DNA of 64,000 bases from the NCBI GenBank assembly GCA_965204285.1, contig OZ241980.1, positions 160,235 to 224,234 on the forward strand, read 5' to 3'. This document shows positions 1-64,000 of this stretch, piece after piece (within the stretch, counting starts at the first letter, position 1; each line of letters starts with the position of its first letter). A model generated the notes under the pieces. The model did not search any database and was not told where the DNA came from. It worked only from the letters and a program-made list of their open reading frames with translations. This stretch comes from Candidatus Poribacteria bacterium (GTDB lineage: Bacteria > Poribacteria > WGA-4E > WGA-3G). The translations under genes and the position numbers were made by a program.

Positions 1-1
1 C

Positions 2-196
2 TTTGAGGAAGTCGCAACTACATTCATTAGTGGTGTCGAATCGGCACGTAAATCTGAAAAATCTGGATACCAAAGTGCAGCATTAAATACCTATGACCAA
101 ATTTTGGAATTCGATGCATACGGTTTAAATCGTGAACTGTATGAACGTGCTCGCCTCAATTATGACCGTCTCACGATTGCTGGAAAAGAGGAATAA
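2..196 (+). CDS. 3' end of an upstream gene truncated by the window edge; product unknown
   Basis: The frame is open from base 2 to TAA at 194-196 (...YDQILEFDAYGLNRELYERARLNYDRLTIAGKEE*). It ends just before the RBS and ATG of the next gene. Confidence 0.4.
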   Translation, partial: FEEVATTFISGVESARKSEKSGYQSAALNTYDQILEFDAYGLNRELYERARLNYDRLTIAGKEE

Positions 197-197
197 A

Positions 198-1214
198 ATG
201 AAAGATAGAAAACGTCATTTGCTTGTTTGGACAATTGAAATAGCAAAACGGATAAGTTTTGGACTAATTTTAGTTTTTCTGTGTCTTCCCATCACCTTAG
301 ATGCAGCACCCACGGGGCGTATTGCTTATGCTGTTTCTGGTTTTAACAATAAACTTGGAAGATTAGATTTCAATCTCCACATGACGACCTTTACTGAAAA
401 GGGCGACTTCAAGACAACGCCCTTAAATCAATCTGGAATGTATCCAGCATGGGGACCAGAAGGCGACACGCTCTATTTTATTCAACGTGCCGACACACAA
501 TCGCATATCTTTTCAATTAATATTAACAATCCTAAAAATAAAACACTACTTACAGAGATTAGCGGCACCTATCGATTTTTAGCTGTTTCACCGAATGGAA
601 AGAAACTTGCTTTTAACGGATGGACGCGCGAACAGCAACAACAAGAAAATCAGGTTTGGGTACTTGATATTGAAACAGGTGAAATGGAAGCAGTGACTGC
701 GATACCACACTTTGGGAGGAGTTTCTTTTTTTGGGGAATCTCTTGGGCACCGAACAGTAGACAACTTGCGTTTTCACTTGAAAGACCAGGTGGATTAGAA
801 CAGCTTTACCTATTAGACCTTGAAACAAAAGAGATAGAAATATTAACTGAATTAAATATTGATTTCTATCCTGTTTGGTCGCCTGATGGTACAAAAATTT
901 TGTTCCGTAGGTGGAACAGAGAATTTGACACGATGTCTACAATTGATGTTGAAACGCGAGCCATAAAACCGCTCTTTGATGTTGATAAGCAGACCGGCAT
1001 GTGGACAGATTGGTCATTTGATGGTCAATCGATTATCTTCTCTCGGTGGGGAGCGTTCTATTTACACGATCTTCTTACCGGAAAAACAGAACAATTATTT
1101 GAAGTGGAAGGTAGCATTTTTGTGATTTCCTGGTGGAAGCATGAGGTGCTTGCTGTTGAACCCAAACGGAAATTAACTACAACTTGGGGGGAAGTCAAAC
1201 GTACTTTGAGATAA
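198..1214 (+). CDS. Secreted TolB-like PD40/WD40-like beta-propeller protein with a C-terminal KLTTTWGEVKR tail
   Basis: ATG at 198 is preceded by AAGAGGA. This start is preferred over the ORF-track start at 132, which overlaps the upstream stop. There is a hydrophobic signal/anchor (ISFGLILVFLCLPITLDA). Repeated (W/V)SP(D/N)G-x-x-(L/I)-(A/I/L)F blades are present (SPNGKKLAF, WAPNSRQLAF, WSPDGTKILF, WSFDGQSIIF). Confidence 0.75.
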   Translation: MKDRKRHLLVWTIEIAKRISFGLILVFLCLPITLDAAPTGRIAYAVSGFNNKLGRLDFNLHMTTFTEKGDFKTTPLNQSGMYPAWGPEGDTLYFIQRADTQSHIFSININNPKNKTLLTEISGTYRFLAVSPNGKKLAFNGWTREQQQQENQVWVLDIETGEMEAVTAIPHFGRSFFFWGISWAPNSRQLAFSLERPGGLEQLYLLDLETKEIEILTELNIDFYPVWSPDGTKILFRRWNREFDTMSTIDVETRAIKPLFDVDKQTGMWTDWSFDGQSIIFSRWGAFYLHDLLTGKTEQLFEVEGSIFVISWWKHEVLAVEPKRKLTTTWGEVKRTLR

Positions 1215-1222
1215 CATCTTTA

Positions 1223-1262
1223 TGCGGCACTTCTGAAGCCGCAGGATCTTTATATTTTCTTT
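1223..1262 (+). terminator. Possible intrinsic terminator
   Basis: TGCGGC-N9-GCCGCA hairpin (1223-1243) followed by a T-rich stretch, directly after the stop at 1214. Confidence 0.35.
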
Positions 1263-1398
1263 TCTATTCTTAATTCTATCTCATATTCATTTGACAGAAC
1301 TCCTGATATATTGAAGCAGGGTTTGTAAGTCTCGCAGCTTCACTTTATGAGATAACTCTAATTCAGACGTATCTTAGTAAAAAAAGAAGGTTAGACCA

Positions 1399-3837
1399 AT
1401 GCTGCCCAACGTGGAAACAGCCTTAGAATTTGATAAAATCAAAAACCTATTAAAAAGGTATACGGCTTCTGAGTTAGGAAATGCGCGAGTAGATAAGCTT
1501 GCTCCCGCTGATTCACTGGACATAGTACGTAATTTATTAAAATTATGCACTGAAGTGAAAACTTTTCAGCAACAGTCTGGTGATATACCGCTGAATGGAT
1601 TAACAGATATTGGTCAGATACTTCGACAAGCCTCTATTTCTGGTGCCATCTTAGAACCGGAGGCGTTCTTAAATGTTGTAAAGGTAGCAGAGTTACCATC
1701 CAGAATAAAAAAGAAATTTAATATTCAGGATCGTGAAGACTTTCCACGACTATTGTATATAGTAGATTCGCTACCTGTCTTTGACGAAATCGTTAAAGTT
1801 ATATCATATTGTATTAGTCCTGAAGGAACTGTCTTAGACCGTGCGAGTTCCGAGTTACGTGCTATTCGCCGTAAACTTATCAAATCCCGTGAAAACATCC
1901 ATCAAAAATTAGAAGCGATCCTCCGCTCCCCCGACCATCAAAAATCAATTCAGGAATCGGTCATTACCTTTAGAAACAATCGTTATGTAATACCTATCAA
2001 ACAAGATGCAAGGACTTTTTTCAGTGGCGTTGTTCAAGGTCAATCCACCAGTGGTGCAACCTATTTTATGGAACCTTTGTCAATAGTTGAAATGAATAAT
2101 GCCCTTCATGAGGCAGTTGAAGATGAAAATCGAGAGATTCGTAAGATTCTGTTGGATTTAACAGACAAAATACGTGAACGGATTGATGATTTTGAATGTG
2201 CGCTTAATCTACTCGCTGAACTTGACTTCCTAAATGCCAAAGCCCGATTTAGCCATGAATTGAATGCCGTTGAACCCCAATTAAATACGAACGGTGTTGT
2301 TAACCTTTCTGAAGCGCGACATCCTCTCTTGGAATTTCAAGTCCGAGCGAATTCTCAATCCCAAAAACAAAAAACATCAGAACCTGCTAAACCAGAACAC
2401 AGACAACCTACACGAGTTGTTCCTACAGATGTACGCGTTGGCAAAAGTTTTAAGACACTTGTCATCACAGGTCCGAATACGGGTGGAAAAACTGTTGTGC
2501 TAAAAACGTTAGGGCTATTGTGTTTGATGGCACAATCTGGGTTACATATTCCAGCAGCAAATGGTAGCAAACTCCCGATTTTTAATCACATTTTTGCCGA
2601 TATAGGGGACGATCAGAACATAGAACAGAGTCTTAGCACATTTTCCTCACATATCACAAAAATTGCTGAAATGCTGAACGCAATTGAGGCCTCTGAATCT
2701 GCACATACTCTTGTTCTATTGGACGAGATCGGAGCGGGCACCGACCCGACTGAAGGAACGGCACTCGGTATGGCGATTTTGGCTTGGCTGAGCGAACGGA
2801 ATGTCAGTACGATCGTTACGACACATTATGGTGCGCTTAAAGCTTATACCCACACACAAGATAACATGGAAAACGCTTCAATGGAATTTGATTGGGGCAC
2901 ATTGCAACCGACTTACCGTTTAAAGATAGGAGTTCCTGGAAGTAGTAATGCACTAAAAATCGCCGAACAATTAGGACTTCCTTCCCGTATTCTCGCTGAT
3001 GCAGAAAGTAACTTGGGAAATAATAACATTGCTGTGGAAGATCTGCTCATCCAACTACAACAGACACAACAGGAATTGGATACCGAACGTCAACAACTCC
3101 ATGAAAAAATTCGTCTCGCTGAAACTGAATATCAGAAACATAAAGAACTAATTGATACATTTGAAACAGAACAACAAACTCGTCTACAAGACGCTGAAAA
3201 AGAAGCGCTGGAAATTATTTCTACGGCTCGCCGAACAGTAGACAATGTAGTTGCAGACATCCGTCGTGAGCAAGCCTCCAAAGCCAGTATCCGCGAAGCA
3301 TTCTCAAAAATTGAAACCGCCAAAAAACAACTCAAACCCGACCCACCCAAAAAACAAACCAAGAAAAACATACTCTCTGTCAAGGTTGGTGACAAAGTTC
3401 GAATTATACGGTTGAATCGATTCGGGCAGGTTACCGCTATTGACAAACATGTTAGTACGCCTTTACAGGTCCGAGTCGGCAGTATGCAGATGAATCTTTC
3501 TTATAACGATATTGACAATGTTGTGCCGAAAAAAGAGTCGCAACATCTCTCTACTTCTGTTCTGGACATGCAATATAGCAAAGCAAATTCAGTTAAAGAG
3601 GAACTGTGTATTCATGGCATGCTTGTTAAAGAAGGATTAGACATTACGGACAAATATCTGGACGATGCCTACCTTGCAGGATTATTAACTGTGAGAATTC
3701 TGCACGGAAAGGGGACTGGGGCATTACGTGGCGCGGTTCACGAGGTATTAGACGCGAACCCACACGTCGCTAATTATCAATATGCCCCGTATAATGAAGG
3801 TGGAGAGGGTGTTACTGTCGTTAAATTCAAAGAATAA
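1399..3837 (+). CDS. mutS2: Endonuclease MutS2 (MutS-type ATPase with a C-terminal Smr domain)
   Basis: Walker A motif GPNTGGKT and the LLDEIGAGTDPTEG motif are present. A coiled-coil middle section is followed by a C-terminal Smr-like domain (LHGKGTGALRGAVHEVL). Length is 812 aa and an RBS (GAAGG) lies upstream. Confidence 0.9.
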   Translation: MLPNVETALEFDKIKNLLKRYTASELGNARVDKLAPADSLDIVRNLLKLCTEVKTFQQQSGDIPLNGLTDIGQILRQASISGAILEPEAFLNVVKVAELPSRIKKKFNIQDREDFPRLLYIVDSLPVFDEIVKVISYCISPEGTVLDRASSELRAIRRKLIKSRENIHQKLEAILRSPDHQKSIQESVITFRNNRYVIPIKQDARTFFSGVVQGQSTSGATYFMEPLSIVEMNNALHEAVEDENREIRKILLDLTDKIRERIDDFECALNLLAELDFLNAKARFSHELNAVEPQLNTNGVVNLSEARHPLLEFQVRANSQSQKQKTSEPAKPEHRQPTRVVPTDVRVGKSFKTLVITGPNTGGKTVVLKTLGLLCLMAQSGLHIPAANGSKLPIFNHIFADIGDDQNIEQSLSTFSSHITKIAEMLNAIEASESAHTLVLLDEIGAGTDPTEGTALGMAILAWLSERNVSTIVTTHYGALKAYTHTQDNMENASMEFDWGTLQPTYRLKIGVPGSSNALKIAEQLGLPSRILADAESNLGNNNIAVEDLLIQLQQTQQELDTERQQLHEKIRLAETEYQKHKELIDTFETEQQTRLQDAEKEALEIISTARRTVDNVVADIRREQASKASIREAFSKIETAKKQLKPDPPKKQTKKNILSVKVGDKVRIIRLNRFGQVTAIDKHVSTPLQVRVGSMQMNLSYNDIDNVVPKKESQHLSTSVLDMQYSKANSVKEELCIHGMLVKEGLDITDKYLDDAYLAGLLTVRILHGKGTGALRGAVHEVLDANPHVANYQYAPYNEGGEGVTVVKFKE

Positions 3838-3889
3838 CTTGAAAGTTTTTCTTCTGAAATAGTCAACATGTTGGTTTAGAGGTTTTCTC

Positions 3890-5758
3890 ATGGCAACAAG
3901 AAACTATATACCGCCCGAAACTATTGAGGAAATTCGGACACAGAATAATATCGTAGACGTAATTTCTGAATCTGGTGTTGCACTCAAACAAGCTGGACGA
4001 AACTACCAAGCACTCTGTCCATTTCACGAAGAAAAGACGCCTTCTTTTTCAGTGTCGCCAGAAAAACAGATATTCTACTGTTTTGGATGCCAAACAGGTG
4101 GTAATGTCATTCATTTCCTGCAAAAACATGAAGGAAAAACTTTTATTGAGGCGATTGAATGGCTTGCAGAGCGGGCGAATATTTCGTTGCCGACACGAGA
4201 TGCAAAATCCAGTGCACGCCAAAAACTAATCAACGACTTGAGTGAACTTAATAGGTTTGCTGTGAAATACTACCACGAACTACTGCGCACGGGACAACAT
4301 AGTCAGCATGCACGTGAGTATCTCAAAAATCGCGGTGTGGTTTCACAAACTAATCAACTGTTCCAACTGGGTTACGCAAAACAACAGAGGCGTGATTTGG
4401 TAAAAGCAGCAACACATGAAGGCTGGACAGTACAGCAATTGGTTGATGCTGGGTTAATTAAAAATGAAGATCAGGGACCTCAAGACCGTTTTTGGAATCG
4501 GATACTATTTCCGATTTACAATGCACAAGGGGTGCCGGTAGGATTTGGTGGTCGAGCGTTATCTGATGAACATCAACCGAAATACCTAAATTCTCCCACA
4601 ACGGTTCTATATGACAAAAGCAGGATTCTTTTCAATCTTGACAAGGCAAGACAATCTATATCCAGAAAGCAGTCTGCCATTCTCGTAGAAGGGTATATGG
4701 ATGTCTTGATGCTACATCAACACGGGATTGAAAACGTAATAGCCGCATCAGGCACATCTTTAAGCGAGGAACATGCGGCGCTATTGAAACGGTATACGCC
4801 TGAAGTTGTCATCGTCTTTGATGGTGATGCTTCTGGATTGCAAGCAGCACAACGTGGGTTGCATAGACTCATCGGCGAAGAGATTCGTGTGCGGATTGCC
4901 CTCATGCCAAAAGGTGATGATCCAGATTCCTATGTCAAACAAAACGGCGCGGATGCTTTCAATGAATTAATTGATAAAGCGATTAACCTAATTGAATTTC
5001 AAATTCAATCCGCAATCCAAAAAAAGAACATCCGACGTCCTGATGTCAAAACACAAGTTGTCAAAGACATTAGCGCGATACTTGTGAATATAAAAAACCG
5101 AGTCGAACGAACAGAATATGTAAAATATGCTGTAAAGGAACTTGAAATTGATGAAGGATTACTTTGGCGGGAATTACGTGACTTAGGTTTAAAGGATGCA
5201 CCTTCTAAAAATAAAACCACGACCCAAAAGACAATTTCAAAAAAGTTGTCCCCACGCGAACAAACTGAATGGAGGATCGTCCAAGATTTAATTCAATTTC
5301 CCGAACTGATTTCCAAAGTTAAAACATTGCTACATTACCAAGAAATAACAAATCCCCGCCTCGCAAATATTGTTCAACTGCTTTGGGATGCCAGCGAGAA
5401 CGAAGAAAACATCGATATACAACACATTCTTAACACCTGTGAGGATGAAACTCTTAAGAGCATAATTTCCAACGCAATTATTAGCAAAAGGAACATTCCT
5501 AACCCTCATGCCAGAATTGAGTTTTGTCTCAGGAAACTGAAAAGTTTCATATTACAAGAAGTTGAACAACGTATCCGATCAAATGCCCTTGCAGATGGGG
5601 ATGATGATCTTGAAAAACTAAAAGAAGTTGTAGACTTATCAAACCAAAGACGTGCTTTTGGACAAAAAGGCCTCCTTGAACAGACAGGAAATTCTCCACA
5701 GTCTGACGAAGAAACGGATACCCCTCAAATTACTGGTAATATTGAGAAGGAGAACTAA
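3890..5758 (+). CDS. dnaG: DNA primase
   Basis: N-terminal CHC2 zinc finger ([34 protein letters not shown]), an RNA-polymerase core and a Toprim region ([10 protein letters not shown]...[11 protein letters not shown]). It sits upstream of rpoD as in the classical primase-sigma operon. Confidence 0.92.
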
Positions 5759-6315
5759 TGATGGATTTGGGAAATGCACATCCGCTTGATTTTCAGTTTA
5801 AAGAAGTTGAACGTAATATTAATGGACGTGAACAGGAAATTTCACGTCTTGTGAAGGAACATAACATCCCCGCAGAATGGTTTGATAGAGAATTCAACGC
5901 TGAAACCCACGATTTTGAAACAGATGCTGTTAAAGAAGCGTATCTCGAGATTGCTCGTTATCAGTACGAAATAAAACAATACATTAATACTTTCTGCATC
6001 TCTCGCGAGAAGCTACAAGATATTACGAAACAGATTGATTTCAGCGTAATTAATAATGCCCAAGATGCTAAAATGGCGATTGTAAAAGCAAGTATGAGGC
6101 TGGTCGTTAGCATCGTTAAGAAATATGGGCAAGAAGCTCAAGGTCGTGAATTTTTCGATCTGATTCAGGAAGGCAATATCGGTTTAATGAAAGCTATTGA
6201 TAACTACGATTATCAAGGTGGTTTTCAGTTTAACACTTACGTCACCTGGTGGGTACGTCAAAGTATTTCCCGTGCTATTGCTTCAGCAAAAGGAAACGAT
6301 GATCTTGATACTTAA
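5758..6315 (+). CDS. Truncated sigma-70 paralogue: the RpoD N-terminal dodecapeptide fused to part of the non-conserved region plus regions 2.1-2.4, with no regions 1.2, 3 or 4
   Basis: The ATG overlaps the dnaG stop by 1 nt (TAATGATG). [12 protein letters not shown] matches the RpoD start [11 protein letters not shown]. Residues from [14 protein letters not shown] to [12 protein letters not shown] are colinear with Rpo[15 protein letters not shown]...[12 protein letters not shown]. The ORF is intact for 185 aa. Confidence 0.6.
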
Positions 6316-6443
6316 GGAACTCGTAAAACCGTCAAATTAATGGTGGGTGTTGTTCGCAGAATTCTTGCACAGACACTAAAGTCTAACGAACAACAGAATA
6401 GCCCGAAAACAAACGAAATTAGAATTAAAAGGAGAACGAACTG

Positions 6444-8054
6444 GTGGACTTAGGTAATACATACCCACTTGATTTTAATGAATCCGACAACACGGATCAG
6501 GTTGAATTTGATGACTTTATGGAATTCACTCCCGGGGAAATCAGTGAACGTGAGGATCTGATTAAAGTTTATCTACGTGACATGGGGAAAGTACCGTTGA
6601 TAGATAAAGAAAAGGAGATAGAATTATCTCAGCAAATTGAGATGGGACTCCGCCAGGCACAGGCTGCAACTTTTACTACTCGACTCGCGGTAGCAGAGAT
6701 TCGAAAACTTCTCTATAAAATCATTATCGCAAAAAAACGGGCATCTGATATTATTGATATGCAAGTTTCGAGCAGCTCAACTCGTGATAAGGAGCGTAAG
6801 CTGCGCGAAAAAGTTGAAAAGACGATGCGAGTCATTGAAACTTTAGAATTAGAATATCTTCTTGCTGCGAAAGAAGCGGCGAAGAACAATTCAGTCGTGG
6901 AATTTGAAACAGTTGGAAGTTATACCAACTTCGTCAAACATCTTGAGCAATTGAGGATTGACCGCGAAGAAATTAGCAAAATATCAGGACGAGTTAAAGA
7001 GGTTGAACGGAATATTGCTGACCGGGAACAAGAAATTGCACGCCTCCAAAAACGACATAAACTCCCGCAAGAGTGGTTCAACGGAAGGCTAAACTCAAAG
7101 ACTCATAATTTCAAAACGGTTGCTGCAAAAGAGGCATATATTAACATCGTCCGCTATCAACGCGAGATTCAACAATACCTAAATACAATCGGAATATCTC
7201 GTGATTCTCTCCAATCTATTACCAATCAGATTTGTACCGGCGAAACCAATGCCCAAGATGCAAAGATGGCTATTGTTGAAGCCAATCTCAGGTTAGTTGT
7301 TAGTATCGCAAAGAAGTACAGAAACCAAGCTCCGGGACTTGAATTCCTTGATCTTATTCAGGAAGGCAATATAGGGTTGATGAGAGCAGTAGACAAGTTT
7401 GATTATCAACGTGGTTTTAAGTTTAGCACGTACGCCACGTGGTGGATACGTCAAAGTATTACCCGCGCCATTGCGGACCAAGGGCGCACTATCCGTATTC
7501 CTGTTCACATGCATGAAAGGATCAATAAACTTAGGCGAGCAGAGCGTTCACTCATCCAAGATTTAGGTCGCCGACCAACACCAGAAGAGATCGCTGCAGA
7601 TATGGGAATTCCAGCAGAAAAAGTCAGAGAAGTTTTGAGGATTGTTCCAGAAACTGTCTCATTGGAAACACCTATCGGAGACGATGATGATGACAGCCAA
7701 TTAGGGGATTTTATTGAAGATGCAAGTGTGCTGTCGCCAGCCACGGAAGCTGAGTTAAGTATTCTCAAAGAACGTATCCAAGAGGCACTTGCAGATCTGT
7801 CTGAACGGGAACGAGAGGTAATCATCCTCCGCTTCGGTATTGAAGACGATACTGCTACCCCTTTGTTGTCTGAAGCAACACGCAATCGGATTGAGGAACT
7901 TTCCATTACGACCGGTTACCCAAAAACACTTGAAGAGGTCGGTGTCGTTTTTGATGTCACACGAGAACGTATCCGCCAAATTGAGGCGAAAGCCCTCCGC
8001 AAACTTCGCCATCCAGTTCGAAGCCATCGCCTGCGTGGTTTTATAGAAGAATAA
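6444..8054 (+). CDS. rpoD: Primary RNA polymerase sigma factor (sigma-70)
   Basis: GTG start 9 nt after AAAGGAG. Region 1.2 ([16 protein letters not shown]), region 2 ([54 protein letters not shown]), region 3, and region 4.2 ([30 protein letters not shown]) are all present. Confidence 0.92.
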
Positions 8055-8092
8055 TGATTACCTCATAAGAATTCCAACCCGCCAAGAATTAC

Positions 8093-8248
8093 CAGAGGCA
8101 TTCAATTCTCCAGTAATTGCACATGCTACATCTGTTTCTTCTTGTAGGAGCGATCTCCGAATCGCGACAAGACACAATGATAGTCGGGAATCGGAGTTCC
8201 CTCCTACAATATAATTAAATGGAAAAACTCAACAATTGAATGCCTCTG
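8093..8248. mobile_element. MITE-like non-autonomous element carrying REP-like unit copy 1
   Basis: Perfect 15-bp terminal inverted repeats: CAGAGGCATTCAATT (8093-8107) and AATTGAATGCCTCTG (8234-8248). They are flanked by a perfect 10-bp direct repeat CAAGAATTAC (8083-8092 and 8249-8258). No coding capacity. Confidence 0.55.
8143..8208. repeat. REP-like palindromic unit, copy 1 of 4
   Basis: TGTAGGAGCGATCTCCGAATCGCGAC ... GTCGGGAATCGGAGTTCCCTCCTACA. The two arms are imperfect reverse complements. Related copies are at 19889, 28300 and 51338. Confidence 0.8.
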
Positions 8249-8308
8249 CAAGAATTACATAAACACTTGATTTTTTACTAAAAACAAGGTATAATTAAAA
8301 ATCAATAA

Positions 8309-8381
8309 GGGTCCATAGCTCAGTGGTCAGAGCCGCCGGCTCATAACCGGCTGGTCCTAGGTTCGAGTCCTAGTGGGCCCA
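8309..8381 (+). tRNA. tRNA with CAT anticodon (elongator Met, or Ile2 if lysidine-modified)
   Basis: Hand-folded cloverleaf: acceptor GGGTCCA/TGGGCCC, D arm GCTC/GAGC, anticodon stem GCCGG/CCGGC with loop CTCATAA, T arm CTAGG-TTCGAGT-CCTAG, discriminator A. The 1:72 pair is G:C, so it is not an initiator. CCA is not encoded. Confidence 0.85.
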
Positions 8382-8392
8382 TCTCCTCTCAT

Positions 8393-8465
8393 GGGGCGTT
8401 AGCTCAGGGGTACGAGCGCTACCTTCACACGGTAGAAGTCACTGGTTCAAATCCAGTACGCCCCA
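8393..8465 (+). tRNA. tRNA-Val (CAC)
   Basis: Acceptor GGGGCGT/ACGCCCC, D arm GCTC/GAGC, anticodon stem CTACC/GGTAG with loop TTCACAC, T arm ACTGG-TTCAAAT-CCAGT. CCA is not encoded. Confidence 0.9.
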
Positions 8466-8778
8466 TTGCTTAGGGAAAACGCCACCTACCGCGTGAAGAC
8501 AGCTGTGATTACGTTCTTACAAAATTAGGTCCACCATTAAATCTGACTTTTGGAGGAATAAAATAAACAGTGTATCTTACTTCAGCTACTTCATTACCCA
8601 TTATCTCCTTTTTAAACATTATTTCGCCATGAATTGATGCTTTTGCAAAAAAAAAAAAAGCTAAACTTTTTCTGGTGAAAATGTATATAAATAATATAAC
8701 AGGTGATCACCTCGTTATTTTATAGTTTGAAACGATTAACTTTTCTCGTTGTTCTTTCTTTGGAAAAAGAGGTAACCT

Positions 8779-9411
8779 ATGAAATACCAACGCGGTCCAC
8801 ATTACTCAGGTAAATGTTCGTTCTATATTGTTCCCAATGACCCGCTCTCGGCAGAAGGATCAATACGTCAATGCGTCAATTGTGCTACAGAATTCAACAA
8901 GCGGTTGGGAAGTCTGAAGAATGATTTCTATCAAACAGCTATGTTGACGGTTCTGGAAGCGATGCCGAAGTATGACCCGAACCATCCGAGCGGTGCCAGT
9001 TTGGCTACGTTTATTAAACGACGCGTGTGTAGACGACTTTGGTGGGAACGGAAGAAAGTATTAAAATCTATACCATTTCCGGTTGACGAGCAACCTACGG
9101 ATGATGAAGACTGGACGCCAAATCCGTTAGTTGATGGTTTGAATGCTGAGGCGTGTGCACATGAAACGTTAGAAGACGAAGTGATTCGGCAGCTTGAGGT
9201 GGAACAATTGTGTGAACATTTACCTCAATTTTTGGCAAAACTTACCGAAAAACAACGCCGCGTCCTTGAAATGAAGTATTTTGAGGAACGCAGCGGTGTA
9301 GAGATAGCCAAAGCACTCGGCATCTCTAAAGGTCGGGTGAGCCAAATTCTGAAGACCGCTTTGGAAAAGGTGAAAAAGGCGTACCTCCTTGCATTAGAGA
9401 AAGGTTTTTAA
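8779..9411 (+). CDS. Alternative sigma-70 family sigma factor (regions 2 and 4 only)
   Basis: Region-2-like segment (FYQTAMLTVLEAMPKYDP...ATFIKRRVCRRLWWERKK) and region-4 HTH (LTEKQRRVLEMKYFEERSGVEIAKALGISKGRVSQILKTALEKVKK). The N-terminal 40 aa are unusual and contain Cys. RBS is AAGAGG. Confidence 0.75.
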   Translation: MKYQRGPHYSGKCSFYIVPNDPLSAEGSIRQCVNCATEFNKRLGSLKNDFYQTAMLTVLEAMPKYDPNHPSGASLATFIKRRVCRRLWWERKKVLKSIPFPVDEQPTDDEDWTPNPLVDGLNAEACAHETLEDEVIRQLEVEQLCEHLPQFLAKLTEKQRRVLEMKYFEERSGVEIAKALGISKGRVSQILKTALEKVKKAYLLALEKGF

Positions 9412-9482
9412 TTTTAAAACCAACGTCCTTGACGTTGATTTAAAATACCGACACCTGTATGGGTGTAAAAGGAGATTACAAA

Positions 9483-10298
9483 ATGCTTAAGTTGAAGTTC
9501 AAAACAATCGCGATTGCAGCGATAATCGCTTCTCTATTGTTGGCTGGTTTTGTTGTCAAAAGTGATGCAGCGTCTGTCACGTCGTTTTCTGTCTATTATG
9601 GTGATGATTGGGGAGCGGGTACAACCGTCTCCGTTTCTCTGACAACGGATGAAGATATATACTTTATTGACTGGTATATAGATGATGAATATAGTTTCAC
9701 GAGTACGCACGGTGACACACAAAGTGTGTATGAATACCTGGGCACGTTTGTCGGTGACATAAAAGGCATAAAGTATGATATAAGAGCAGTCGTGTCATTT
9801 GTGGAATCCTCTGATGCTGATGTTTCCGACACGATCAGGGTCTATAAACCGATCGTCAGGTCTAATATCGGCCCGTTGACAGGTGTCTCTGGCTCTGCAT
9901 ACATTTACAGTCAATACTTTACCGGCTCTGCTTTCGGCATGACTGGCTCCACCTATGCATATAACGGAACCAGCCACACGCTCAATGCACTCGGCTGGTT
10001 CCGACTGCAAGAGTGGTCAAGCGAAGACGGCGACTTTATAGATGAAAATCGAGATACAAAAGACCCTGATACCGATTTTGAGCCCGGTGAATCGTATAGT
10101 GTTTCCCCTGATTCTATGGAGGTAGAATTTCCGCAAAACCAACCGCTGAGGGATGATGAAGCGCGTTATTTTAATGCGCATACCCATCTCCAAGTGTATG
10201 GTGAGATTGAGGGTAAGACGCGTGTAGACGACTGGGAAGCCGATACAGAACAGCAGACGGGGACGACTGCTGTGAAGTTTACGTTGGATGATATTTAA
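9483..10298 (+). CDS. Secreted hypothetical protein
   Basis: ATG at 9483 lies 8 nt after AAAGGAG and is preferred over the ORF-track start at 9459. Signal peptide MLKLKFKTIAIAAIIASLLLAGFVVKSDA. No recognisable motif. Confidence 0.6.
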   Translation: MLKLKFKTIAIAAIIASLLLAGFVVKSDAASVTSFSVYYGDDWGAGTTVSVSLTTDEDIYFIDWYIDDEYSFTSTHGDTQSVYEYLGTFVGDIKGIKYDIRAVVSFVESSDADVSDTIRVYKPIVRSNIGPLTGVSGSAYIYSQYFTGSAFGMTGSTYAYNGTSHTLNALGWFRLQEWSSEDGDFIDENRDTKDPDTDFEPGESYSVSPDSMEVEFPQNQPLRDDEARYFNAHTHLQVYGEIEGKTRVDDWEADTEQQTGTTAVKFTLDDI

Positions 10299-10367
10299 GA
10301 GTCGTCAATCCATTATTATGGTGGCAGGGGACACGCGCCCCTGCCACTCTCTAAAAGGAGCAACGTT

Positions 10368-11501
10368 ATGAATGGACGCAAAGTTGTTTTTCTTTCCTTG
10401 CTGCTATTGCTGATCGGGACAGCAGCACACGCCAAAATCGTTTTTAGTTCACAACGAGACGGAGAGGTAGGCAAACCCAGCGGTGGGGTGCGGGGTATCT
10501 ACGTCATGGACGATGACGGCAGCAACCTGACACTTCTTACGGAAAGCAAAGAGTTGTTCCCTGTAGCCCCGAGCTGGTCACCCGATGGTCAACTGATTGT
10601 GTTTAGAGAACGCACACACAGGAACAAAAAATCTGTTCTTTTTCTGATGAATGCGGACGGCAGAAATATTCAGCAACTCACAGAAGAAGATAGGAATACG
10701 ACTATCATCGGCGGTAGATTTTCACCGGATGGAAAATCCATCGTTTTTAGTAGAGACTTTGTTGTGAACAACAAGGTGAAAAGCGCCATCACCATGATGG
10801 ACATTGCGACGCGCGAGATGAAAATCGTCGCAGAGGTAGATGCAGTTACCTGCGATTGGTCCCCCGATGGCAAACAGATTGTGTTTGATAAACCTTCAAC
10901 AGTCGGTGGCGGGGGAAACACGATTTGGATTATGGGGGCAGATGGACACAACCCACGCCCACTTATCCCCGCACCCGTTCCGGAAAAATTCTGGACACAC
11001 CGATTAAAACCGCGCTTCTCGCCAGATGGTCAACAGATTGCGTTTCTGCAAAGAGAGTATACATGGCCAAGGACACTCATCTACCATGCATATCGGTATA
11101 TCATTTGTGATCGCAACGGAGACAATATCCGGCAGCTACGGATACCCAAAGACTTCGACGGGTCCGGCTTAGACTGGATGGATGACGGCAAATCTATCGT
11201 TTTCACTGCGCGGGCTGGCATGCCACTCGACGAACCGATACAGCCAGACTTTGTATGGCCGCCAAGTTATGTCTACAAATATCATATCAAAACAGGCGAG
11301 ATCACCCAGCTCACAAACGATCATGGGTGGGATCAGACAATAGATTGGATTAGTGATGATGCGCTATCTGTTACCCCTAAAGGTAAGATGCAAACGCAAT
11401 GGGGAAAACTAAAAAAGTTTCTCCAGAGTCGCAGTGAAACGTTCAAATCGTTATCACAAAACTTGTCGTTTTTCTTGCGGACAGGGAAAGTTGCAGAGTA
11501 A
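10368..11501 (+). CDS. Secreted TolB-like PD40 beta-propeller protein, tandem paralogue A
   Basis: RBS AAAGGAG; signal peptide LLLLLIGTAAHA; repeated (W/F)SPDG(K/Q)xIVF blades. Contains the KMQTQWGKLKK motif followed by a 28-aa tail. Confidence 0.8.
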   Translation: MNGRKVVFLSLLLLLIGTAAHAKIVFSSQRDGEVGKPSGGVRGIYVMDDDGSNLTLLTESKELFPVAPSWSPDGQLIVFRERTHRNKKSVLFLMNADGRNIQQLTEEDRNTTIIGGRFSPDGKSIVFSRDFVVNNKVKSAITMMDIATREMKIVAEVDAVTCDWSPDGKQIVFDKPSTVGGGGNTIWIMGADGHNPRPLIPAPVPEKFWTHRLKPRFSPDGQQIAFLQREYTWPRTLIYHAYRYIICDRNGDNIRQLRIPKDFDGSGLDWMDDGKSIVFTARAGMPLDEPIQPDFVWPPSYVYKYHIKTGEITQLTNDHGWDQTIDWISDDALSVTPKGKMQTQWGKLKKFLQSRSETFKSLSQNLSFFLRTGKVAE

Positions 11502-11545
11502 GTTCACCATTGGAAGACTGTAACTTGTTTATAAGGAGTATTTCC

Positions 11546-12697
11546 ATGCATCTACAAAAAGTTGGTCTATTTTGTTTGCTGCTATTGCTGATCGGGACAG
11601 CAGCACACGCCAAAATCGTTTTTGGTTCACAACGAGACGGAGAGGTAGGCAAACCCAGCGGTGGCGTGTGGGGTATCTACGTCATGGACGATGACGGCAG
11701 CAACCTGACACTTCTTACAGAAAGCAAAGAGTTGATACCTGCAGCCCCGCGCTGGTCTCCAAACGGCAAACAGATTACCTTTACTAAACGCCCACACAGG
11801 AACAGCGCATTCGCTCTTTATCTCATGAATGCGGACGGCACACATATTCGGCAACTCACAGAAAACGACAAAATATTTACCGTCCTCGGCGCTTCATTTT
11901 CACCGGATGGAAAATCCATCGTTTTTAATAAAGACTTTGTTGTGAACGGCAAGGTGAAAAGAGCCATCAACGTGATGGATATTGCGACGCGCGAGATAAA
12001 AATCATTGAGGTAGATGCTGTCAACTGTGAGTGGTCCCCCGATGGCAAACAGATTGTGTTTGATAAACCTTCAACAGTCGGTGGCGGGGGAAACACGATT
12101 TGGATTATGGGGGCAGATGGACACAACCCACGCCCACTTATCCCCGCACCCGTTCCGGAAAAATTCTGGACACACCGATTAAAACCGCGCTTCTCGCCAG
12201 ATGGTCAACAGATTGCGTTTCTGCAAAGAGAGTATACATGGCCAAGGACACTCATCTACCACGCGCATCGGTATATCATTTGTGATCGCAACGGAGACAA
12301 TATCCGGCAGCTACGAATACCCAAAGACTTCGACGGGTCCGGCTTAGACTGGATGGATGACGGCAAATCTATCGTTTTCACTGCGCGGGCTGGCATGCCA
12401 CTCGACGAACCGATACAGCCAGACTTTGTATGGCCGCCAAGTTATGTCTACAAATATCATATCAAAACAGGCGAGATCACCCAGCTCACAAACGATCATG
12501 GGTGGGATCAGACAATAGATTGGATCAGTGATGATGTGCTTTCTGTTACCCCCAAAGGTAAGATGCAAACACAATGGGGCAAACTAAAAAAGTTTCTCCA
12601 GAGTCGCAGTGAAGCATTTAATGCGTTTTTCGCAAACCCCATCATTTTTCTTGCAGAATCAACGTTGAATGCGCGTGCAGCTGCTGTTAAAAGATAA
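11546..12697 (+). CDS. Secreted TolB-like PD40 beta-propeller protein, tandem paralogue B
   Basis: ATG at 11546 lies 7 nt after AAGGAG and is preferred over 11510. Its 5' signal region and 3' ~590 nt are near-identical to paralogue A. The central part is diverged. Confidence 0.8.
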   Translation: MHLQKVGLFCLLLLLIGTAAHAKIVFGSQRDGEVGKPSGGVWGIYVMDDDGSNLTLLTESKELIPAAPRWSPNGKQITFTKRPHRNSAFALYLMNADGTHIRQLTENDKIFTVLGASFSPDGKSIVFNKDFVVNGKVKRAINVMDIATREIKIIEVDAVNCEWSPDGKQIVFDKPSTVGGGGNTIWIMGADGHNPRPLIPAPVPEKFWTHRLKPRFSPDGQQIAFLQREYTWPRTLIYHAHRYIICDRNGDNIRQLRIPKDFDGSGLDWMDDGKSIVFTARAGMPLDEPIQPDFVWPPSYVYKYHIKTGEITQLTNDHGWDQTIDWISDDVLSVTPKGKMQTQWGKLKKFLQSRSEAFNAFFANPIIFLAESTLNARAAAVKR

Positions 12698-12717
12698 GGT
12701 TTTAGTTAACACCTGTG

Positions 12718-12759
12718 TATTGAGGGTATCTCTTATTGGGTATTGGGATACCCTTCAAC
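12718..12759 (+). promoter_or_regulatory. Conserved leader hairpin module (compact copy), TATTGAG-GGGTATC...TTGGGTATT...GGGATACCCTTC
   Basis: AGGGTATC (12723-12730) is the reverse complement of GATACCCT (12747-12754). A second GGGTAT (12738-12743) can pair with the same 3' strand instead. A related expanded copy lies at 22693-22764. Confidence 0.45.
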
Positions 12760-12773
12760 ACAAGAGAGACACA

Positions 12774-13253
12774 ATGCCAAATCATAAACCAGTCCATCCC
12801 ATCTTCAACAATCGGTGGCAACTTGTTATAGCATTCATAGCAGGCATACTGATTTCTCATCTTTGGGGAACAGGAGCAAATATATGGCGCGGATTCTTTG
12901 AAGGAACAATATACGGAAAAGTATTTATACAAAATGGGAATACTTCTCAGCAGAATCTTGAAGGAATTGAGATTTCATTGGATGTAATTGGTAGTAACAA
13001 GAAATGTAAACCTGTTTTGACAAATGATATGGGGGAATACCGTTTTGATCAGAATGTTCCAGTTGGATGTTATCTATGGATTAATGTGAAATATGGAAAA
13101 AACCAAAGACACAGAGAATATATAGATACAATTGAAGGTGTGAAGTGGTTACTTGGAAGTAGACGTTTGGCTCTCCCTATGTCGTCAGGTATCCCAAAAC
13201 GGGTAGATTTAGAGATTTATCCTATTATATCTCAGGATACTGGCAATCCATAG
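12774..13253 (+). CDS. Membrane-anchored protein with a carboxypeptidase-regulatory-like (Ig-like beta-sandwich) domain
   Basis: The internal ATG at 12774 avoids overlap with the upstream gene and the hairpin. TM helix WQLVIAFIAGILISHLW. GTIYGKVFIQNG...GEYRFDQNVPVGCY resembles the CarboxypepD_reg fold signature. Confidence 0.55.
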   Translation: MPNHKPVHPIFNNRWQLVIAFIAGILISHLWGTGANIWRGFFEGTIYGKVFIQNGNTSQQNLEGIEISLDVIGSNKKCKPVLTNDMGEYRFDQNVPVGCYLWINVKYGKNQRHREYIDTIEGVKWLLGSRRLALPMSSGIPKRVDLEIYPIISQDTGNP

Positions 13254-13255
13254 CA

Positions 13256-16200
13256 TTATTCAAATTGACCTCTCACCGTAAGTGCGCTTGCAACAGAGAG
13301 GAAATCCCTTCCCTCTTCAACCCTATCGTGGTTGTAGCTAAGTCCCAAATGTAGATTCACTGTTAGATGGTCGCTGAGTTTGTAGCCTGCACGTAACGTT
13401 GTCTCGTATCGTTCAGACCGCTCCTCCTTATTAGCACCGTAGTTCTCTCTGCGAATCGCCAAAGAAAAAGTGTTGGTCAGATCAAGGTCATGCTTAAGTG
13501 GTATTCTGCCGATCAGTGGCAAGCGTATACCACCTTCAGTACGGTACCGGTAGTCAATGCTAAAGTTTGGAGTAATAATGAAAGCTTTGCTCTCAATTCC
13601 ACTTCGTAGGTGATCGCGAAGAGTTGTGCGAATACCTAATGAGGTTCTGGTTTCTTCACTCCATTTATGTAGCCAACTCAAGGATGGGGTGTGTGCAGCG
13701 CTGTCACTAAGTGTAACTTCAAGATTATCACTTTTCCGTATCGTATAACTATACCGAAGTTGAAAACTTGTGGCTTGTTGTGCATTCAGCTTAACATCCC
13801 CTTCGTAGGTTTCTGCGTGTGATATAAATGTGCTGCTGTAACTTTTCCGAAAACTATCAGATGTACTGAGATTTGTTCCAAAGGAGAGCCATTTCCACGG
13901 ATCCACAGAAGTGCGAACTGTGTAGCGATTACTGTTACGCGAATTAGTACGTTCCTCTGCTTCTCTATCAAGTTCCCAGATTTCTATCAGAGATTGATTA
14001 GACTCAAGTTGGCGAAAGGATTCAGAAGCAGTGAAGGTTGCATTGGTGTTTATTGTAAATGTATTGATTATTCGCTGTAAAAAACCTTCCGGTTTAGGTT
14101 GTTGCGTGGCAAGAGAACCTGTTGTTACAGGACCTGAACGCTGTTTTTGTTCCATCTCCGCTTTATCACGGTTAATCCAGTCATTCTGATCTTCAACTAA
14201 TTTTTGGATTTGCGTTTCCTCAACACCGTTATCCCGTAACTCTTCAAGCCGCTCTTCAATCGGGGTTTGTTGATTTGACTTTTCGATCGTTCCATCCTGA
14301 ATCGCTTCCAAAGTTTCAGTTTCTGGTTTTTCCTTATTAAACAACCACCCAAACCATTTTTGAATACGAAGATTCAAACCAAGATTAATGTTTCCGTTGA
14401 GTGAAGCGTCTTTCTTTACATTAAACCAGTTTTCTCTGAAACTCACACGGCTTGTTACTGTGGGACGCAATCCAATCAGATCACGATTGAGACGTGGTGT
14501 AAGTGAAAGCCGGTGTTCACGTTCAGCAATTGAAAAATCTGGCTGAATTTCTTCATTGGAATCCTCTTCCGCAGAAGAATTTGTGTTCGTTACATCGCTC
14601 GCGAAAAATGATGATCTATAGCGATTCGGATCACGTTTCTCAAGTGTTCGCCGCACATCATAACTTGGACTGAGACTGAAGACAGTTATCGGACTAATGT
14701 TAAGCGTTATGGAGCCGCTATCTGTTTTCTCATCTCGATTCCTACCATAGCCATAACCGTAGTAGGAGGTTGATGTTGTAGTCGTATCTGTTGCCGTTTC
14801 AGGTTTTGCAAGAATATCCTCATGCCGATACTGTAAATTGAACCCAAGTTTTGAACCGAGATTATATCGAAAAGTCCCTGTGTATAGGTGGCTAATTTGT
14901 GTTCCTTGTCGCTCATTCCAAAAGTCCTGATAATTGTAAGAAAATCCGAGGTTGGGATAAGGATTTCGGTTGAATTGCACCGAAACGTCTCGGTTTAAAG
15001 TTTCACTCTTTCCACTCACAAAAGAACTGTAACTTCCTCGTAGCGCTTCAGTTTCAGATTCCTGTTCTTGAATAGAATAGCGTATTGGAAGCCATGAAAA
15101 AATCGTGACATCAGCATCAATATTGTAGTCGTTATTTGTAGTACTATAGCCACGGGATGACAAACGTTGCCGTCCGATTTCACCAGCCCCGCTCTCAAAA
15201 TCTTTGTCTTGACTTGCATAACCCCCACGGAGACTAATAATACTTCCGAGTGAAACAGACATGTTGCCACGCCGTGCCCATCCAGAGCGGACGAGTGGAT
15301 CACCCAGATGTATCTCGTTTACCCATACCTCACCACTAATTTCTCTATCTGTGTCGTTTCGGATGCCGAGCAATATACCTCCGATATTTTTAATAGACAG
15401 TTGCGTTCTGCTTACCCCAGTTTCTGAACCTCTAACACTAAAGCCATCTGGATGTCCATCAGGTGCATTTTCGATAGGAGATGGTTGCAATTCCTGATTT
15501 GATGTTTCTGTATCAACATTCTGATCTGTAACCCGGTCAGGATATTCGTTCCTAACGTGGTCTCGCAAGTCAATCTCAATCAGTTTCCATCCTTCAAAGT
15601 CAATCGGTACGGTATATTCATAATAGTCCGTTAGGTTTTCAAATATATTCACATCCTCTTCTTGTGGTCGGTTGAGGAATGGATCGGAACTGTAGAATGA
15701 ACTCCGGTAACCTGTGCGCACACTGGGTGCGAGTTGCAAGACAAAGGTAGTGTGGCTTTTATCACCATATAACCATAATCGGAGTGTGTCGTGCCTACTA
15801 AAATCTTGTCCTTCGGTCTGACTAAAACCTTTTAGTTGCTTGGAGGTAATACCGTAGGAATCAGGGTAAAGATAATATTCGAGGCTAAGCGTCTGTTCGC
15901 GTTGTTGCTGTGTTTGAAAACCGAGCGAGGTAGCTGTAAACGGGTGTAGTTTTCTAAAAAGTTCGTCATCTTCAATTTCGATATATGCACTCTGATAGTC
16001 GTCAAAGCTGAAATTATCTTTTGTGCCAACGATGAACTTTTCGAGTGTATCTTCAACAACTTGACGGTCGGAAAGTCCGGCGGTTGTCTCTGCAAAGGAT
16101 TTTGTGACTACACCCTGTTCCCAGTTATTTCCAACGATTTCTATAGAAGCCCATTGAAATGTTCCCTTAACGTTCCCGGGCCGGTTTTTCATGAGCCAAA

Positions 16201-19200
16201 AACGGAAGTGCTGAACAAATACGAGACTGGGGACACGAGAGCCTTCCGGTAAAAATTTAGAGAGTGGGATACTAAGGAACGTCCACCCGTTCTTATTTTT
16301 TCCTTTAATCCATTCGTTTGGAATCTCATTAAGTGGGATAGCAACCTGAAAATATGCATCGACGTTATCAAGCACGCCATCGCCATTTAAATCCTCGCTA
16401 TCCAAAATTTGGTTATTTGCCCCAAAAGACTTTGGATCAAATGGTCCGTCATATCGCCACCCAACGTCCTCGCCTGTATCAAGTGCTCCGTTTCCACGAT
16501 ATCGATGCACATCCGGTAGATTTTCAAGGTCAAGATCAAGTGCATCTACAATACCGTCTCCGTTGGTGTCCTCTAATGTTTGTGGTAGGTCTTCACTATC
16601 AAGACGTCCATCCGCATCCGCATCTTCATTTACAGCACCAAGATTGAGATAGAGCGTTACATCGTCGTCACCTTGCACACGCATCCACATTTCAATAAAA
16701 CCACGCTCAGAATAGTCTACGCCAGATTTTGAGATACCGTTGGAGAAACCACCCCATTCTTCTACGACATCCGTAAAATCGTATCCAATTTCCATAATTA
16801 ACCGTTCTTCCGTAGAAAGAGAGAGCGGCTGTATTGACGAGGCAGGTACATCTTGGTTGCGCATATAGTTGCCAACAGCCTCCGCTTCTTCCCTATCTTT
16901 CAGAACGACATTAAAAAGTGCTCTATTTTCCTGTGTAGGTAACACGGTATAATTGTGTGGTGTACCCGTTTGAGTCGATTCCGGGATGTATGGCACACTA
17001 CTCGGTTTCCAACTGTATTTGATCGTTGGAATAGTGGTGGTTTCTTTTACACCTTCCATACTATCAATAAGGGCGACCCCGACACTATTCGGGTTATTAT
17101 GTGAATAAGCCGACTCCCCACTAAAATCAATTGAAAGTGGAAAATTTTGAACATTAACAAAAGGCAGCGGGTTTAACAACCACGCCATATTGAATTCTCT
17201 GCCAAAACTGGTATTGATATTAAATGCTTGCAAACGGTTGGGGACTTCGTTGACATTTGGTATTAGAGCCGGTTTCTGTCCGGTTGTTAAGATATAGCCT
17301 GTTGATACATTAAAACCTTTTTGGAAGACAGGATTGAAATAATTCATGCCTGTTCCGTAACCGCCTAAGTAACTGGGTCCGATTCGCGAACGACCTCCGA
17401 AACTACCAAAACTACTGTATCCACTTCCACCACTACCGAAGCCGCTACGGCCAAAGCCGAAATTATTCATTCCTCCACCAGAAAACGTTCCGCCCCGAGG
17501 AAGCCCACCCGAAAACTGGTCATTCATGAAATTACTGTCCAAACCTGTTTGTGACATTTGCATGCCACCCAGACGGTTGAATCTATCCTCAAGATTTTGC
17601 TCTCGCGCTGATTTCGGTTTCGGTTTATGTATGTATTCTAACCATACACCAACAACTGCTTGCTGTGAACCGCCGAAAGGAGTCTTTTCAAATTCCACGA
17701 CGATTTCATCAAATTCATCAAGTTCTGTAAAAAACCGAATTGACCCAACTTCATAAACCATCATGTAGTCCGTATCGCGTGTGAGGACTCTCCCGTTTAA
17801 TCGGACAGTTTCGCTATTTGGAATCACAAATAGCCCGACATTATAGGTTTCAGATTGATAAGAATAGTCAGCAACAATTGTGTAGACTTGGTCAGTACTG
17901 CGGAGGGATTCGAGATAAATCGCTTCGTTATTCAAAGAATCTCGGTATCGGTAGTATGGATGTTGCGGATCACTGATTTGAAAGGGATGTAAATTTGGAA
18001 AACGTAGTAATCCCCTGTCGTAGTCTATGAACTCAGGATCTACAATACCGTCACCGTTCTGATCCAATCCAAATATTTCTATATATGGTACAGGTCCCGA
18101 ATCAGTTTGAAATGTTTCACTTTCTCCCTGTCGGATAATTGTCAATTGAAAATCACGAGGATTGATGTTTCGGTTGCTGAGAAAGTAAACGTTATCTGCC
18201 ACTGATCCACGAAATCCTTTCGCTTTTAACACAACATAGCCTACCTCTTCGCCCTCTTCATCAATAGATCCATCTCCATTTTCATCAGCAAATACATTCC
18301 CAGGATTCCCAACGCTGCCACCACCGTCTCCCAGATATTCATAAGCGACAACAATAGTATAACTTGTGGAGATAGAGGATAAGAACTCAATCTCACCAGT
18401 TTCATAGTTAATGTTGTAGTCCTGTCCAGGAAACTGTTGGTTGAAATATCCTTGACTCGTGCGTTGGCCCCCTTGGTTATTGCCCACAACGCTATCATCT
18501 ATATAAATTTCCACACTCCCTTGTTTGATGGGAAGATATGCGTCATGGAGCAAACCATCCTCGCCTTGATGGATTAAATAGTACCTATTTTTAACATAAT
18601 TCGCATCCGCAATCTGAATACCGCGTGGTCCGTAACCGAAACTCGCTCTCCGAGACTGTCCCCGGAACGTTCGCACCTCGCGAACACCCTTACTTCGTGA
18701 TCCGAAAAGAGTCATTCGGGTGTTTTTATATTCAAACACGCCTTCAAGTCCAAACAGATTACGGTTAATGTTCAAGAAACGAGTGTTCGGCAGGCTGAGT
18801 GTAATGTCACCAAAAGAGAAGGTTTTTATCAAGCTCTCAGGTTTACCTTCATACCAAATTTTAATCTTTTGTTCTTTCGCGCCTCCAAGTCCATATCCCC
18901 CGTAGCTGCTACCGTAGCCACCATACCCACCGCCATAAGTATCACCTGCATTGTAATCCACCGCGATGTGCACCCGTTCTCCGACACGTCCATGTAATCC
19001 AATAATTTGTCTTTGCCGTATATTAATACCGGTAGAACGAGGAATGCCGCCTCTGCCAAAGCTGCTGTAACCACCATAACTACTGTAACCACTCCCATAA
19101 CTTGAACCGAAACTGTCATATCCGCCGCCAAACCCGCTGCTGTAACCGAAATCTTCATAACCGTAAGAAGAAGTAAGTCCAAGGTCAAGTCCTGATCCAT

Positions 19201-19738
19201 AGTCACCATAACTCCCATAACCATAACCGCCGTAACGGTTCAAATCTCCTTCACCAAAATAGTGTGTTTTGTTGACCTCAATTGTCACAGACTGGTCAAT
19301 TTTTACTTGTAGGTTTGAATCCATCGGAAGATCTATACCTTTGGTATCCGTTTTGGGACGCGGTTTCCAATCGTAAAGTTCGGAGAGGTCACCAAGATCA
19401 GGTGGATATTTCCAGCGACGCAGTGTTTCTAAGTATGGCATCAGCATCTGACGACGCAAAGATATATCTGAATCTATATCTTCTGTCGTTGATGGGTCAT
19501 CTGTTGTTTTCGTTTTTGATTCGCTCTGAAGCCACGTATTTTCTTTTTTTTTGGGCTTCTTGCTAAATGGATTCTCGACTGGAGTCTGAGAGGCGGTTTC
19601 CTCTTGAGAAGGTGGAGTGGGTTCGTCTTTTTCCGCAGTTAAGGCAGGTTGTACAAAAACAAGAAAACTGAACGCAAAGAGAATTAGGAATCTATATCTA
19701 TGTGAGGGCTTTGGCTTCAAAAGAATGTGCTCCGTCAA
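13256..19738 (-). CDS. Giant (2,160 aa) secreted, probably outer-membrane protein with Gly/Tyr/Ser low-complexity tracts, Asp-rich Ca-binding-type repeats and a beta-rich C-terminus; possibly SprA/Sov-like
   Basis: A single uninterrupted 6.5-kb ORF. The start is a non-ATG codon (TTG at 19738; alternative TTG a few codons in). Signal peptide FLILFAFSFLVFVQPALTA. Gly/Tyr/Ser tracts such as GGYGYGSYGDYGSG and SYGSGYSSYGGYSSFGRGG. DxDGDGxxD motifs (DQNGDGIVD, DTNGDGIVDALD, DLNGDGVLD). Alternating beta-strand-like C-terminal third. The segment ADANYVKNRYYLI recalls, from memory, a conserved SprA segment. Confidence 0.85.
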   Translation of the reverse strand: MTEHILLKPKPSHRYRFLILFAFSFLVFVQPALTAEKDEPTPPSQEETASQTPVENPFSKKPKKKENTWLQSESKTKTTDDPSTTEDIDSDISLRRQMLMPYLETLRRWKYPPDLGDLSELYDWKPRPKTDTKGIDLPMDSNLQVKIDQSVTIEVNKTHYFGEGDLNRYGGYGYGSYGDYGSGLDLGLTSSYGYEDFGYSSGFGGGYDSFGSSYGSGYSSYGGYSSFGRGGIPRSTGINIRQRQIIGLHGRVGERVHIAVDYNAGDTYGGGYGGYGSSYGGYGLGGAKEQKIKIWYEGKPESLIKTFSFGDITLSLPNTRFLNINRNLFGLEGVFEYKNTRMTLFGSRSKGVREVRTFRGQSRRASFGYGPRGIQIADANYVKNRYYLIHQGEDGLLHDAYLPIKQGSVEIYIDDSVVGNNQGGQRTSQGYFNQQFPGQDYNINYETGEIEFLSSISTSYTIVVAYEYLGDGGGSVGNPGNVFADENGDGSIDEEGEEVGYVVLKAKGFRGSVADNVYFLSNRNINPRDFQLTIIRQGESETFQTDSGPVPYIEIFGLDQNGDGIVDPEFIDYDRGLLRFPNLHPFQISDPQHPYYRYRDSLNNEAIYLESLRSTDQVYTIVADYSYQSETYNVGLFVIPNSETVRLNGRVLTRDTDYMMVYEVGSIRFFTELDEFDEIVVEFEKTPFGGSQQAVVGVWLEYIHKPKPKSAREQNLEDRFNRLGGMQMSQTGLDSNFMNDQFSGGLPRGGTFSGGGMNNFGFGRSGFGSGGSGYSSFGSFGGRSRIGPSYLGGYGTGMNYFNPVFQKGFNVSTGYILTTGQKPALIPNVNEVPNRLQAFNINTSFGREFNMAWLLNPLPFVNVQNFPLSIDFSGESAYSHNNPNSVGVALIDSMEGVKETTTIPTIKYSWKPSSVPYIPESTQTGTPHNYTVLPTQENRALFNVVLKDREEAEAVGNYMRNQDVPASSIQPLSLSTEERLIMEIGYDFTDVVEEWGGFSNGISKSGVDYSERGFIEMWMRVQGDDDVTLYLNLGAVNEDADADGRLDSEDLPQTLEDTNGDGIVDALDLDLENLPDVHRYRGNGALDTGEDVGWRYDGPFDPKSFGANNQILDSEDLNGDGVLDNVDAYFQVAIPLNEIPNEWIKGKNKNGWTFLSIPLSKFLPEGSRVPSLVFVQHFRFWLMKNRPGNVKGTFQWASIEIVGNNWEQGVVTKSFAETTAGLSDRQVVEDTLEKFIVGTKDNFSFDDYQSAYIEIEDDELFRKLHPFTATSLGFQTQQQREQTLSLEYYLYPDSYGITSKQLKGFSQTEGQDFSRHDTLRLWLYGDKSHTTFVLQLAPSVRTGYRSSFYSSDPFLNRPQEEDVNIFENLTDYYEYTVPIDFEGWKLIEIDLRDHVRNEYPDRVTDQNVDTETSNQELQPSPIENAPDGHPDGFSVRGSETGVSRTQLSIKNIGGILLGIRNDTDREISGEVWVNEIHLGDPLVRSGWARRGNMSVSLGSIISLRGGYASQDKDFESGAGEIGRQRLSSRGYSTTNNDYNIDADVTIFSWLPIRYSIQEQESETEALRGSYSSFVSGKSETLNRDVSVQFNRNPYPNLGFSYNYQDFWNERQGTQISHLYTGTFRYNLGSKLGFNLQYRHEDILAKPETATDTTTTSTSYYGYGYGRNRDEKTDSGSITLNISPITVFSLSPSYDVRRTLEKRDPNRYRSSFFASDVTNTNSSAEEDSNEEIQPDFSIAEREHRLSLTPRLNRDLIGLRPTVTSRVSFRENWFNVKKDASLNGNINLGLNLRIQKWFGWLFNKEKPETETLEAIQDGTIEKSNQQTPIEERLEELRDNGVEETQIQKLVEDQNDWINRDKAEMEQKQRSGPVTTGSLATQQPKPEGFLQRIINTFTINTNATFTASESFRQLESNQSLIEIWELDREAEERTNSRNSNRYTVRTSVDPWKWLSFGTNLSTSDSFRKSYSSTFISHAETYEGDVKLNAQQATSFQLRYSYTIRKSDNLEVTLSDSAAHTPSLSWLHKWSEETRTSLGIRTTLRDHLRSGIESKAFIITPNFSIDYRYRTEGGIRLPLIGRIPLKHDLDLTNTFSLAIRRENYGANKEERSERYETTLRAGYKLSDHLTVNLHLGLSYNHDRVEEGRDFLSVASALTVRGQFE

Positions 19739-19888
19739 TGTTTATTGCTATATGATAATATTGTAACGGAGAAGGAAAAAGTAGGTTTACCTTAGATGGA
19801 GGGTGTGTAAAGTTTTTTGCATGTGTATTGCCAGAATTACTGAATTAATAAATTATGGTGAATTATTGAAATAATTAGACATATCCAC

Positions 19889-19983
19889 TGTAGGAGCGAT
19901 CTCCGAATCGTGACATATTCCCCTTGGGAATCCAAATCAACGGTATGAATGCGCGTATGGTATTCCCCGGAGTTCCTCTTATA
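19889..19983. repeat. REP-like palindromic unit, copy 2 (right arm interrupted)
   Basis: The left arm TGTAGGAGCGATCTCCGAATCGTGAC is intact. The right arm is split as TTGGGAATC / ~33-nt insert / CGGAGTTCCTCTTATA. Confidence 0.6.
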
Positions 19984-19994
19984 AGCGTGTACTG

Positions 19995-20032
19995 AAAAAA
20001 GAAAGGCAGATATCCGCAAAGGATACCTGCCT
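19995..20032 (-). terminator. Intrinsic terminator of the minus-strand Cys/His operon
   Basis: AGGCAGATATCC-GCAAA-GGATACCTGCCT hairpin (11 of 12 bp paired). On the minus strand it is followed by a T-run (plus-strand A-run at 19995-20003). It lies 17 nt after the stop at 20049. Confidence 0.65.
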
Positions 20033-20048
20033 GTGATGTTTAGAGTTG

Positions 20049-21623
20049 TTATTCCGGCCAGCAGTATTTACCAAGTGCTTTTCTGCGCGGGTCATTACAA
20101 AGTGGATTGTTGCTGCATTCTGGCCACGAGTTGCCACAGCGACTGTATCTACAAGTGCGCGTGCGGTGTGCGTTCGCTTCCAAAGGATTATTTGGATCGT
20201 AAGAATGACCATTCGCACACGTCGCGCCCTCCGGTTCTGGATCAGGTTCAGGTGGCGCAGGATACACATGATTGTGAGAAGAACCTCCAGCCGGATGCTT
20301 ACACGCCCAATAGGTGTGCGTGCATTGATCGCCATTGGCGTTGGTGCTGGTGCATTGCACCTGTTGATGATTCAAACCATCACACGCAATGTGAGTCGAG
20401 ACCCCACAAGCAGCAGCCGAATGATCGCCTGATTGCCAATCTTCATGAACACCACACGCATGGTAAGAGGGCGTTGAAGGTGTCGTTGGCGGAGACGGTG
20501 TGGAATCGGACGGGTTATGAGCAGCATCGCTACCACTACCCGTAACATGATTATTGGCATTCGGACAGGCGTTCGATGTTTGGCAGGTGTAATAATAGTA
20601 GGAACACCTTGTGGTGCCACCCCAGCCGTTGGAGACGTTTTCAGTACACCTTGTTTTATGTGCAGAAATGGTCACATTTTCATGCAGCAACATGGTGATG
20701 AGCGGTTTTGTCGTCCGCAGATTCGTCATCTTACCATACCTGTTGACCAATGCCCACTCCGGCGCACCTTTATTACCACAACCACCAAGACAGGCGAGAT
20801 GGTGTTCATCTGCTTTATCACACCCCGGATAGCCGTGTGCAGGACAACTATAATACTCATAGTTACTGTGCGGTGTGACATTACATTTCTTCTTATGAGA
20901 TCTTCTGGCATCGCTCGGAATCATATCAAGCGAGGTAGGATTGCCACCAGCAAAACCACTGTAATATTCGCCTTGCCTAAAGTCATACCAGAAAGCTCCG
21001 CAGTTATTCGCACATTCAGCACCTAAACGGGGAATAAACTCTTGCATAGACGCTAAAGTGCCTGTGTTGGTTCTTGGAGGCACAGGATTATTTGTCACGC
21101 CTCTGTCTACCCAACTGTGTGTCCAACGCTTTCCATATTCTGCGTAAAACAGTTCTCGATCTGCATAGGCATTGGCAATGTCACCGTTTTTAGAGTCAAT
21201 TTCACTATACTTGCTTATCTTCTCTAGTCCGATTTCATAGGTATTGCCATCGTCATACCATTTGAGAATTTTACTCGCAAGCGTTATCACGGCGTTAACA
21301 TCAGGTCTCTTACCCATTATCATAGGAATACCGGCACCTCGCGCAGCTTCACTCAGTCCACTTCTGTCGCCATCAAGACCCTTTTGAATGATCTCCTTCT
21401 CGTATATCAGATGTGCCAAGTCAACTTTAGCAGTCGTTAATTTGCCTTCATGAGCGGTATGAGCCGTGTATGAATCACTATAACTTCTAATCCTGTGCGT
21501 TGATCCATAACTAGTTGTTATATCTTTATATGGTAGTTCATGAGCAAATGTTAAGATGCTGATCGGAATGACAATCGCACATATTACAATAACAAGTAAA
21601 GGTAAACGCTTTAAGTTTAACAT
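20049..21623 (-). CDS. Membrane-anchored Cys/His-rich protein of unknown function
   Basis: N-terminal TM helix (LPLLVIVICAIVIPISILTF). The C-terminal ~300 aa contain more than 30 Cys and many His in repeated aromatic-x-C...H motifs (EYYSCPAHG, YYYTCQTSNACPN, SYHACGVHED, TYWACKHPAGG). Pro-rich linkers are present (STPSPPTTPSTPS, PAPPEPDPEPE). The start overlaps the upstream stop by 1 nt. Confidence 0.75.
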   Translation of the reverse strand: MLNLKRLPLLVIVICAIVIPISILTFAHELPYKDITTSYGSTHRIRSYSDSYTAHTAHEGKLTTAKVDLAHLIYEKEIIQKGLDGDRSGLSEAARGAGIPMIMGKRPDVNAVITLASKILKWYDDGNTYEIGLEKISKYSEIDSKNGDIANAYADRELFYAEYGKRWTHSWVDRGVTNNPVPPRTNTGTLASMQEFIPRLGAECANNCGAFWYDFRQGEYYSGFAGGNPTSLDMIPSDARRSHKKKCNVTPHSNYEYYSCPAHGYPGCDKADEHHLACLGGCGNKGAPEWALVNRYGKMTNLRTTKPLITMLLHENVTISAHKTRCTENVSNGWGGTTRCSYYYYTCQTSNACPNANNHVTGSGSDAAHNPSDSTPSPPTTPSTPSYHACGVHEDWQSGDHSAAACGVSTHIACDGLNHQQVQCTSTNANGDQCTHTYWACKHPAGGSSHNHVYPAPPEPDPEPEGATCANGHSYDPNNPLEANAHRTRTCRYSRCGNSWPECSNNPLCNDPRRKALGKYCWPE

Positions 21624-22270
21624 TATTGGTTACCTCCTTTTTTATTGGGACGTACAATCGTGGATGAAACATCCTCAGGCGGCTTCGGCGCACGATCCAT
21701 TGGTGTTCCATGCTTTTTGTTCCAGGCATCGACTTCATCTGCCCAGGCACTCATTTTTGCATGTGTTGCACGGCTCGCCTGTTCCCACTTTTCCACAAGT
21801 TCTGGCGATGCAGTTGCAGGATCAAAATCAGGATGTTCTTTGTAGAAATTATACATATCCACCGCTTGTGGAATATTTGCGTATATCTCCATGTATACTT
21901 GATTTTTCTCACGTGCTGTCTTTGCTGCTGCCAGCGCTTCGATTTGCTTATCAGCTTCCGATTTTGCTTCAACCTGCTTTTGTAGGCGTTCTTGCTCAAA
22001 ACGATCTACAAATGGTTCCTGCGGCACCTCGCTTTGTGCGATTGGCATTTCATGCCAATGGTCACCATGCAGCACCCATTTGTATCCCGGTTTTGCGGGG
22101 GGCAGGTCGTTCTCAGCAACCCCTTTATGCTGTTCTTCAAGCATTTTTTCGTCTTGTGCAAGTTCTTCTCTGAGCTGCTGCACTTGTGACCACTGCCAAT
22201 AGATAAAGCCACCAGCAGCAATCAGGATTATCATGAGGGCTGCGATGCCCCAATACATTTTGCGATTCAT
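21623..22270 (-). CDS. Membrane-anchored coiled-coil protein with one histidine-triad (HxxHxH) motif
   Basis: TM helix WGIAALMIILIAAGGFIYW. GYKWVLHGDHWHEMP (nt 22052-22069) matches the HGDH(F/Y/W)H motif of streptococcal Pht zinc-binding proteins. It abuts both neighbouring genes. Confidence 0.7.
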   Translation of the reverse strand: MNRKMYWGIAALMIILIAAGGFIYWQWSQVQQLREELAQDEKMLEEQHKGVAENDLPPAKPGYKWVLHGDHWHEMPIAQSEVPQEPFVDRFEQERLQKQVEAKSEADKQIEALAAAKTAREKNQVYMEIYANIPQAVDMYNFYKEHPDFDPATASPELVEKWEQASRATHAKMSAWADEVDAWNKKHGTPMDRAPKPPEDVSSTIVRPNKKGGNQ

Positions 22271-22528
22271 CTAACGGTCCTCCTGTTCAAGCTTATTGTT
22301 ATCCCTACTATCTGTTGTGTCCAGTGGGCAGGGGTGTCTCGGACTTGGACAGATCAAGCCCGGTTTCGGTGCCTCTTTTCTCGACAAACAATCGCGTTTG
22401 AATTGTTCTTCGCAAGCAGGTGCATCTATCTGTGTGGCATCTATTGTGCCTAACAGCAGCAAACCGCTTGTGATAATAAATGCGAAAGTAAGAACGGAGA
22501 GAAGAAGAACTTTGTAGTCTCGTCTCAT
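22271..22528 (-). CDS. Small membrane-anchored Cys-containing protein
   Basis: The second ATG (22528) lies 6 nt after AGGAGG and is preferred over 22543. TM helix VLLLSVLTFAFIITSGLLLLG. Five Cys in the exposed tail. Confidence 0.55.
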   Translation of the reverse strand: MRRDYKVLLLSVLTFAFIITSGLLLLGTIDATQIDAPACEEQFKRDCLSRKEAPKPGLICPSPRHPCPLDTTDSRDNNKLEQEDR

Positions 22529-22599
22529 CTTGTGCCTCCTCATTATTTGAGTAGGTTAATTGTTTTCGCAATAAGTAGATATGGGATTCAGTTTTCACC

Positions 22600-22608
22600 A
22601 TTATATCA
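22600..22608 (-). promoter_or_regulatory. Outward-facing extended -10 element (TGATATAAT) at the transposon left end
   Basis: The minus strand reads GGTGTGATATAATGGTG. It points out of the element toward the operon that starts at 22528. Confidence 0.35.
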
Positions 22609-22692
22609 CACCTTAATAATTCCCACCTAATGTTTTTATTTGACATTTCCCTTTTAAAATAGTAAGATTTCAACTGACGAAACTTAAATACC

Positions 22693-22764
22693 TATTGAGA
22701 GCATGGGTATCCCATATCTAATGTAAATTGGGTATTTAGGTTTCGTCACCAGGGATACCCTTCC
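22693..22764 (+). promoter_or_regulatory. Conserved leader hairpin module (expanded copy)
   Basis: TATTGAGAGCATGGGTATCCC...AATTGGGTATTTAGG...AGGGATACCCTTCC. GGGTATCCC (22705-22713) is the reverse complement of GGGATACCC (22752-22760). A second GGGTAT lies at 22730-22735. The layout is colinear with 12718-12759. Confidence 0.4.
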
Positions 22765-22850
22765 TTGTTTTAAAAGGTTGAAATAGGGTATTCAGTGACT
22801 TATATTGGAGAACATCAAAATGTAAAACTTATAAATTGTGGAGAATTACA

Positions 22851-23950
22851 ATGAGAAAACGATTTTGCTTTATTGCACTGTTGCTACTAAGTTTTGTTTT
22901 ATTTCCGGTAAGTTCTAACGCCCTTGACCCATTTACAGCCCGTGTTATCTATTTCCAACCTGCAGACGTTGACGATCCAAATATGCCTGATTTAATACGT
23001 AATCGCATGGAAGATGTCCATGAATTCTATGCCAGTGAAATGGATAGGCATGGTTTTGGACATAAGACTTTTCGTATTGAAAAAGATGTAAACGATAAAA
23101 TTGTTGTTCACACTATCAATGGCAAACATAATGCCGACCACTATGGCAACGTACCGAAAACACATATTGCCATGCAACCTGAACTTCCTAAAGAATTCCT
23201 CAATCACAAGAATGCAAATATCTTTTTCATTGGTGGCATAAAGCACTATAATAATGGCACAGGTGGAATTGCACTTGGTGTTGTTTTTTGGGTGCTGGTA
23301 ATAATGGCGGATATGCACTTATTCCTACAAGAAACATGGAATTTGATGTCGTTGTTCATGAAGTTGGGCATGTATTTGGTTTATCACATAATCAACACAG
23401 AGATAATCCTGATTTTGTGATGGGACGCAATGCTGGAGACGATGGATTCGCACATCATGAGGCACGATGGCTTGACAAGAGTTCATATTTCAACCATAAC
23501 CCGCAGCCAATAGGTGTGATACCAACATTAACGAGAATCCATCCCATAATGCGTGTTCATGATGATATTAAGTTGAATATAGACATTCAAAGTCCAAATG
23601 GTGTGCATCAAGTAGAAATAGCGCGCACTTCAGATCGCGCTGTTGTCGCATGGGATTATATGAATGGACAACCAAAAGTAACAGCCAGATTTGATTTTGA
23701 TAGGTGGGCATTAGAAGCAGATAAAAACCGCATTTGGATCCGTATCATTGACACACAAGGTGCTTTGAGTCAAACGTTAAGAGATATTATTATACCTTCG
23801 CGTCCGCGTCAAAAGAATCCAATAGAAACGCCACCTGACCCCGAACCAAAGCCTGAAGTTGAACCTACTCCCAAACCTGAACCGCCTAAATTTGTGCCGA
23901 CTCGCGGGCATCTCACAACATCGTGGGCAAAAATGAAAAGACGGAGATAA
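22851..23950 (+). pseudogene. Secreted metzincin-type zinc metalloprotease, frameshifted in a T6 run
   Basis: ATG at 22851 lies 7 nt after GGAG. Signal peptide FCFIALLLLSFVLFPVSSNA. The frame breaks at the T6 run 23284-23289; one extra T would join ...GIALGVVF to LGAGNNGGYALIP... The downstream frame carries HEVGHVFGLSH (HExxHxxGxxH) and ends in HLTTSWAKMKRRR. Confidence 0.7.
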
Positions 23951-24051
23951 TCCTTATTCAGAAAAGGATAAAATTACCTTTTAATTGAATTGAACCTGTG
24001 TTATAATTTGTTGGGAGGGCAGACAATATGTCTACCCTCATTTGTGCAATA

Positions 24052-24186
24052 CTACCTATGTGTGCGTATTTTATTAGCAACGCGTTTTAAGTCGCGTTCT
24101 GCTGCTTTGAGTTTACTCAAAGTTCTACGCAATTTGGCTTGTGCTTGAGCCCGTTTTAGACGGTATTGCGCTCTGCTGGTTGCCAT
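24052..24186 (-). CDS. Small basic helical protein (44 aa), below the ORF-track size cutoff
   Basis: ATG at 24186 lies 9 nt after GGAGG (plus-strand CCTCC at 24196-24200). Translation: MATSRAQYRLKRAQAQAKLRRTLSKLKAAERDLKRVANKIRTHR*. A hairpin follows at 24015-24041. Confidence 0.45.
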   Translation of the reverse strand: MATSRAQYRLKRAQAQAKLRRTLSKLKAAERDLKRVANKIRTHR

Positions 24187-24204
24187 TGTTGGTAACCTCC
24201 AGCA

Positions 24205-24247
24205 TTTATAGCACTTTGGTTTTATAGCACTACCAAAGTGCTATAAA
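24205..24247. promoter_or_regulatory. Perfect 16-bp inverted repeat (operator-like) upstream of the small ORF
   Basis: TTTATAGCACTTTGGT (24205-24220), then TTTATAGCACT, then ACCAAAGTGCTATAAA (24232-24247). The 11-nt spacer repeats the half-site start. Confidence 0.5.
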
Positions 24248-24409
24248 CTACATTTTGTGGTTATGTTAATAATTGATTCATGAAAACTTTACACACAAAA
24301 CTTTTCCGATCTCACTCGGTATTAGTAGAGCCCGCGCCATGTGGCGCGGGTGAGATACTCTACCAAAGTTTCATGATGTTAATAGGATACTACATAGAGA
24401 AACAGGTTG

Positions 24410-25297
24410 TCAAGTCAAAATCATGCTTTCATTTACGAATTTATGAAAAACCGATTCCATGTCTCTGTAGTTGTATTTATAGCATGCCTCTGCTACATAA
24501 AGCGGTGTATATGCTACCTTGTAGTGATGATGGCTTCCATACCATGCGCGCTTTAGCAGTGACCAGAATCCTTCAATCGTGTTTGTATGTGTATCACCTT
24601 CAGCATATTGTTCTTGATGGTTGATAATTTGATGTTTCATTTCCTTGCCGATTGTAGTATAGGCATGGAATTCATCTGTCATGAGTTCCGAGTCTTTGGT
24701 ATTGACATAACGTTTTATGAAGTTGTAAATAACGCGCCCTGTCAATTCCGTTGCTACTTCTGCCACGACTTTTCCGCCACGTTCAACTGCACCGAGTATT
24801 GCTGTTTTCTCTGTGCCACGTCCGCGCTTTGCGGGTTCTCTGTCTTCCTTTTTGTTTGCCTTGCGAGGTTTACCCCCTATGTAAGTTTCGTCCGCTTCTA
24901 CGATACCTTGTAGCAATGCACCGCCTTTACGTGCCATTTCAGCACGAATACATGTTTCCATACGCCATGCCGTTTTCTGATTCAGTTTCAGGTCACGCGC
25001 GAGTTGATGGGTGGATAGGCTTTTCTTTGCATTCAACATTAAACTGATTGCTAAAAACCATTTCTGCAAAGCAATCTTTGTGCCGTGAAATATCGTGCCA
25101 TGTGTCACCTTAAAACTTGCCTTGCAATCAGAACAATGCCATCTGCCGACTCTGCCCGTGCCGGACTCCTTTTTCCTCACTATATCCACACTGCCACAGT
25201 GGGTGCAAGTGGGTTTATCGCTCCATCGGATTTTTTCAAGGTGAGAAATACATGTTTCTTGGTCAGGAAACTGTTCCATAACTGTCAATAAATCCAT
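24410..25297 (-). CDS. IS1595-family (ISXO2-like) DDE transposase
   Basis: N-terminal zinc ribbon (CTHCGS...HCSDCKASF). DDE_Tnp_IS1595-like core (VEADETYIGG...AILGAVERGG...LMTDEFHAY...HTNTIEGFWSLLKR). ATG at 25297 lies 8 nt after AAAGGAG. Confidence 0.85.
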   Translation of the reverse strand: MDLLTVMEQFPDQETCISHLEKIRWSDKPTCTHCGSVDIVRKKESGTGRVGRWHCSDCKASFKVTHGTIFHGTKIALQKWFLAISLMLNAKKSLSTHQLARDLKLNQKTAWRMETCIRAEMARKGGALLQGIVEADETYIGGKPRKANKKEDREPAKRGRGTEKTAILGAVERGGKVVAEVATELTGRVIYNFIKRYVNTKDSELMTDEFHAYTTIGKEMKHQIINHQEQYAEGDTHTNTIEGFWSLLKRAWYGSHHHYKVAYTPLYVAEACYKYNYRDMESVFHKFVNESMILT

Positions 25298-25440
25298 CAA
25301 TCTAACTCCTTTGGGATTTTATGAGTTGATTATTTCTGATGGATTATGCTATAGTATTGGCAAGGTTTGAAAATCAGAAATAGACAACTCGGATTTTCAC
25401 TTGAATTGGGAGGTTGCAGCCTCCCAATTTCATTGCGATA

Positions 25441-25470
25441 ATTATAGCATGTTTTTACCTAATTTGTCAA
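25441..25470 (-). promoter_or_regulatory. Sigma-70-type promoter for the transposase
   Basis: The minus strand reads TTGACA (25465-25470), an 18-nt spacer, then TATAAT (25441-25446). Confidence 0.55.
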
Positions 25471-25473
25471 TAA

Positions 25474-25520
25474 AAAAACGCTGATAAATGTAGTCTACGA
25501 CTATGTTTATCAGCGTTTTT
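25474..25520. terminator. Bidirectional hairpin terminator just inside the transposon right end
   Basis: AAAAACGCTGATAAA - 17 nt - TTTATCAGCGTTTTT, with A- and T-runs on either side. It could insulate the transposase from read-in transcription. Confidence 0.55.
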
Positions 25521-26055
25521 AAAAAGTAAATTTTCAATCGAACTTTAGTGATTCTGAATCCCATATCTACTTATTGCGATTGTTTTTGACAGACTACAGA
25601 AATAGGTAGGTATTTGTGCAGTTTTACTATTTCTGTAGAGGCCGCTGGTCTCTATGATATGCATTGACGCTTTCATAAGGTCTCTGATAAAATAGAAACC
25701 AGCCTGTCATACTCCTAATATGGCAGTGCTTTGGCATCGGCAGTGGCTGTTATACACTGTCGGTGCATCTACAAAGCACCTCTACCGCTAAAAATTCCGA
25801 ATATATCGCGAATTTCTAACATTATGAGATATTATAACAACTTTTCACTTTTTGTCAACATTTTTTTCAATTTTATCAAAAAAATAGTTTATTTAACATA
25901 TTTCATTAAAGGGAAGCGCGTTTATATGAAGATTAAGAAATAAATCCGTAACTTGGCGAGGTTAGGAAACCATGCCAGCAGGAGCGCGTAGAGATTAAGG
26001 TAGAAATTATTGGAAAACTGAATGGTTCTGGGCAAATTCTTAGATGGAAAAACAT

Positions 26056-26084
26056 TTGACATCCAATAGAAAATCTGTTATAAT
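26056..26084 (+). promoter_or_regulatory. Consensus sigma-70 promoter
   Basis: TTGACA (26056-26061), a 17-nt spacer, then TATAAT (26079-26084). It lies about 65 nt upstream of the ATG at 26149. Confidence 0.6.
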
Positions 26085-26148
26085 TATCATTTCTTTTTTT
26101 ATGGGAAATCTAAATAGAATCAGCGGATATGGGTACTCGGAGGCAATT

Positions 26149-27087
26149 ATGCACCTAATTACACTGAAAGACTGGTCAGAATCGGATATCCTTGAAACTA
26201 TAGAAAACTGCCTGAAGATCAAAAATTATCCTGAAAAGTATAGACACGCTGCTGGTGGGTTGAGTCTTGCTTTACTATTTCAAAAGACCTCTACTCGCAC
26301 ACGATGTGCCGGAGAAATTGGCATCGTGCAGCTTGGTGGACACGCGCACTATTTAGACTGGCGAACAACCAACTTTGGCTTGGCGGACCTTGGCGATGAA
26401 ATTCGCGTTCTTTCCGCGTATGTTGATATAATTTTAGCGCGATTTCTCAAACATGATGATATCTGTGAGGCAGGAACAGCATCATCTGTTCCGATAATCA
26501 ATGGATGTTGCGACAGATACCACCCGACACAAGCACTCGGTGACCTTATGACAATAAAAGAACACCTTGGTAAGTTAGATGGTATAAAAGTTTGCTTTAT
26601 CGGTGTACATAACAACGTTTGTAATTCGTTGATTGCCGCGGGAATGAAGGTTGGGTTAGAAGTGACTGTCATTGCACCAGAGATAAACCCTGCAGCAGTA
26701 GATAAAGAGTTATGGTCTGAAGCGGCACAAAAAGGTTGTTATAAACCGGTTTCGACTGATTCGATTGATAGTGCGATAGAACTACAAGAAGTCATTGCGC
26801 AAAATGATGTTGTCTACACAGATACGTGGATAGATATGGAATTTTTCACAGATCCTGATTTTGCTGAGGAGCGGGAACGACGTATGAAAAAGATGATGCC
26901 TTATCAGTTAAATCTTACACTTCTTAAAGGACTTGATTGTAAGATAATGCACTGTCTGCCTGCACATCGCGGCTATGAAATTGCGGGTGAACTCCTTGAC
27001 GATCCGCGTGCGATTATCTTTGAACAATCCGAAAACCGTCTACATAGCATGAAAGCCATTATCCTCAAGTTGCTTGGACGTTCATAA
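26149..27087 (+). CDS. Ornithine-carbamoyltransferase-family enzyme of uncertain substrate (SMG loop replaced)
   Basis: ATG at 26149 lies 6 nt after GGAGG. The ORF-track start at 26044 overlaps the promoter. Motifs present: STRTR, HPTQ, HCLPAHRG and FEQSENRLH. The position of the canonical DxxxSMG ornithine loop reads TDTWIDMEF. Confidence 0.8.
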   Translation: MHLITLKDWSESDILETIENCLKIKNYPEKYRHAAGGLSLALLFQKTSTRTRCAGEIGIVQLGGHAHYLDWRTTNFGLADLGDEIRVLSAYVDIILARFLKHDDICEAGTASSVPIINGCCDRYHPTQALGDLMTIKEHLGKLDGIKVCFIGVHNNVCNSLIAAGMKVGLEVTVIAPEINPAAVDKELWSEAAQKGCYKPVSTDSIDSAIELQEVIAQNDVVYTDTWIDMEFFTDPDFAEERERRMKKMMPYQLNLTLLKGLDCKIMHCLPAHRGYEIAGELLDDPRAIIFEQSENRLHSMKAIILKLLGRS

Positions 27088-27097
27088 AAATTAAAGC

Positions 27098-28249
27098 ATG
27101 GAAAACTATCTACGACATCTTGAATGCAGCAAATGTGGCGAAACCTACCCGCACGAAATACCACAGAATGTCTGTCATTCATGTGGGAAACCTTTGTTTG
27201 CGCGCTACGCGCTTGAACAATTAGTTGATACTTGGAAACCTAAACACCTTCAGTCAAGACCTTCAGCGTTGTGGCGATATAGAGAACTGCTGCCCATCTG
27301 CGATGATGAGCATGTCGTATCACTTGGAGAGACCATCACCCCTTTGATACATGCCAACAGACTTGGTGCTCAGCTTGGTTTGTCGGAACTTTGGATAAAA
27401 GACGAATCATGTCTGCCGACGGGAAGTTTCAAAGCACGTGGTTTAGCGATGGCTGTTTCCAAAGCGAAGGAACTTGGCATTAGTAAATTGGCTATTCCGT
27501 CTGCGGGAAATGCAGCGACAGCGTTATCGGTATATGCTGCGTGCGCTGATATTCCCGCTTATATTTTTATGCCGAAAGATACACCTATCTTTAATCAGGA
27601 AACCTGTCGGCTTGCAGGTGCAAACGTCACACTGATTGATGGCTTGATTACAGATGCGGGAAAAATAGTTGCTGATCGAAAAAAAGATGCAGGATGGTTT
27701 GATGTTTCAACACTGAAAGAGCCTTATCGGGTGGAAGGCAAGAAAACAATGGGGTTTGAGCTTGCGGAACAGTTCGGTTGGAAACTGCCAGACGTAATAA
27801 TCTATCCTACTGGTGGCGGGACAGGTATTGTGGGAATGTGGAAAGGTTTCGCTGAATTGGAAGCAATCGGTTGGATTGGTAAGAAAAGACCTCGGTTTAT
27901 CTCTGTTCAGGCGGCAGATTGTGCGCCAATTGTTAAGGCGTGGGAGGAAAGGAAACCTGCTGCCGAACCGTGGCAAGATGCGCAAACTGTTGCCAGTGGA
28001 TTGCGAGTACCGCAAGCAATTGGTGATTTTCTTATTTTGGAGGCTATTTACAAAAGCGGAGGTGCTGCAATCGCTGTTACTGATGACGCAATTGGCGAGG
28101 CGATGCAGCTGTTGCCAACAACTGAAGGGATTTTGACGTGTCCTGAAGGAGCAGCAACAGTCGCTGCATTAAAACCGCTCATAGCGAACGGAATTATTAA
28201 ACCAACTGAACAGGTTGTGCTTTTTAATACTGGCGGCTATCAGGCATAG
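27098..28249 (+). CDS. Threonine-synthase-like PLP-dependent enzyme (fold-type II) with an N-terminal zinc ribbon
   Basis: CSKCGETY...CHSCGKPL ribbon. PLP-lysine motif TGSFKARG. Gly-rich loop YPTGGGTGIVG. Length is 383 aa. It starts 10 nt after the upstream gene. Confidence 0.8.
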   Translation: MENYLRHLECSKCGETYPHEIPQNVCHSCGKPLFARYALEQLVDTWKPKHLQSRPSALWRYRELLPICDDEHVVSLGETITPLIHANRLGAQLGLSELWIKDESCLPTGSFKARGLAMAVSKAKELGISKLAIPSAGNAATALSVYAACADIPAYIFMPKDTPIFNQETCRLAGANVTLIDGLITDAGKIVADRKKDAGWFDVSTLKEPYRVEGKKTMGFELAEQFGWKLPDVIIYPTGGGTGIVGMWKGFAELEAIGWIGKKRPRFISVQAADCAPIVKAWEERKPAAEPWQDAQTVASGLRVPQAIGDFLILEAIYKSGGAAIAVTDDAIGEAMQLLPTTEGILTCPEGAATVAALKPLIANGIIKPTEQVVLFNTGGYQA

Positions 28250-28299
28250 GAGAGACTGAAACTATGGTAGAGATTAGAATTAACTCAACATTCCTGAAC

Positions 28300-28366
28300 T
28301 GTAGGAGGGAACTCCGATTCCCGACTGCTCCTCAGTTCATTCGCGATTCGGAGGTCGCTCCTACAA
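28300..28366. repeat. REP-like palindromic unit, copy 3 (inverted relative to copy 1)
   Basis: TGTAGGAGGGAACTCCGATTCCCGAC ... TCGCGATTCGGAGGTCGCTCCTACA. Confidence 0.8.
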
Positions 28367-28451
28367 AGAAAATGTAGAATCATTTCTATAATCCAATATA
28401 AAAAGTGTTTCTATGGGCGCGCCAGGCAAACGCACCCATAAAAAGGTAATT

Positions 28452-29219
28452 TTATCGATCGCGTTCGATGTAATCGTATCTTGGATTCTCCTGCCGATTA
28501 GGGGTTTTACCTTCCATTGGTTCCGTTTGTTGAGGCGCGTTTCTTTGGTTAACACGAGGACCGAATTTATAACTGTTAACTTTTACAATCGGATACGGAC
28601 CGTCAAATCCAACGATCTTCCCTTGCACTTCAACCTCACTATTATTTCTTGTGGCATCAATTCGTAGATCATCGAATTCTGAAGATGGTTTGAAAACAAA
28701 CTTCTGACCGCCGTTTCCTGCGTCGAGTGCTTGACGGACCTCAGAAGTTTGAGGTCTCCAACGTGCCCATCCGGGAATATCGCGGATACTACTGCGCGTG
28801 AAGCCGGGGTACGCAAACATTCTGCCTGTAATCGTGGCTTCGGTTTTAAGGATGCGGACCTGCCCAAGTCCGTGGCGTCCGCGATAGCGTGTATCCTTCA
28901 ACTGTCGCATAATGTCGTAGGCATCAAAGGTATGCGTTCGGTTGTACTTTGTATCACCTTGTCTCGGTTTTACTTCCACAACAGTTGTGAAATGTCTTGT
29001 TCTGCCGTTCTTGTCAACGGGTGTATGGAAGGTAATATCTTTTGCGTCTGCCCATGGCGACAACAACCTGCGGATTTTGATAGCATCCGCATTACTTACA
29101 ACATCGGAAATTTCTATCTTCAGGGTTTGTAATTCTGCTACACTTTGCGTGCTAATCCCACTCAGCAGAAACAGAAAAATTGTTACACAGATAATACTGC
29201 TGAAATGCGTGCGTTTCAT
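28452..29219 (-). CDS. Secreted hypothetical protein
   Basis: Signal peptide IICVTIFLFLLSGISTQSVA. No recognisable catalytic motif. The C-terminus is basic. Confidence 0.6.
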   Translation of the reverse strand: MKRTHFSSIICVTIFLFLLSGISTQSVAELQTLKIEISDVVSNADAIKIRRLLSPWADAKDITFHTPVDKNGRTRHFTTVVEVKPRQGDTKYNRTHTFDAYDIMRQLKDTRYRGRHGLGQVRILKTEATITGRMFAYPGFTRSSIRDIPGWARWRPQTSEVRQALDAGNGGQKFVFKPSSEFDDLRIDATRNNSEVEVQGKIVGFDGPYPIVKVNSYKFGPRVNQRNAPQQTEPMEGKTPNRQENPRYDYIERDR

Positions 29220-29417
29220 AATGTGTTCCCCCTTGAGTTTTTAATTAACAACCGTTATTTAGATTATACACTATTTCACAGAAAAGTTGCAAAGAAAATG
29301 TCTATAGATCAGTTTCAACCGCAATAAATATAGTTTGCTGTTCTAACTTTCCTATCTATACGTCTTAATGGTTGTTGAAGTATAACGACTACGACAAACA
29401 TTAGTTGACACACTACT

Positions 29418-32400
29418 TTATTGCTCAGCATTGCGTTTTTCAACGAGATAATACAACGCTGGTAAAACAAGTAGCGTCAGAAATGTAGCGGTAATCATCC
29501 CGCCGCTGATGACAATGGCAAGTGGCCTCTGAAGTTCCGCTCCTGAACCGTGTGCAAGCGCAAGCGGCAGCATCCCTAACCCTGTTGTCAAGGCTGTCAT
29601 CAGGACTGGACTGATCCGTTCGGATGCTCCCTTCATCACGGCATCGTATAGCGGCATGCCTTCTGAACGTAGTGCATTGATGTGTGAAACTAAAATGATA
29701 CCGTTACGTACTGCAATGCCGAACAACAAAATAAAGCCTACCATAGAAGGAATACTTAGCACGCCACCAGTGAGAAATACACTGACAACGCCACCGATTA
29801 ACGCCAGCGGTAGGTTCAGTATCACCAAAATTGAAAGCCGCATTGATCCCATTGCAAGATACAATAAAATAAAAATACCGATAAAAACAAAACCTGATTG
29901 AATTAAGATACGTCTTTGTGCACTCTGCTGACTTTCAAACTGTCCACCGTATGTGAGAAAATACTCCTCAGGTATTTCAACATGTGCCTCAATTTCTCTT
30001 TGAACCTCAGCAATAAAGTTGCCAAGGTCCCTATTTTGGACATTACACTGAATCACGATACGACGGGAGACGTTCTCGCGATTGATGGTATTCGGTCCGA
30101 AGCCGAAACTCACATCCGCAACCTGTTTCAATGGGATAAACGCACCTGAAGGCGTGCGGAGTTTTAGATTACCGAAAGACTCAACAGTTTTGACAAGTGT
30201 TGGATCAATGCGAACGACAAGGTCATACTGCCGCTGTCCTTGTATAATCTGACTGACTGTCTCGCCTTTAAAAGCCGCTTCTGCAAAGTGTGTTATGTCT
30301 TGAACGCTTAAACCGTAACGGGCTGCCTCAAAACGCTTAACTTTGATTTGAAGTTGCTCAACCTGTACCTGTTGTTCAACCTGTAGATCGGCAACGCCGT
30401 CAATCCCAGACATGACTGCTTCGATTTCCTTTGCTTTCTGTCTTAGCGTGTCAAGATCGGGTCCAAACAGTTTCAATGCTACCTGCGCGCTTACACCTGA
30501 CAAAAGATAGTCAAGACGATGTTGAATCGGTTGACCTACGGATACCTGAACACCCGGAAAATTTTCAGTGGAGAGCATCTCCCGCACTTCTGCCAGAAGG
30601 GTTTCACGGGTCTTCTCACGTTCATCGGGAGGAGTGAAATTCAACACGATTTCATGCGTATTCACATCGTGCGCGTGTTCATCCGCTTCGGCGCGCCCAG
30701 TCCGACTGCTAACACTTGTCACCTCTGGAATATCCAATAACCTTGTTTCCATTTCACGACCAATACGTGTTGATTCTCCCAGTGAGGTTCCAGGAGGTGA
30801 AAACACACTGATTGTGAAGGTAGCTTCGTCCATCACAGGTAAAAATTCCCTGCCAAAACGAGGAATCGCTGCGAAAGTTAACATTACCAGTAACAAGGCA
30901 ATTGCTACAACACCCCAACGTAGGCGCATGACAAATGAGAGAATTGGTTGATACACTCGTTTAATCCACATCACAACAGGTTGGAGCGTCAAGGCAGTTT
31001 CAACATCCGAATCCGGTGCCAATGCGACAACAAACAACCGCCATCGCACCACAAGGTTACGAAAGAAGTTAGCAACCCGTTTTCCTGAGGGATCAACTCC
31101 TGGGATAGGTTCATGTAGTGGTATATCCCTGATCCGTCCAAGCAGTAAGTCACTTAAGACCGGAACAACGGTTAAAGCAACGAGCAACGATGCTGCCATT
31201 GAAATTACAACTGCCCAACCGAGTGGACGGAACATCCTGCCTTCAATACCACTAAGACTAAATAGTGGTAAAAACACGAGAATAATAATCAAAGTTGCAA
31301 AAACGATGGATACACGCATCTCATCGCTCGCGCGTATCACAACCTGTGTCGGTGTTTCTTCTGTCTCATTGCCTAAATCCCGAAGATGAAAATATTCCTG
31401 CAGCCGCCGAAATATGTTTTCTACATATACAATCGCATCGTCAACCACCATGCCAACAGCAATTGCCAAGCCTGCAAGCGTCATAATGTTGAGCGTACCG
31501 GCCTGTGAAAGCAGCACAATAATTGCAATAATCAACGATAACGGAATAGCGGTGAGTGTAATCAAAGCGGTGCGGATATTGAAGAGAAAGATGATGAGGA
31601 CCACAACAACGAGAATTGCGCCATCCCGTAATGCTTCTTTGACAGTATCCACAGCACGGCGAATTAAATTAGCTTGTGCGTACTCAACTTCAACCTTTAC
31701 ATCTTCAGGTAGTGACTTTTCAAGCGATTCTAACTCTGAAGCCACTTTATCGCTGAGGACAAGCGTATTAATGCCGGGTTGTTTGACGACCTTGCCTAAA
31801 ACGGTCTCTTCGCCGTTGCGGCTTCCCGCGCCGCGCCGTATTTCTGGAAGTGATCCGATTTTGACTGTTGCGATGTCCTTGACGAGGACAGGCGTATTAT
31901 GTTCCCTAACATCAATCACTACATTTTCAATGTCTGCAACCGAGGAAATCCGTCCTAACCCCCTAATCATCAACTCACGCGCATTCTTGATAAGAAATCC
32001 GCCTGCAGCATTATCGTTGCTCTTTTCAAGTGCATGTGCCACATCTTCAAGTGAAATGCCGTAGCTTACCAATCGTTCAGGATTGACGAAGACCTGAAAT
32101 TGCTTGACATAACCACCAATGTTTATGACATTGGCAATGCCTCCCTGCGATTGCAAGCGATACCGTATCACCCAATCTGCTATATCGCGCATCTCCATCG
32201 GATCCAGTTTTTCTTTTTTATCCGATTCATCAATGAGTGCGTATTCCATTATCTCTCCCAAGAGGGAGGAGGTGGGTAAAATGATTGGAGCATCAACGCC
32301 TTCCGGTAAATTCGGAGCAACGAGTTGGAGTCGTTCAGAGACCATTTGCCGCGCCAGAAAAATATCCATTCCCCATTCAAATTCCACGAAAACAAGAGAC

Positions 32401-32669
32401 AAACCGATTGCTGACGATGAGCGAACCCGTGTGACATCTGGCGCACCGTTCATTGAACTTTCGATCGGTAACGTCACAAGGGTTTCCATTTCTTCTGGAG
32501 ACCATCCATGTGCCTCTGTTAGGACAGTAATCCGCGGCGGATTGATGTCTGGGTAAACATCAATTGGTGCCGTTTGGAACATCCTGAAACCGATAATGAC
32601 CGCCGCAATGAGTCCACAAATAACAAGGAGTCTATTTCTTAGTGAAGCTTCGGTGATTTTTGACCACAT
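29418..32669 (-). CDS. RND efflux permease, CusA/CzcA-like
   Basis: 1,083 aa with a 12-TM RND layout. The N-terminus (IDVYPDINPPRITVLTEAHGWSPEEMETLVTLPIESSMNGAPDV..VRSSS..GLS) resembles the CzcA/CusA family. TM4 reads GMVVDDAIVYVEN. Neighbours are a His-rich adaptor and a TolC-like gene. Confidence 0.85.
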   Translation of the reverse strand: MWSKITEASLRNRLLVICGLIAAVIIGFRMFQTAPIDVYPDINPPRITVLTEAHGWSPEEMETLVTLPIESSMNGAPDVTRVRSSSAIGLSLVFVEFEWGMDIFLARQMVSERLQLVAPNLPEGVDAPIILPTSSLLGEIMEYALIDESDKKEKLDPMEMRDIADWVIRYRLQSQGGIANVINIGGYVKQFQVFVNPERLVSYGISLEDVAHALEKSNDNAAGGFLIKNARELMIRGLGRISSVADIENVVIDVREHNTPVLVKDIATVKIGSLPEIRRGAGSRNGEETVLGKVVKQPGINTLVLSDKVASELESLEKSLPEDVKVEVEYAQANLIRRAVDTVKEALRDGAILVVVVLIIFLFNIRTALITLTAIPLSLIIAIIVLLSQAGTLNIMTLAGLAIAVGMVVDDAIVYVENIFRRLQEYFHLRDLGNETEETPTQVVIRASDEMRVSIVFATLIIILVFLPLFSLSGIEGRMFRPLGWAVVISMAASLLVALTVVPVLSDLLLGRIRDIPLHEPIPGVDPSGKRVANFFRNLVVRWRLFVVALAPDSDVETALTLQPVVMWIKRVYQPILSFVMRLRWGVVAIALLLVMLTFAAIPRFGREFLPVMDEATFTISVFSPPGTSLGESTRIGREMETRLLDIPEVTSVSSRTGRAEADEHAHDVNTHEIVLNFTPPDEREKTRETLLAEVREMLSTENFPGVQVSVGQPIQHRLDYLLSGVSAQVALKLFGPDLDTLRQKAKEIEAVMSGIDGVADLQVEQQVQVEQLQIKVKRFEAARYGLSVQDITHFAEAAFKGETVSQIIQGQRQYDLVVRIDPTLVKTVESFGNLKLRTPSGAFIPLKQVADVSFGFGPNTINRENVSRRIVIQCNVQNRDLGNFIAEVQREIEAHVEIPEEYFLTYGGQFESQQSAQRRILIQSGFVFIGIFILLYLAMGSMRLSILVILNLPLALIGGVVSVFLTGGVLSIPSMVGFILLFGIAVRNGIILVSHINALRSEGMPLYDAVMKGASERISPVLMTALTTGLGMLPLALAHGSGAELQRPLAIVISGGMITATFLTLLVLPALYYLVEKRNAEQ

Positions 32670-32692
32670 TGATTTTCCTCCGTGAAACTATA

Positions 32693-34630
32693 CTAATGTG
32701 CGTGTCCTGCATGTGGATCAATAACAACAGCAGAACCTGTTGAAGCTCTTTTGAGTTGATGAGTTCCCTGGACCACCACATACTCACCTGCAAGTAAGCC
32801 ATCTTTAATTTCAATATACTGGTCATTTTTTGCCCCAACTTCAACCTCATGTTTGACATAAGTATTACCCGATTCAACAAAGACAAACTTCGTTGCACCA
32901 TCTTCAAGTACAGCACTCAATGGCACACTCAAAACATCATCCAATTTTTCAATTACAAGTGTCTGTTCAGCAAACATTCCCGGTTTCAATTGATGTGTGG
33001 AATTATCAACCTCTGTCCAAAAATGGACGGTGCGTTTCTCCGGATTCACAACGGCAGAAATTTTAGAAATCTTTCCTGTGAAAACTTTTCTGGGATAAGC
33101 AGGAACGCGAATTCGCACCTCGTTTCCTACCTGCAATTTGTCCTGTAAAAGTGCGAGCGTGTCTTCGTAAACTTCGCCTTCAATCCATACAACATCGGTA
33201 TCAAGTATTGCGTATAGAGAATCGCTTTTGTCTACGGTTGCACCGAGTGTTACATCTTGTTGGACAATCTGTCCAGTAGATGGTGCTGTGACGTAAAATC
33301 TGGCATGAGATTTTCCTGTTTCAATGACTTTTTCTATCTCATTTGAGGTCATTCCGAACACCTCAAGTTTCTGGCGAACTTTGGCTAACACAATAGCAGC
33401 ATTGCGCTGTGCTTCTTCCGTTTGTAGCAGTGCCTCTAATGCCTCTGAACTCGTCATGAAAGGCGCGTAATTTTCAATGAGTTCCTCAGCGGATAAATCT
33501 TTGAACGGAACAATTGAAGTAGTTTTAGCAAGGGTTTCAAGATGGGTTTCAGTTAAACCCACAACCAATGCCCGCAGTTTATTTGCTTCAACTTTGACAA
33601 CAGCAGATTTGTAGGACGTTTCTGCGTCAACCAATCCAGACGCTTCTTCAATTAAAGTAACATATTTCAATACTTCAAGACTATCAGGCGTTCTTGTTGG
33701 TGTTGACTGTGGTTTGCTATCTACATTCAGCAGGACGAGCATTGGCGTTGTTCCATCATCACTAAGTATTTTTTCAAGCGTTTCTTCACTGATACCAAGC
33801 AGCTGAAATTGTTGCTTTGCCCCAGCGAATGCATTGTTTGCCTTTGTGTATGCTGCTTTTTGCGCAATAAGTTGCTTTTGTGCAGATATACGTTTTTCTG
33901 TTAGCATTTCAATACGCGCAAGCGTGTTTTCAAGTAGTTTGCGTTCAACATTGGCTTTCACAAGGTCAACACGCATCTGTTCTAAAGCTGAAATGGTCTT
34001 TGCAGTAGCCAATGTCCTATGCTTTAGATACGCTGTTTTCTGTTCTTGCAATTCGGAAAGGGATTCCAAATAATCTATTTGTCGCGTTTGCAATTCCAGT
34101 CGAATTTGCTTAGCAAACACGGACTTCTGTTTTGCTAATGTGGTATCTAATGATTTTTGTTGATGGACTGCTTCAATCAGGTCAATCTCAGCCAATTGCA
34201 AGTCAAGACTCTCCAATTCGAGCAGTACATCGCCTTTTTTTATTGAGTCACCAAGATTTGAATGGATGCGTTTTACGATACCACTAATCCTTGGTGTAAC
34301 AACTGCCTGCTTCCCTGGATGAGCGATTATATTTCCTGTAACTTGAACAACCTTTTCAATAGGACGAATGTCTGCCTCAGCAGTTTCCAAACCTATATTC
34401 GTTTTTGCTTTGTCGGTGAGAGTCACAGTGTTTTCTGCTTCGTATGCATGACCATCCTCTCCAGCATGGATATGTGGATCGTCCTCTTTTTGCTTTCCAT
34501 TTTCATTGTTAACTTGTTGTTCTTCCTTTGCCCAAGTTAATGGGAGGTGGAGATTTAATGAAAACAAACCGCCTATCGCAATAACAAAAATTGCTAAAAA
34601 TAGTAGTGTGATATGAAAGTTGCGTTGCAT
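32693..34630 (-). CDS. RND periplasmic adaptor (membrane fusion protein), unusually long, with His-rich termini
   Basis: N-terminal anchor. His clusters are present (DDPHIHAGEDGHAYE; C-terminal VIDPHAGHAH). Lipoyl/beta-barrel motifs (GDVLLELES, TAPSTGQIVQ) flank a very long coiled-coil hairpin. Length is 645 aa. Confidence 0.8.
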   Translation of the reverse strand: MQRNFHITLLFLAIFVIAIGGLFSLNLHLPLTWAKEEQQVNNENGKQKEDDPHIHAGEDGHAYEAENTVTLTDKAKTNIGLETAEADIRPIEKVVQVTGNIIAHPGKQAVVTPRISGIVKRIHSNLGDSIKKGDVLLELESLDLQLAEIDLIEAVHQQKSLDTTLAKQKSVFAKQIRLELQTRQIDYLESLSELQEQKTAYLKHRTLATAKTISALEQMRVDLVKANVERKLLENTLARIEMLTEKRISAQKQLIAQKAAYTKANNAFAGAKQQFQLLGISEETLEKILSDDGTTPMLVLLNVDSKPQSTPTRTPDSLEVLKYVTLIEEASGLVDAETSYKSAVVKVEANKLRALVVGLTETHLETLAKTTSIVPFKDLSAEELIENYAPFMTSSEALEALLQTEEAQRNAAIVLAKVRQKLEVFGMTSNEIEKVIETGKSHARFYVTAPSTGQIVQQDVTLGATVDKSDSLYAILDTDVVWIEGEVYEDTLALLQDKLQVGNEVRIRVPAYPRKVFTGKISKISAVVNPEKRTVHFWTEVDNSTHQLKPGMFAEQTLVIEKLDDVLSVPLSAVLEDGATKFVFVESGNTYVKHEVEVGAKNDQYIEIKDGLLAGEYVVVQGTHQLKRASTGSAVVIDPHAGHAH

Positions 34631-34665
34631 TTTCTGCCTCCTTATAGATAATATGCTTTAACCGA

Positions 34666-35928
34666 CTATTGAACTAATTCAATGGATGTGCCTATGGATG
34701 TCTCAAGTTCTACAAATGCTTTTTGATACGCGGCGAGTGCGTCAAGATAAGCAAACCGCGTTTTAACAAATTCACTTTGCATTAAAATCACTTCCAAGAG
34801 TTCTGCCTCCCCTAATTCGTAAGCAGAACGCGTGAGGGTTAGGTTTTCATTGAGCAACTTCAATAAATTGCCATCATAAAATTTCAGATTTTTTTTCGCA
34901 GCATTCAAGGAAAGAAATGCTGCTATTACTTCTCGGATAATTTGTCTCTCTGAATTGGTAATTTCTACTGTATTAACCTGTTTCTGTGTCTTTGCAGCAT
35001 TAATTTCAGCGCGATTCCAATCGAACAGTGGTAAAGGTATTGAGAACTTCACCCCGAATCCTGTTGAGCCAAAACTACGTTCTGCTATGCCACCAATACT
35101 CAGGTCAGGAATGTTTGCTGCTTTTGCAAGTCTGTGCGTGCTTTCAGTCTGTTCCACGCTTAATCTCAGGGACTTTAGGTCAGCACGATGTGCAAGTGCA
35201 TGTGCCTTTAAAGTATCAAGTTTCAATTTTTTTGATGTTTTTTCGGTCAAACCTCCGATTGCGGTAGGTATAGCATCAAGAGGAGTTCCCATCAAACCAT
35301 TGAGTTCAAGTTGGGCTAACTGTAAATCACTTTCTAACGTGGCAGATTCATGCAGTGCAGACTGCAGCTGAATGTTCGCGAGACCTACCTGTGTGACAGA
35401 AATATCGCCTGCTTCAAACTGAATCCGTGCCATGTCAAGCATCTGCTGATTGTGTTTGATAATTTCTTTTGCTAACTTAAGTTTTTCTTGCACAAGAACA
35501 AGCTGATAAAAAGCGAGTTTCACAGATTTGATAAGTTTCTGTGATTCTTCTGTGAATTTGAGATTTACTTTTTCAAGGTTTATCTGTGCTATCTGTTTCC
35601 GATGACCGCGTTGTCCGCCAAGTTCAAAGGTTTTCGTTAATTCAAGTGTCTGTTCTGCATGAGAACCACCAATAAATTCGGATTCCAATTCGGGATTGCT
35701 GAATAGGGCGATACCATCAAGTTGGGCTTGTACGACCTTAGCTTTTTCGCGTACTGTTTTGAGTGAAGGGTTTTCACGCAACGCAGTCTGGATTGCGGTT
35801 TCAAGACTTACTTCTTCGTTTTGGGCAGCAAAAGTTGTTATTGGCAAAACGATGAAACTTAAAATGTACATTCCTATGGTTGTGATGGTAAGGCTTAATT
35901 TGGTTATCATTCGTTTTTTGCACCTCAC
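34666..35928 (-). CDS. TolC-family outer membrane efflux protein (CzcC-like)
   Basis: Signal peptide. Two-fold repeated coiled-coil/beta pattern with typical LSLETAIQTALRENPSLK start motifs. Length is 420 aa. Confidence 0.8.
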   Translation of the reverse strand: MRCKKRMITKLSLTITTIGMYILSFIVLPITTFAAQNEEVSLETAIQTALRENPSLKTVREKAKVVQAQLDGIALFSNPELESEFIGGSHAEQTLELTKTFELGGQRGHRKQIAQINLEKVNLKFTEESQKLIKSVKLAFYQLVLVQEKLKLAKEIIKHNQQMLDMARIQFEAGDISVTQVGLANIQLQSALHESATLESDLQLAQLELNGLMGTPLDAIPTAIGGLTEKTSKKLKLDTLKAHALAHRADLKSLRLSVEQTESTHRLAKAANIPDLSIGGIAERSFGSTGFGVKFSIPLPLFDWNRAEINAAKTQKQVNTVEITNSERQIIREVIAAFLSLNAAKKNLKFYDGNLLKLLNENLTLTRSAYELGEAELLEVILMQSEFVKTRFAYLDALAAYQKAFVELETSIGTSIELVQ

Positions 35929-36118
35929 AAGTAAGATTACATGAAAATGGTTGGCAATATATCAATAGTGAATAAGATTCCTGCGTAAACCACACTATGC
36001 GGTTTACATAACAGAAATTTTAAGATATCGATTCCAAGATAATAGAATGTCATCTTAAAATCGCTGTAAATTTATACAAAATTCGAGATTATAGGGTGCT
36101 TTAATAGCGCGAGAAGAA

Positions 36119-36162
36119 TTAAATGAGGAGAGTAACAGTATTAAATGAGGAGAGTGACAGTC
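36119..36162. repeat. 22-nt tandem duplication spanning a stop codon
   Basis: TTAAATGAGGAGAGTAACAGTA followed by TTAAATGAGGAGAGTGACAGTC. On the minus strand each unit encodes TVTLLI*. Confidence 0.8.
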
Positions 36163-36581
36163 CGGAGTGAAATAAGTGTAGGGTCAATTAACGGTGGAAT
36201 AACTGAAAATGGTGTAGGTGTTGGAGAGGTGAAATTTGATATTTCCGGTGAAATTGGTAGGGTAGAGAAAACAGTATCGTATGCTAACAAGTTTTGTTCT
36301 AATGTAACAATGTATATTTCACTGTTTAGGGAAGCAAAAATCGGAAAGTCAACACATTCCCCGCAGTGGTGATCATGCGCAGCAGGTGTGTCTGGGTGAG
36401 CCAAATCTGGAGAAGGCACGTCTGCACAACAACCGTCAACAGCAAATTCAAATTCAACGTGCCCATCTTCACCAAGGCACAGAACATAGTTAGACAGCTG
36501 CATTGGAATTATGGCAAAATAGATAAATAGCCAAATTATAGGTGTAGCAGTTCTGTTTTTTTTGGAGAAAAGTGAAACCAT
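36141..36581 (-). CDS. Small membrane-anchored His/Cys-motif protein, first gene of the efflux operon
   Basis: TM helix PIIWLFIYFAIIPMQL. Cys/His motifs: CLGEDGHVEFEFAVDGCC and HPDTPAAHDHHCGECVDFP. Confidence 0.6.
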   Translation of the reverse strand: MVSLFSKKNRTATPIIWLFIYFAIIPMQLSNYVLCLGEDGHVEFEFAVDGCCADVPSPDLAHPDTPAAHDHHCGECVDFPIFASLNSEIYIVTLEQNLLAYDTVFSTLPISPEISNFTSPTPTPFSVIPPLIDPTLISLRTVTLLI

Positions 36582-36652
36582 TTGTTGTATGCCTAATTTG
36601 TAAGACTTTATTCATTTAAACAGTCTGACGTGCCACTTACAAGTTCAATTGA

Positions 36653-36682
36653 AGTATACACGATTTCAAGCTATAATGTCAA
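36653..36682 (-). promoter_or_regulatory. Candidate sigma-70 promoter for the efflux operon
   Basis: The minus strand reads TTGACA (36677-36682), an 18-nt spacer, then TATACT (36653-36658). Confidence 0.4.
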
Positions 36683-36698
36683 GAAGAAAATGTGAAGC

Positions 36699-37013
36699 CT
36701 ATAGCAACTTTAAACGATCTTGCCGATCCTCCCAATCTGGTAAATATGCAGACATATACCCCTTAAACAGCTTACCGTGATTCGGTACAAGCAGATGCAC
36801 CAATTCATGCACAATCACAAATTCTGTCAACGTTTCTGGTAGATTAAGCAGCTCCGTGTTGAGTGTCAATCTGCCGTTGGTTGATATAGATGCCCATTTT
36901 CGCCGCATTTCACGTAAATGGATTTCCCGCACCTTAACACCGATGCGGTCTGCCCACTGCCATACTGCACCTTTCAAATCTATAGGACAATCCAATCTAT
37001 TTTGTGAATTCAT
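36699..37013 (-). CDS. Short YgjP/DUF45-type (M48-like) zinc metallopeptidase-fold protein
   Basis: HELVHLLVPNHGKLF motif (HExxH...NH). The ATGA overlap with the hsdR stop suggests translational coupling. At 104 aa it covers only the C-terminal half of typical family members. Confidence 0.7.
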   Translation of the reverse strand: MNSQNRLDCPIDLKGAVWQWADRIGVKVREIHLREMRRKWASISTNGRLTLNTELLNLPETLTEFVIVHELVHLLVPNHGKLFKGYMSAYLPDWEDRQDRLKLL

Positions 37014-39883
37014 ACGCGTTCCAACTTTAGCAATTTGTTTGTTGTTTCGATCAGATCGTCTGCTCCAACAGTGGGGTTTAAGGTTTTATAGAGCCTAATC
37101 CGCAACTCTATTTTTTGATGTGCGTCCCATTGATAGTCGGGAAATTTCTCAAATTCTTTATCAATAGCTTGTGCTTGTCCTGGCGTGAAATTTTCTATAA
37201 CGTTTTTGAGTTCTCTATAAATCGCAAAGGAGTTATTATCCAAATTCACCTCATTACGTTCTCTGGCAGCACTTGAATATTCCTCAGCTAACTTCCTGAA
37301 CTCAGCTAAAATTTCTTCCGTTTTTGACTGACGATCTTCATAAGCCTCTATAGCTGCTTCTGCGCGTTCACCAATAGATCTTAAAAACGGTTGGGCTGTG
37401 CCTTCATCTACTACGGTCTGACGTAGTACTTTCCGTAAATTCAGCACCTTAACCGTATCAGATGAATCGCTCTGCTCTATTTCCTTCAAAGTGGTTTCGT
37501 TCAACTCATAAACAGCGTTGGGTAACTCAAATAGATTGCCTTCCGTATGTGTCTTTAAGAGTTCCTGCGTTTTGGTGGTTAACTCCTTATCTACGTAAAT
37601 TTGCTCGGTATAAGCGTTACGAATTAACCCGTATAGCGATGCAAGTGCTTGATAATCCTCTATAAATTCATGTAAGAAAGCATCAGGAGAAAGAATATTA
37701 TAGAAATTTTGCACCTGTTTGAAGAACGTAAAAAATGCTTCCCGAACATCCTTGTCCTCAAAACGTTCTATTGCTCGATCTTTCGCTTTGTCGTCCGAAC
37801 CTGTAGTAAGCGGCAGATACTCCTGTGCATCTTCACACATCAACTTCGCAAAAGCCGCTTTGAGTACGTCAATGTTCTGAATTATACTCTTTACTTCGTC
37901 AGAATCGAAGGCGAGTGCTTTTTCCAATTTCTCAAAGATGCCGACAAAATCTAATACAAACCCGGCAGGTTTTACCAATCCGTCCTCATCTTCATAAGGT
38001 CGATTGACACGGGCAATTGCTTGTAACAACACATGGTCACGCATCGGTTTATCAAGGTACATGCAGTAAAGGATTGGTGCGTCAAACCCAGTCAACAATT
38101 TTTGGGTTACAATCAGGATTTTCGGTTGTTCGTTTTTGTCAATGAATTTCTTACGAATTTCTTTCTCTTGCTCTGGTGTGTGGTGGAACGATTTCATCAA
38201 CTCGGTGTCGTTATTATTGTGAGAATAGACGACCTCCGAATATTCTGGTGGTAGGTAATTATCCAGTGCCTGTTTATATAATGCACACGCCTCGCGGTCT
38301 ACACCGACCAGAAACGCCTTGAATCCCATCGGCTCAATGCGTGTTTTGAAGTCTTCGGCAATAAATTTGGCAATTCCCTCTATTCTGTCGAGGGATTTCA
38401 TCATCACTTTTAGCTCAACAGCGCGGTCAAGAATAGCGTTGAGTTCATCAGGATCACTAATGCCTTCAGTTTCTGCAAGGTTTAGGAATTCCCGATTTAG
38501 TACTTCTGGATCAACCCGCAAACCGGTTGGGGCAAGCGCGTAATGCAACCGCACAGTCGTACCATCTTCAATGGATTCTGCAATAGCATATTTATCAAGA
38601 TATCCCTGTTCATCGTCTTTGCCGAATACTTTGAAAGTCCCTTCACCTTTAGAAAGTTTATCAATTGGTGTTCCAGTAAAACCGATATATGTTGCATTGG
38701 GAAGGGCAGCCATGAGGTAATTTCCAAAGTCCCCGCCTGTCGTTCTGTGTGCTTCGTCAATCAGGACGATAACGTTTTTACCTGTGTTAAGGTTTGCGGG
38801 TTTCTTGTCAAACTTGTGAATCATGGACACGATTAAACCACGGTGATCGGATGCTAAAATTCTCTCTAAGTCCTCCTTGCTCTGTGCAACTTCAAGCGTG
38901 GTGATGCCGTAAGCGGTGATATTTCTAAAGAGTTGGCTTTCCAGTTCATTGCGGTCAACAATCATTAGCACGGTAGGCTTTTCAGACTGTTCTCCACCGC
39001 GCAGGAGTCGTGAGGCAATTGTTATCATGGTGAGAGTTTTACCGCTACCTTGCGTATGCCAAACAAGCCCGCGCGTTTTGTTCGGATCGTTGACGCGATC
39101 AATAACTTTTTCTACAGCACGCGTTTGGTGTTGACGCAGCACAACTTTGGTGAGTTGGTCGTCTCGGTCCTGGAATATGATTAACCGCTGCAGCACTTGC
39201 AGAAAACGTTCCCGGTCGAAAAAGGTTTTTACTTTCTGCTCATAGTTTTTACGTTCATCTGTTTTCCAGTTAAACAGATTTTTGCGATTGGTGTTCCACG
39301 TTACACTATAGAAAAAACCGTGTAGATGCGTGACAGCGAAAAGTTGTGCAGTGGTGAACATTTCAGGCGTTTCGCGATGGTAACGACGGATCTGATCAAC
39401 ACCGAGTGCCAAACCGTCCCGCTTGTTAGTATCTTTCGTCTCTACAACTGCTACCGGTATCCCGTTAATCAAGAATACAACATCGGCGCGGTTGGTGTGG
39501 ACAACACCTTTCTGTTCCCATTCATCAGTAACATGAAACAAGTTATTGTCGGGGTTCTCAAAATCTATCAGGGTAACGTTGCGTTGGCGGTTTTCACTGT
39601 GAACAAAAGTTGACTCTTTACCGCGCATCCAAGATAGTGCTGTCTGGTTATCTTCAAGTGTTGATTTGAGCAAACCGAGCTTCCGCATAACGTCCGCACA
39701 ATTGGATTCGTCTACGACTCCTTTGTTGAGTTTCAAGAGTTGCGCTTGCAGGACATCAGTAAAATAGCGCGCGGCGGTATCACCACCACGCATGCGCATG
39801 GCATCTGATGGCGAAATTCGCTGCCACCCGATTTCATTGGCGTATTCGAGCATTGGCTCTTGGACTGCGGAACGTTCAGACAT
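37010..39883 (-). CDS. hsdR: Type I restriction enzyme R subunit
   Basis: N-terminal PD-(D/E)xK nuclease region (ADVVFLINGIPVAVVETK). SF2 helicase motifs are present (HTQGSGKTLTM, VLIDEAHR, FTGTP, LIVTQKLLTGFDAP). Length is 957 aa. Confidence 0.92.
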   Translation of the reverse strand: MSERSAVQEPMLEYANEIGWQRISPSDAMRMRGGDTAARYFTDVLQAQLLKLNKGVVDESNCADVMRKLGLLKSTLEDNQTALSWMRGKESTFVHSENRQRNVTLIDFENPDNNLFHVTDEWEQKGVVHTNRADVVFLINGIPVAVVETKDTNKRDGLALGVDQIRRYHRETPEMFTTAQLFAVTHLHGFFYSVTWNTNRKNLFNWKTDERKNYEQKVKTFFDRERFLQVLQRLIIFQDRDDQLTKVVLRQHQTRAVEKVIDRVNDPNKTRGLVWHTQGSGKTLTMITIASRLLRGGEQSEKPTVLMIVDRNELESQLFRNITAYGITTLEVAQSKEDLERILASDHRGLIVSMIHKFDKKPANLNTGKNVIVLIDEAHRTTGGDFGNYLMAALPNATYIGFTGTPIDKLSKGEGTFKVFGKDDEQGYLDKYAIAESIEDGTTVRLHYALAPTGLRVDPEVLNREFLNLAETEGISDPDELNAILDRAVELKVMMKSLDRIEGIAKFIAEDFKTRIEPMGFKAFLVGVDREACALYKQALDNYLPPEYSEVVYSHNNNDTELMKSFHHTPEQEKEIRKKFIDKNEQPKILIVTQKLLTGFDAPILYCMYLDKPMRDHVLLQAIARVNRPYEDEDGLVKPAGFVLDFVGIFEKLEKALAFDSDEVKSIIQNIDVLKAAFAKLMCEDAQEYLPLTTGSDDKAKDRAIERFEDKDVREAFFTFFKQVQNFYNILSPDAFLHEFIEDYQALASLYGLIRNAYTEQIYVDKELTTKTQELLKTHTEGNLFELPNAVYELNETTLKEIEQSDSSDTVKVLNLRKVLRQTVVDEGTAQPFLRSIGERAEAAIEAYEDRQSKTEEILAEFRKLAEEYSSAARERNEVNLDNNSFAIYRELKNVIENFTPGQAQAIDKEFEKFPDYQWDAHQKIELRIRLYKTLNPTVGADDLIETTNKLLKLERV

Positions 39884-39903
39884 GACTGTATTAAGTTGAA
39901 GTA

Positions 39904-41298
39904 TTATCTCTTACTGAGACTAAGCAATCGGAACTTAGTTTTGGTTTCATCTTTGGTTTCACCTATTTCAACAAATCCTTGTATTTCTGCAATATATGGC
40001 TTACTTACTGAAGCGGTCTTTACGATTTCAGTCTCATAGGCTTCCTCTATGATTTTTCCTTTAAAAAAGTCTTTTTCATACAAATTATCATCAGACGTTT
40101 CTATCTCAAATGATTTGGATCTGAGAGAGATACCAACTAATGTGCCCTGGATTCTGATTGTTTCTAATGTTTCTTCTTGAATTTTCTCAAGAATATCAAT
40201 AGCCTTTTTCATTTGCGATTGTGAAAGTTGGGCTGTTCCACCACGGTCTGGATGTGGTGATGTCCAAGTGAATTTGGTATCTATTACGGATTCACTAAGT
40301 GGTTTGAGAAACTCAGTGTAATCCTTTGCAACCCTTGGTCCAAATTCCTCCATGAGTGGTTTCAGTTGGTCTTGGTTACATCCAGAATTAAGGATTCTCA
40401 GAAATTCATTTATTGCATTTCCAAGATCAGAATCCAATAAACTGCCATATTCTGTTGATGCAAGTTGAATTTCAAATGAACCTGCACCGACTTCCAACAT
40501 TGAGATACCAAAGGGGTTTCGGATGTCTTCAAGTATCTTCTTATATGTTGAATTAACACATTTCGCACCGATTCTGTTAATTACTTTATGTAATCCGGTT
40601 AGAAAATTTCCTAATGAGTCGATCGGTGCTTCTGTTCTGGAAACTCCGGCATAGTTGAGAGCACATTTAAGAAGGTCACGAGCAATAGACGATGCTATTT
40701 CTTGTGGACTGCGGAGTGGTGGAAGTGTCTCGGTTTTTAGCCCAAGACGTTCACCATGCAGCGGGAGCATTTCCTCGGCGATTTGATTGGGCTGAATGAC
40801 TTCTAAAGATGGTTTTGTATGATCGACGTGTGGAATTCTTACCTGGAACAGTACGCCATTTTCAGCATCGGTGAACGCATTACGAAGGTCTATTCCACCA
40901 GATCGGATGTAATTTAAACGATCTTTAGAGATTCCAACACGAAGCCATGTTTTATCTTCATCGTTTTCACCAACGGTAACAAGGTAAAGATGACCTGCAG
41001 AGTCTTTACATGAAAAGAGAGCAGGATAGTCGTTATGTACATAGTTTTCGACGACTTTGTGTATGCCAAGATATGGAATATCGTATTGAATAGAGAGGTT
41101 TAAAGACGGTTGCGGAACATCGTCACCGTCTTCTTGTAATCCTTCAATATGAAATTCGATAGCTTCATCAATTAACGTTTGGACTTCTTCCAGTGTCTCA
41201 CCTACAGCTATGCATCCAGGGAGATCCGGCACATAAGCACCATAACTGCTATCGCCTTTCTCATAAATTACAACATAATCCATTCGTTTATCCCTCAT
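39904..41298 (-). CDS. HicB-like N-terminal domain fused to an uncharacterised domain of about 390 aa
   Basis: Residues 6-65 (MDYVVIYEKGDSSYGAYVPDLPGCIAVGETLEEVQTLIDEAIEFHIEGLQEDGDDVPQPS) match the HicB/UPF0150 fold signature. I recognise no motif in the remainder. The ATGA overlap with the hicA stop suggests coupling. The ORF ends 20 nt before hsdR. Confidence 0.75.
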   Translation of the reverse strand: MRDKRMDYVVIYEKGDSSYGAYVPDLPGCIAVGETLEEVQTLIDEAIEFHIEGLQEDGDDVPQPSLNLSIQYDIPYLGIHKVVENYVHNDYPALFSCKDSAGHLYLVTVGENDEDKTWLRVGISKDRLNYIRSGGIDLRNAFTDAENGVLFQVRIPHVDHTKPSLEVIQPNQIAEEMLPLHGERLGLKTETLPPLRSPQEIASSIARDLLKCALNYAGVSRTEAPIDSLGNFLTGLHKVINRIGAKCVNSTYKKILEDIRNPFGISMLEVGAGSFEIQLASTEYGSLLDSDLGNAINEFLRILNSGCNQDQLKPLMEEFGPRVAKDYTEFLKPLSESVIDTKFTWTSPHPDRGGTAQLSQSQMKKAIDILEKIQEETLETIRIQGTLVGISLRSKSFEIETSDDNLYEKDFFKGKIIEEAYETEIVKTASVSKPYIAEIQGFVEIGETKDETKTKFRLLSLSKR

Positions 41299-41483
41299 TG
41301 CTCAATATCTGCTTGTTTCAGAACGCTTTTGAGCGTACCTGTCGGGACATCTTTGCCCATTTTACCTGAAACTGTCACTTTCCCTTTTTTTGTTGGATGT
41401 TTAAAATAGCGATGACTGCCTCGTGACTTTGTATAATACCACCCATCATTTTCAATCAGTTTTATCAGTTCTCTAACCTTCAT
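41295..41483 (-). CDS. hicA: HicA-family toxin (mRNA interferase)
   Basis: MKVRELIKLIENDGWYYTKSRGSHRYFKHPTKKGKVTVSGKMGKDVPTGTLKSVLKQA is a typical HicA/YcfA sequence (GSH..F.HP...V.V..H...). Length is 62 aa. Confidence 0.88.
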   Translation of the reverse strand: MKVRELIKLIENDGWYYTKSRGSHRYFKHPTKKGKVTVSGKMGKDVPTGTLKSVLKQADIEQ

Positions 41484-41654
41484 AATCCAGTCTTCCTACA
41501 TGCTGCGGGAAAAAGCACGTAACATTCTCTAAAATATGTTATCAAGTTATTATGATTTGTCTCGTTTTGTGTTTCTCCGCACCAGCAGCAATAAGGTTAG
41601 TAGCAAGGACGCAGGGCACTGTCAGATTGCTTACCACCAAAACTGGATGTGTAT

Positions 41655-41684
41655 AGTATAGCATATTAGTAAAAAAGTTATCAA
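41655..41684 (-). promoter_or_regulatory. Candidate promoter for the hicA-hicB fusion-hsdR-DUF45 unit
   Basis: The minus strand reads TTGATA (41679-41684), an 18-nt spacer, then TATACT (41655-41660). The GTTATCAAGTT box recurs at 41541-41551. Confidence 0.4.
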
Positions 41685-41720
41685 GTTGTTAGTTGTCACT
41701 TAAACAAAATTCAGAATTTC

Positions 41721-42950
41721 TCATACGTTCATCTCAGCATCAATCAACGGCACGGCAGACCGCTGCCCTGTCATCAGTTCTTCAAGCATGGCGTGGAATA
41801 GTTCATCAATATGTTCAACTTCTTTTTCAAGGGCAGCAGTTTTTTCGTCAATTGTTCTAAAAATGTTGGCAATGGCACGTTGTTCGGGAAGTGGTGGAAG
41901 GGGTAAAACAAGATTGGTAAGTATAGGAATATTTACACCTCCCTTGAGTCTACCCCCTTTACTTTGTTCTATTTGTCGCCAATAGTTATTTGAACGAAAG
42001 TATTGCGCCAAAAAAACTGGTGACAGGTTGTCCTTCGTTTGCACACGAATTAGATATGACGCAAAAATTGCTTCTGGGCAATCGTCAATAATGTAAGCCT
42101 TTCCAGTCGTTGCACCAATTCGCGCAATTACTATATCACCAGTTTTTAACAAATACTTCTCCTTAGTTTTTTCACCACAAACGCAATAAGGAACCTTTTG
42201 CCAATTTACCGTATCATTTTGAATATCCGTAATTCTCAAAAATTTAGGACCTACAGCAGAATCATTGGCACTTTCAGTGTAACCGTAACCTGGTTTATAA
42301 CAGTAGTCGCCTAATCTCACAACTTCCCAACTTTCAGGCATCTCGCCGATTTCGGTTTGCTTGCGGGGTTCGCCTTTTGTGCCGTGTGAAAAGAGGTAAT
42401 CCATCAATGCTGCTTTGCGTTCACGCTCTAATACGATTTCGCGTTGTCGGGTGAATTTTGCTTCTTGGATTGTTTGTAAAGTGTGGGCGATGGCGCGTTG
42501 TTCGGGTAGCGGGGGAAGTGCTAAGGGCACCTGTTTCATCCTGCCCTGGTTCAGTTTTCCGCGAGTTGTTCCACTGATGAATGGTTTAATATTAAGATAA
42601 TTTAGTTGACACGTCAAAAAATAATTATGCGATAAGCCTTGTTTAGCCTGTAAAACATGGGCATGATTATTTACCCAAAATTTTCCACTCATCAAATAAG
42701 CTGAGTCTTCAAAAGAACCCCAGTACCCACCATCTTCAGCTAATAAAACATATTCACCATCAAATAGATAATTATTCACATGATCTACTACTCCATTTGC
42801 TCCGCAGTAAGGATATTCTCCTTGCATCTGTTGCCTTTGCGCCCCATTGATTGGGATTCTCTTTTTATTAAAGACATTTACTGCTTTTTCAAGTGGCATC
42901 ACTTTCCAATGTTCTGGGAAATTTATAACGTTCATTGCGTCCCTTTCCAT
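41721..42950 (-). CDS. hsdS: Type I restriction-modification specificity subunit
   Basis: Two target-recognition domains are separated by conserved helices, and LPPLPEQRAIA occurs twice. Length is 409 aa. An alternative start lies at 42935. Confidence 0.9.
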   Translation of the reverse strand: MERDAMNVINFPEHWKVMPLEKAVNVFNKKRIPINGAQRQQMQGEYPYCGANGVVDHVNNYLFDGEYVLLAEDGGYWGSFEDSAYLMSGKFWVNNHAHVLQAKQGLSHNYFLTCQLNYLNIKPFISGTTRGKLNQGRMKQVPLALPPLPEQRAIAHTLQTIQEAKFTRQREIVLERERKAALMDYLFSHGTKGEPRKQTEIGEMPESWEVVRLGDYCYKPGYGYTESANDSAVGPKFLRITDIQNDTVNWQKVPYCVCGEKTKEKYLLKTGDIVIARIGATTGKAYIIDDCPEAIFASYLIRVQTKDNLSPVFLAQYFRSNNYWRQIEQSKGGRLKGGVNIPILTNLVLPLPPLPEQRAIANIFRTIDEKTAALEKEVEHIDELFHAMLEELMTGQRSAVPLIDAEMNV

Positions 42951-42984
42951 TCAATCTAAGCGGACGGCACACGGCGTGTGCCTG

Positions 42985-44622
42985 CTACTTTGCATTCAAT
43001 CCAAGCTGCATCAAAACATCTTCCAATGCGTTATCCGCTTTTTCTCGGGCGATACTCGCTTCTGTTAAGTCTGCTAATATTTCATTCACTGCGCGGTGTA
43101 CAACTGCGTCACCGACATCTACAAACTGTGAAGGATTTAGATTGTAATCGGTTTTTTGTGCATCTTCAAGTGTGATAACGTTACTGAATTTCTCACGCGA
43201 TTCCCATGCTTCATATACTTCTGTTGCTGCTGTGATTCCTTCATCTGTTAGAACGTTTTTCGGTTTTCTTTTCTCAAAATACTGTGAGAGATTGATAAGT
43301 AGGAACTTTGCTTTGCGTTCCGCGGGTTTGTTGCGGTTTAGCAGCAATATAATGCCCGGTGCTGTTGTGTTATAAAATAGGTTTTCGGGTAGCAGGACCA
43401 CACCTTCAATTAGGTCTTTCTCAACAAACTTTTTGCGGATATCGCGTTCCCGATTGGTCTGTTTAGCACCGGAGCCTCGAGAGATTGCGCCGGTATCCAG
43501 CACAATTGCGGCGCGCCCGTTATCTTTCAGAGAGGCGAGCATGTGCTGCACCCATGCCCAATCTGCTGAGGAACTTGGTGGGATGCCGTCCGAAAATCGA
43601 TTCCAATTATCATTTTCATAAAAGTCATCGTCATATTCTTTCTGATTCCACATCGGATTTGCCAGCACATAGTCAAAACGTTGGAGTTTTGAATTGTCAG
43701 CCACGAAACGTGGATTGCGGAAGGTGTCGCCTATCTGAATATCTGCGCTGATAAAGTCGTGCAGAAAGGCGTTCATTTTTGCCATTGCGTAGGTTGTTGG
43801 CGTTAATTCCTGTCCAAATATATTTGGTGCTTGGCTTTTTTCTTGATCTGAATGCGTCTGCTCAAATTGTAATCTTCCTTTGATAAGCAAACCGCCAGAG
43901 CCACACGCAGGATCGTATATCGTGGTGTAGGGTTCAGGGTTAATAAGACGTGCCATTAACGCGCCGACCTCTTTCGGTGTGTAGAACTCACCCGCGCTCT
44001 GTCCTTGTCCTTCGGCAAACTTCCGTAACAGATATTCATAAGCACGTCCAAGGATATCTGGCTCCGCATCTTCAAGTCCAAGTTTATGTTGACTTATCAC
44101 CTCAATCAGTTTTTCGAGGCGATCATCGTCAATCAGTCGTTGTCCGCTCTGGCGTTCATTGAAATCTTCTACATCCAGTACACCTTGTAACCGAGGGTTA
44201 GCACGCGCAACCTCACGCATTGCATCGGTAACAAACTGTCCTAAGTTGCCGTCAGCGGGGTGGTTACGAAGTGCCTCCCAGCTATATTGCTGCGGAATAT
44301 AAAAACGCACAATCGGGTCGTCACGATCCTTTTCAAGTGCGTCCGCATGGTCTGCTTCAGTAATCTTTCTGGCAATTTCCTCATTTCCGAATTCTTCAAC
44401 GTGTTTTGCAAATTCGTCATCAAACACATCGGAGAGGCGTTTATAGAAGATTAGGGGTAAGATAAAATCCTTGAATTTTGGTGCGTCGGTTGCGCCGCGT
44501 ATTGCACAAGCAGCAGCCCATAGCCATGTTTCAAGTTTGGGTAAATCTAATTGTTCTTCGTTCTCGGCGAGAAGGGGAAGCGTGGTTTGGTCTGTATCTG
44601 TTGGGGACTTCTGTTTTGGCAA
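42985..44622 (-). CDS. hsdM: Type I restriction-modification N6-adenine DNA methyltransferase subunit
   Basis: HsdM N-terminal domain (LWAAACAIRG, FILPLIFYKRLSD). AdoMet motif I is IYDPACGSGGLL. Motif IV reads LANPMWN rather than the usual NPP(F/Y/W). Confidence 0.92.
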   Translation of the reverse strand: MPKQKSPTDTDQTTLPLLAENEEQLDLPKLETWLWAAACAIRGATDAPKFKDFILPLIFYKRLSDVFDDEFAKHVEEFGNEEIARKITEADHADALEKDRDDPIVRFYIPQQYSWEALRNHPADGNLGQFVTDAMREVARANPRLQGVLDVEDFNERQSGQRLIDDDRLEKLIEVISQHKLGLEDAEPDILGRAYEYLLRKFAEGQGQSAGEFYTPKEVGALMARLINPEPYTTIYDPACGSGGLLIKGRLQFEQTHSDQEKSQAPNIFGQELTPTTYAMAKMNAFLHDFISADIQIGDTFRNPRFVADNSKLQRFDYVLANPMWNQKEYDDDFYENDNWNRFSDGIPPSSSADWAWVQHMLASLKDNGRAAIVLDTGAISRGSGAKQTNRERDIRKKFVEKDLIEGVVLLPENLFYNTTAPGIILLLNRNKPAERKAKFLLINLSQYFEKRKPKNVLTDEGITAATEVYEAWESREKFSNVITLEDAQKTDYNLNPSQFVDVGDAVVHRAVNEILADLTEASIAREKADNALEDVLMQLGLNAK

Positions 44623-44948
44623 TGGAGACGCTCCTTTGATTTTACTATAGGTGAATTATAACATCTTTTTCCTAATAGAGCAATTGCATTTAAAAGCTGG
44701 GTGTTGTCTGAACAACGGGATACAATTACACCTCTTATAGTTAGTGTTCAAATTATAGACAATAATGTTCATATTATAACTATATTTCCCGATATTGCGG
44801 ACATAAATCGCTGTGATTCTATGCTCAACCGTTTACTGCAATTGGCATCGTATTTGCTACTATTTATTTTAGGATAATCAGTAACGAAATCGCTATCCAT
44901 TTATTCCCACAAATACCTTGAAATTTACATTGAAAAATGCTAAAATCT

Positions 44949-45964
44949 AACGTGAGTTTGATAAATAGTATTAGAAATTACATATCATTGGCAACTGATA
45001 GTCATTTTCTTTAAGTTCTTTATGTTTAAGTGAAGGTTTTTTCTGTAGACAGGTATAAGCGATCAAGGCAGCAACTGCATTCACTTGAAAGTTAACAGGA
45101 CTTCTATGGCGTGTGTGTTGTATCTCTGTCTGACTTTTAAGTTCTTTATTCACCGACTCAATAAGCATGCGTTTTTTTAGAAGTGCTGCATCAGCATCAG
45201 ACAAAGGTTCAGGTTTCATATTCTTACGCACCTTGTAAATGAGCGTCACACCGTCTTCTTGGAGTCTCTCCCGCAGATTTTTGTTGATATACCCTTTATC
45301 GGCAAATAGTTTGCCAAAGAGCCCTTGACACAACTGTGGCACGGTTCGCCTGTCATCTACGTTTCCCGCTGTCACCATAGCGGACAAGAGTTCACCTTGG
45401 TCGTTGATGACGAGATGTAGTTTAAACCCATAGAACCATCCCATAGAGGTTTTAGAACGCTCCGCATAATCAATGAAGACGCGATGCGCTGAAATCCGGC
45501 GATTGTGGCAGACCGGCAGCGGTGTTGAGTCTATGAAGGAAATGCCACGACACTTACCGAAACGGGTGTTGAGAAAAATAGACAACAAAACCAATACCTC
45601 TTGTGAGAGCTGCACAAAACGACTATAGCTGACAAGGTTCGGAAACGCCCAACGCAGATGGAAACAGACATAATCCTGATAATACGCTTTAAAGTTTTTA
45701 TACTGCTTCTGATGAAAAAGCACAAGTATCGTCATGACTTCGCTCGGATGAAGGCGCCGGGGTCTGCCCCGTGTGTTGTTTGTTCCGGGTATGTCCGGCA
45801 ACTGGTATTGTGCTTGATATTGTTCATACGTAAGAAAAAAGTCGTCAATTTCACAGAAAAGTGTTATGATATCCATCAGAGAACTCCTTTGTAAGTATAA
45901 TGGTATACTTCATCATAACAAAGGGGTTCTCTATTTACCAGTTTTTAATTATCAAACTCACGTT
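44949..45964 (-). mobile_element. IS982-family insertion sequence (1,016 bp)
   Basis: 16-bp perfect terminal inverted repeats: AACGTGAGTTTGATAA (44949-44964) and TTATCAAACTCACGTT (45949-45964). They are flanked by a 7-bp direct repeat AAAATCT (44942-44948 and 45965-45971). Confidence 0.85.
44971..45876 (-). CDS. IS982-family DDE transposase
   Basis: MDIITLFCEIDDFF...SEVMTILVLFHQKQYKNFKAYY...FIDSTPLPVCHNRR...GFKLHLVINDQGEL...ADKGYI is the typical IS982 pattern. Length is 301 aa. Confidence 0.88.
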   Translation of the reverse strand: MDIITLFCEIDDFFLTYEQYQAQYQLPDIPGTNNTRGRPRRLHPSEVMTILVLFHQKQYKNFKAYYQDYVCFHLRWAFPNLVSYSRFVQLSQEVLVLLSIFLNTRFGKCRGISFIDSTPLPVCHNRRISAHRVFIDYAERSKTSMGWFYGFKLHLVINDQGELLSAMVTAGNVDDRRTVPQLCQGLFGKLFADKGYINKNLRERLQEDGVTLIYKVRKNMKPEPLSDADAALLKKRMLIESVNKELKSQTEIQHTRHRSPVNFQVNAVAALIAYTCLQKKPSLKHKELKENDYQLPMICNF

Positions 45965-46034
45965 AAAATCTACAGTAAAAGTTCTAATATGTATTAGTTT
46001 TGTCAAACCTATATAAAGGGAAGAGGATATACAA

Positions 46035-46997
46035 GTGAAGAAAAAAATGATATGGGTAGCGATGCTATTTTTGATGTGTGTTGCTACCGGCCACGGAGAA
46101 TACAATGGTGAAGTTTGGGTTGTTAGTGGTGGAGATACCGTTTATAAATTACATGCAAATGGTGCAGCAGATCCTTCCGCTATTGAAGGTTTAACAAATG
46201 CAAGCACTGTGCAAGTCAATCCTGTTACGGGGATTGTTTGGATTGCAGTTCCTGCAAATAATGTTGTTTTCAGATACGATCCCGCTACAGGAAATTTTGA
46301 TCAAACGCCGTCAATTAAAGCACCTACGGGTATTTCTGTTAACCCTGCTGATGGCACAGTTTGGATCGCTGGACTTGATGGTGTCCGAAAAATCTCTGCT
46401 GATGGAAAAAATATTCTCGCCCAAGTGATTCCACCCGATGGACCTGCGAATTTAGACAGCGGAAGGTTCAACGTGGCTGTTAATCCAAAGGATGGTAGCT
46501 GCTGGATAACGGATGGAAAGGGTCCAATTGCACGTTATGATGCAAATGGGAATCTGCTTGCAAATGCACCGCCGCTGAACGAACCGAAAGGTGGTTTGTC
46601 AGTAGACTACCAAGGCAATGTCTGGATAGCAGATACGCAAGGGGACGTCGTTGTCCGTTACTCTCCTAATGGCGAAGAATTGGTAAAGATAACCGATGTT
46701 CCTAATCCTGTTTCACCGAGTGTTAATCCAAAAGATGGAAGTGTGTGGCTTGCAGGAAATAACACTACACTGATCAAGTTATCACCGACTGGCACAAAAC
46801 TTAAAGAATTTGAGGTTGGTGGAGCTATTGTCGCTGTAACCTATTCACCTGCAGATGACGGAATCTGGATTGCTGATATGCTTGGTGCAACATTCACGGG
46901 TCAAGTCAGCAAATGGACAGCGAATGGACAGATGCGTTTTGGAAATGCCATCCCGCAGCCCTCCACTGTTTCAATCGGATTTTGGGAAGGAAATTGA
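46035..46997 (+). CDS. Secreted six-bladed beta-propeller protein (NHL/Vgb-lyase-like repeats)
   Basis: Signal peptide. Six repeats of the G-x-(V/I)W(I/L)A-x(6-8)-(V/I)-x-(R/K)(Y/I)-x(2)-(T/N)G type are present (GIVWIAVPANNVVFRYDPATG, GNVWIADTQGDVVVRYSPNGE, and others). GTG start; an alternative ATG lies at 46047. Confidence 0.7.
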   Translation: MKKKMIWVAMLFLMCVATGHGEYNGEVWVVSGGDTVYKLHANGAADPSAIEGLTNASTVQVNPVTGIVWIAVPANNVVFRYDPATGNFDQTPSIKAPTGISVNPADGTVWIAGLDGVRKISADGKNILAQVIPPDGPANLDSGRFNVAVNPKDGSCWITDGKGPIARYDANGNLLANAPPLNEPKGGLSVDYQGNVWIADTQGDVVVRYSPNGEELVKITDVPNPVSPSVNPKDGSVWLAGNNTTLIKLSPTGTKLKEFEVGGAIVAVTYSPADDGIWIADMLGATFTGQVSKWTANGQMRFGNAIPQPSTVSIGFWEGN

Positions 46998-47094
46998 TTC
47001 TATAAATAGAAATGATTGGGAACGAGAAGACGCTATAAATTGGGTTTACAAGTTCTCCTACACGGGTGCTTGTTGAAAATGATATGGGTGTGTT

Positions 47095-49491
47095 ATGAAA
47101 AGATTTTTGGCTTTTGCAATCGGAATGTTTTTTATGACTGCTATTCTCGGAAATGCGGACGCACAACTCCCAGATTTTCAGATTGATTCCGAAAGTATCA
47201 CCTTCTCTAATCCCAACCCCGTTGAAGGCGAAGAGATTACGATTTGGGTTGAGGTGAAAAACGTTGGAACTGAGACTCCCACGATGAACGAAGATTTGGT
47301 TGTTGATCTTTATGAAGGTGATCCAGCGACAGATCCACTCCAGATTTTAAGCAATGATGTCATCTTGGATTTGAAACCCGGAAAAACTGATCGTGTGGAG
47401 ATACAGTGGCAGCCGCCTGCTGGTAGAACTGAGATTTATGCTGTCGTCAACCCAACAGGTGATAAACATATTGTAGAATCTAACTATGCGAATAACAGAG
47501 CATCTGCAGGGATAGTTGCTACCGGGAGAACTTTCCCTGAAGTAACCCCAGAACAAATTCAAACGTCAATAGACCGGGGTGTTGCGTGGATAGAAGCACA
47601 ACAAGGAAAAAGTAGTCGTACCTGTTTGCAATGTGGTATTGAAAACCAGATGATTTTGACCTGTGTTATCTGTGGCGCAAGCCTGAAAGGTTTAGCAGAA
47701 AATTTTATACCGGGTTCCGTCTGGAATTTTGGTGAAGATCCACTACAAGAAACATCATTGGCATTGCAGGCATTGCTTGCCGTAGGACGCACCCCATCTG
47801 ATCTGTCTGTGCAGAAAGGTCTTGCGGATCTTCTTGAACGGGATTGGAATAATCTTGATGTGTACCAATATGCTGTACTCATTCCGGTATTGGTTGCAAT
47901 ACAGAACCCGGACTATCGTGAACGCGCGCAATTCGCAGTAAACCAGCTTGTAAAAAAACAACTCCCTATCCCCGGTAGCGAGTTCGCTGATCTGAGGGAT
48001 GATGGTGGTTGGGGCTATGGTTACTCAGCGGATGGTGCACACATGAACATGGTTATCTATGCGCTTTATGCTGCAAAGCAGTGGGGGCTTGAAATTCCAC
48101 AAGATACATGGACACGCGCAGAGAGGTGGATTCGTGGGAATCAGACTGACACGGGCGGGTGGCTCTATAATTTGGTTGAAGAGGGTTCACTGTGGGGAAT
48201 TGGCGTTTACGGTAGCATGACAGCGACAGGTTTGTGGGCACTTCGTGCCTGTGGTGTTTCCATTGATGATCCCCAGGTGCGAAAAGGCATTAGTTGGATA
48301 GCAAAGCACTGGTCACTTACACGAAATCCAGGATCGACTTCTTGGCTCTACTATTATCTTCTTTCTTTGCAACGTTTTAGTGATATTCCGCCAAAGGTTG
48401 ATAAATTAGCGGGGCACGACTGGTACAATGAAATTGCAAACATGATGGTCACCGAACAAAAATCGGACGGTAGTTGGGATAGCCCTGGAGCGGCGACTGA
48501 TTTTATGTCAACGTGTTTTGCAGTAATGTTTCTAAGTCGCGCGCTTGTCCGTCCGACAGCACCAAATATTGGTGTGGTCCCACAAAGTTTGCGATATTCA
48601 CCGCCATCTCCACGCGTTGGCGAAGCAGTTAAACTGAGTGCGACACTTAGGAACACTGGCACCCCTTTTGATAAAACGTTGAACGCCAAGTTTTATGCTG
48701 ATGACACTGAGGTACAAACAACAGAGGTTTTCTGGACATCCTCACTCAATGAGTCCGTTGTTTCAGTTGACTGGGTACCAAAACAAGAAGGTGAAATAGA
48801 GATTTCTGTCCAGGTAGACTTTGATGATTTTGATAAAAGCGACAATTCCGACTCAGTACTTCTCAATGTCTATCCAAAATCTACGTCCGCAACAGACACA
48901 CAGTTGGCAAAGATCAAGAAAATATCTGAAAATGTCTTTCAGATGGGTGTTGTTGTCGTTGATATAAAAAAAAAGGAAATTGTTGTCCCGGGCGAAGTTA
49001 ACATCGCAAGTGATGATGCAATAATTGAATTCTTTGCATGTGGAACACTCGGACCATCCCATGAGAGCATCTTGATGCTTGAGGCGGAACCAATTCATGT
49101 TTTTACTGCCCTCGGTTTACTGGATCTTGAATTCGGCATGAATCTTGAGGTTCAAGGTGATCCACGCGATCCTGAGGGATCTCACGTACAAATATGGGTT
49201 GAATGGAAACAGGGTGAAAAAGTTGTTTCGCGCCCTGCTCGTGAATTGGTGTGGAATACCATGTCTGGGCAACCGATGCAAAAAACACATTGGGTTTTTA
49301 CTGGCGGACGACTGAAAAAAAACCAACTAACCTCGCAACTCACGCATAATATCATTGCAGTATACCGCGATCCTGATTCACTCATCAACAACCCATTACC
49401 CGGTGCCACTGATGATCGCACTTATCTTGTCAATACCGATGTAGTACCACCTAAAGGCACAAAAGTTAAGGTTATCATTCGTCCGATATAA
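47095..49491 (+). CDS. Secreted multidomain protein: CARDB, prenyltransferase/terpene-cyclase-like alpha-alpha repeats, CARDB, then a C-terminal domain of unknown function
   Basis: CARDB-like segments (EEITIWVEVKNVGTE; GEAVKLSATLRNTGTP). Repeated GGWGY, TGGWLY and DGSWDS motifs are present. An inserted CxxC...CxxC ribbon (CLQCGIENQMILTCVICG) is also present. Confidence 0.75.
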   Translation: MKRFLAFAIGMFFMTAILGNADAQLPDFQIDSESITFSNPNPVEGEEITIWVEVKNVGTETPTMNEDLVVDLYEGDPATDPLQILSNDVILDLKPGKTDRVEIQWQPPAGRTEIYAVVNPTGDKHIVESNYANNRASAGIVATGRTFPEVTPEQIQTSIDRGVAWIEAQQGKSSRTCLQCGIENQMILTCVICGASLKGLAENFIPGSVWNFGEDPLQETSLALQALLAVGRTPSDLSVQKGLADLLERDWNNLDVYQYAVLIPVLVAIQNPDYRERAQFAVNQLVKKQLPIPGSEFADLRDDGGWGYGYSADGAHMNMVIYALYAAKQWGLEIPQDTWTRAERWIRGNQTDTGGWLYNLVEEGSLWGIGVYGSMTATGLWALRACGVSIDDPQVRKGISWIAKHWSLTRNPGSTSWLYYYLLSLQRFSDIPPKVDKLAGHDWYNEIANMMVTEQKSDGSWDSPGAATDFMSTCFAVMFLSRALVRPTAPNIGVVPQSLRYSPPSPRVGEAVKLSATLRNTGTPFDKTLNAKFYADDTEVQTTEVFWTSSLNESVVSVDWVPKQEGEIEISVQVDFDDFDKSDNSDSVLLNVYPKSTSATDTQLAKIKKISENVFQMGVVVVDIKKKEIVVPGEVNIASDDAIIEFFACGTLGPSHESILMLEAEPIHVFTALGLLDLEFGMNLEVQGDPRDPEGSHVQIWVEWKQGEKVVSRPARELVWNTMSGQPMQKTHWVFTGGRLKKNQLTSQLTHNIIAVYRDPDSLINNPLPGATDDRTYLVNTDVVPPKGTKVKVIIRPI

Positions 49492-49550
49492 TCTTCAAAC
49501 ACAAGTTATTATAGATTCGCTACAGGAAATTAAAATTTAGGTGAAAAACA

Positions 49551-49733
49551 ATGCCTATTTATGAATACCGTTGCAACTCTTGTGAAACCAATTTCGAGGT
49601 GTTACAACGCACAAATGACACGAAAAACGTCCTGAAATGTCCTAATTGTGGCACAAAAGATACGAAAAAACGTTTTTCAGCATTTGCAGCTATGGGAACT
49701 CAAAAGGAAACTGCTAAGGATAGTGGAACCTGA
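49551..49733 (+). CDS. FmdB-family zinc-ribbon protein
   Basis: MPIYEYRCNSCETNFEV...LKCPNCGTKDTKKRFS matches the CxxC_CxxC_SSSS signature. Length is 60 aa. Confidence 0.75.
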   Translation: MPIYEYRCNSCETNFEVLQRTNDTKNVLKCPNCGTKDTKKRFSAFAAMGTQKETAKDSGT

Positions 49734-49763
49734 GCGCTCCCTAATTAGTGACAGTTTGTCCTC

Positions 49764-51173
49764 ATGAAACAAAAGCCTGAAGCAAAACCTGTAAATATCC
49801 TTCGTGAAATCGGAGGAAACAAAATCGCCCCAGTTTATCTGCTCTGTGGTAAAGAGACCTTTCTTATTGAAGGGACGCTCAAACAGATGCTGGATAAACT
49901 CCTGCCATCCGATACTCGTGATTTCAACTTAACTTTTTTTGATGGTAACACCGTCACTGTCAGAGAGATTCTCAGTAATGCTGAGACCTATCCGATGATG
50001 TCAGAACGGCGGGTTATCGTAGTGGAAGATTTTCCCGCATTTAAGGCTCAGAAACGAAGCACCTCGCCGCTAAATATTATTCGTAATGCGATGCAGGTTG
50101 AAACCGAAGATATTCAAAAATGTGTTACGGATATTGCTAAACTTCTTGGCGTTTCTACGCAGCAAATTACCGATGGGCATGCAGATTTCTACAGTGCTGT
50201 GGAAGAGATGAGTGAAACATTGGGAGGTGGATTAACTGAAGATGTAAAGACCTTTTTCGGACGTTTACCTGAACTTGCTGCGCAACTGGAAATCCATTCT
50301 GAGAATAGTAGCAATGATGGCGATGCAGATACGTTGTTGGAATGGCTTCAAGGCGACCTTCCTGATACAAGTGTACTTATTTTTACAGTGAAGGACGAGG
50401 TAAGTGAGAGAAATCGAATTGCTAAAGCAATTCAAGAAGTGGGTAAATATGTCTCTTTTGATCCTTTAGAAAAAGGACCATCGCTCAATCGGGATCCGCT
50501 TTACAAAAAAGTTGTGGAAAAGTTCGCTACATTCAATAAGAAAATTACGCCACGCGCTTTTGAACAACTCCGTAGCCGAACGGGTGGTGACATGCACACA
50601 ATCGCTGAGGCAATTGATAAAATTATCAACTTTGTTGAGGATAAACAGCAAATAGATGAACTTGATATCCGTAATTTGGTAACACAGAGCACTTTTGACA
50701 GAATTTTTGATCTGACCGATGCACTTGGAAAACGTTCAGTTCGACAGGCATTGAAGAGTCTGCGTGAAGTATTAGCAAGTGGTCAGGAACCGATCCCACT
50801 TACCGCCTCAATAGCAAGCCATCTTCGTTTAACGCTTCAAGCGAAATTAATCGTTGGGAAAAAAGGCATGAAGCCGATAAGTAATCAGATGCGCTATCCT
50901 GATTTTACTGCAAAAATTTTCCAACCGCTCGCTGATGAAATAGGAGATCTCTTGCCTAATTCAGCATCGTATAACATCATGAAACGTAATCCTTACATTG
51001 CATTCAAGATTTTTCAGACGTTACGTGCTTTCACCACTGCAGAATTGATGACTGCCTTAGAAAAGACATTAGAAGTGGAAATTCAATTGAAAACAACCCA
51101 ATGTGATGGAGAAGTTCTGCTGGAACAGTTAGTTTATGATATATGTAACAGTTCTAAGCATCAGTGGAATTAA
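49764..51173 (+). CDS. holA: DNA polymerase III delta subunit with a ~100-aa internal insertion
   Basis: APVYLLCGKETFLIEGTLKQMLDKLL...FNLTFFDG...AETYPMMSERRVIVVED is a typical HolA N-terminus. The C-terminal helical domains are present. At 469 aa it is longer than the ~340 aa I recall as typical. Confidence 0.75.
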   Translation: MKQKPEAKPVNILREIGGNKIAPVYLLCGKETFLIEGTLKQMLDKLLPSDTRDFNLTFFDGNTVTVREILSNAETYPMMSERRVIVVEDFPAFKAQKRSTSPLNIIRNAMQVETEDIQKCVTDIAKLLGVSTQQITDGHADFYSAVEEMSETLGGGLTEDVKTFFGRLPELAAQLEIHSENSSNDGDADTLLEWLQGDLPDTSVLIFTVKDEVSERNRIAKAIQEVGKYVSFDPLEKGPSLNRDPLYKKVVEKFATFNKKITPRAFEQLRSRTGGDMHTIAEAIDKIINFVEDKQQIDELDIRNLVTQSTFDRIFDLTDALGKRSVRQALKSLREVLASGQEPIPLTASIASHLRLTLQAKLIVGKKGMKPISNQMRYPDFTAKIFQPLADEIGDLLPNSASYNIMKRNPYIAFKIFQTLRAFTTAELMTALEKTLEVEIQLKTTQCDGEVLLEQLVYDICNSSKHQWN

Positions 51174-51337
51174 GGAGGGTAAATGTGCTCTTATAACCCA
51201 AGTTGTTACCTAATAAGATTTTAGATATTTAGGCACAGCGTTTAATCATGAATAGTTCAGTATTCGCACATTTTGTACCGCAAACTTTTAGTTTGCGCTA
51301 CTTATGTGACAACTTAGTGCTTTGTCCACATATTATT

Positions 51338-51406
51338 GTAGGTCGCGATTCGGAGATCGCTCCTACCGATGGACTGCTTATGGTAGGAGGGAACTCCGAA
51401 TCCCGA
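51338..51406. repeat. REP-like palindromic unit, copy 4 (arms in inside-out order)
   Basis: TGTAG-GTCGCGATTCGGAGATCGCTCCTAC - 16 nt - GTAGGAGGGAACTCCGAATCCCGAC. Confidence 0.75.
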
Positions 51407-51465
51407 CCCCTTTCAATCCCATCAATTAGCGATTGACTAAGCATTAGGTTCTTATAGGTAAAAAA

Positions 51466-52251
51466 ATGATATTCCAGCACCTGATCACAGGTTTTCTTTT
51501 ATTATCATTGGTTACGTTGGGTGCCCAAGCACTGCCGCCAACATCCCCCGCGGGAGGGAAAATGCTGCACTTAGATAAAACTCACGATTATGTTGGCACT
51601 GGCGAGGCGTGGCTTCCTGGTGAACAGTTTGAACAGTTGACTGTTGAGGCATGGATTTACTTTGAAGAACCTCCAGGACCATCTAAATATTGGTCAGTCA
51701 TTGGTCAGGAAGGAAGATTCAATTTGGTTGTGACAGGTGGGGGTTCCTTAGGGTCTTGGGCGGCTCATCAGGACGCAGAAGGAAACGCTTCACTGACTGT
51801 TAACTCTTTACCGTTGCCTATAGGGGAATGGGTGCATGTCGTTGGAATGTACTATGCTAAAGCGGGCATGGGATTTAACGGCAAAGGCGGCATTTGGTGT
51901 TGTCCGGGTGGACATTTCGTCAAATCGTATAAGCCCTTACGTATTGGTGGCATCATTCCTAAAAATCAAGAAAAACCCCGTTTCAGTGGAGAAAATGTGA
52001 AATTTCAAGGGTATATTGATGAAGTGCGAATTTCGAATATTCTGCGATATCCGGATAGGAATTGGAAAATTCCGCAAAGAAAATTCAGTGAAGATGAACA
52101 TACTATTTCACTATGGCATTTTGATGAAGAATCTTTTTCCCGTCGTTATATGGATAAATCTGGAAACGGTTACGATCTCTGGAGAGGTGATGTGTTGCCA
52201 ATCTCTGCAGAGAAGAAACTTAGCGTTCTGTGGGGAGAGCTTAAGCGTTGA
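51466..52251 (+). CDS. Secreted LamG/concanavalin-A-like lectin-fold protein, tandem paralogue 1, with a C-terminal KLSVLWGELKR tail
   Basis: Signal peptide. LamG_3-like landmarks are present (LHLDKTHDYV, LTVEAWIYFE, WVHVVGMY, GYIDEVRISN). Confidence 0.75.
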   Translation: MIFQHLITGFLLLSLVTLGAQALPPTSPAGGKMLHLDKTHDYVGTGEAWLPGEQFEQLTVEAWIYFEEPPGPSKYWSVIGQEGRFNLVVTGGGSLGSWAAHQDAEGNASLTVNSLPLPIGEWVHVVGMYYAKAGMGFNGKGGIWCCPGGHFVKSYKPLRIGGIIPKNQEKPRFSGENVKFQGYIDEVRISNILRYPDRNWKIPQRKFSEDEHTISLWHFDEESFSRRYMDKSGNGYDLWRGDVLPISAEKKLSVLWGELKR

Positions 52252-52303
52252 ATTTTATAGTAGATTTTAGAATTAATTAAACACTGTAAACAAGCGAGGT
52301 CTC

Positions 52304-53113
52304 GTGCCTCAAGGTAAAAAGATGGTATACCGATTACTCATTACAAGTTTTCTTTTGGTAATATGTATTTTGCTAAATGCTCAAGCAGTGCCACCACCAT
52401 CACCTCAAGAAGGGAGGATGTTGCGGCTGGATGAAAAACACGATTATGTTGGAACCGTCGACTCGTGGTTTCCTGATGAACAGTTTGAGCAATTAACTAT
52501 TGAAGCCTGGGTCTACTTTGAAGAACCTCCAGGACCATTGAAATTTTGGTCAATTTTTGGTCAGGAAGGACGATTCAATTTAGTGATTGCTGGCAGTAAG
52601 GGTGTTTTAGGTTCATGGGCAGCTCACAATGGCCGAGGACAAGACGCTTCAATAACTGTTCAAATAAATCCGCTTCCCACAAAGCAATGGGTACACGTCG
52701 TTGGGATGTATTATGCCAAAGCAGGCATGGGAATTAACGGCAAAGGCGGCATTTGGTGCTGTCCGGGTGGACATCTCGTTAACTCAAATAAACCCTTTCG
52801 CATTGGCGGAATTGTTGTCCCGCAAGATCAACAAGCACCTCGTTTCGTTGGAGAAAATGTGAAATTTAGAGGATATATTGATGAAGTGCGAATTTCGAAT
52901 ATTCTGCGATATCCGGATAGGAATTGGAAAATTCCAGAAAGAAAATTCAGGGTAGATGAAAATACCATTTCACTTTGGCATTTTGATGAAGCACCTTGGT
53001 CAGGTCATTTCAAAGATGAATCTGGAAACGGTTATGACCTTTGGAGAGGTGATGCTATGTCCGTTGAAGCACAAGGGAAATTAACAACTAAATGGGGAGA
53101 ACTGAAGCGATAA
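52304..53113 (+). CDS. Secreted LamG/concanavalin-A-like lectin-fold protein, tandem paralogue 2, with a C-terminal KLTTKWGELKR tail
   Basis: It has the same landmarks as paralogue 1. GTG start; an alternative ATG lies at 52322. Confidence 0.75.
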   Translation: MPQGKKMVYRLLITSFLLVICILLNAQAVPPPSPQEGRMLRLDEKHDYVGTVDSWFPDEQFEQLTIEAWVYFEEPPGPLKFWSIFGQEGRFNLVIAGSKGVLGSWAAHNGRGQDASITVQINPLPTKQWVHVVGMYYAKAGMGINGKGGIWCCPGGHLVNSNKPFRIGGIVVPQDQQAPRFVGENVKFRGYIDEVRISNILRYPDRNWKIPERKFRVDENTISLWHFDEAPWSGHFKDESGNGYDLWRGDAMSVEAQGKLTTKWGELKR

Positions 53114-53139
53114 AATTCTTCAGGAGACAGTCCAAAGCA

Positions 53140-53871
53140 TTAATGCGTAAGTGAATAGATAACAGCATTGATACCTATTTTCAGTGCTATATTGGAGTAC
53201 TCCTTCGGATAATAATCTTCTGCGGCGTGTTCCCACGCATCACCGAGGTCTGAATTGAAACATATCAACATCATGAGTCGTCCTTTGTCATCAAATACGC
53301 CCATATATTTTGCTGGATGTCCATCATAGCGTTCATAAGTCTGTCCACTGAAAAGCGCACGAAGTCCAGGAATCTGTATCAGTTTTTCTATTCTAAAGAA
53401 ACATCGGAAAATCGGATGGGACACAGGGATTTCCACAGGTTCACGCTTTGGAAAGACTTTTTTGAATTCAGTATGAAACCTTTTCCATTCCAACCCCCCG
53501 TGAAAGTCGTCAACAAATATGAACCCGCCTCGTAAGAGATATTCACGCAAGTTTTTAGCATCTGTTTTGCTAAGCCGCATACTCCCCACTTCTAATAAAT
53601 AGGCAAATGGATAATCAAATAGTTCCTCTGACCAAACTGGAACAATTTTTCCGTCAGGTGCAGCATCAATACTGGTCTGTTTTCGGAGTTGGTAGATAAA
53701 ATTTCGGTCAGAAGCAGGAAAATCTACCTCCCAATTGCTCAACTGGGTGAGTTTGCCCCGATATTGCAGACGAACAAAGGTAAATTCAGCCTCTCGGTTT
53801 GCCTGCGAATCCAGAAGCGTGTTAGGGAAAAACGTTGTAATGAGAACGGTGAATGAGATTATAATTCGCAT
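53140..53871 (-). CDS. DUF4159-like secreted protein
   Basis: FTFVRLQYRG...W.VDFPASDRNF...LFDYPFAYLLEVGSMRLS...LREYLLRGGFIFVDDFHG...VFP...EIPVSHPIF matches my recollection of the DUF4159 pattern. Confidence 0.65.
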   Translation of the reverse strand: MRIIISFTVLITTFFPNTLLDSQANREAEFTFVRLQYRGKLTQLSNWEVDFPASDRNFIYQLRKQTSIDAAPDGKIVPVWSEELFDYPFAYLLEVGSMRLSKTDAKNLREYLLRGGFIFVDDFHGGLEWKRFHTEFKKVFPKREPVEIPVSHPIFRCFFRIEKLIQIPGLRALFSGQTYERYDGHPAKYMGVFDDKGRLMMLICFNSDLGDAWEHAAEDYYPKEYSNIALKIGINAVIYSLTH

Positions 53872-53877
53872 ATTTCT

Positions 53878-56277
53878 TTAAAAACCGTGATACCATGAAA
53901 AAGAAGTTTGGAAATCTTCCCATGAATCTAATGTTTTTGCTATATTAATTCTAAATGAACCTTCTTCTTGAAACTGTAAACCGATGCCTACATCTGCTTT
54001 TGGATTGAATGTGAACTTTTCATCTGATATATTCCAAACTTGTCCTTCGTCAAGGAAAAAGACAAGAAAGGCGTTTTTGAAAATCCTCCATTTTGACAGG
54101 TTTGCTAAACGGTAGTGATATTCAACGTTCAGTAAAAATCCACGATCTCCCATAAACGCATATTGTGAGTAACCGTACCATGACTTCGTAGACGCTCCTT
54201 TCTCAATATTGTTGGTGGGAACATATAATGGATAACCTCTCAACCCACCAAGACCGCTTATAACAAACTTTCTTTGAATCGGTAAGGATGTATCAGCAAA
54301 ACCGAAAAACAATCGTGTGCGGATACGGTTGTCGTCTAAAGGAAAGGCGTAGCGAAAGTGCAATTGAACCCGTGTAAAATCGAAATCAGAACCGACAACT
54401 GAGTTGCTATGCTCAACGAGGAGTGTATTATGCCATCCGAGGAAATCTACACGTGTATCAAAATCGTATTGAAAAGTGAGGCTTCGCATTTGGCCAGAGT
54501 CAATTGAAGGATTCTCTCTGGCTTCTAATTCTTTTATTAACCATTTTAATGTGTTCCAATTTGTACTTTTTTCAAGGCTTCTGTGTGATTCTACAAGCAT
54601 TCCCAATTTGAAGGAATGGGTCGGCATTGCAGGACTCCACCGTAAGGCAACCTCTCCCCCTTGTCTTAAATAATAATTTTGAAGGTCGGGATATCCAAAA
54701 ACACGCTGAAAGACAGATAGACCATGATTATAGTTTGGAAAAAGTTCAGGTGCCATCGCACTCGTTTGTCTGTGGAGTTGTGCAGTCAAGCCGAGATTCC
54801 ATATATACGGTTTTCCCCAGTTTGCTCTTGCCCCAAAACGATAATGAAAATGTGGATTTCCAAAGGTATAACTAATCTTTCCAAATAGGTTATAGGTTTG
54901 CGTGTTCAAAGAATCCTGCACGTTCCACATCCACAAAGGACCGACATCAATTGGTTTTCCCATCTGAAAGCCAGTGCCAATTTCCCAATTGGTTACACGG
55001 TTAAATCCCAAAAACAGCGGCGGACGAAGTCCAAGATAGGCATTTGAGGAGAGGCGTTTTTCATCAACGGTAATCGTTGCAACACGGGTAAAATTCTCTT
55101 CGGTGACTTTTAGGTTGATCTTTTTAAAATAGGGCATCACTTTAAACAGCGTTTTCAGTGCCTGTTCAATATTTTCAGAACCGTTATTAAGTGTTTGGTG
55201 GATACGTTCTTCTGAAATTTGCTGATTTCCTTGAATACGTATTTCATGAATAGGTGCGTCTCCTGCTCTGAATCTTGTCGCTGCGTGGAGGAATAACTCA
55301 TCGGTCTCAAGACTTGTAATGGTCTTTTTGATATTTCGATTTGCACCCGATTGTGTGATTGTTAGAGACTTAAGAATTGATAGTGATTTTGATGACCTCC
55401 GACGGTTCTCAACAGTAAGGATAGCAATGCTTTTTCCTTTCTCCTCTGTGATGCGAACAGATATTTTTCGACGATTACCAAGCGATTTGATAATCATTGG
55501 CAGCACATTTTCCAAGTCACCTGATCCGCTTTTCAGAAATTTTAAGATGTTGGTTCTTTCTGGACTTTTCGTGTTCTGAATTACGAAATCATGAATCTGA
55601 ATCCCTTCAAATTTCCAAGATGATGCTACTAAGGGTGTTTGTGAATCTACATCTAAAATATTAAGACTTTTCTTTTCTTGGACAGGTCTACTTGGACCTG
55701 TTGTCTTTGAAGTTGATGGATTAGGTACAGGCACTGCAGTTTCAGATGATGGCTTAGGTGGTGCGACAATTGTGTCTGGTAACCTCCGAAGTTTTTTCAA
55801 TTCCGGTATATCAATACCGAGTTGATTTAGATGTCGTAACAAATCTCCAATCTGCTGCGGTGGAATCTCACCTATTATATTTATGAGATATACACCCTCT
55901 CCGCTGTTGATGATAACAAAGATTCCAACAATGAAATTTCCTTGCTTAAACGTGTAAAGGGAAAATCTGTTACTTTTTTGATATGCGTTCCATCCGCGTG
56001 CTGGTAATCTATTCTTGTAATACTGCAGCATCTGTGGATAATTTAAGCCTTTTCTATGATAATTGCGTAGATATAGGTTGTCCACCGTCTTATACAGTGA
56101 AGCAATTTCAGCATTCGGGTTTTCCATTATCTGCGTGATGATGCGGCGGTCCAAATCAAATTTAAATTGGGCAGATGGCGCATTAGGCCAATTGAAAGAT
56201 ACTTTTCCTCTACCTTTTTGTGCGCTTACAGTCCCGCAGAGAAGGAAAAAACACATTACGATGACAACTTTTTTCAT
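53878..56277 (-). CDS. Omp85/BamA-superfamily outer membrane protein, paralogue B, with an atypical N-terminal domain
   Basis: Signal peptide. The ~160-aa N-terminal domain is shared with paralogue A. A POTRA-like segment (IHEIRIQGNQQISEERIHQTL) is present. The C-terminal surface-antigen beta-barrel ends in an aromatic residue (SFSWYHGF*). Confidence 0.8.
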   Translation of the reverse strand: MKKVVIVMCFFLLCGTVSAQKGRGKVSFNWPNAPSAQFKFDLDRRIITQIMENPNAEIASLYKTVDNLYLRNYHRKGLNYPQMLQYYKNRLPARGWNAYQKSNRFSLYTFKQGNFIVGIFVIINSGEGVYLINIIGEIPPQQIGDLLRHLNQLGIDIPELKKLRRLPDTIVAPPKPSSETAVPVPNPSTSKTTGPSRPVQEKKSLNILDVDSQTPLVASSWKFEGIQIHDFVIQNTKSPERTNILKFLKSGSGDLENVLPMIIKSLGNRRKISVRITEEKGKSIAILTVENRRRSSKSLSILKSLTITQSGANRNIKKTITSLETDELFLHAATRFRAGDAPIHEIRIQGNQQISEERIHQTLNNGSENIEQALKTLFKVMPYFKKINLKVTEENFTRVATITVDEKRLSSNAYLGLRPPLFLGFNRVTNWEIGTGFQMGKPIDVGPLWMWNVQDSLNTQTYNLFGKISYTFGNPHFHYRFGARANWGKPYIWNLGLTAQLHRQTSAMAPELFPNYNHGLSVFQRVFGYPDLQNYYLRQGGEVALRWSPAMPTHSFKLGMLVESHRSLEKSTNWNTLKWLIKELEARENPSIDSGQMRSLTFQYDFDTRVDFLGWHNTLLVEHSNSVVGSDFDFTRVQLHFRYAFPLDDNRIRTRLFFGFADTSLPIQRKFVISGLGGLRGYPLYVPTNNIEKGASTKSWYGYSQYAFMGDRGFLLNVEYHYRLANLSKWRIFKNAFLVFFLDEGQVWNISDEKFTFNPKADVGIGLQFQEEGSFRINIAKTLDSWEDFQTSFSWYHGF

Positions 56278-56296
56278 CGGAATTCCTTATGACTTT

Positions 56297-57391
56297 TCAT
56301 TTTTCTATTTTATTCAACTGTTGTTTTAAGTTTTTCAACGCATCTGGAACGTCCGGTTTACCGGGATGAAAAATCACCTCAGGTGGAACAATCTGTCTCG
56401 GACGGTTCGGTGGTTTGTAGAACCATCGCAGAGCAATCTGGTATCTTGGGCCTTGGAAATAGTGTATCTCAACAGGATGAAATCCCGCTGAAAGCGTGTG
56501 ATAGGCTCTTATGCTTCGTGGACCGTGAGTTCCATCATTGTCAACAACTAAATTTCCGTTAATGTATAACTTTGCCCCATCATCTGAAAGCAGCTCAAAC
56601 ATATATGTGCCGGGCGTATCCACTGCCAATTTGCCACGGAAATGTATAGCAAAGTTTTCAAGTACAGTTTGCTTCTGAGGTGTAGGAAATCCTTCAGTAT
56701 AAGGTCTGGCAGGGACATCCAAATTAGCTGCTGCAAAAGTGTAAAGGGGAGTTATCCGTTTAAAATCAGGCATAAAATGAATTGGACCACCGGGAATGTA
56801 GACCTGACCAATTAATCCGTGTCCAGGTTTTACATCAGAGTCAAAGATACCGAGCCCCATGATGCCCTCATCCAAACCTATTGAAGGGAGATCATCTACA
56901 CCTGTTCCACGTGACAATCCTTTGCCGATGCCGGTGCCTGAGCCGCCACGCCCAGGACCACGTGCGTTTCCGCCTGCTCCACGGTATTCAGGGACGACAA
57001 CAGGTCCCGCTGCTTCAGCATCTTTCCCGAAACTCGTGTTTGGTAGTGAGGCAGCATCCGTTTGTGGTATATCAGCAAAAGTGACTATTTCAGGTGCAAC
57101 ATCATCAAAAACCGGTGCTTTTGGAGGGTTCATCTCCGAGTCATACTTTGGGGCTGCGCGCGAAAGGGCAGGAGACCCGCTATCGGTACGCCGCTTCGGT
57201 TCCACCGCTTTGTGTTGGCGCATGACACGCCGTTCCACCCGCTCAGGAGTACTCGCCTTAAAAAACGTAAGTGAGATCTTATTATCTGTTTCATTGATAT
57301 GTTTTACCAAAAACGGTGATAAAATTAACAGCAAAACGAAATGTATCCCTAAAGAAATTAGAAGAGAGATTTTGCTTCTCTGTTTTTTCAT
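56297..57391 (-). CDS. Inner-membrane-anchored TonB-like N-terminus with a Pro/Gly-rich linker and a C-terminal PA14 domain
   Basis: TM helix ISLLISLGIHFVLLLILSPFL. PA14 signature: GLIGQVY...ENFAIHFRGKLAVDTPGTYMFELLSDDGAKLYINGNLVVDNDG...LSAGFHPVEIHYFQGPRYQIALRWFY. Confidence 0.75.
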   Translation of the reverse strand: MKKQRSKISLLISLGIHFVLLLILSPFLVKHINETDNKISLTFFKASTPERVERRVMRQHKAVEPKRRTDSGSPALSRAAPKYDSEMNPPKAPVFDDVAPEIVTFADIPQTDAASLPNTSFGKDAEAAGPVVVPEYRGAGGNARGPGRGGSGTGIGKGLSRGTGVDDLPSIGLDEGIMGLGIFDSDVKPGHGLIGQVYIPGGPIHFMPDFKRITPLYTFAAANLDVPARPYTEGFPTPQKQTVLENFAIHFRGKLAVDTPGTYMFELLSDDGAKLYINGNLVVDNDGTHGPRSIRAYHTLSAGFHPVEIHYFQGPRYQIALRWFYKPPNRPRQIVPPEVIFHPGKPDVPDALKNLKQQLNKIEK

Positions 57392-57446
57392 CGATCAATC
57401 TACCCCATTATTTGTGTTACAGAAACAACTGAATTTTAAACAAATC

Positions 57447-59753
57447 CTAAAAACTGTAGAAAAACATAAAATTGAATTGAATACCTTGCTCAGATTCAAA
57501 TGCTTTTGCAACATTGAATCTTAAAATATCAACCTCTGATGCAATCTGTAGACCGATACCAGCGCTTGCTTTCGGTTTAAACTTCCAACCACTGTCCAAT
57601 TCATTCCATACCTGTGCCTGATCATAGAGGAGTACCAAATGCCAGTTTTTCAGAATATTAATGTTGTTAATATCAATATTGGGTAAACCTAAAAGTAATT
57701 CGATATTAAATAGATAACCTTCATCTCCAGCAAAAGTATATAACGGATATCCGTTCAGTGTACCAATTCCACCAATAATAAACTGGCGTTGGATCGGTAA
57801 GAGTGCTGTACCGCTATGATCTTCAGCAGGTTTGCCAACAACTGAACTCATCACAAATCGGGAGCGGAGTTGATTATTACCGAAGGGATAAGCATTTCGC
57901 AGATGTGTTTGAAAACGAGTCCAGTTAAAATCAGATCCGAAGTTGCGGTTGCTATGTTCAACGAGGAAAGTATTGTGCCAACCGAGGTAATTGTTTCGGT
58001 TCTTATAATCGGTTTTGAACCGAATACTGTGCATGTTGCCTGGTGTGATTACAAGGTTTTCTCGCACTTTTGATGATGACCGCCAGTTGAGAAGATGCCA
58101 ATCAGTCGTTTTTTGGAGGCTGTCGTGTGTTTCCCAAACCAGTGAGACAACTGAATAAATTGCTCTATTCAGTTGCCCATGCAACGCTATCTCTGCGCCC
58201 TTTCTCAAATAGTAGTCTTGATGATCTGGCACTCCAAATAGGCGTAGAAACAATGCCCCTGTCTCATTATAGCCAGCGTAAAGATCCGGTGCAATTGTAG
58301 TTGTTGCGCGCTGGAACTGTGCGGTTAACCCTAAGTTCCAATTGTTGTGTTTACCCCAAATTCGGTTACCACCAACACGGTAATAGAGTTCTTTATTTCC
58401 GAATCCGTAGCCAAACTGGGCAAAGAGTTTTGAGTTATCTTTTTCAATTGGAATGTTAGAATACCAGTCGAATTCAAATGGGGTGATACCTTTCCTATTT
58501 TGAAAGCGCGATCCGGTTTCAACACGAGCACCAAGTTCCCAGCCAGTGACACGATTAAATCCTATTCGTGGAATTGTATTTATATACCCCCTAAAAGATA
58601 GCGGTTTCTCATCAACAGAAATTACTGCAATCCGTTGTTGACCATTTTTTTTAATTCCAACGTGAGCATCTTCAAATTCCGGGATAGACTTAGACAGTTT
58701 CTGTGTAGCCTCTTCAATTTCTATAGGTCCATTTTCAAGTGCCATTATTATCGTGTCAATTTCAATGGACTGATTTCCCTCAACCTGAATCTCGTCAATG
58801 ACGTTTCCGTCGTGGGTTAGATACCTCTTTGAAAGCGGTATTAGACCGTCTTCATCTGGTATATCATCCAGGTGTATTTTTACCCACTTTTCACCCGTAT
58901 TCACGGTGACTTTTTGCACAAATTTCGCCACATCTGAATTCGATAATTTTTTTAACAATACCGTCAGGTCTTCTGAACCTTCTTTAGGTACGATATTTCC
59001 GAAAAAAACGTCTTTTACCGCATTCACTCTCTCTTTATGGTTGATGCCCTCAGTTTTCGTCCGTGATTGTATCTGAATCTCTTGAATTGGTTGTCCACGA
59101 TAAGTCCAATCTGCAAAATGCGTCTCTTGCACTGATCCTGAAAACTGGACAAACGGGTTTGATGAATCTTTTGAAATACGAAACATAGTTACCGGCTTTT
59201 TATCCAGCAATATCTCTTCAGTCTCTGATATCACTGTTTCCGTCTCAACACTTGGTAACTCAATGGTTTCACCGAGCGCTCTCAATTCAGGTATCCAAAT
59301 ACCGATTACATTTAGGTTTGCTAACAGTTCACCTATTCGTTCTTTTGGAATCTGTCCAACGACGTTGAGCAGATGTACCCCTGTCCTACCCTTGACAACA
59401 GCAAAGATACCTCTGCAGATATTTTCTGATGCCGTTTCGGTAAGAATAGAAATTTGCCGGTTTTCATCCTTAGCGAAACTTTCCCATTCATTATCCTGTA
59501 ACTTCTCACTATAATATCGTACAAATTTGTCAAAAAGACCATCTTTAGTATCGTACGTGTGGACATATAGATTTTCAACAGCATTAAAAGGTTCGTCAGT
59601 GGAGATAAGCGAGATCAATTCTCGATCCAAGTTAAATTGAAACATTGCACGCGGCACATCAGGACAATCAAATGGGATCGCTCCATTAGGTGATTGTGCA
59701 TGCAATAGTGCTGTTCCTGTAAGTAGCAGGAATGCAAAAATAGTTATCTTCAT
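57447..59753 (-). CDS. Omp85/BamA-superfamily outer membrane protein, paralogue A
   Basis: ATG at 59753 gives the signal peptide MKITIFAFLLLTGTALLHAQ. The ORF-track GTG at 59780 is less likely. The architecture matches paralogue B. A POTRA-like segment (IDEIQVEGNQSIEIDTI) is present. The barrel ends in FNFMFFYSF*. Confidence 0.8.
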   Translation of the reverse strand: MKITIFAFLLLTGTALLHAQSPNGAIPFDCPDVPRAMFQFNLDRELISLISTDEPFNAVENLYVHTYDTKDGLFDKFVRYYSEKLQDNEWESFAKDENRQISILTETASENICRGIFAVVKGRTGVHLLNVVGQIPKERIGELLANLNVIGIWIPELRALGETIELPSVETETVISETEEILLDKKPVTMFRISKDSSNPFVQFSGSVQETHFADWTYRGQPIQEIQIQSRTKTEGINHKERVNAVKDVFFGNIVPKEGSEDLTVLLKKLSNSDVAKFVQKVTVNTGEKWVKIHLDDIPDEDGLIPLSKRYLTHDGNVIDEIQVEGNQSIEIDTIIMALENGPIEIEEATQKLSKSIPEFEDAHVGIKKNGQQRIAVISVDEKPLSFRGYINTIPRIGFNRVTGWELGARVETGSRFQNRKGITPFEFDWYSNIPIEKDNSKLFAQFGYGFGNKELYYRVGGNRIWGKHNNWNLGLTAQFQRATTTIAPDLYAGYNETGALFLRLFGVPDHQDYYLRKGAEIALHGQLNRAIYSVVSLVWETHDSLQKTTDWHLLNWRSSSKVRENLVITPGNMHSIRFKTDYKNRNNYLGWHNTFLVEHSNRNFGSDFNWTRFQTHLRNAYPFGNNQLRSRFVMSSVVGKPAEDHSGTALLPIQRQFIIGGIGTLNGYPLYTFAGDEGYLFNIELLLGLPNIDINNINILKNWHLVLLYDQAQVWNELDSGWKFKPKASAGIGLQIASEVDILRFNVAKAFESEQGIQFNFMFFYSF

Positions 59754-59905
59754 GGCGGATATTGACAGTAACTCACCCACTCCAACGTTGATCTGTTGTG
59801 AATCAAGCAGTATCTATGGATTCATACCGAAAGGATTATCGTTAATACAAAATATTAATGATAAAGTTACAAACCTAAACGAGTATTTTCGCTATGGTGT
59901 TTACA

Positions 59906-59935
59906 ATTTTAACAGATTAAGGGTTTTGTTGTCAA
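59906..59935 (-). promoter_or_regulatory. Candidate promoter for the Omp85 operon
   Basis: The minus strand reads TTGACA (59930-59935), an 18-nt spacer, then TAAAAT. Confidence 0.3.
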
Positions 59936-60144
59936 ATTTTGGCGTTTATATTATCAACTCCGAGGTAAATAAGTGAAAAGATTTAGCATCATTTCGCAGT
60001 TCTGGTTTCGCGAGTGAGATCTAAACTTATAAAATAACTCAAATTGCTACCTACAAGATTTTAGACAGGCAAACACCGTTTTTAATAGAGGATATTCATA
60101 TTTTGCAAGATTTCGTAGGGTAAACTGTCAGTTTGCGCACTAAG

Positions 60145-60435
60145 ATGCACAATCTAAATGAAGATTAAATAAATATTTCGGTAATTTCTTTAGTCCCGTA
60201 GGGACGATATGTTTATAGAAATGTGAAGGACCACCTTTCTTGAGTTCCGTAGGAACGGTATATTTATTGTTGATGTGCTTTAAAACATATCGTCCCTACG
60301 GGACTAAGGGAGGTGATGGTCTCTGCTGCTATAAACATATCGTCCCTACGGGACTGAAAGCTTAACATATTCCGAATATGCATAATAGGAAATTACCGAA
60401 TTAATAAATTAATCTTCATACAGTTTGTGCTACAT
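60145..60435. repeat. Imperfect palindrome of about 290 nt containing four copies of a 25-nt sub-repeat
   Basis: The left arm ATGCACAATCTAAATGAAGATTAAATAAATATTTCGGTAATTTC...AGTCCCGTAGGGACGATATGTTTAT matches the reverse complement of the right arm apart from a ~30-nt indel. Sub-repeats are direct at 60192-60217 and 60243-60268, and inverted at 60281-60305 and 60331-60355. Confidence 0.75.
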
Positions 60436-60513
60436 AGGTGGCAACTTGGATTAAAATAATGTAATATATTTGGACAGATTTTTAGTTATGCTTGTACAGG
60501 AACCATCTGATAA

Positions 60514-60544
60514 GAAAAAAGGCACGCATGGGGATCGTGTGCCT
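60514..60544 (-). terminator. Intrinsic terminator (member of the GCGTGCCTTTTT hairpin family)
   Basis: The minus strand reads AGGCACAC-GATCCCCAT-GCGTGCCT followed by TTTTTT. It lies downstream of the gene ending at 60628. Confidence 0.6.
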
Positions 60545-60627
60545 AAGGTAAGCTCTTGGTCAAGTCGATACGGTATTGGAATGAGTGGCAGCTTATGTAG
60601 TAGTGGATTACCGTTCGCTACATCACT

Positions 60628-60915
60628 TTATGTATGCTGTTGGGTGCTGATGACGTTAGACTTAGTTTCAGAATCATCGCTATTTTTATCAGGTGTGTCT
60701 GGTTGTTCTGTGTCCGTAAGGTCTATTTGGGGCATTTCTACTTGTTCTGCTCCTGAAGGTTTTTCCATGCGCTGCATTTCCACTCCGGGGTCAGTATCCA
60801 CGGGTTGGAGGTAAGCCATTTGGTTTTGGAACCACAAAAAGCATCCCAGTGTAAAGATTAGTATGAAACAAGTTCCACCGAGAATCCAATTTTCTATTGT
60901 AAATTCTTTTAACAT
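60628..60915 (-). CDS. Small membrane-anchored acidic protein
   Basis: An RBS (AGGAG) lies about 6 nt upstream. TM helix ILGGTCFILIFTLGCFLWF is followed by an acidic tail. A terminator lies downstream. Confidence 0.55.
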   Translation of the reverse strand: MLKEFTIENWILGGTCFILIFTLGCFLWFQNQMAYLQPVDTDPGVEMQRMEKPSGAEQVEMPQIDLTDTEQPDTPDKNSDDSETKSNVISTQQHT

Positions 60916-61228
60916 CTTTTTCTCCTATTCATATCTTCTGCGGTATCCGCTGAATTTTGACACTTTATTTAAATTATCTCGGTTAATCATTAGACAAGTA
61001 AAGGAACATTGTGTTCACGAAAACTAATTATTTGATATTCGGATTTTCAATCAATTCTTCTTTCCTTTAAACCTTCTGTTATTAAAGACGCATTTGTAAA
61101 CAAAAAGATTGCACTTTTTCAGAAAAATATGCATTTTTTCGGTAAAAAAGTGATTTTTGTGTGATTTTTTTATGAAAAGTCAATAAAATCAGATTTTGGA
61201 ACGTGTTGACAAGCAGATTTTTGTTAAA

Positions 61229-61255
61229 TAAAAAGGCACGCATCAAAGCGCGCCT
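61229..61255 (-). terminator. Intrinsic terminator (same hairpin family)
   Basis: The minus strand reads AGGCGCGC-TTTGAT-GCGTGCCT followed by TTTTT. It lies about 75 nt after the stop at 61331. Confidence 0.65.
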
Positions 61256-61330
61256 AAATGATTATGAGATTTTATTGCCTTTCAAAAGTCATAGTGTTCA
61301 GGAATTTCAGTTAATAGAGGCGAATATTCG

Positions 61331-63529
61331 TTAGAATGACTTTTTTTCTACATCAGGGTCAAGTTCTTTTGCCTTTGCAAGGTCTGCTTTTGCTTCTTCA
61401 TGCTTGCTGAGTGCTTGCTTTGCCAGTCCTCGCTCGTAATAATAGAGGGCATCATCCGGTTTAATTCGTATAGCCTCATCAAAATCCTCAATTGCATCAT
61501 TATAGTCACCAAGAGCAGCTTTTGCTGTAGCACGAGTGTGGTAGGTGGCAGCACTTGGATTATCTTGTTGTAGACGAATTGCTTCATCACTGTCGACTAT
61601 TGCTGCGTGAAAAAGATTCTTGGCTTCTTCTGTATTTCCCTGATCGGTTTCTAATTGTCCAAGGAGATATTTCGTCCATCCTCTGCCATTATAGGCATCT
61701 GTGTATTTAGGGTCAAGTTTGAGGGTTTTAGTATAATCTTCAATAGATTGTTGATATAGGACTCTGGCTTCATCCATGTTCCCTTGACCTGCTTTTAATT
61801 TACCAAGACGGTAATTCGCTAAACCACGATTGTAGAAAGAAATAGCGTACTCTGGGTCAAGTTTAATGGATTCAGTATAATCTTCAATAGACTCTTGAAA
61901 GTATCCTTCAGCACCAGATACATCTCCATCATCCGCATTGGAAATACCAAGTCGTTGTTTTGCATACGCGCGTTGGAAGTAGCCAGTATCGCTCTTAGGA
62001 TTCAATTGAATTACTTTATCGTAATCCGAAATCGCTTCTTCATAATCGCTAAGTTCGCGTTTCGCAAGACCACGATTAAAGTAACAACTTCTATTCTCAG
62101 GGTCTAACGTGATGGCTTCAGAATAGTCATCAATTGCCTCTTGATAATATTTACGAGCATCAGTTTTTTCACCTTGTTTCGCTTTAGATCTACCGAGGTC
62201 ATACTTTGCACGCCCACGACTGTTGTATGCCTCGTCGTCTTTCGGGTTGGATTGTATGACTTTGTTGTAGTCTTCAATTGCGCCTTCATAGTCACGATTG
62301 AAACGTTTTACATCTCCTCGATATGAATAAACATTCAATAATGGGTTGGGTTCAGGATTTAGGCTGATCATTTTGTCAAAGTCTTCAATTGCGCCAGCAT
62401 AGTCGTCCAAGACAGCCCGTACATTTGCGCGAGCGAAATAGATTTCTGCTGCGTTCGGATTGAGTTTTAAGGCAATATTATAATCGGCAAGTGCCTCTTC
62501 TTGTTGTTCTGAATCAAATTTGGCAGCAAATTTTGCGGATGCTCTGATGACATAGGCCTGAGCAAAATCAGGATCAAGTTTGAGGGCAGCATCACAGTCA
62601 GCAATTGCCGCATTGTGTTGATCTAATGATAAGTTCGCGGCGGCTCGGTTGATATGTGCCTCTACAAAATCGGGATTAAGTTTGATGGCGGAATCACAGT
62701 CAACAATGGCATCTTCTGCTTCACCCATTAAAATCTTTAAGCCTGCACGATTGGCGTATATCTCCACTGAATTTGGATTGAGTTCAATTGCAGCATCAAG
62801 GCATTTTAACGCTTCCATGTGGTTACCTTGCCTCATATTCATCTGGGCTTGCACAACTTCGGCAAAACCTTGTACACGTGGAAGTTTTTGCCATTCATCC
62901 AACGACATCATTTCTACCGCGTTCGCGAGTAAAAACTGTAAAGCACTTACGGGAATCGCGTGACTCGTAGACAAAGTTGTTCCACCACTAAACATCAATA
63001 TGCTTGCGGCAGTACCAACAGCAACACCTATGACCTCACCCATGCTATTTAGGACAGCACCGCCACTATATCCGGGAGCAAAATCCTCTTTAATTTGTAA
63101 ACGTTTATCACTATGTCTAATGCCTTGCAGTGTGATTTGTGTAACTACACCTTCTTTTCCTCCAGGATACCCTACCGCACAAAAAATATCGCCAATCTGC
63201 ACTGTCCCACTATCGCCGAAGGGCAGCGGCGTTTCTGCACCAGCAACTTTTAAAATGACAAGGTCGTTTTCAACATCAAACGCCACCACACCTTCAATAG
63301 AGAATTCCGTTTTTGTACTAACGAGTTCCGCAAAAACGGACGGTGCTCCTGCAATACAGTGAATATTTGTTACAATTAGGTTTGGACCGACAAAGAATCC
63401 ACTACCCCGTGACCAGATAAGGCGTTTACCAGATTCTTCGTCAGTTTTTTGCCATACCACACGCACAACAGATTCTGTTAGGGCATTTTCTCCGATTTGC
63501 TGTAATTTTTCGTCTCTTGTTTCTTTCAT
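61331..63529 (-). CDS. Trypsin-like serine protease domain fused to a long TPR array
   Basis: N-terminal S1-like domain (GSGFFVGPNLIVTNIHC; DLVILKV; GYSGGAVLN) followed by about 14 TPR units (repeated A..Y..AI.L(N/D)P......Y..RG). Confidence 0.8.
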   Translation of the reverse strand: MKETRDEKLQQIGENALTESVVRVVWQKTDEESGKRLIWSRGSGFFVGPNLIVTNIHCIAGAPSVFAELVSTKTEFSIEGVVAFDVENDLVILKVAGAETPLPFGDSGTVQIGDIFCAVGYPGGKEGVVTQITLQGIRHSDKRLQIKEDFAPGYSGGAVLNSMGEVIGVAVGTAASILMFSGGTTLSTSHAIPVSALQFLLANAVEMMSLDEWQKLPRVQGFAEVVQAQMNMRQGNHMEALKCLDAAIELNPNSVEIYANRAGLKILMGEAEDAIVDCDSAIKLNPDFVEAHINRAAANLSLDQHNAAIADCDAALKLDPDFAQAYVIRASAKFAAKFDSEQQEEALADYNIALKLNPNAAEIYFARANVRAVLDDYAGAIEDFDKMISLNPEPNPLLNVYSYRGDVKRFNRDYEGAIEDYNKVIQSNPKDDEAYNSRGRAKYDLGRSKAKQGEKTDARKYYQEAIDDYSEAITLDPENRSCYFNRGLAKRELSDYEEAISDYDKVIQLNPKSDTGYFQRAYAKQRLGISNADDGDVSGAEGYFQESIEDYTESIKLDPEYAISFYNRGLANYRLGKLKAGQGNMDEARVLYQQSIEDYTKTLKLDPKYTDAYNGRGWTKYLLGQLETDQGNTEEAKNLFHAAIVDSDEAIRLQQDNPSAATYHTRATAKAALGDYNDAIEDFDEAIRIKPDDALYYYERGLAKQALSKHEEAKADLAKAKELDPDVEKKSF

Positions 63530-63748
63530 TGTAGTATTCCTTTGCTTCTACCTATAGACAAGGGAAGTTTGCAATTAGAGGCAAACGTCCATATTTCTTG
63601 AATTTATTGTAAGAGAAAATATTATTGTTTGGAAGGATTTACTTATAGGATAGTGTAAAAACAGGCAACTGTCAATGAAAATACCAAAAATTTTATGGGT
63701 GAGTGCTATGAAATTCCGATTTTGCTGTAATATTTTGCGGCGCAATAA

Positions 63749-63776
63749 GAAAAAGGCACGCATTGAAAGTGTCCCT
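63749..63776 (-). terminator. Intrinsic terminator (same hairpin family)
   Basis: The minus strand reads AGGGACAC-TTTCAAT-GCGTGCCT followed by TTTTTC. It lies downstream of the partial gene at the right edge. Confidence 0.5.
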
Positions 63777-63891
63777 AACGGAAATATAAAAACTTAATGA
63801 TGGAACGATTTCAATCGAAAAAAAGAAATAAACTTATCCTTTTCCTGAGTTTTCATCACTTAAATTCTTTGCCAAGATAAACTTTTGTGTA

Positions 63892-64000
63892 TTATTTCAG
63901 CGGCTGCGATTCCTTTAGAGTGTTATCTATTGCTACTAATGGGGCAATCATCATACCGCTTTGTATCCACTTCTGCGTGGTGTCACCATCACTGACACCT
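63892..64000 (-). CDS. 3' end of a minus-strand gene truncated by the window edge
   Basis: The minus frame is open from the window edge to TAA (plus-strand TTA at 63892-63894): ...DGDTTQKWIQSGMMIAPLVAIDNTLKESQPLK*. Confidence 0.3.
   Translation of the reverse strand, partial: GVSDGDTTQKWIQSGMMIAPLVAIDNTLKESQPLK

Follow-up and report, generated by a model that had tools for sequence, protein, structure and literature searches.

A short conserved C-terminal tail on signal-peptide proteins of Poribacteria and its possible role as a sorting tag

Why should proteins of different folds, encoded far apart in one stretch of Poribacterial DNA, end in nearly the same short peptide? The question is raised by a region of 64,000 nucleotides (hereafter, the window), in which an earlier note, made without database searches, had pointed to six otherwise unrelated secreted proteins sharing the motif K-L-T-T-x-W-G-x-L-K-R at or near their C-termini. 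The translations match the six quoted peptides letter for letter, and each of the six proteins shows a signal-peptide-like N-terminus (Table 1). When the six reading frames of the window were searched with the pattern [KH][LM]x[TV]xW[GA]x[LVM]K[KR], these six matches and no others were retrieved, all of them on the plus strand and ending 0–34 residues before the stop codon of an ORF no shorter than 219 aa. Amino-acid composition predicts 0.0002 such matches, and 300 codon shuffles of the window gave 0.003 on average and never more than 1, which argues against coincidence. The description of the six proteins as unrelated stood only in part: three fold classes are indeed represented, but TolB2 and TolB3 are paralogues of recent origin whose tails do not differ, and the two LamG proteins share 69% identity, so that the two related pairs leave four independent instances rather than six. 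Likewise, the 11-residue motif is real, but the conserved unit is longer by 8 residues on the upstream side, where it reads [LM]-[SA]-V-x-[PA]-x-[GK]-K.

Table 1. Tail-bearing genes of the window and two further genes considered as partners.
Feature	Coordinates	Strand	Description	Tail
TolB1	198..1214	+	PD40/TolB-like beta-propeller, signal peptide	VLAVEPKRKLTTTWGEVKRTLR at 1146–1211
TolB2	10368..11501	+	PD40 propeller paralogue	divergent, ALSVTPKGKMQTQWGKLKK at 11361–11417, then 27 aa
TolB3	11546..12697	+	PD40 propeller paralogue	VLSVTPKGKMQTQWGKLKK at 12536–12592, then 34 aa
SprA-like protein	13256..19738	-	distant homologue of SprA/Sov (T9SS outer-membrane translocon), 2,160 aa; TIGR04189	
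Metzincin	22851..23950	+	metzincin-type metalloprotease, signal peptide	divergent, KFVPTRGHLTTSWAKMKRRR at 23888–23947
LamG1	51466..52251	+	LamG (Laminin_G_3), signal peptide	VLPISAEKKLSVLWGELKR at 52192–52248
LamG2	52322..53113	+	LamG, signal peptide	AMSVEAQGKLTTKWGELKR at 53054–53110
Protease–TPR protein	61331–63529		trypsin-like protease fused to TPR repeats	

The tail as a whole comprises about 20 conserved residues, of which the 11-residue motif forms the core. Its consensus reads φ-L-[AP]-V-[ED]-[PA]-x-[GD]-K-L-[AT]-T-T-W-G-x-[LIV]-K and is usually followed by 2–4 more residues and the stop codon. The tail is locked to the C-terminus. Across ∼2.9 Mb of Poribacterial DNA it was found on more than 200 ORFs (counts of divergent tails rest on regular expressions), nearly always no more than 15 residues from the stop. 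A six-frame search of 120 loci and the window with the tail HMM gave 179 matches of at least 7 bits, 176 of which lie within 15 aa of a stop, and 150 of 175 tails have 2–4 aa after the final K. The tails end in R, Q, K or N in 70% of cases (R 35%, Q 16%, K 10%) and in F, Y or W in 22 of 175 (13%). In an alignment of 65 LamG sequences that had not been selected by the motif, W and K(+4) are invariant, while V, K, L, T and G of the tail are at least 90% conserved; among 114 homologues of LamG2, nearly all terminate in AVEAQGKL[TA]TTWGxLK.

Individual members of the window depart from this picture to different degrees. The TolB1 tail scores 33.3 bits with the local tail HMM. The 27–34 residues that follow the motif in TolB2 and TolB3 are atypical, and a long extension (25–40 aa) is kept in the orthologues of the close relatives L121, L124, L129 and L154, so that strict C-terminal placement is not universal; the L123 orthologue of TolB2 has the canonical short tail. 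In the metzincin, a Pro/Glu-rich linker precedes the tail, and an apparent frameshift within a T6 run (23285–23290), where one added T restores the frame, divides the ORF. The metzincin gene sits on an insertion of ∼5 kb (20049–25300) beside an IS1595 transposase, and this insertion is missing from the close relative L124.

Could the shared ending be ordinary structure, that is, the final strand of a domain that all carriers share, or else a nucleotide repeat or a terminator-linked element? Codon usage at the motif differs between copies, as had been claimed, and at every motif position of 142 copies synonymous codons occur near their background frequencies. With synonymous sites this unconstrained, it is the peptide that is under selection and not a DNA repeat. 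An origin as the closing strand of a single, already described domain fared no better, because LamG, Kelch, discoidin, metzincin, Ig-like and PD40 domains all precede it, and no Pfam or NCBIfam model covers the tail in the six window proteins. AlphaFold2 points in the same direction, packing the tail onto neither of two folds, LamG and PD40. For LamG2 the LamG fold is confident and tail residues 245–263 have pLDDT values of 34–50, and for TolB1, whose PD40 alignment contained only 5 sequences, the propeller is confident and tail residues 315–338 fall below 50, low pLDDT being weak evidence of disorder. On these models the tail is predicted not to be part of a folded domain. A structural origin could draw on the weak likeness of the tail to the generic beta-hairpin of a PD40 blade (AVSPNGKKLAF), a 5-bit local match inside TolB1; taken together, ordinary structure and chance are effectively refuted, with hardly any likelihood left to them.

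The carriers are diverse. The 160 proteins that were clustered fall into 19 sequence clusters, in which Pfam recognised Laminin_G_3, PD40, Kelch, F5_F8_type_C, 3keto-disac_hyd, DUF3108_like, a metzincin combined with Ank, and He_PIG combined with LTD; several clusters have no Pfam match. Discoidin, DUF1080 and metzincin-ankyrin proteins as well as an adhesin-like protein of 1,682 aa are among them. Most carriers are single binding domains of about 215–400 aa that have no other anchor, and the tail is often joined to them via a variable acidic or Pro-rich linker. The gene clusters of the carriers also encode large multi-domain proteins with T9SS CTDs. The tail is linked to signal peptides: signal-peptide-like N-termini are present on 136 of 147 tagged proteins (93%) versus 173 of 617 untagged neighbours (28%; Fisher p = 2e-49), an enrichment for which the earlier note had proposed to look. 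A lipobox-like site occurs in only one of the 147 tagged ORFs.

Far from being peculiar to the window, the motif occurs throughout the phylum Poribacteria. A scan with a degenerate DNA pattern, in which each of 185,579 species was represented by one genome, returned at least 119 loci; among the matches listed, 109 belong to Poribacteria, 7 to unclassified metagenome-assembled genomes and 1 to Synechococcus, the last being an internal chance match. When 1.84 billion representative proteins were searched exhaustively, at least 73 matches were obtained at E ≤ 0.001, a floor rather than a census, the number being this small because an 18-residue match is short for significance. In 71 of the 73 the motif lies no more than 21 aa from the C-terminus, and every named member of the matched clusters is from Poribacteria. 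Word-indexed protein searches returned only 2 candidates for a 45-aa tail alignment and 1,436 for a 320-aa concatemer of 16 tail variants, of which only 23 reached E ≤ 10, since an 18-residue match cannot attain significance against 5.8 billion sequences. The tail is thus restricted to Poribacteria, a few unclassified metagenome-assembled genomes being the only possible exceptions, and the suspicion that the motif might be no commoner at the C-termini of secreted proteins than expected by chance did not hold. Literature searches with the motif strings, and on T9SS, sorting and the secretome of Poribacteria, found no description of the tail.

We infer a function in sorting or processing from the anatomy of the tail and by analogy with other C-terminal signals. 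The reading that we favour, with a little more confidence than doubt, is that the tail serves as a Poribacteria-restricted sorting or anchoring tag, recognised in trans, for a subset of Sec-exported proteins. It would be appended to a defined set, mostly small single-domain binding modules (LamG, PD40, Kelch, discoidin, DUF1080), which would first be exported by Sec and cleaved by signal peptidase I. A dedicated component of the envelope would then recognise the flexible tail in trans and either move the protein across the outer membrane or retain it at the cell surface, and otherwise anchorless modules would thereby reach their final location. More tentatively, and with clearly less conviction, the tail may be the address label of a new outer-membrane export or surface-anchoring pathway peculiar to Poribacteria. 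In one version of such a pathway a miniature unfolded signal, lacking the CTD fold, would be fed to a highly divergent SprA-like translocon; in the other, the tail would be read by a receptor so far unrecognised.

Because surface retention is one of the two options of the favoured reading, the latter overlaps with the proposal that the tail is a docking or assembly peptide (dockerin-like or a donor strand), through which modules plug into a common scaffold or into each other to form a modular surface layer. The linkage would be non-covalent or through a Lys isopeptide and would have no role in transport. Small carriers with a single binding domain and no other anchor suit this proposal, as do the near invariance of two lysines and one Trp and the finding that the tail is predicted to be disordered alone yet is strongly conserved, as would be expected of a peptide that folds upon binding; the large T9SS-CTD multi-domain proteins could be the scaffolds. 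However, no receptor domain was found, and docking does not obviously need the constraint on the distance to the C-terminus, so that we regard a pure docking role as unlikely.

That constraint on closeness to the C-terminus would suit a processing or stability signal, namely a degron or a cleavable pro-peptide for a periplasmic C-terminal protease (Ctp/Prc, or an HtrA-TPR type like the protease–TPR protein of the window), which would set the level or the activation of the tagged proteins. The presence of a trypsin-like protease fused to TPR repeats in the window is in line with this idea, and TPR domains bind C-terminal peptides elsewhere (PEX5–PTS1, Hop–EEVD). Known tail-specific proteases, however, favour apolar C-termini, whereas the last residues of the tail are variable and mostly polar or basic. 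In addition, an 18-residue motif on at least 19 families throughout a phylum exceeds the usual need of a degron, and no genomic linkage to a protease was seen in the neighbourhoods mined. We consider a processing signal quite improbable, and the protease–TPR protein, one of the partners suggested at the outset, gained no specific support.

In order to find a component that might read the tail, as the sorting or anchoring tag would demand, the neighbourhoods of the 120 tag-seeded loci were mined for a sorting enzyme. Apart from families that are abundant or syntenic (TPR, CRTAC1-like, Gfo/Idh/MocA oxidoreductases, ECF sigma), which recur because a few orthologous loci are syntenic, they yielded only a lipoprotein of ∼130 aa that is coupled to a single LamG subfamily; none of the neighbourhoods mined displayed a convincing co-occurrence of a candidate reader with the tail. 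The dual Omp85 operon, also put forward as a partner, was set aside, since the operon and the LamG pair do not stay together: in two other genomes the LamG2 orthologues do not lie beside Omp85 genes.

Among the candidates of the earlier note, the SprA-like translocon is the only partner lead with some support. The giant protein is truly a distant homologue of SprA, matching TIGR04189 with E = 8.5e-41 and 139 bits, where the curated cut-off is 200; phmmer against PDB sequences returned nothing, and only the NCBIfam profile detects the relationship. It is kept at 56–96% identity in all 80 of the 80 listed Poribacterial loci. The core T9SS machinery comprises SprA/Sov, PorV, GldK/L/M/N and PorU; Kamke et al. 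2014 (PMC3909097) reported finding no T9SS genes in Poribacteria, and the presence of an SprA-like translocon revises this earlier report that Por secretion genes are lacking. Tagged genes lie within 3 kb of the SprA-like gene in 42 of 80 genomes, at a density of 111 per Mb versus 7.4 per Mb farther away (15-fold). In roughly 30–39 of the 80 genomes the gene directly upstream, in the same orientation, is a tagged LamG gene, and tagged PD40 genes adjoin the SprA-like gene in the clade of the window; this adjacency reduces to no more than two or three gene arrangements that are independent of one another. The same genomes also contain canonical type-A T9SS CTDs, the expected cargo signal of SprA, mostly on far larger proteins. 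Closeness of the genes thus stands, but the partnership is a candidate only: it appears to us rather doubtful that the SprA-like translocon reads the tail, which would then be a third, miniature T9SS-type signal beside the CTDs of ∼90 residues.

From sequence alone, the tail marks a coherent exported set in a phylum of sponge symbionts that is ecologically dominant and has not been cultured. By a rough estimate there are tens of tagged proteins per genome, and many of these carry 'eukaryote-like' binding domains thought to mediate host contact. If the tail is indeed a sorting tag, a linear peptide of 20 residues that has no transmembrane segment would suffice for sorting dozens of proteins in each genome once Sec has exported them. 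The 18-position profile offers a simple handle for predicting the surface and secreted proteome of Poribacteria, and the search for the cognate machinery becomes a concrete problem of co-occurrence and structure prediction.

As had been supposed, none of the known C-terminal signals tested fits the tail. The S-domain/pilotin, PTS1/PEX5 and encapsulin-peptide systems resemble it in being C-terminal, about 10–20 residues long, disordered alone, borne on a flexible linker and independent of the fold, and the encapsulin peptide (LTVGSLRR) even matches it superficially as L-T-x-G-x-L-K/R. However, the cargo of encapsulins and PTS1 is cytoplasmic and has no signal peptide, whereas 93% of the tagged proteins have one; no encapsulin or microcompartment shell gene was seen in the neighbourhoods examined, and the tagged cargo domains are of extracytoplasmic type. 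The secretin S-domain is confined to a single protein family, and no pilotin-like partner of the tail was found. Substrates of type I secretion do not carry a Sec signal peptide, in contrast to the signal-peptide-like N-termini of 136 of 147 tagged proteins. The beta-signal of outer-membrane proteins and the DegS-activating C-terminus are likewise C-terminal motifs of Sec-exported envelope proteins that are read by envelope machinery, but there a terminal aromatic residue sits on a beta-barrel, whereas the hosts of the tail are soluble lectin-like or propeller domains.

LPXTG, PEP-CTERM, GlyGly-CTERM and MYXO-CTERM share with the tail a short C-terminal signature on unrelated exported proteins of one lineage. 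The 'V-E-P' of the tail at −10 to −8 recalls the PEP signature, and the end of the tail is often basic, as in tripartite sortase-type signals. In the latter, however, the signature is followed by a transmembrane helix of ∼20 residues and then by a basic cluster, whereas 'VEP' is followed by only 15 polar residues (x-G-K-L-T-T-T-W-G-x-L-K-x-x-R) with no transmembrane segment, and no NCBIfam sorting-domain (CTERM) model matched the window proteins even at E ≤ 1.

The T9SS CTD resembles the tail in being a C-terminal signal on Sec signal-peptide proteins that make up a subset of the secretome, in the basic or polar character of its extreme C-terminal residues, and in the presence of an SprA homologue with tagged genes adjoining it. 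It differs in being an Ig-like beta-sandwich of 70–100 residues, whereas the tail has ∼20 residues that are predicted to be unstructured. The CTD models of type A (TIGR04183, PF18962) and type B (TIGR04131), together with PF13860, matched none of the six window proteins, and CTD models matched none of 18 representatives of the tagged clusters. By eye, the tail might be taken for a remnant of the last hairpin of a type-A CTD (G-D-F-S-A-T-R-K against G-K-L-T-T-T-W-G); this idea was dropped as unsupported, since genuine Poribacterial type-A CTDs score below 0 bits with the tail HMM. P0107, a LamG homologue ending in half a T9SS CTD, was considered as evidence that the two tags are interchangeable; fusion to, or misassembly with, the neighbouring WD40-CTD gene that is present in L201 explains it better. 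C-terminal signals have more than once led to the machines that read them, from LPXTG to sortase, from PEP-CTERM to exosortase and from the CTD to T9SS; with the Poribacterial tail, the known repertoire would gain a short tag that has neither a membrane anchor nor a domain fold.

All six peptides located in the window by the earlier note are present exactly where it placed them, and its pattern has no other match in the six-frame translation: all six matches lie on the forward strand, in long ORFs, 0–34 residues ahead of the stop codon. From amino-acid composition ∼0.0002 matches would be expected, and the mean over 300 codon shuffles was 0.003; the motif is a genuine, highly non-random feature that extends across a phylum. 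With six tails in 64 kb, the window is a tail hot spot. The hosts, according to Pfam, are three PD40/TolB-like propellers (TolB1–3), a metzincin and two Laminin_G_3 proteins (LamG1 and LamG2). They do represent several folds, but not six unrelated carriers: TolB2 and TolB3 arose by recent duplication and LamG1 shares 69% identity with LamG2, which leaves four independent instances. The metzincin, in which a Pro/Glu-rich linker precedes the tail, is broken by a frameshift that one added T would repair and that could be a homopolymer sequencing error. In a 93%-identical relative (locus L124) the SprA-like gene directly adjoins OTCase/PALP genes. ECF sigma genes recur in 9 of the tag-seeded loci.

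Coordinates of the tagged genes and other features in the window and in two further loci (L201 and L203)
Feature	Sequence	Coordinates	Strand	Remarks
TolB1	window	198–1214	+	
Co-directional block	window	8779–12697	+	ECF sigma factor, 279-aa protein (without family match, possibly an anti-sigma factor), two tagged PD40 proteins
TolB2	window	10368–11501	+	post-tail extension 11418–11498
TolB3	window	11546–12697	+	post-tail extension 12593–12694
SprA-like gene	window	13256–19738	−	2,160 aa
Insertion	window	20049–25300		three ORFs (524, 215 and 121 aa; no family match), frameshifted metzincin, IS1595 transposase
Metzincin	window	22851–23950	+	frameshift at T6 run, 23285–23290
Type I restriction-modification system	window	37010–44622	−	HsdR, HsdS, HsdM; HicB-like/DUF6575 protein between R and S genes
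IS4-type transposase	window	44971–45876		adjoins type I system
LamG1	window	51466–52251	+	
LamG2	window	52322–53113	+	
Omp85 block	window	53140–59780	−	DUF4159, Omp85 (799 aa; weak sub-threshold DUF4252 match), PA14 protein, second Omp85 (777 aa); convergent on LamG pair
Proteins with type-A CTDs	L201	137–4357, 13516–15801		
Protein with type-A CTD	L203	1–570		
Predicted lipoprotein genes (∼130 aa)	L201	9606–10004, 11160–11549		directly upstream of LamG2-type genes, with 4-nt overlap

The 11-residue motif originally proposed was confirmed as a core, but the conserved stretch starts eight residues further upstream. With the tryptophan at position 0, the profile reads φ(−13), L(−12), A/P(−11), V(−10, 95%), E/D(−9), P/A(−8), x, G/D(−6), K(−5), L(−4), A/T(−3), T, T, W, G(+1), x, L/I/V(+3), K(+4); the search pattern placed no constraint on positions −13 to −6. 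Two to four residues follow K(+4) in 150 of 175 tails, and the final residue is R in 35% of the 175. An alignment of LamG proteins chosen independently of the motif shows no variation at W or K(+4) and conservation of 90% or more at V, K(−5), L, T and G. At each tail position all synonymous codons occur, at approximately background frequency. Therefore, selection acts on the peptide rather than on DNA or RNA, in agreement with the earlier view that this is protein-level conservation and not a DNA repeat. Proteins of the TolB2/3 subfamily continue beyond the tail for 25–40 aa (FLQSRSExFKxLSQN…), an extension that is kept in orthologues from L121, L124, L129 and L154; the L123 orthologue has a normal short tail.

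Among 114 homologues of LamG2 the nearest bear the name Candidatus Poribacteria; the ending …AVEAQGKL[TA]TTWGxLK[RQK] is common to almost all 114. In order to assess the wider distribution, a degenerate DNA pattern back-translated from K-L-[TA]-T-T-W-G-x-φ-K was scanned against 185,579 species, one genome each. At least 119 loci were retrieved; among the 119 listed, 109 are titled Poribacteria, seven are untitled MAGs, one is a sponge MAG labelled Pseudomonadota, one a short contig labelled Deltaproteobacteria, and one an internal chance match in Synechococcus. At least one of the untitled MAGs (L069) is, judging from adjoining genes 72–97% identical to named Poribacteria loci, clearly Poribacterial. 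A stop codon lies 1–12 residues away in 142 of the 143 matches listed, and a local HMM built from these tails, run against all six-frame translations, placed 176 of 179 matches (≥7 bits) no more than 15 residues from a stop. When 1.84 billion representative proteins were searched exhaustively with a tail profile, 73 matches reached E≤0.001, a count limited by the ∼35–43 bit ceiling of the 18-position profile; 71 have the motif no more than 21 residues from the C-terminus, and the other two are spurious. In the ten clusters with named members that were checked, these are all Poribacteria. Outside hot spots tail density is ∼7 per Mb, suggesting tens of tails per genome.

Two other finds carry unusual forms of the tail. 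A 65% GC MAG ('uncultured bacterium SRP200020_co5_420'; L104) encodes several PD40 and Kelch proteins with divergent tails (…RHTLMWGWLKQLGAGGHNQ, …ELSTWGWLKATGR) as well as one canonical tail; it may belong to a deeply branching or sister lineage whose tag is a variant. The exhaustive search also gave P0139, a short ORF of 101 aa that starts with three tandem ARGKLTT[VA]WG[KE][LM]TI copies; this odd reiteration of the tail core inside one protein may be artefactual or read out of frame.

BLAST groups the 160 tagged ORFs from the first 0.99 Mb of sequence into 19 clusters. Laminin_G_3 is by far the largest; others match PD40, Kelch, F5/8 type C, 3-keto-disaccharide hydrolase (DUF1080) or DUF3108-like families, and several have no Pfam match. 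Carriers are mostly single-domain proteins of 215–400 aa, and multidomain ones include a metzincin with ankyrin repeats and a 1,682-aa protein with He_PIG and LTD domains. Enrichment in signal-peptide proteins, raised in the earlier note, was evident when N-termini were judged by a crude rule (hydrophobicity and AxA): signal-peptide-like ones occur on 136 of the 147 tagged ORFs that are full-length and on 173 of the 617 untagged neighbours (p=2e-49). Only one tagged ORF has a lipobox-like site. By these counts the tail marks a subset of the Sec/SPI secretome.

The motif might have been the last strand of one shared, already described domain. This is not so: the folds differ, and neither Pfam nor NCBIfam has a model that covers the tail in the six window proteins. 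In the AlphaFold2 model of LamG2 (65-sequence alignment) the LamG sandwich is confident, and the tail (residues 245–263) has pLDDT 34–50 and is not packed against it. The TolB1 propeller is likewise confident and its residues 315–338 fall below 50, a weaker result because the alignment held five sequences. As modelled, this strongly conserved, unstructured, terminal segment, independent of its host fold, looks like a peptide read by another protein. From its anatomy, distribution, signal-peptide association and host-fold independence, all shown here, we infer that a subset of Sec-exported proteins carries the tail as a C-terminal tag, which would be recognised in trans and would sort these proteins or retain them at the surface. 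This best-supported reading is held with modest confidence. Of its two main rivals, a variant in which the tail is a docking peptide appears unlikely, and one in which it directs processing or is a degron very unlikely.

Neighbourhoods of tagged genes yielded only abundant or syntenic families when searched for a sorting partner. The Omp85 operon, proposed as one candidate, adjoins LamG1/2 in the window but not the LamG2 orthologues in two other genomes. The gene for a predicted ∼130-aa lipoprotein upstream of LamG2-type tagged genes (L201, also L103 and L076) accompanies this subfamily only and is absent beside the window LamG pair.

The giant protein described as SprA-sized does show a relation to SprA/Sov (TIGR04189, E=8.5e-41; 139 bits, under the curated cut-off of 200), and by sequence is a distant homologue of this T9SS translocon. 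Each of the 80 Poribacterial loci listed has it, at 56–96% identity, and 42 of the 80 have a tagged ORF within 3 kb; tagged-ORF density is 111 per Mb inside that distance and 7.4 per Mb between 3 and 10 kb away. The largest clade has a tagged LamG gene (…KQFQAVEAxxKLxVTWGxLK) directly upstream on the same strand, often with a second, divergent one; in the window's clade the neighbours are the convergent tagged PD40 pair. This adjacency is suggestive, but it comprises only two or three independent gene arrangements. Against SprA as the reader, the same genomes carry canonical type-A CTDs (e.g. …VYWDGRNQIGEPVSSGVYLYTINAGDFSATRKMLIRK; NYPNPFNPETW…GVYLYTINAGDFSATRKMLIRK) on large cadherin/LRR, WD40 and subtilase proteins, and the tail profile shows no similarity to these CTDs. 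The large proteins share gene clusters with small TTWG-tailed ones, so two classes of C-terminal tag coexist. A link between tail and SprA-like translocon is a lead, if an unlikely one. A single-cell genomics paper noted that Poribacteria have TIGR04183-like domains and reported finding no Por machinery (Kamke et al. 2014, PMC3909097), a statement that needs qualifying given the distant SprA homologue. P0107, a 223-aa LamG homologue, combines a LamG N-terminal half with the final ∼40 residues of a T9SS CTD nearly identical to that of the WD40 gene adjoining the LamG genes in L201; it is probably a deletion fusion or assembly chimera.

We found no description of the tail in Pfam, NCBIfam release 20 or the searchable literature, and, in line with the earlier note, it lacks the defining features of each known class compared. 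It differs from T9SS CTDs in length and fold and matches no CTD model. Unlike sortase, exosortase and rhombosortase signals it has no transmembrane helix, and unlike the OMP beta-signal it has no terminal aromatic residue and its hosts are not barrels. Its carriers have signal peptides, in contrast to T1SS substrates, and are exported, in contrast to proteins bearing encapsulin or microcompartment peptides. That it marks an unrecognised pathway is a real possibility, if less likely than not. In logic, as a short C-terminal peptide read by a receptor, it resembles the secretin S-domain with its pilotin and PTS1 with the PEX5 TPR domain; it belongs to none of these families, and would be one more form of C-terminal sorting signal.

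Follow-up and report, generated by a model that had tools for sequence, protein, structure and literature searches.

A hicA and hicB-DUF6575 gene pair, plausibly an exchangeable defence cassette, between hsdS and hsdR in a type I restriction-modification operon from Candidatus Poribacteria

The locus described here raises the question of why a type I restriction-modification (R-M) operon should hold, between hsdS and hsdR, a small toxin gene and a long open reading frame that begins like a HicB antitoxin, and whether this pair belongs to the restriction system or only lodges in it. The window analysed is a stretch of 64,000 nucleotides of Candidatus Poribacteria DNA. The gene layout given in a preliminary description of the locus was borne out: every gene is encoded on the minus strand, at the coordinates of Table 1 and with an identity assigned by Pfam and NCBIfam, an IS982 element bounds the island, and hicA is tightly coupled to the long ORF, the two lying between hsdS and hsdR behind a conserved promoter of their own. 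HsdM, HsdS and HsdR are all present and full-length, with Pfam, NCBIfam and PADLOC matches spanning each protein. The unusual motif IV of HsdM is present and is kept in all 8 of the 8 orthologues covering the motif; in the alignment with the solved homologue 7vru (NPPY/NPPF), the window protein carries NPMW in place of the canonical methyltransferase motif NPP[FYW]. Among orthologous loci hsdS is only 36-63% identical, yet its C-terminal tail (...MTGQRSAVPLID.EM.V) is conserved; the dN/dS of hsdR is 0.095. The last gene, previously called DUF45, is indeed YgjP/DUF45-like but is a conserved 104-aa short form, which spans only profile positions 115-205 of 207, retains the HExxH motif and is 75-92% identical in orthologous loci.

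Table 1. Features of the R-M island and of the cassette within it (window coordinates).
Feature	Coordinates	Strand	Evidence	Remark
IS982-family transposase	44971..45876	-	NCBIfam transpos_IS982 (NF033520) 3.7e-74; Pfam DDE_Tnp_1_3 8.9e-68	island boundary
hsdM, type I methyltransferase	42985..44622	-	Pfam N6_Mtase 5.6e-96, HsdM_N 2.5e-26; PADLOC MTase_I 2.3e-177	
hsdS, specificity subunit, two target-recognition domains	41721..42950	-	Methylase_S 1.8e-41, two stretches	
Cassette promoter TTGATA-N18-(TG)TATACT	41655..41684	-	consensus scan, 10/12 matches; conserved across orthologues	
hicA leader, ~170 nt	41484..41654	-	orthologue alignment	sequence conserved; second AACTTGATAAC copy inside
hicA, 62 aa, predicted dsRBD-fold RNase toxin	41295..41483	-	Pfam HicA_toxin 9e-22	
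464-aa fusion ORF	39904..41298	-	HicB_lk_antitox, DUF6575 and PDC-M63B matches	
Fusion residues 1-68, HicB N-terminal (HicA-binding) domain	41095..41298	-	HicB_lk_antitox 7.9e-14	
Fusion residues ~70-175, beta-rich DUF6575 N-domain	40774..41091	-	Pfam DUF6575 3.3e-19	
Fusion residues ~176-375, conserved linker and alpha/beta middle domain	40174..40773	-	PADLOC PDC-M63B 7e-11	
Fusion residues ~376-464 and stop, C-terminal OB-fold-like barrel	39904..40173	-	Foldseek	
hsdR, restriction subunit	37010..39883	-	TIGR00348 7.6e-147; HSDR_N, SWI2_SNF2, T1R_D3	
YgjP/DUF45-like metallopeptidase, 104 aa, HELVH	36699..37013	-	YgjP-like 4.9e-30	

The spacing reported earlier was also recovered, with 237 nt between hsdS and hicA, an ATGA overlap of hicA and the fusion gene, 20 nt from the fusion stop to the hsdR start and a second ATGA overlap of hsdR and ygjP; no terminator-like site was found between the fusion and hsdR in the window. 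A second in-frame ATG lies five codons into the fusion ORF (MDYVV...), preceded by a GAGGGA Shine-Dalgarno sequence, and is the start of the 459-aa database call; the genes abut with either start. The proposed TTGATA-N18-TATACT promoter was found, with a TG-extended -10 element, but scan statistics give it no support, the 20 promoter-like sites across the region showing no enrichment over the 17.5 expected from shuffled sequence. Its credibility comes solely from conservation in 9 orthologous cassettes, including one (L021) outside any R-M locus. A structured RNA or riboswitch in the hicA leader was considered and rejected, with no match in Rfam and an RNAalifold energy of -9.95 kcal/mol (covariation term -0.4).

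HicA matches the Pfam HicA_toxin profile (PF07927) over positions 2-58 of 58, and Burkholderia pseudomallei HicA (4c26, 6g26) at 2e-11. H24 of its GSH motif (RGSHRYF) lines up with the position changed in 4c26, the H24A mutant structure of B. pseudomallei HicA, and this histidine is retained in 12 of 12 intact orthologues. The predicted catalytic motif is kept, and at a dN/dS of 0.26 the gene is under purifying selection. The HicB-like start of the long ORF is genuine: residues 9-65 match HicB_lk_antitox (PF15919), and the domain matches the N-domain of B. pseudomallei HicB (6g1c) at 2e-6 and also Yersinia HicB3 (4p78), with 40-43% identity to the Burkholderia HicB domain. Foldseek superposes the modelled domain (HicB-N) with an rmsd of 1.5 Å over 53 residues, as a predicted partial RNase-H-like HicA-binding domain; its dN/dS is 0.10. 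No RHH or HTH DNA-binding domain after HicB-N was found in Pfam or NCBIfam, and the structure model contains only beta, alpha/beta and OB domains there.

The preliminary description recognised no known motif in the ~390 aa that follow HicB-N. This does not hold, since the region matches DUF6575 (residues 75-245) and PDC-M63B (residues 222-425; four models match, the best at 7e-11 on residues 222-412). The C-terminal 399 aa belong to a large family of mostly free-standing proteins of ~390-410 aa, with 1165 cluster representatives at E<=1e-3; among 122 diverse members, 108 match PDC-M63B and 88 match PD-T4-10_B. The window fusion itself gives no match to the PD-T4-10_B model even at E<=10, and its link to PD-T4-10B is transitive, through the family and PDC-M63B, and based on PADLOC HMMs. 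In Poribacteria paralogues 43-57% identical to the fusion, the DUF6575 N-domain matches PD-T4-10_B at 3.5e-5 to 1.2e-4. The B part begins at the natural N-terminus of B, and the fusion point is precise. As judged by these profile matches, the protein is HicB-N joined to a complete DUF6575 protein of the PD-T4-10B/PDC-M63B family.

Structure models were available for the full-length fusion (pLDDT 72, pTM 0.43) and for B only (pLDDT 91.6), and the DUF6575 N-domain has a pLDDT >90 (model m8e6b380f3888). The structure search proposed earlier for residues 70-464 did yield a fold at the C-terminus, an OB fold, but no catalytic fold in the PDB; with both models, Foldseek against the PDB matched only the HicB N-domain and this OB fold. 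The modelled barrel resembles the OB folds of SSB and CusF (E 4e-3, target TM-score 0.5-0.69). The middle domain, which carries a GSF serine (S274) invariant in the 122 diverse relatives, has no PDB match by fold or sequence, and the A and B family profiles gave nothing credible against PDB sequences. No catalytic domain is recognisable in B, the OB fold alone being found. To our knowledge, neither protein of PD-T4-10 has a recognisable activity. Over dS ~0.5 in 12 full-length copies, with the frame kept at 446-465 codons, the B domains have dN/dS values of 0.27 (beta N-domain), 0.30 (middle) and 0.34 (OB), the last of which climbs to about 0.6 in two lineages whose hicA is broken; every domain of the cassette is under purifying selection.

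In PD-T4-10, described by Vassallo et al. (2022) from E. coli ECOR65, B is the toxin of the pair and not the antitoxin: its toxicity is countered by A, and abortive infection of T4 depends on it (PMC9519451). Such toxicity, its neutralisation and defence against T-even phages are known for the E. coli system only. PDC systems, the phage-defence candidates of PADLOC, were delineated from cassettes lying within BREX, DISARM or type I R-M loci (Payne et al., bioRxiv 10.1101/2024.01.29.577857), and PDC-M63AB gave no defence in one native-host test, in E. coli NILS69 (PMC12409345). Every stand-alone B relative examined (from Poribacteria, an Oscillatoria plasmid, an Arthrobacter plasmid and three metagenomic contigs) has a conserved upstream gene A of ~125-150 aa that resembles the PD-T4-10A antitoxin, the A proteins matching PADLOC PD-T4-10_A at 8e-6 to 3e-3. 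In the close Poribacteria paralogues A and B form an overlapping pair, in that order, and both components match PD-T4-10 models. No A homologue was found in the 64-kb window by HMM (profile of 13 A proteins, best E 0.98) or by tblastn, and none of the six locus proteins matches a PDC-M63A model at E<=0.01; hicA and HicB-N occupy the place where A would be encoded, directly before B. The A proteins have no Pfam family, and the idea that they are hidden HicA/HicB relatives was dropped at an hhalign probability of 0.1% against HicA. The 529-aa relative P0195 is not an A-B fusion either, but carries a tandem duplication of the DUF6575 N-domain. Members of the B family are also fused to other N-terminal modules, such as CHAT (P0249). 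A tblastn search of the phage collection gave no match, and the plasmid collection yielded three DUF6575 matches.

The 52 close relatives found all belong to Candidatus Poribacteria. The locus scan recovered only such near relatives, so the R-M census of the wider family consists of 5 distant contexts only, and a profile search of the protein database with a diverse alignment mostly returned the same clade. The host, a sponge symbiont of the Poribacteria, is uncultivated, and tests of the cassette therefore need a heterologous host.

The same hsdS-hsdR slot holds the cassette in about 25 species genomes. The pair also occurs, with the same promoter, amid housekeeping genes with no hsd gene within 7 kb (L009-11, L021), and orthologous hsd operons carry other cargo in the same gaps, namely Uma2, a NACHT-like 1465-aa protein, an AAA_15/21 ATPase, FRG and HNH. 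For the same genome pairs, dS is 0.2-0.7 in the cassette and 1.1-2.7 in the adjacent hsdR (2–6 times lower in the cassette), and GC3 is 0.30 versus 0.43. About half of the copies have decayed (truncated, frameshifted, or fused to Uma2 or even HsdR), so selection for an intact cassette is intermittent. From its lower dS, its lower GC3 and its decay in many lineages, the pair behaves as a self-contained mobile cassette, and its history is separate from that of hsdR. That the slot is fixed despite this separate history could mean positional selection rather than recombination through the hsdS-3'/hsdR-5' flanks.

Of 30 loci, 18 have a broken hicA or none, HicB-N is present in 12 of the 12 loci with intact hicA, and the integrity of hicA and of the fusion is correlated (counts [[9,5],[3,13]], Fisher p=0.024), a pattern that fits HicB-N as the putative antitoxin of HicA. 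Five lineages keep a full-length fusion beside a broken hicA and three keep hicA beside a shortened fusion, so the two halves are not strictly interdependent.

We propose, with moderate confidence in the full account including its mechanism, that the hicA/464-aa pair is a self-contained, horizontally exchanged toxin-antitoxin (TA)-type defence cassette lodged in the hsdS-hsdR gap of a Poribacteria type I R-M operon. It would be a chimera of two modules, a canonical hicAB whose HicB is without its DNA-binding domain, and a PD-T4-10-like A/B abortive-infection system that would have lost antitoxin A and had its complete B fused to HicB-N. HicB-N would bind HicA stoichiometrically and so silence it, and the B moiety would supply the infection-responsive part, as a sensor, a second effector or both. 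Infection would perturb or destroy the fusion and free HicA, which would then cleave RNA and arrest the infected cell. The hsd operon would offer the cassette a place to land and read-through transcription, and would not be a mechanistic partner. We infer this mechanism; the RNase toxicity of HicA and its neutralisation by HicB-N are predicted, and a defence role of the cassette is plausible.

A closer tie to restriction was also considered, in which the fusion docks on the type I enzyme, HicA stays latent, and the RNase is unleashed once the R-M complex is inhibited by an anti-restriction protein of a phage. In EcoprrI, prrC occupies the same slot (review PMC12707154). The slot is kept in about 25 Poribacteria species though the cassette has a history different from, and younger than, that of hsdR, and in 7 lineages hsdR starts 20-27 nt after the fusion stop, the window showing no terminator there. 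However, in 4 lineages a full-length fusion is separated from hsdR by 0.7-2.1 kb of other genes, intact cassettes with their own promoter stand where no hsd gene is near, and the cassette decays beside an intact hsdR and the reverse (L008, L017). The neighbourhood survey proposed earlier placed 0 of about 14 stand-alone relatives examined inside an hsd operon, and the conserved hsdS tail and hsdR head would act as homology arms and so explain the fixed slot. The cassette has no similarity to the ABC-ATPase/anticodon-nuclease of PrrC; PADLOC returned only PDC-M63B even at E<=10, and ATPase motifs or domains are absent. PrrC is silenced by the R-M enzyme and occurs almost exclusively in type I R-M loci; the cassette, found also without hsd, and its relatives do not share this confinement. 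The PrrC-like position noted at the outset is real, but the analogy is one of position only and lends a PrrC-like link no support, and nothing points to regulation of the cassette by the R-M enzyme. We regard this tie as decidedly unlikely.

Two further readings assign the parts of the cassette differently. B could be the killer, with HicB-N, alone or HicA-bound, having taken over the role of A and HicA acting as a trigger or accessory; B would then be locked by the contact of HicA with HicB, and HicA would not be the executioner. This is suggested by the toxic, defence-essential part that B plays in PD-T4-10 and by the missing A, by the exact replacement that puts HicB-N where A would be encoded, and by the fusion of B relatives to modules such as CHAT; fused TA proteins with regulation in cis exist, CapRel and EzeT among them (PMC10865869). 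We nevertheless hold it to be unlikely, as a full-length fusion survives in five lineages with destroyed hicA and B is therefore tolerated without HicA, as a catalytic histidine and purifying selection are unexpected in a HicA that is a mere structural lock, and as the full-length model, at its pTM, gives no structural sign of HicB-N touching B. The cassette could, at the other extreme, be a selfish or decaying remnant, in which a chance deletion fused a hicAB addiction module with a neighbouring B gene, and the product survives only because addiction to hicA protects HicB-N, while B has no present function. Half of the copies are damaged, HicB-N is far more conserved than the rest (dN/dS 0.10 versus about 0.3) and PDC-M63AB was without measurable defence in its one test. 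Against this, the B domains have stayed constrained and in frame in the 12 full-length copies, the cassette has spread as a unit between diverged genomes, and the OB domain is less constrained only in lineages whose hicA is broken, which makes this origin highly improbable. A bolder form of the chimera proposal, in which the HicA-HicB-N pair replaced A so that two unrelated toxins are interlocked on one polypeptide, with the OB-bearing B as the phage sensor that opens the lock, is speculative and seems rather doubtful.

Set beside known systems, the fusion resembles PD-T4-10 in that residues ~70-464 belong to the DUF6575 family of toxin PD-T4-10B, with ~390 aa and a three-domain layout, and differs in that A is absent from the window, B carries an N-terminal HicB with hicA upstream, the window protein does not score on the PD-T4-10_B model, and the pair belongs to another phylum and lies within an hsd operon. 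PDC-M63B is matched directly, and the pair is embedded in a type I R-M operon as the PDC founders are, but the PDC-M63B models (~310 positions) miss the N-terminal DUF6575 beta domain of the fusion and the locus is without a PDC-M63A match. With canonical hicAB (B. pseudomallei HicAB, Y. pestis HicA3B3; Gerdes classes 3 and 4) it shares the hicA-hicB order, the stop/start overlap and the GSH histidine, whereas its HicB has a 395-aa defence protein in place of the HTH/RHH domain and no autoregulatory domain is recognisable. Like prrC in EcoprrI, TgvAB (V. cholerae VPI-2) and RloA-F it is hsd-embedded and potentially co-transcribed. Unlike PrrC, to which it has no sequence or domain similarity, it is not confined to hsd loci, and it is closer to TgvAB, as an independent system merely residing in the operon. 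As in CapRel-SJ46, EzeT and the PanA-type hyperpromiscuous antitoxins, a toxin-binding antitoxin domain is joined to another module and the cognate partner swapped; in contrast to these non-homologous proteins, the antitoxin domain is here fused to the toxin of another system, giving two putative toxins and one antitoxin domain.

HicA with a HicB-DUF6575 protein is absent from the 14 HicA contexts catalogued by Gerdes in 2024 (PMC10865869), and no paper linking HicB with DUF6575 was found in the literature searched. The suggestion that the module is undescribed therefore stands for its architecture but not for its C-terminal region, which is no unknown sensor but a member of the DUF6575/PD-T4-10B/PDC-M63B family. 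What is new is the arrangement of known defence parts, not a class of system, and with this locus the HicA catalogue grows to fifteen genetic contexts. The exchange of cassettes at one fixed position within a type I R-M operon is also clearly illustrated here, which bears on "guilt-by-embedding" approaches. If the interlocked-toxins reading were true, PD-T4-10B-family proteins would be modular sensor-scaffolds able to drive effectors of different kinds, HicA in this locus and, in P0249, a CHAT protease, and the constant hsdS-hsdR position might also make the cassette fire when restriction fails. The locus amounts to a natural experiment in which A is swapped for the well-understood HicA/HicB-N interface in cis, under purifying selection across the phylum, and it offers a concrete way into the control of B and into the question whether B acts as sensor, effector or both.

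The 464-aa protein encoded between hicA and hsdR begins with a HicB domain. Residues 9-65, part of the stretch recognised in the preliminary description as a HicB-like fold, are a real HicB toxin-binding domain (HicB-N; PF15919, 7.9e-14), with 40-43% identity to the N-terminal domain of Burkholderia HicB and a Foldseek rmsd of 1.5 Å. Judged from its sequence, the hicA product is a typical HicA in which the catalytic GSH histidine is kept. The remainder of the fusion protein, first described as about 390 aa without a known motif, instead comprises about 395 aa matching Pfam DUF6575 (residues 75-245) and the PADLOC candidate PDC-M63B (residues 222-425, 7e-11). Residues 66-464 were searched exhaustively with HMMER, which gave 1165 cluster representatives at E<=1e-3; nearly all of these are free-standing, 390-410 aa long and aligned over their full length. 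The ORF is therefore a HicB N-domain joined to a complete member of this family, termed here the B part. Among 122 diverse members of the family, PDC-M63B was matched by 108 and PD-T4-10_B by 88; the fusion protein of the window itself gave no direct PD-T4-10_B score. PD-T4-10 is among the systems that Vassallo et al. 2022 obtained by functional selection (PMC9519451). Of its two proteins the second, B, is toxic; the first, A, neutralises B and could not be deleted, and deletion of B led to loss of the abortive-infection defence against T4 (PMC9519451). Given this toxicity and the homology to B, most of the length of what had been proposed as a large sensor-antitoxin is a homologue of a toxin.

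The structure of the B part was modelled from a deep alignment (pLDDT 91.6, pTM 0.84) as a beta-rich N-domain, a conserved extended linker, an alpha/beta middle domain carrying an invariant GSF serine, and a C-terminal OB-fold barrel. Structural neighbours were obtained for the OB fold only (SSB-type OB folds, E ~4e-3), and the fold search of the B part gave no recognisable catalytic fold. The viral structure library returned DUF6575 proteins from (pro)phages. Two B-family proteins have additional domains: P0249 (710 aa) carries an N-terminal CHAT (caspase-like protease) domain, and in P0195 (529 aa) the N-terminal beta domain is tandemly duplicated.

In every stand-alone relative inspected (nine Poribacteria paralogues with 43-57% identity to the B part, an Oscillatoria plasmid, an Arthrobacter plasmid and three metagenomic contigs), a conserved ORF of about 125-150 aa, A, lies directly upstream of B and mostly overlaps its start. 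This ORF is frequently uncalled in the source annotation, as in the related loci L001, L026, L028, L029, L031, L034, L037, L045 and L047 (from L026 onwards, ORFs ending 30-60 nt ahead of B). The A proteins match the PADLOC PD-T4-10_A model (8e-6 to 3e-3) and share the motifs CPP..A.P..G.vYRlv, CGLSV and HTPS..SHHxWW, of which the conserved Cys and His residues (CPP, CGLSV, SHHxWW) are suggestive of a metal-binding or catalytic role; searches for a Pfam family, a PDB relative or a likeness to HicA found none. No A homologue is present in any part of the 64-kb window. Its place is taken exactly by hicA and the HicB N-domain, and the B part starts at the natural N-terminus of B. The simplest reading is that a canonical hicAB module recombined with a local A/B module, and that this took away both the HicB DNA-binding domain and gene A. 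The chimera probably originated inside Poribacteria, because the fused B has its nearest relatives among Poribacteria A/B systems. With the HicB DNA-binding domain gone, autoregulation must either be lacking or be achieved by another route.

The gene order and identities first assigned to the island are upheld by Pfam, NCBIfam and PADLOC, which agree, and the ATGA overlaps, the 20-nt gap ahead of hsdR and the TTGATA-N18-TATACT element were all found in the sequence. A scan of the window sequence detected no terminator-like site between the fusion ORF and hsdR. A second ATG five codons into the fusion ORF, with GAGGGA upstream, may be the true start (the database protein has 459 aa); the choice of start leaves the hicA-fusion coupling unchanged. 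The 11-mer AACTTGATAAC, which includes the -35 hexamer, is present in two copies, one in the promoter and the other some 140 nt further downstream, within the hicA leader; these could represent paired operators or an additional promoter. RNA structure was not detected in the conserved leader of about 170 nt. The 34-nt spacer between hsdM and hsdS contains a perfect inverted repeat, GGCACAC-GCC-GTGTGCC. The coordinates are summarized in the table.

Features of the island in the window and of related loci, each in the coordinates of its own locus
Locus	Feature	Position	Strand	Assignment
Window	IS982 transposase	44971-45876	-	Pfam/NCBIfam/PADLOC
Window	hsdM	42985-44622	-	Pfam/NCBIfam/PADLOC
Window	HsdM motif IV	43620-43660		
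Window	Inverted repeat, hsdM-hsdS spacer	42955-42980	-	
Window	hsdS	41721-42950	-	Pfam/NCBIfam/PADLOC
Window	hsdS-hicA gap, 237 nt		-	
Window	TTGATA-N18-TATACT	41684..41655		
Window	11-mer, promoter copy	41680-41692	-	
Window	11-mer, leader copy	41535-41550	-	
Window	hicA	41295-41483	-	Pfam/NCBIfam/PADLOC
Window	Fusion ORF, 464 codons	39904-41298	-	Pfam/NCBIfam/PADLOC
Window	Cassette (hicA and fusion)	39904-41483		
Window	hsdR	37010-39883	-	Pfam/NCBIfam/PADLOC
Window	YgjP/DUF45-like ORF, 104 codons	36699-37013	-	Pfam/NCBIfam/PADLOC
L001	Uncalled A-like gene	7592-7966		
L008	Insert in hsd operon	1426-5826		
L008	Uma2 case	9441-10016		
L012	Insert in hsd operon	5636-6754		
L013	Insert in hsd operon	986-5383		
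L014	Uma2 case	8455-9096		
L015	Insert in hsd operon	1020-5441		
L015	Tandem-repeat block	9559-10221		
L018	Insert in hsd operon	483-4880		
L024	Inserts in hsd operon	609-2132, 5293-6528		
L032	Fusion-HsdR ORF, 1168 codons	7001-10504		

The unusual motif IV of HsdM, NPMW, was also borne out (residues ~320-330). The usual form is NPP[FYW], and the closest solved homologue has NPPY/NPPF. NPMW is kept in 8/8 orthologous Poribacteria HsdM covering the motif (L008, L013, L015, L016, L039, L040, L041 and L046), and the remainder of the NPMW-type HsdM is 79-90% conserved. The gene following hsdR, originally labelled DUF45, is indeed YgjP/DUF45-like, but is a conserved short form that matches the family profile over its C-terminal half only. 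This mini-YgjP retains HExxH as HELVH, and in the window an ATGA couples its translation to that of hsdR; its identity among orthologous loci is 67-92%.

When one genome per GTDB species was scanned, 52 loci were recovered, every one of them in Candidatus Poribacteria; their contexts were read by tblastn with the window proteins and then by inspecting each frame. About 25 species carry the HicB-fused form in an orthologous hsd operon, where it is placed between hsdS and hsdR. Among these operons HsdR is 70-83%, HsdM 79-90% and HsdS 36-63% identical, the HsdS tail being conserved. In one lineage (loci L021 and L009-11) hicA, the fusion and the same promoter are located amid housekeeping genes, and hsd genes are absent within 7 kb. 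The stand-alone A/B relatives are in no case embedded in an hsd operon; on one Arthrobacter plasmid type I M and S genes are 3.4 kb from such a relative. The orthologous operons hold other cargo in the same gaps, with inserts between hsdM and hsdS and ahead of hsdR; among the genes found there are Uma2, a ~1465-aa NACHT-like/PIN-TPR-GreABC protein with a DUF5615 neighbour, an AAA_15/AAA_21 ATPase, an FRG-domain protein and an HNH_4 protein. The hsd operon behaves as a variable defence island. Independent defence genes within type I R-M operons are documented, for example PrrC (PMC12707154) and TgvAB, and the PDC candidates themselves came from a 'guilt-by-embedding' screen (Payne et al., bioRxiv 10.1101/2024.01.29.577857). 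Locus L015 has a tandem-repeat block between the fusion gene and hsdR, with repeated peptides, e.g. VGRNNLLVATVPC, in all frames.

For the same genome pairs, dS of the cassette (0.2-0.7) is 2-6 times lower than that of the adjacent hsdR (1.1-2.7), as between the window and locus L012 (0.23 versus 1.35), and GC3 is 0.30-0.32 in the cassette versus 0.42-0.43 in hsdR and ygjP. The cassette has therefore moved between Poribacteria on its own, apart from the R-M genes that flank it, likely by recombination via the conserved hsdS tail and hsdR head. Full-length fusions are under purifying selection in every domain (dN/dS 0.10 for HicB-N and 0.27-0.34 for the three regions of B; 0.26 for hicA), which counts against a dead chimera.

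Both cassette genes are intact in only 9 of the 30 copies counted, window included. Five of the 14 loci with a full-length fusion have a broken or absent hicA, as do 13 of the 16 with a truncated fusion, leaving three with hicA intact; intactness of one gene correlates with that of the other (Fisher p=0.024, loci counted without phylogenetic correction). HicB-N is retained at every locus with an intact hicA, the pattern expected for a toxin and its antitoxin domain. In two lineages with a broken hicA the OB domain is under relaxed constraint (dN/dS ~0.6). Several truncated fusions are joined to Uma2: some lineages have the fusion cut past about 120 DUF6575 residues and continued by a Uma2 (PF05685) nuclease-like domain, and elsewhere Uma2 is a separate gene right downstream of a full-length fusion (cases in L008, L014, L041 and L046, the last two with fusion ORFs of 378 and 386 aa, and in proteins P0070, P0085 and P0100). 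This suggests that the fusion-Uma2 ORFs arose by deletions joining both genes. A single ORF in L032 combines HicB-N, the first ~130 DUF6575 residues and the entire HsdR in frame; it may reflect either a genuine deletion or an error of assembly.

What is observed comprises the parts with their homologies, the loss of A, the autonomy of the cassette and the selection on its domains. Beyond this, the most likely mechanism is one in which HicB-N would sequester HicA and the B moiety would supply the infection-responsive function behind PD-T4-10 abortive infection. Infection would perturb the fusion protein, and the freed HicA would cleave RNA. Less probably, B could be a toxin neutralised in cis, with HicA-HicB-N standing in for A; the five lineages that tolerate full-length B without HicA count against this. 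The PrrC-like link to the R-M enzyme put forward in the preliminary description agrees with the position of the cassette, which is found persistently in the hsdS-hsdR slot, but the cassette is also autonomous and occurs without hsd genes in one lineage, and a role as guardian of the enzyme is improbable. The purifying selection and the spread of the cassette speak against a functionless fossil.

The systems closest to the B part are PD-T4-10 and PDC-M63, and the one closest to hicA and HicB-N is canonical hicAB. Unlike PD-T4-10, the locus has no A component and no direct PD-T4-10_B score, and unlike canonical hicAB it has no HicB DNA-binding domain. The locus, a chimera of both systems, is therefore assigned to neither. 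This arrangement is missing from the 14 HicA contexts of Gerdes and from their supplementary tables (PMC10865869), and a literature search found no paper linking DUF6575 with HicB. As far as seen, the chimera is limited to one uncultivated phylum, Poribacteria. It represents a natural partner swap, and could show how PD-T4-10B-type proteins are controlled.

Follow-up and report, generated by a model that had tools for sequence, protein, structure and literature searches.

Outer-membrane biogenesis is driven universally by Omp85 proteins, and the membrane in which they act is without ATP. To our knowledge, the arrangements of Omp85 proteins with their partners that are understood are few (i.e., BAM, TAM, TPS, and PlpD). 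Poribacteria, the source of the arrangement described here, live in marine sponges as symbionts and are uncultivated. Heinz and Lithgow (2014) classified Omp85 proteins into ten subfamilies, amongst which the 'BamA-like' subfamily carries 1-3 POTRA repeats (PMC4104836). Omp85 motifs comprise (V/I)RG(Y/F) at the L6 tip and (F/G)xDxG in strand 13, the latter reading FxDxG in insertases versus GxDxG in TpsB proteins (PMC4490367). The patatin-Omp85 protein PlpD ('type Vd') has a periplasmic head and dimerises (PMC11116518).

The locus examined here lies in a window of 64,000 nucleotides (the whole stretch of DNA that was analysed) and consists of four genes, which encode two Omp85 paralogues (A-type and B-type), a PA14 protein, and a DUF4159 protein. 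We infer, with confidence falling somewhat short of even, that this conserved Poribacteria envelope operon encodes an accessory Omp85 machine distinct from the housekeeping BamA. The pair resembles the 'BamA-like' subfamily in combining an Omp85-type barrel with few POTRA repeats, in the FxDxG/RGY lid lock of the B-type protein, and in its probable presence besides a more BamA-like protein, as relatives suggest. However, the DUF4252-type head on a linker of ~50 aa is not among the ten subfamilies (PMC4104836), the two proteins form a fixed A/B pair in which the A-type is without the lid-lock arginine, and the PA14 and DUF4159 proteins are fixed partners. As in TAM, an Omp85 protein with reduced POTRA content stands beside a protein that is predicted to have an N-terminal helix as its inner-membrane anchor and to be able to cross the periplasm, and TamA is the top structural match (Foldseek). 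Unlike TAM, the locus has no DUF490/AsmA-like TamB (the partner is instead a disordered spacer with a PA14 domain), contains two barrels, and has two POTRA repeats where TamA has three; the score against the TamA model is 31 bits versus a cut-off of 625.

Layout and conservation of the cluster

All four genes lie on the minus strand, in the order A-type Omp85 (57447..59780; 777 aa counted from GTG), PA14 protein (56297..57391; 364 aa), B-type Omp85 (53878..56277; 799 aa), and DUF4159 protein (53140..53871; 243 aa). The open reading frames and the intergenic gaps of 55, 19, and 6 nt described in the earlier note were recovered from the ORF coordinates. For the A-type gene, the ATG at 59753 is a more likely start than the GTG at 59780, because the resulting N-terminus (MKITIFAFLLL...) is that of a typical signal peptide. 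A candidate sigma-70-like promoter, recognized by consensus match only, lies 5' of the first gene (59906..59935, minus strand); it consists of TTGACA, an 18 nt spacer, and TAAAAT with an extended -10 TG (11/12 matches), and is the top site in the region. No terminator-like site was found between the four genes, and Rfam gave no match in 52900-61400. Metatranscriptome contigs from a strain ~90% identical span the four genes and their three junctions, in assemblies that are unstranded and may include DNA carry-over.

The earlier note had asked whether the gene order would hold in relatives, and a same-strand cluster was found in all 78 species-level genomes or loci of the synteny sample, every one of them from Poribacteria; the four-gene cluster is near-universal among the sampled species of this phylum. 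The DUF4159 gene comes next after the B-type Omp85 gene in 73/75 testable loci, the PA14 gene precedes the B-type gene in 68/73, and a second Omp85 gene is found upstream in 61/68. In some clades a DUF4159 gene follows the A-type as well as the B-type gene, and the PA14 gene accompanies the A-type (e.g., in L074, L080, and L054). The genes flanking the cluster differ from clade to clade. The four genes are linked functionally, because they are strongly conserved as a unit, and the cluster, which to date has turned up in no phylum other than Poribacteria, is a core envelope feature of these bacteria.

Several neighbouring genes were considered as members and set aside. A TPR-protease gene and a 95-aa ORF upstream are conserved in the nearer clades only; a terminator-like hairpin is located immediately 3' of the TPR-protease gene, separating that gene from the cluster. 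Next to the cluster lie two convergent LamG genes, which were dropped as partners or cargo because an iterative search detected relatives in only 5/78 loci.

The Omp85 pair

Each Omp85 protein opens with a signal peptide and a DUF4252-type head, from which a flexible linker leads to two POTRA repeats and then the Omp85 barrel. The shared N-terminal region of ~160 aa noticed earlier extends into a general resemblance, with 33% identity between the A-type and B-type proteins over their full length, and by sequence comparison the two are ancient duplicates. Both match PF01103 in Pfam (42.0 and 42.1 bits, cut-off 24), over aa 574-773 in the A-type and aa 547-788 in the B-type, and both barrels end in a C-terminal Phe. 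The B-type barrel region (53881..55020, minus strand; aa ~420-799) is delimited by PF01103 together with Foldseek, whose top matches for the B-type model are TamA (8us1, 1.3e-5) and BamA. This link to TamA and BamA comes from the fold search only, as an alignment profile of the Omp85 proteins gave no match at E<=0.01 against PDB sequences, and the AlphaFold model of the barrel (pLDDT mostly <60) is too weak for strand counting.

In place of the single POTRA-like segment proposed in the earlier note, two tandem POTRA-type repeats were found. In the B-type protein, residues 221-295 and 336-410 align with each other (hhalign 99.2%, E 1.8e-19), and both are predicted to adopt a beta-alpha-alpha-beta-beta structure; the first is encoded at 55393..55617 and the second, adjacent to the barrel, at 55048..55272 (both minus strand). 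The Pfam POTRA family PF07244 scores above its cut-off at the place equivalent to repeat 2 in the orthologues P0039 and P0059. A-type variants of 650 aa have no first POTRA repeat and keep the DUF4252-type domain.

The heads are assigned to DUF4252 (PF14060) on matches that, in the window proteins, fall slightly below the cut-off of 23.9 bits: 22.5 bits in the A-type (59325..59660, minus strand; aa 41-152) and 20.0 bits in the B-type (55798..56190, minus strand; aa 30-160). In relatives the cut-off is exceeded (24.8 bits in the orthologue P0039 and 50.3 in the paralogue P0256), and many orthologues have precomputed matches. In addition, stand-alone DUF4252 proteins match residues 5-165 in a library-wide search. 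The alpha/beta domain of the B-type protein is modelled at pLDDT 75-89, and is followed by a disordered linker of ~50 aa that leads to the POTRA repeats. P0256 had been considered as a route to a linkage of Omp85 with DUF4159 outside the phylum and was discarded, being another Poribacteria paralogue.

The lid-lock motifs separate the two types. LRGY is present at the L6 position in 67/84 B-type orthologues and F[LFI]DEG in strand 13 in 75/84, the window protein having LRGY and FLDEG. The A-type reads LNGY in the window protein and in 62/64 orthologues, which departs from (V/I)RG(Y/F), therefore the signature arginine of L6 has been lost; its strand-13 motif is variable, with LYDQA in the window and xxDxG in many others.

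The possibility that one or both paralogues serve as the housekeeping BamA of Poribacteria, with neighbours that are lineage-specific BAM accessory proteins, is very unlikely. Such a role would accord with the occurrence of the cluster in nearly all sampled Poribacteria, a B-type lid lock of the BamA/TamA kind, the NCBI annotation 'BamA/TamA family', and the unusual extra subunits of Bacteroidota BAM complexes (as given in PDB titles). However, the two proteins score only 33.3 and 37.5 bits against the BamA model TIGR03303, below its equivalog threshold of 297, and they carry two POTRA repeats, not the five of BamA. Better candidates exist in other Poribacteria (P0305, P0307/P0527, and P0294), where larger Omp85 proteins of 1100-1209 aa with several POTRA matches reach 68-119 bits against the same model; one of these shares a 7.03-Mb chromosome with locus L074. 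No large BamA-like Omp85 was found in the retrieved loci or the window. Model scores, the two POTRA repeats, and the motifs together uphold the earlier view that this architecture is unlike those of BamA, TamA/TamB, and TpsB/TpsA.

It is also quite unlikely that the cluster is a type V-like system for secretion or display, in which the DUF4252 head, the PA14 protein, or the DUF4159 protein would pass through the Omp85 barrels to the surface as a lectin or adhesin. The order of head, linker, POTRA, and barrel is the layout of PlpD, in which a non-POTRA head likewise lies N-terminal to POTRA and an Omp85 barrel (16-strand in PlpD), yet the PlpD head is patatin as opposed to DUF4252 and is now reported as periplasmic (PMC11116518). 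The locus further differs from PlpD in having two POTRA repeats, in a pairing that would occur between paralogues, and in its additional operon partners. Two POTRA repeats before the barrel is the number found in TpsB/FhaC proteins, and weak matches to the Pfam ShlB/FhaC family occur in A-type orthologues (24.3 bits versus 22.7 in P0246; 20.4 bits in L060), but the window proteins gave no Pfam match to this family (PF03865), no gene for a TPS-domain substrate is present in the cluster, there is no plug helix, and strand 13 carries an F/L-type motif instead of GxDxG. CBM9-type modules on related Poribacteria Omp85 proteins, and the frequent use of PA14 domains in surface adhesins, would suit a display function; against this, the anchor of the PA14 protein looks uncleaved and its polar motif is conserved.

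The PA14 and DUF4159 proteins

The PA14 protein is built like a periplasm-spanning protein of the TonB/TolA type, and predictions support a single-pass inner-membrane anchor. About 7 residues would be cytoplasmic, followed by a membrane helix (57305..57370, minus strand; aa 8-29) with a hydropathy of 2.49, which the model extends over residues 2-35. The resemblance of this N-terminus to TonB, first remarked on in the earlier note, has been strengthened by the finding that S13 and H17 are invariant in the helix and that SxxxH occurs in 96/96 copies across loci; an S25-P26-F27 motif is also present. The S-x3-H motif is known from E. coli TonB (S16, H20) and from TolA. The spacer (56825..57304, minus strand; aa 30-189, about 155 residues) is predicted to be disordered and periplasmic (pLDDT 24-39), and its composition (G 13.5%, P 9.7%, A 9.7%) agrees with the Pro/Gly-rich character noted previously.

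The PA14 assignment made earlier is likewise secure (PF07691, 63 bits, E 3.6e-17, cut-off 24 in Pfam), with a beta-sandwich fold (56372..56824, minus strand; aa 190-340) and one short C-terminal helix after it in the model. The domain matches the PA14 of RsgI3 at 3e-16, and Foldseek finds 6qe7 at 1.4e-9 as well as sugar-bound MpPA14 structures. The residues D270-D271-G272 and N285-D286-G287 are conserved, the DDG..NDG pattern being found in 89/94 PA14 copies. Judging from the sequence and the model, the domain is probably lectin-type and resembles sugar-binding PA14 domains.

The N-terminal single helix with S-x3-H, the long Pro/Gly-containing spacer, and a C-terminal domain positioned toward the outer membrane are all features of TonB and TolA. 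In contrast to these proteins, the C-terminal domain is PA14 and not TonB_C or TolA domain III (Pfam finds PA14 alone, with TonB_C absent), its partner at the outer membrane would be an Omp85 protein and not a TonB-dependent transporter, and the genes for ExbBD or TolQR are not adjacent: neither exbB/exbD nor tolQ/tolR adjoins the cluster in the window or the Pfam-annotated loci. The S-x3-H motif by itself does not prove coupling to a motor.

The assignment of the last gene product to DUF4159 was confirmed by a match over nearly the whole Pfam profile (PF13709, 174 bits, E 3e-51, positions 2-202 of 202). Its N-terminus is hydrophobic, consistent with a signal peptide, and it is the best-conserved member of the cluster (64-96% identity across the phylum). 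An exact-sequence look-up returned no record for the window protein or for P0439, and the sole solved relative is the uncharacterised Hoch_4089 (PDB 4i66).

Proposed mechanism and significance

As an accessory machine, the cluster would function as a module dedicated to Omp85-based insertion or translocation, maybe energy-coupled across the envelope. The B-type barrel, with its lid lock of the BamA/TamA kind (FxDxG) intact, would be the active insertase or translocase, and the A-type barrel without the lid-lock arginine would be its specialised partner, the two possibly forming a heterodimer by analogy with the homodimers of PlpD. The DUF4252 heads and POTRA repeats are expected to be located in the periplasm. 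The PA14 protein would span the periplasm from its inner-membrane anchor, with the PA14 domain docking on a glycan or on the periplasmic domains of the Omp85 proteins; if its S-x3-H helix engages a motor of the ExbBD/TolQR type, the proton-motive force could be coupled to the outer-membrane pair. The DUF4159 protein, mostly paired with the B-type barrel, may be a periplasmic accessory factor or a cargo. The net role would be to insert or export certain components of the envelope or the cell surface. We consider it unlikely that the full scheme holds, namely that a TonB/TolA-type transducer with PA14 swapped in drives or gates the Omp85 pair, with DUF4159 as a dedicated periplasmic factor and DUF4252 as a head for docking that envelope proteins linked to ECF sigma factors have as well.

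The literature search returned no paper on this cluster or on DUF4159, and six papers containing DUF4252, none with the term in its title or abstract. The locus represents a new phylum-wide Omp85 arrangement, with a paralogue pair of which only one has the lid-lock arginine, an N-terminal head of a new kind, and a partner with a TonB/TolA-like anchor, and it would supply the first functional contexts for DUF4159 and DUF4252, both of which are widespread. Should the PA14 partner relay energy or signals, this would be relevant to how outer-membrane processes are powered; a transducer-driven Omp85 pair, if true, would be the first coupling of the proton-motive force to an Omp85 insertase or translocase.

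Alternatively, the cluster could be an envelope tether or sensor, in which a TolA-like or RsgI-like PA14 protein binds or reads a glycan (e.g., peptidoglycan, or a polysaccharide of the envelope or the host) and the DUF4252 heads signal to ECF sigma/anti-sigma pairs, an explanation that we regard as improbable. A role as mere anchors poorly explains two complete Omp85 barrels that have POTRA repeats, most loci have no sigma or anti-sigma gene in the core cluster, and the PA14 protein is without an anti-sigma domain because only ~7 of its residues are cytoplasmic. Nevertheless, among solved structures its PA14 domain is closest to that of RsgI3, a membrane anti-sigma factor whose PA14 senses polysaccharide, and the S-x3-H motif is common to TolA. 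A third Poribacteria paralogue (DUF4252-CBM9-Omp85) belongs to an operon whose genes encode an ECF sigma factor, a zf-HC2 anti-sigma factor, a stand-alone DUF4252 protein, and Omp85, and in L060 the A-type Omp85 and PA14 genes are separated by a 1056-aa ECF-sigma fusion gene.

With regard to gene spacing, a comparably sized gap occurs in L061 and L062 where L060 carries its fusion gene.

A four-gene cluster conserved across Poribacteria

The ORF map of the window contains four minus-strand genes separated, in gene order, by 55, 19, and 6 nt, just as the earlier note described. They encode an upstream Omp85 paralogue (A-type; 57447-59780, 777 aa), a PA14 protein (56297-57391, 364 aa), a downstream Omp85 paralogue (B-type; 53878-56277, 799 aa), and a DUF4159 protein (53140-53871, 243 aa). 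Pfam searches place the Omp85 barrel (PF01103) in both large proteins at 42 bits (cut-off 24), and the proposed PA14 and DUF4159 assignments also hold (63 bits for the domain in the 364-aa protein, and 174 bits over the full length of the 243-aa protein). The likely start of the A-type gene is the ATG at 59753, which yields a typical signal peptide.

Conservation was surveyed using one genome per species of bacteria and archaea, with the four proteins then mapped onto the loci found. All 78 distinct loci recovered belong to Poribacteria, and the cluster genes lie on a single strand in every one, so the synteny does hold in relatives. Of the 75 testable loci, 73 have the DUF4159 gene directly 3' of the B-type Omp85; the PA14 gene is directly 5' of the B-type in 68 of 73, and in 61 of 68 another Omp85 is encoded upstream. 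The most frequent gene order, Omp85-PA14-Omp85-DUF4159 (28 loci), also occurs in two Mb-scale contigs with independent gene calls and precomputed Pfam matches, while some loci are variants with a second PA14 or DUF4159 gene. Flanking genes (e.g., holA and LamG genes) are common only to close relatives, so the cluster is being retained in its own right. The cluster is real and strongly conserved, and has so far been found only in Poribacteria; the nearest proteins to its members are from Candidatus Poribacteria (≤91% identity), and public sequencing runs that contain the sequence come from sponge samples.

Upstream Omp85 copies match the window A-type best and downstream copies the B-type, so the duplication predates the sampled Poribacteria radiation. 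Sub-modules are also apparent: PA14 stays with the A-type barrel at three loci (L074, L080, and L054), and DUF4159 accompanies the B-type barrel on its 3' side, with some clades having one 3' of the A-type too. Lineage-specific insertions inside the cluster comprise a 1056-aa ECF-sigma fusion with a BNR/sortilin-type propeller (locus L060, 5362-8532) and a gene for a 661-aa WD40 protein (locus L017, 8004-9989).

Architecture of the paired Omp85 proteins

The paralogues are 33% identical over their full length, and this includes the ~160 N-terminal residues previously noticed as shared, where DUF4252 matches fall just under the cut-off (22.5 and 20.0 bits; cut-off 23.9). AlphaFold models the B-type poorly as a whole (mean pLDDT 58) but is confident for the N-terminal units: an alpha/beta domain (residues 30-160), a disordered linker (167-218), and two beta-alpha-alpha-beta-beta units (~221-291 and ~337-406). 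These two units are homologous repeats by profile-profile comparison (99.2%, E 1.8e-19), and in orthologues the one next to the barrel passes the Pfam POTRA cut-off; the single POTRA-like segment originally claimed for each protein is therefore replaced by two POTRA repeats. In a 650-aa variant of the A-type, the first repeat has been lost and the DUF4252 head retained. The head plus two-POTRA layout is a new Omp85 architecture, absent from the ten subfamilies in the scheme of Heinz and Lithgow (PMC4104836), among which the 'BamA-like' group (1-3 POTRA domains) is the best-fitting neighbour.

The B-type retains both Omp85 signature motifs, LRGY (loop 6) and F-x-D-x-G (strand 13), and in 62 of 64 A-type orthologues loop 6 reads LNGY; the asymmetry of the pair is thus a fixed one. 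[quoted passage not shown] A type V-like display system is an improbable identity for the cluster.

TamA and BamA are the top matches in a fold search with the B-type model. The NCBIfam equivalog models score far below their cut-offs (BamA, 33-37 bits for the two Omp85s versus 297; TamA, 31 bits versus 625), in agreement with the earlier view that the paralogues are distinct from both, and a role as the housekeeping BAM is very unlikely. A family search returned only 320 matches at E<=0.001 among 1.84 billion representative proteins, and every nearest relative with a source name is from Poribacteria. These relatives include small Omp85s with one POTRA, a third paralogue (DUF4252-CBM9-Omp85, 824 aa), and 1100-1209-aa proteins (P0305, P0307/P0527, P0294, and P0520) with an N-terminal toastrack (LiaG/LiaX-like), CBM9, several POTRA matches, and an Omp85 barrel. 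The large proteins, one of which is encoded on the 7.03-Mb chromosome that also holds L074, reach 68-119 bits on the BamA model across POTRA and barrel and are better BamA candidates than the cluster's two Omp85s; if they are the phylum's BamA, their architecture is itself unusual.

The third paralogue lies in an operon (locus L081, 8174-13683), preceded in order by an ECF sigma, a zf-HC2 anti-sigma, and a stand-alone DUF4252; after it come a pair of unannotated proteins of ~175 aa each and one DUF5694 protein. DUF4252 is also fused to toastrack and DUF5694 domains, and thus behaves like a movable envelope module.

The PA14 and DUF4159 proteins and a putative machine

The PA14 protein is modelled as a single N-terminal helix, ~155 disordered residues (pLDDT 24-39; 13.5% G, 9.7% P, 9.7% A), a PA14 sandwich (190-340), and a short C-terminal helix. 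The description of its N-terminus as TonB-like is strengthened by S13 and H17, invariant in the aligned helix, with S-x3-H present in 96/96 copies across loci; this motif is the signature of TonB/TolA anchors that engage ExbBD/TolQR. The PA14 domain is closest to the one with which the anti-sigma factor RsgI3 senses polysaccharides (3e-16; Foldseek 1.4e-9), and is also near the sugar-bound lectin PA14 of Marinomonas primoryensis; its invariant D-D-G corresponds to the Asp-Asp pair with which such lectins bind calcium and sugar. The PA14 protein has neither a cytoplasmic domain nor a TonB C-terminal domain. An ECF-linked sensing or tethering role for the cluster, as the RsgI3 relationship and the operon of the third paralogue might suggest, is unlikely.

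The DUF4159 protein is the most conserved cluster member (64-96% identity across the phylum). Only one relative has a solved structure, an uncharacterised protein from structural genomics (4i66), and a literature search on DUF4159 found no paper.

The earlier note proposed a dedicated trans-envelope assembly or secretion device; its conserved cluster and domains stand, while a single machine and the roles of its parts remain interpretation. We infer that the four proteins form one machine, in which active insertion or translocation would fall to the B-type barrel, with the A-type barrel as its modified partner; the PA14 protein would cross the periplasm, perhaps coupled to a proton-driven motor, and the DUF4159 protein could be an accessory factor or cargo. 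PlpD is reported to dimerise and to keep its N-terminal domain in the periplasm (PMC11116518), which makes a barrel pair and a periplasmic head plausible.

Transcription and neighbouring features

A sequence scan found no terminator-like site between the cluster genes, and the best promoter-like site (59935-59906) has an extended -10 and 11/12 matches. Four marine metatranscriptomes contain contigs from a strain ~90% identical to the window that span the four genes, all at similarly low depth, and run across each of the three junctions. This is consistent with one transcript, with the caveats that the contigs are unstranded and that DNA carry-over is possible. The upstream intergenic region (60190-60360) carries three exact copies of the short palindromic repeat GTCCCGTAGGGACGATATGTTT, on both strands, and a further variant copy, where none would be expected by chance. 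Contig depth is 50-570 over 59816-60300 versus 5-15 over the cluster genes, and inverted joints are present. Rfam yielded nothing for this region; a multi-copy REP-like element and a highly expressed small RNA are both possible explanations.

Converging on the 3' end of the cluster, just 26 nt from the DUF4159 stop, are genes for two paralogous secreted proteins of the Laminin_G_3 (concanavalin-like) type (51466-53113, plus strand), with relatives at that place in only 5 of 78 loci. Upstream, a 732-aa protein that joins a trypsin-like protease to a long array of TPRs (61331-63529, minus strand), followed by a terminator-like hairpin (61255-61234), adjoins the cluster only in nearer clades. Elsewhere in the window are a 2160-aa ORF (13256-19738, minus strand) with a weak, below-cut-off match to SprA_N (E 4.7e-5), SprA being the type IX secretion/gliding translocon; an IS1595-type transposase (24410-25300); a type I restriction-modification system (HsdR, HsdS, and HsdM; 37010-45876) that includes a HicB-like/DUF6575 gene and adjoins a DDE transposase; and an RND efflux operon (29418-35928, minus strand) encoding an outer-membrane factor, an HlyD-type adaptor, and an AcrB-type pump.
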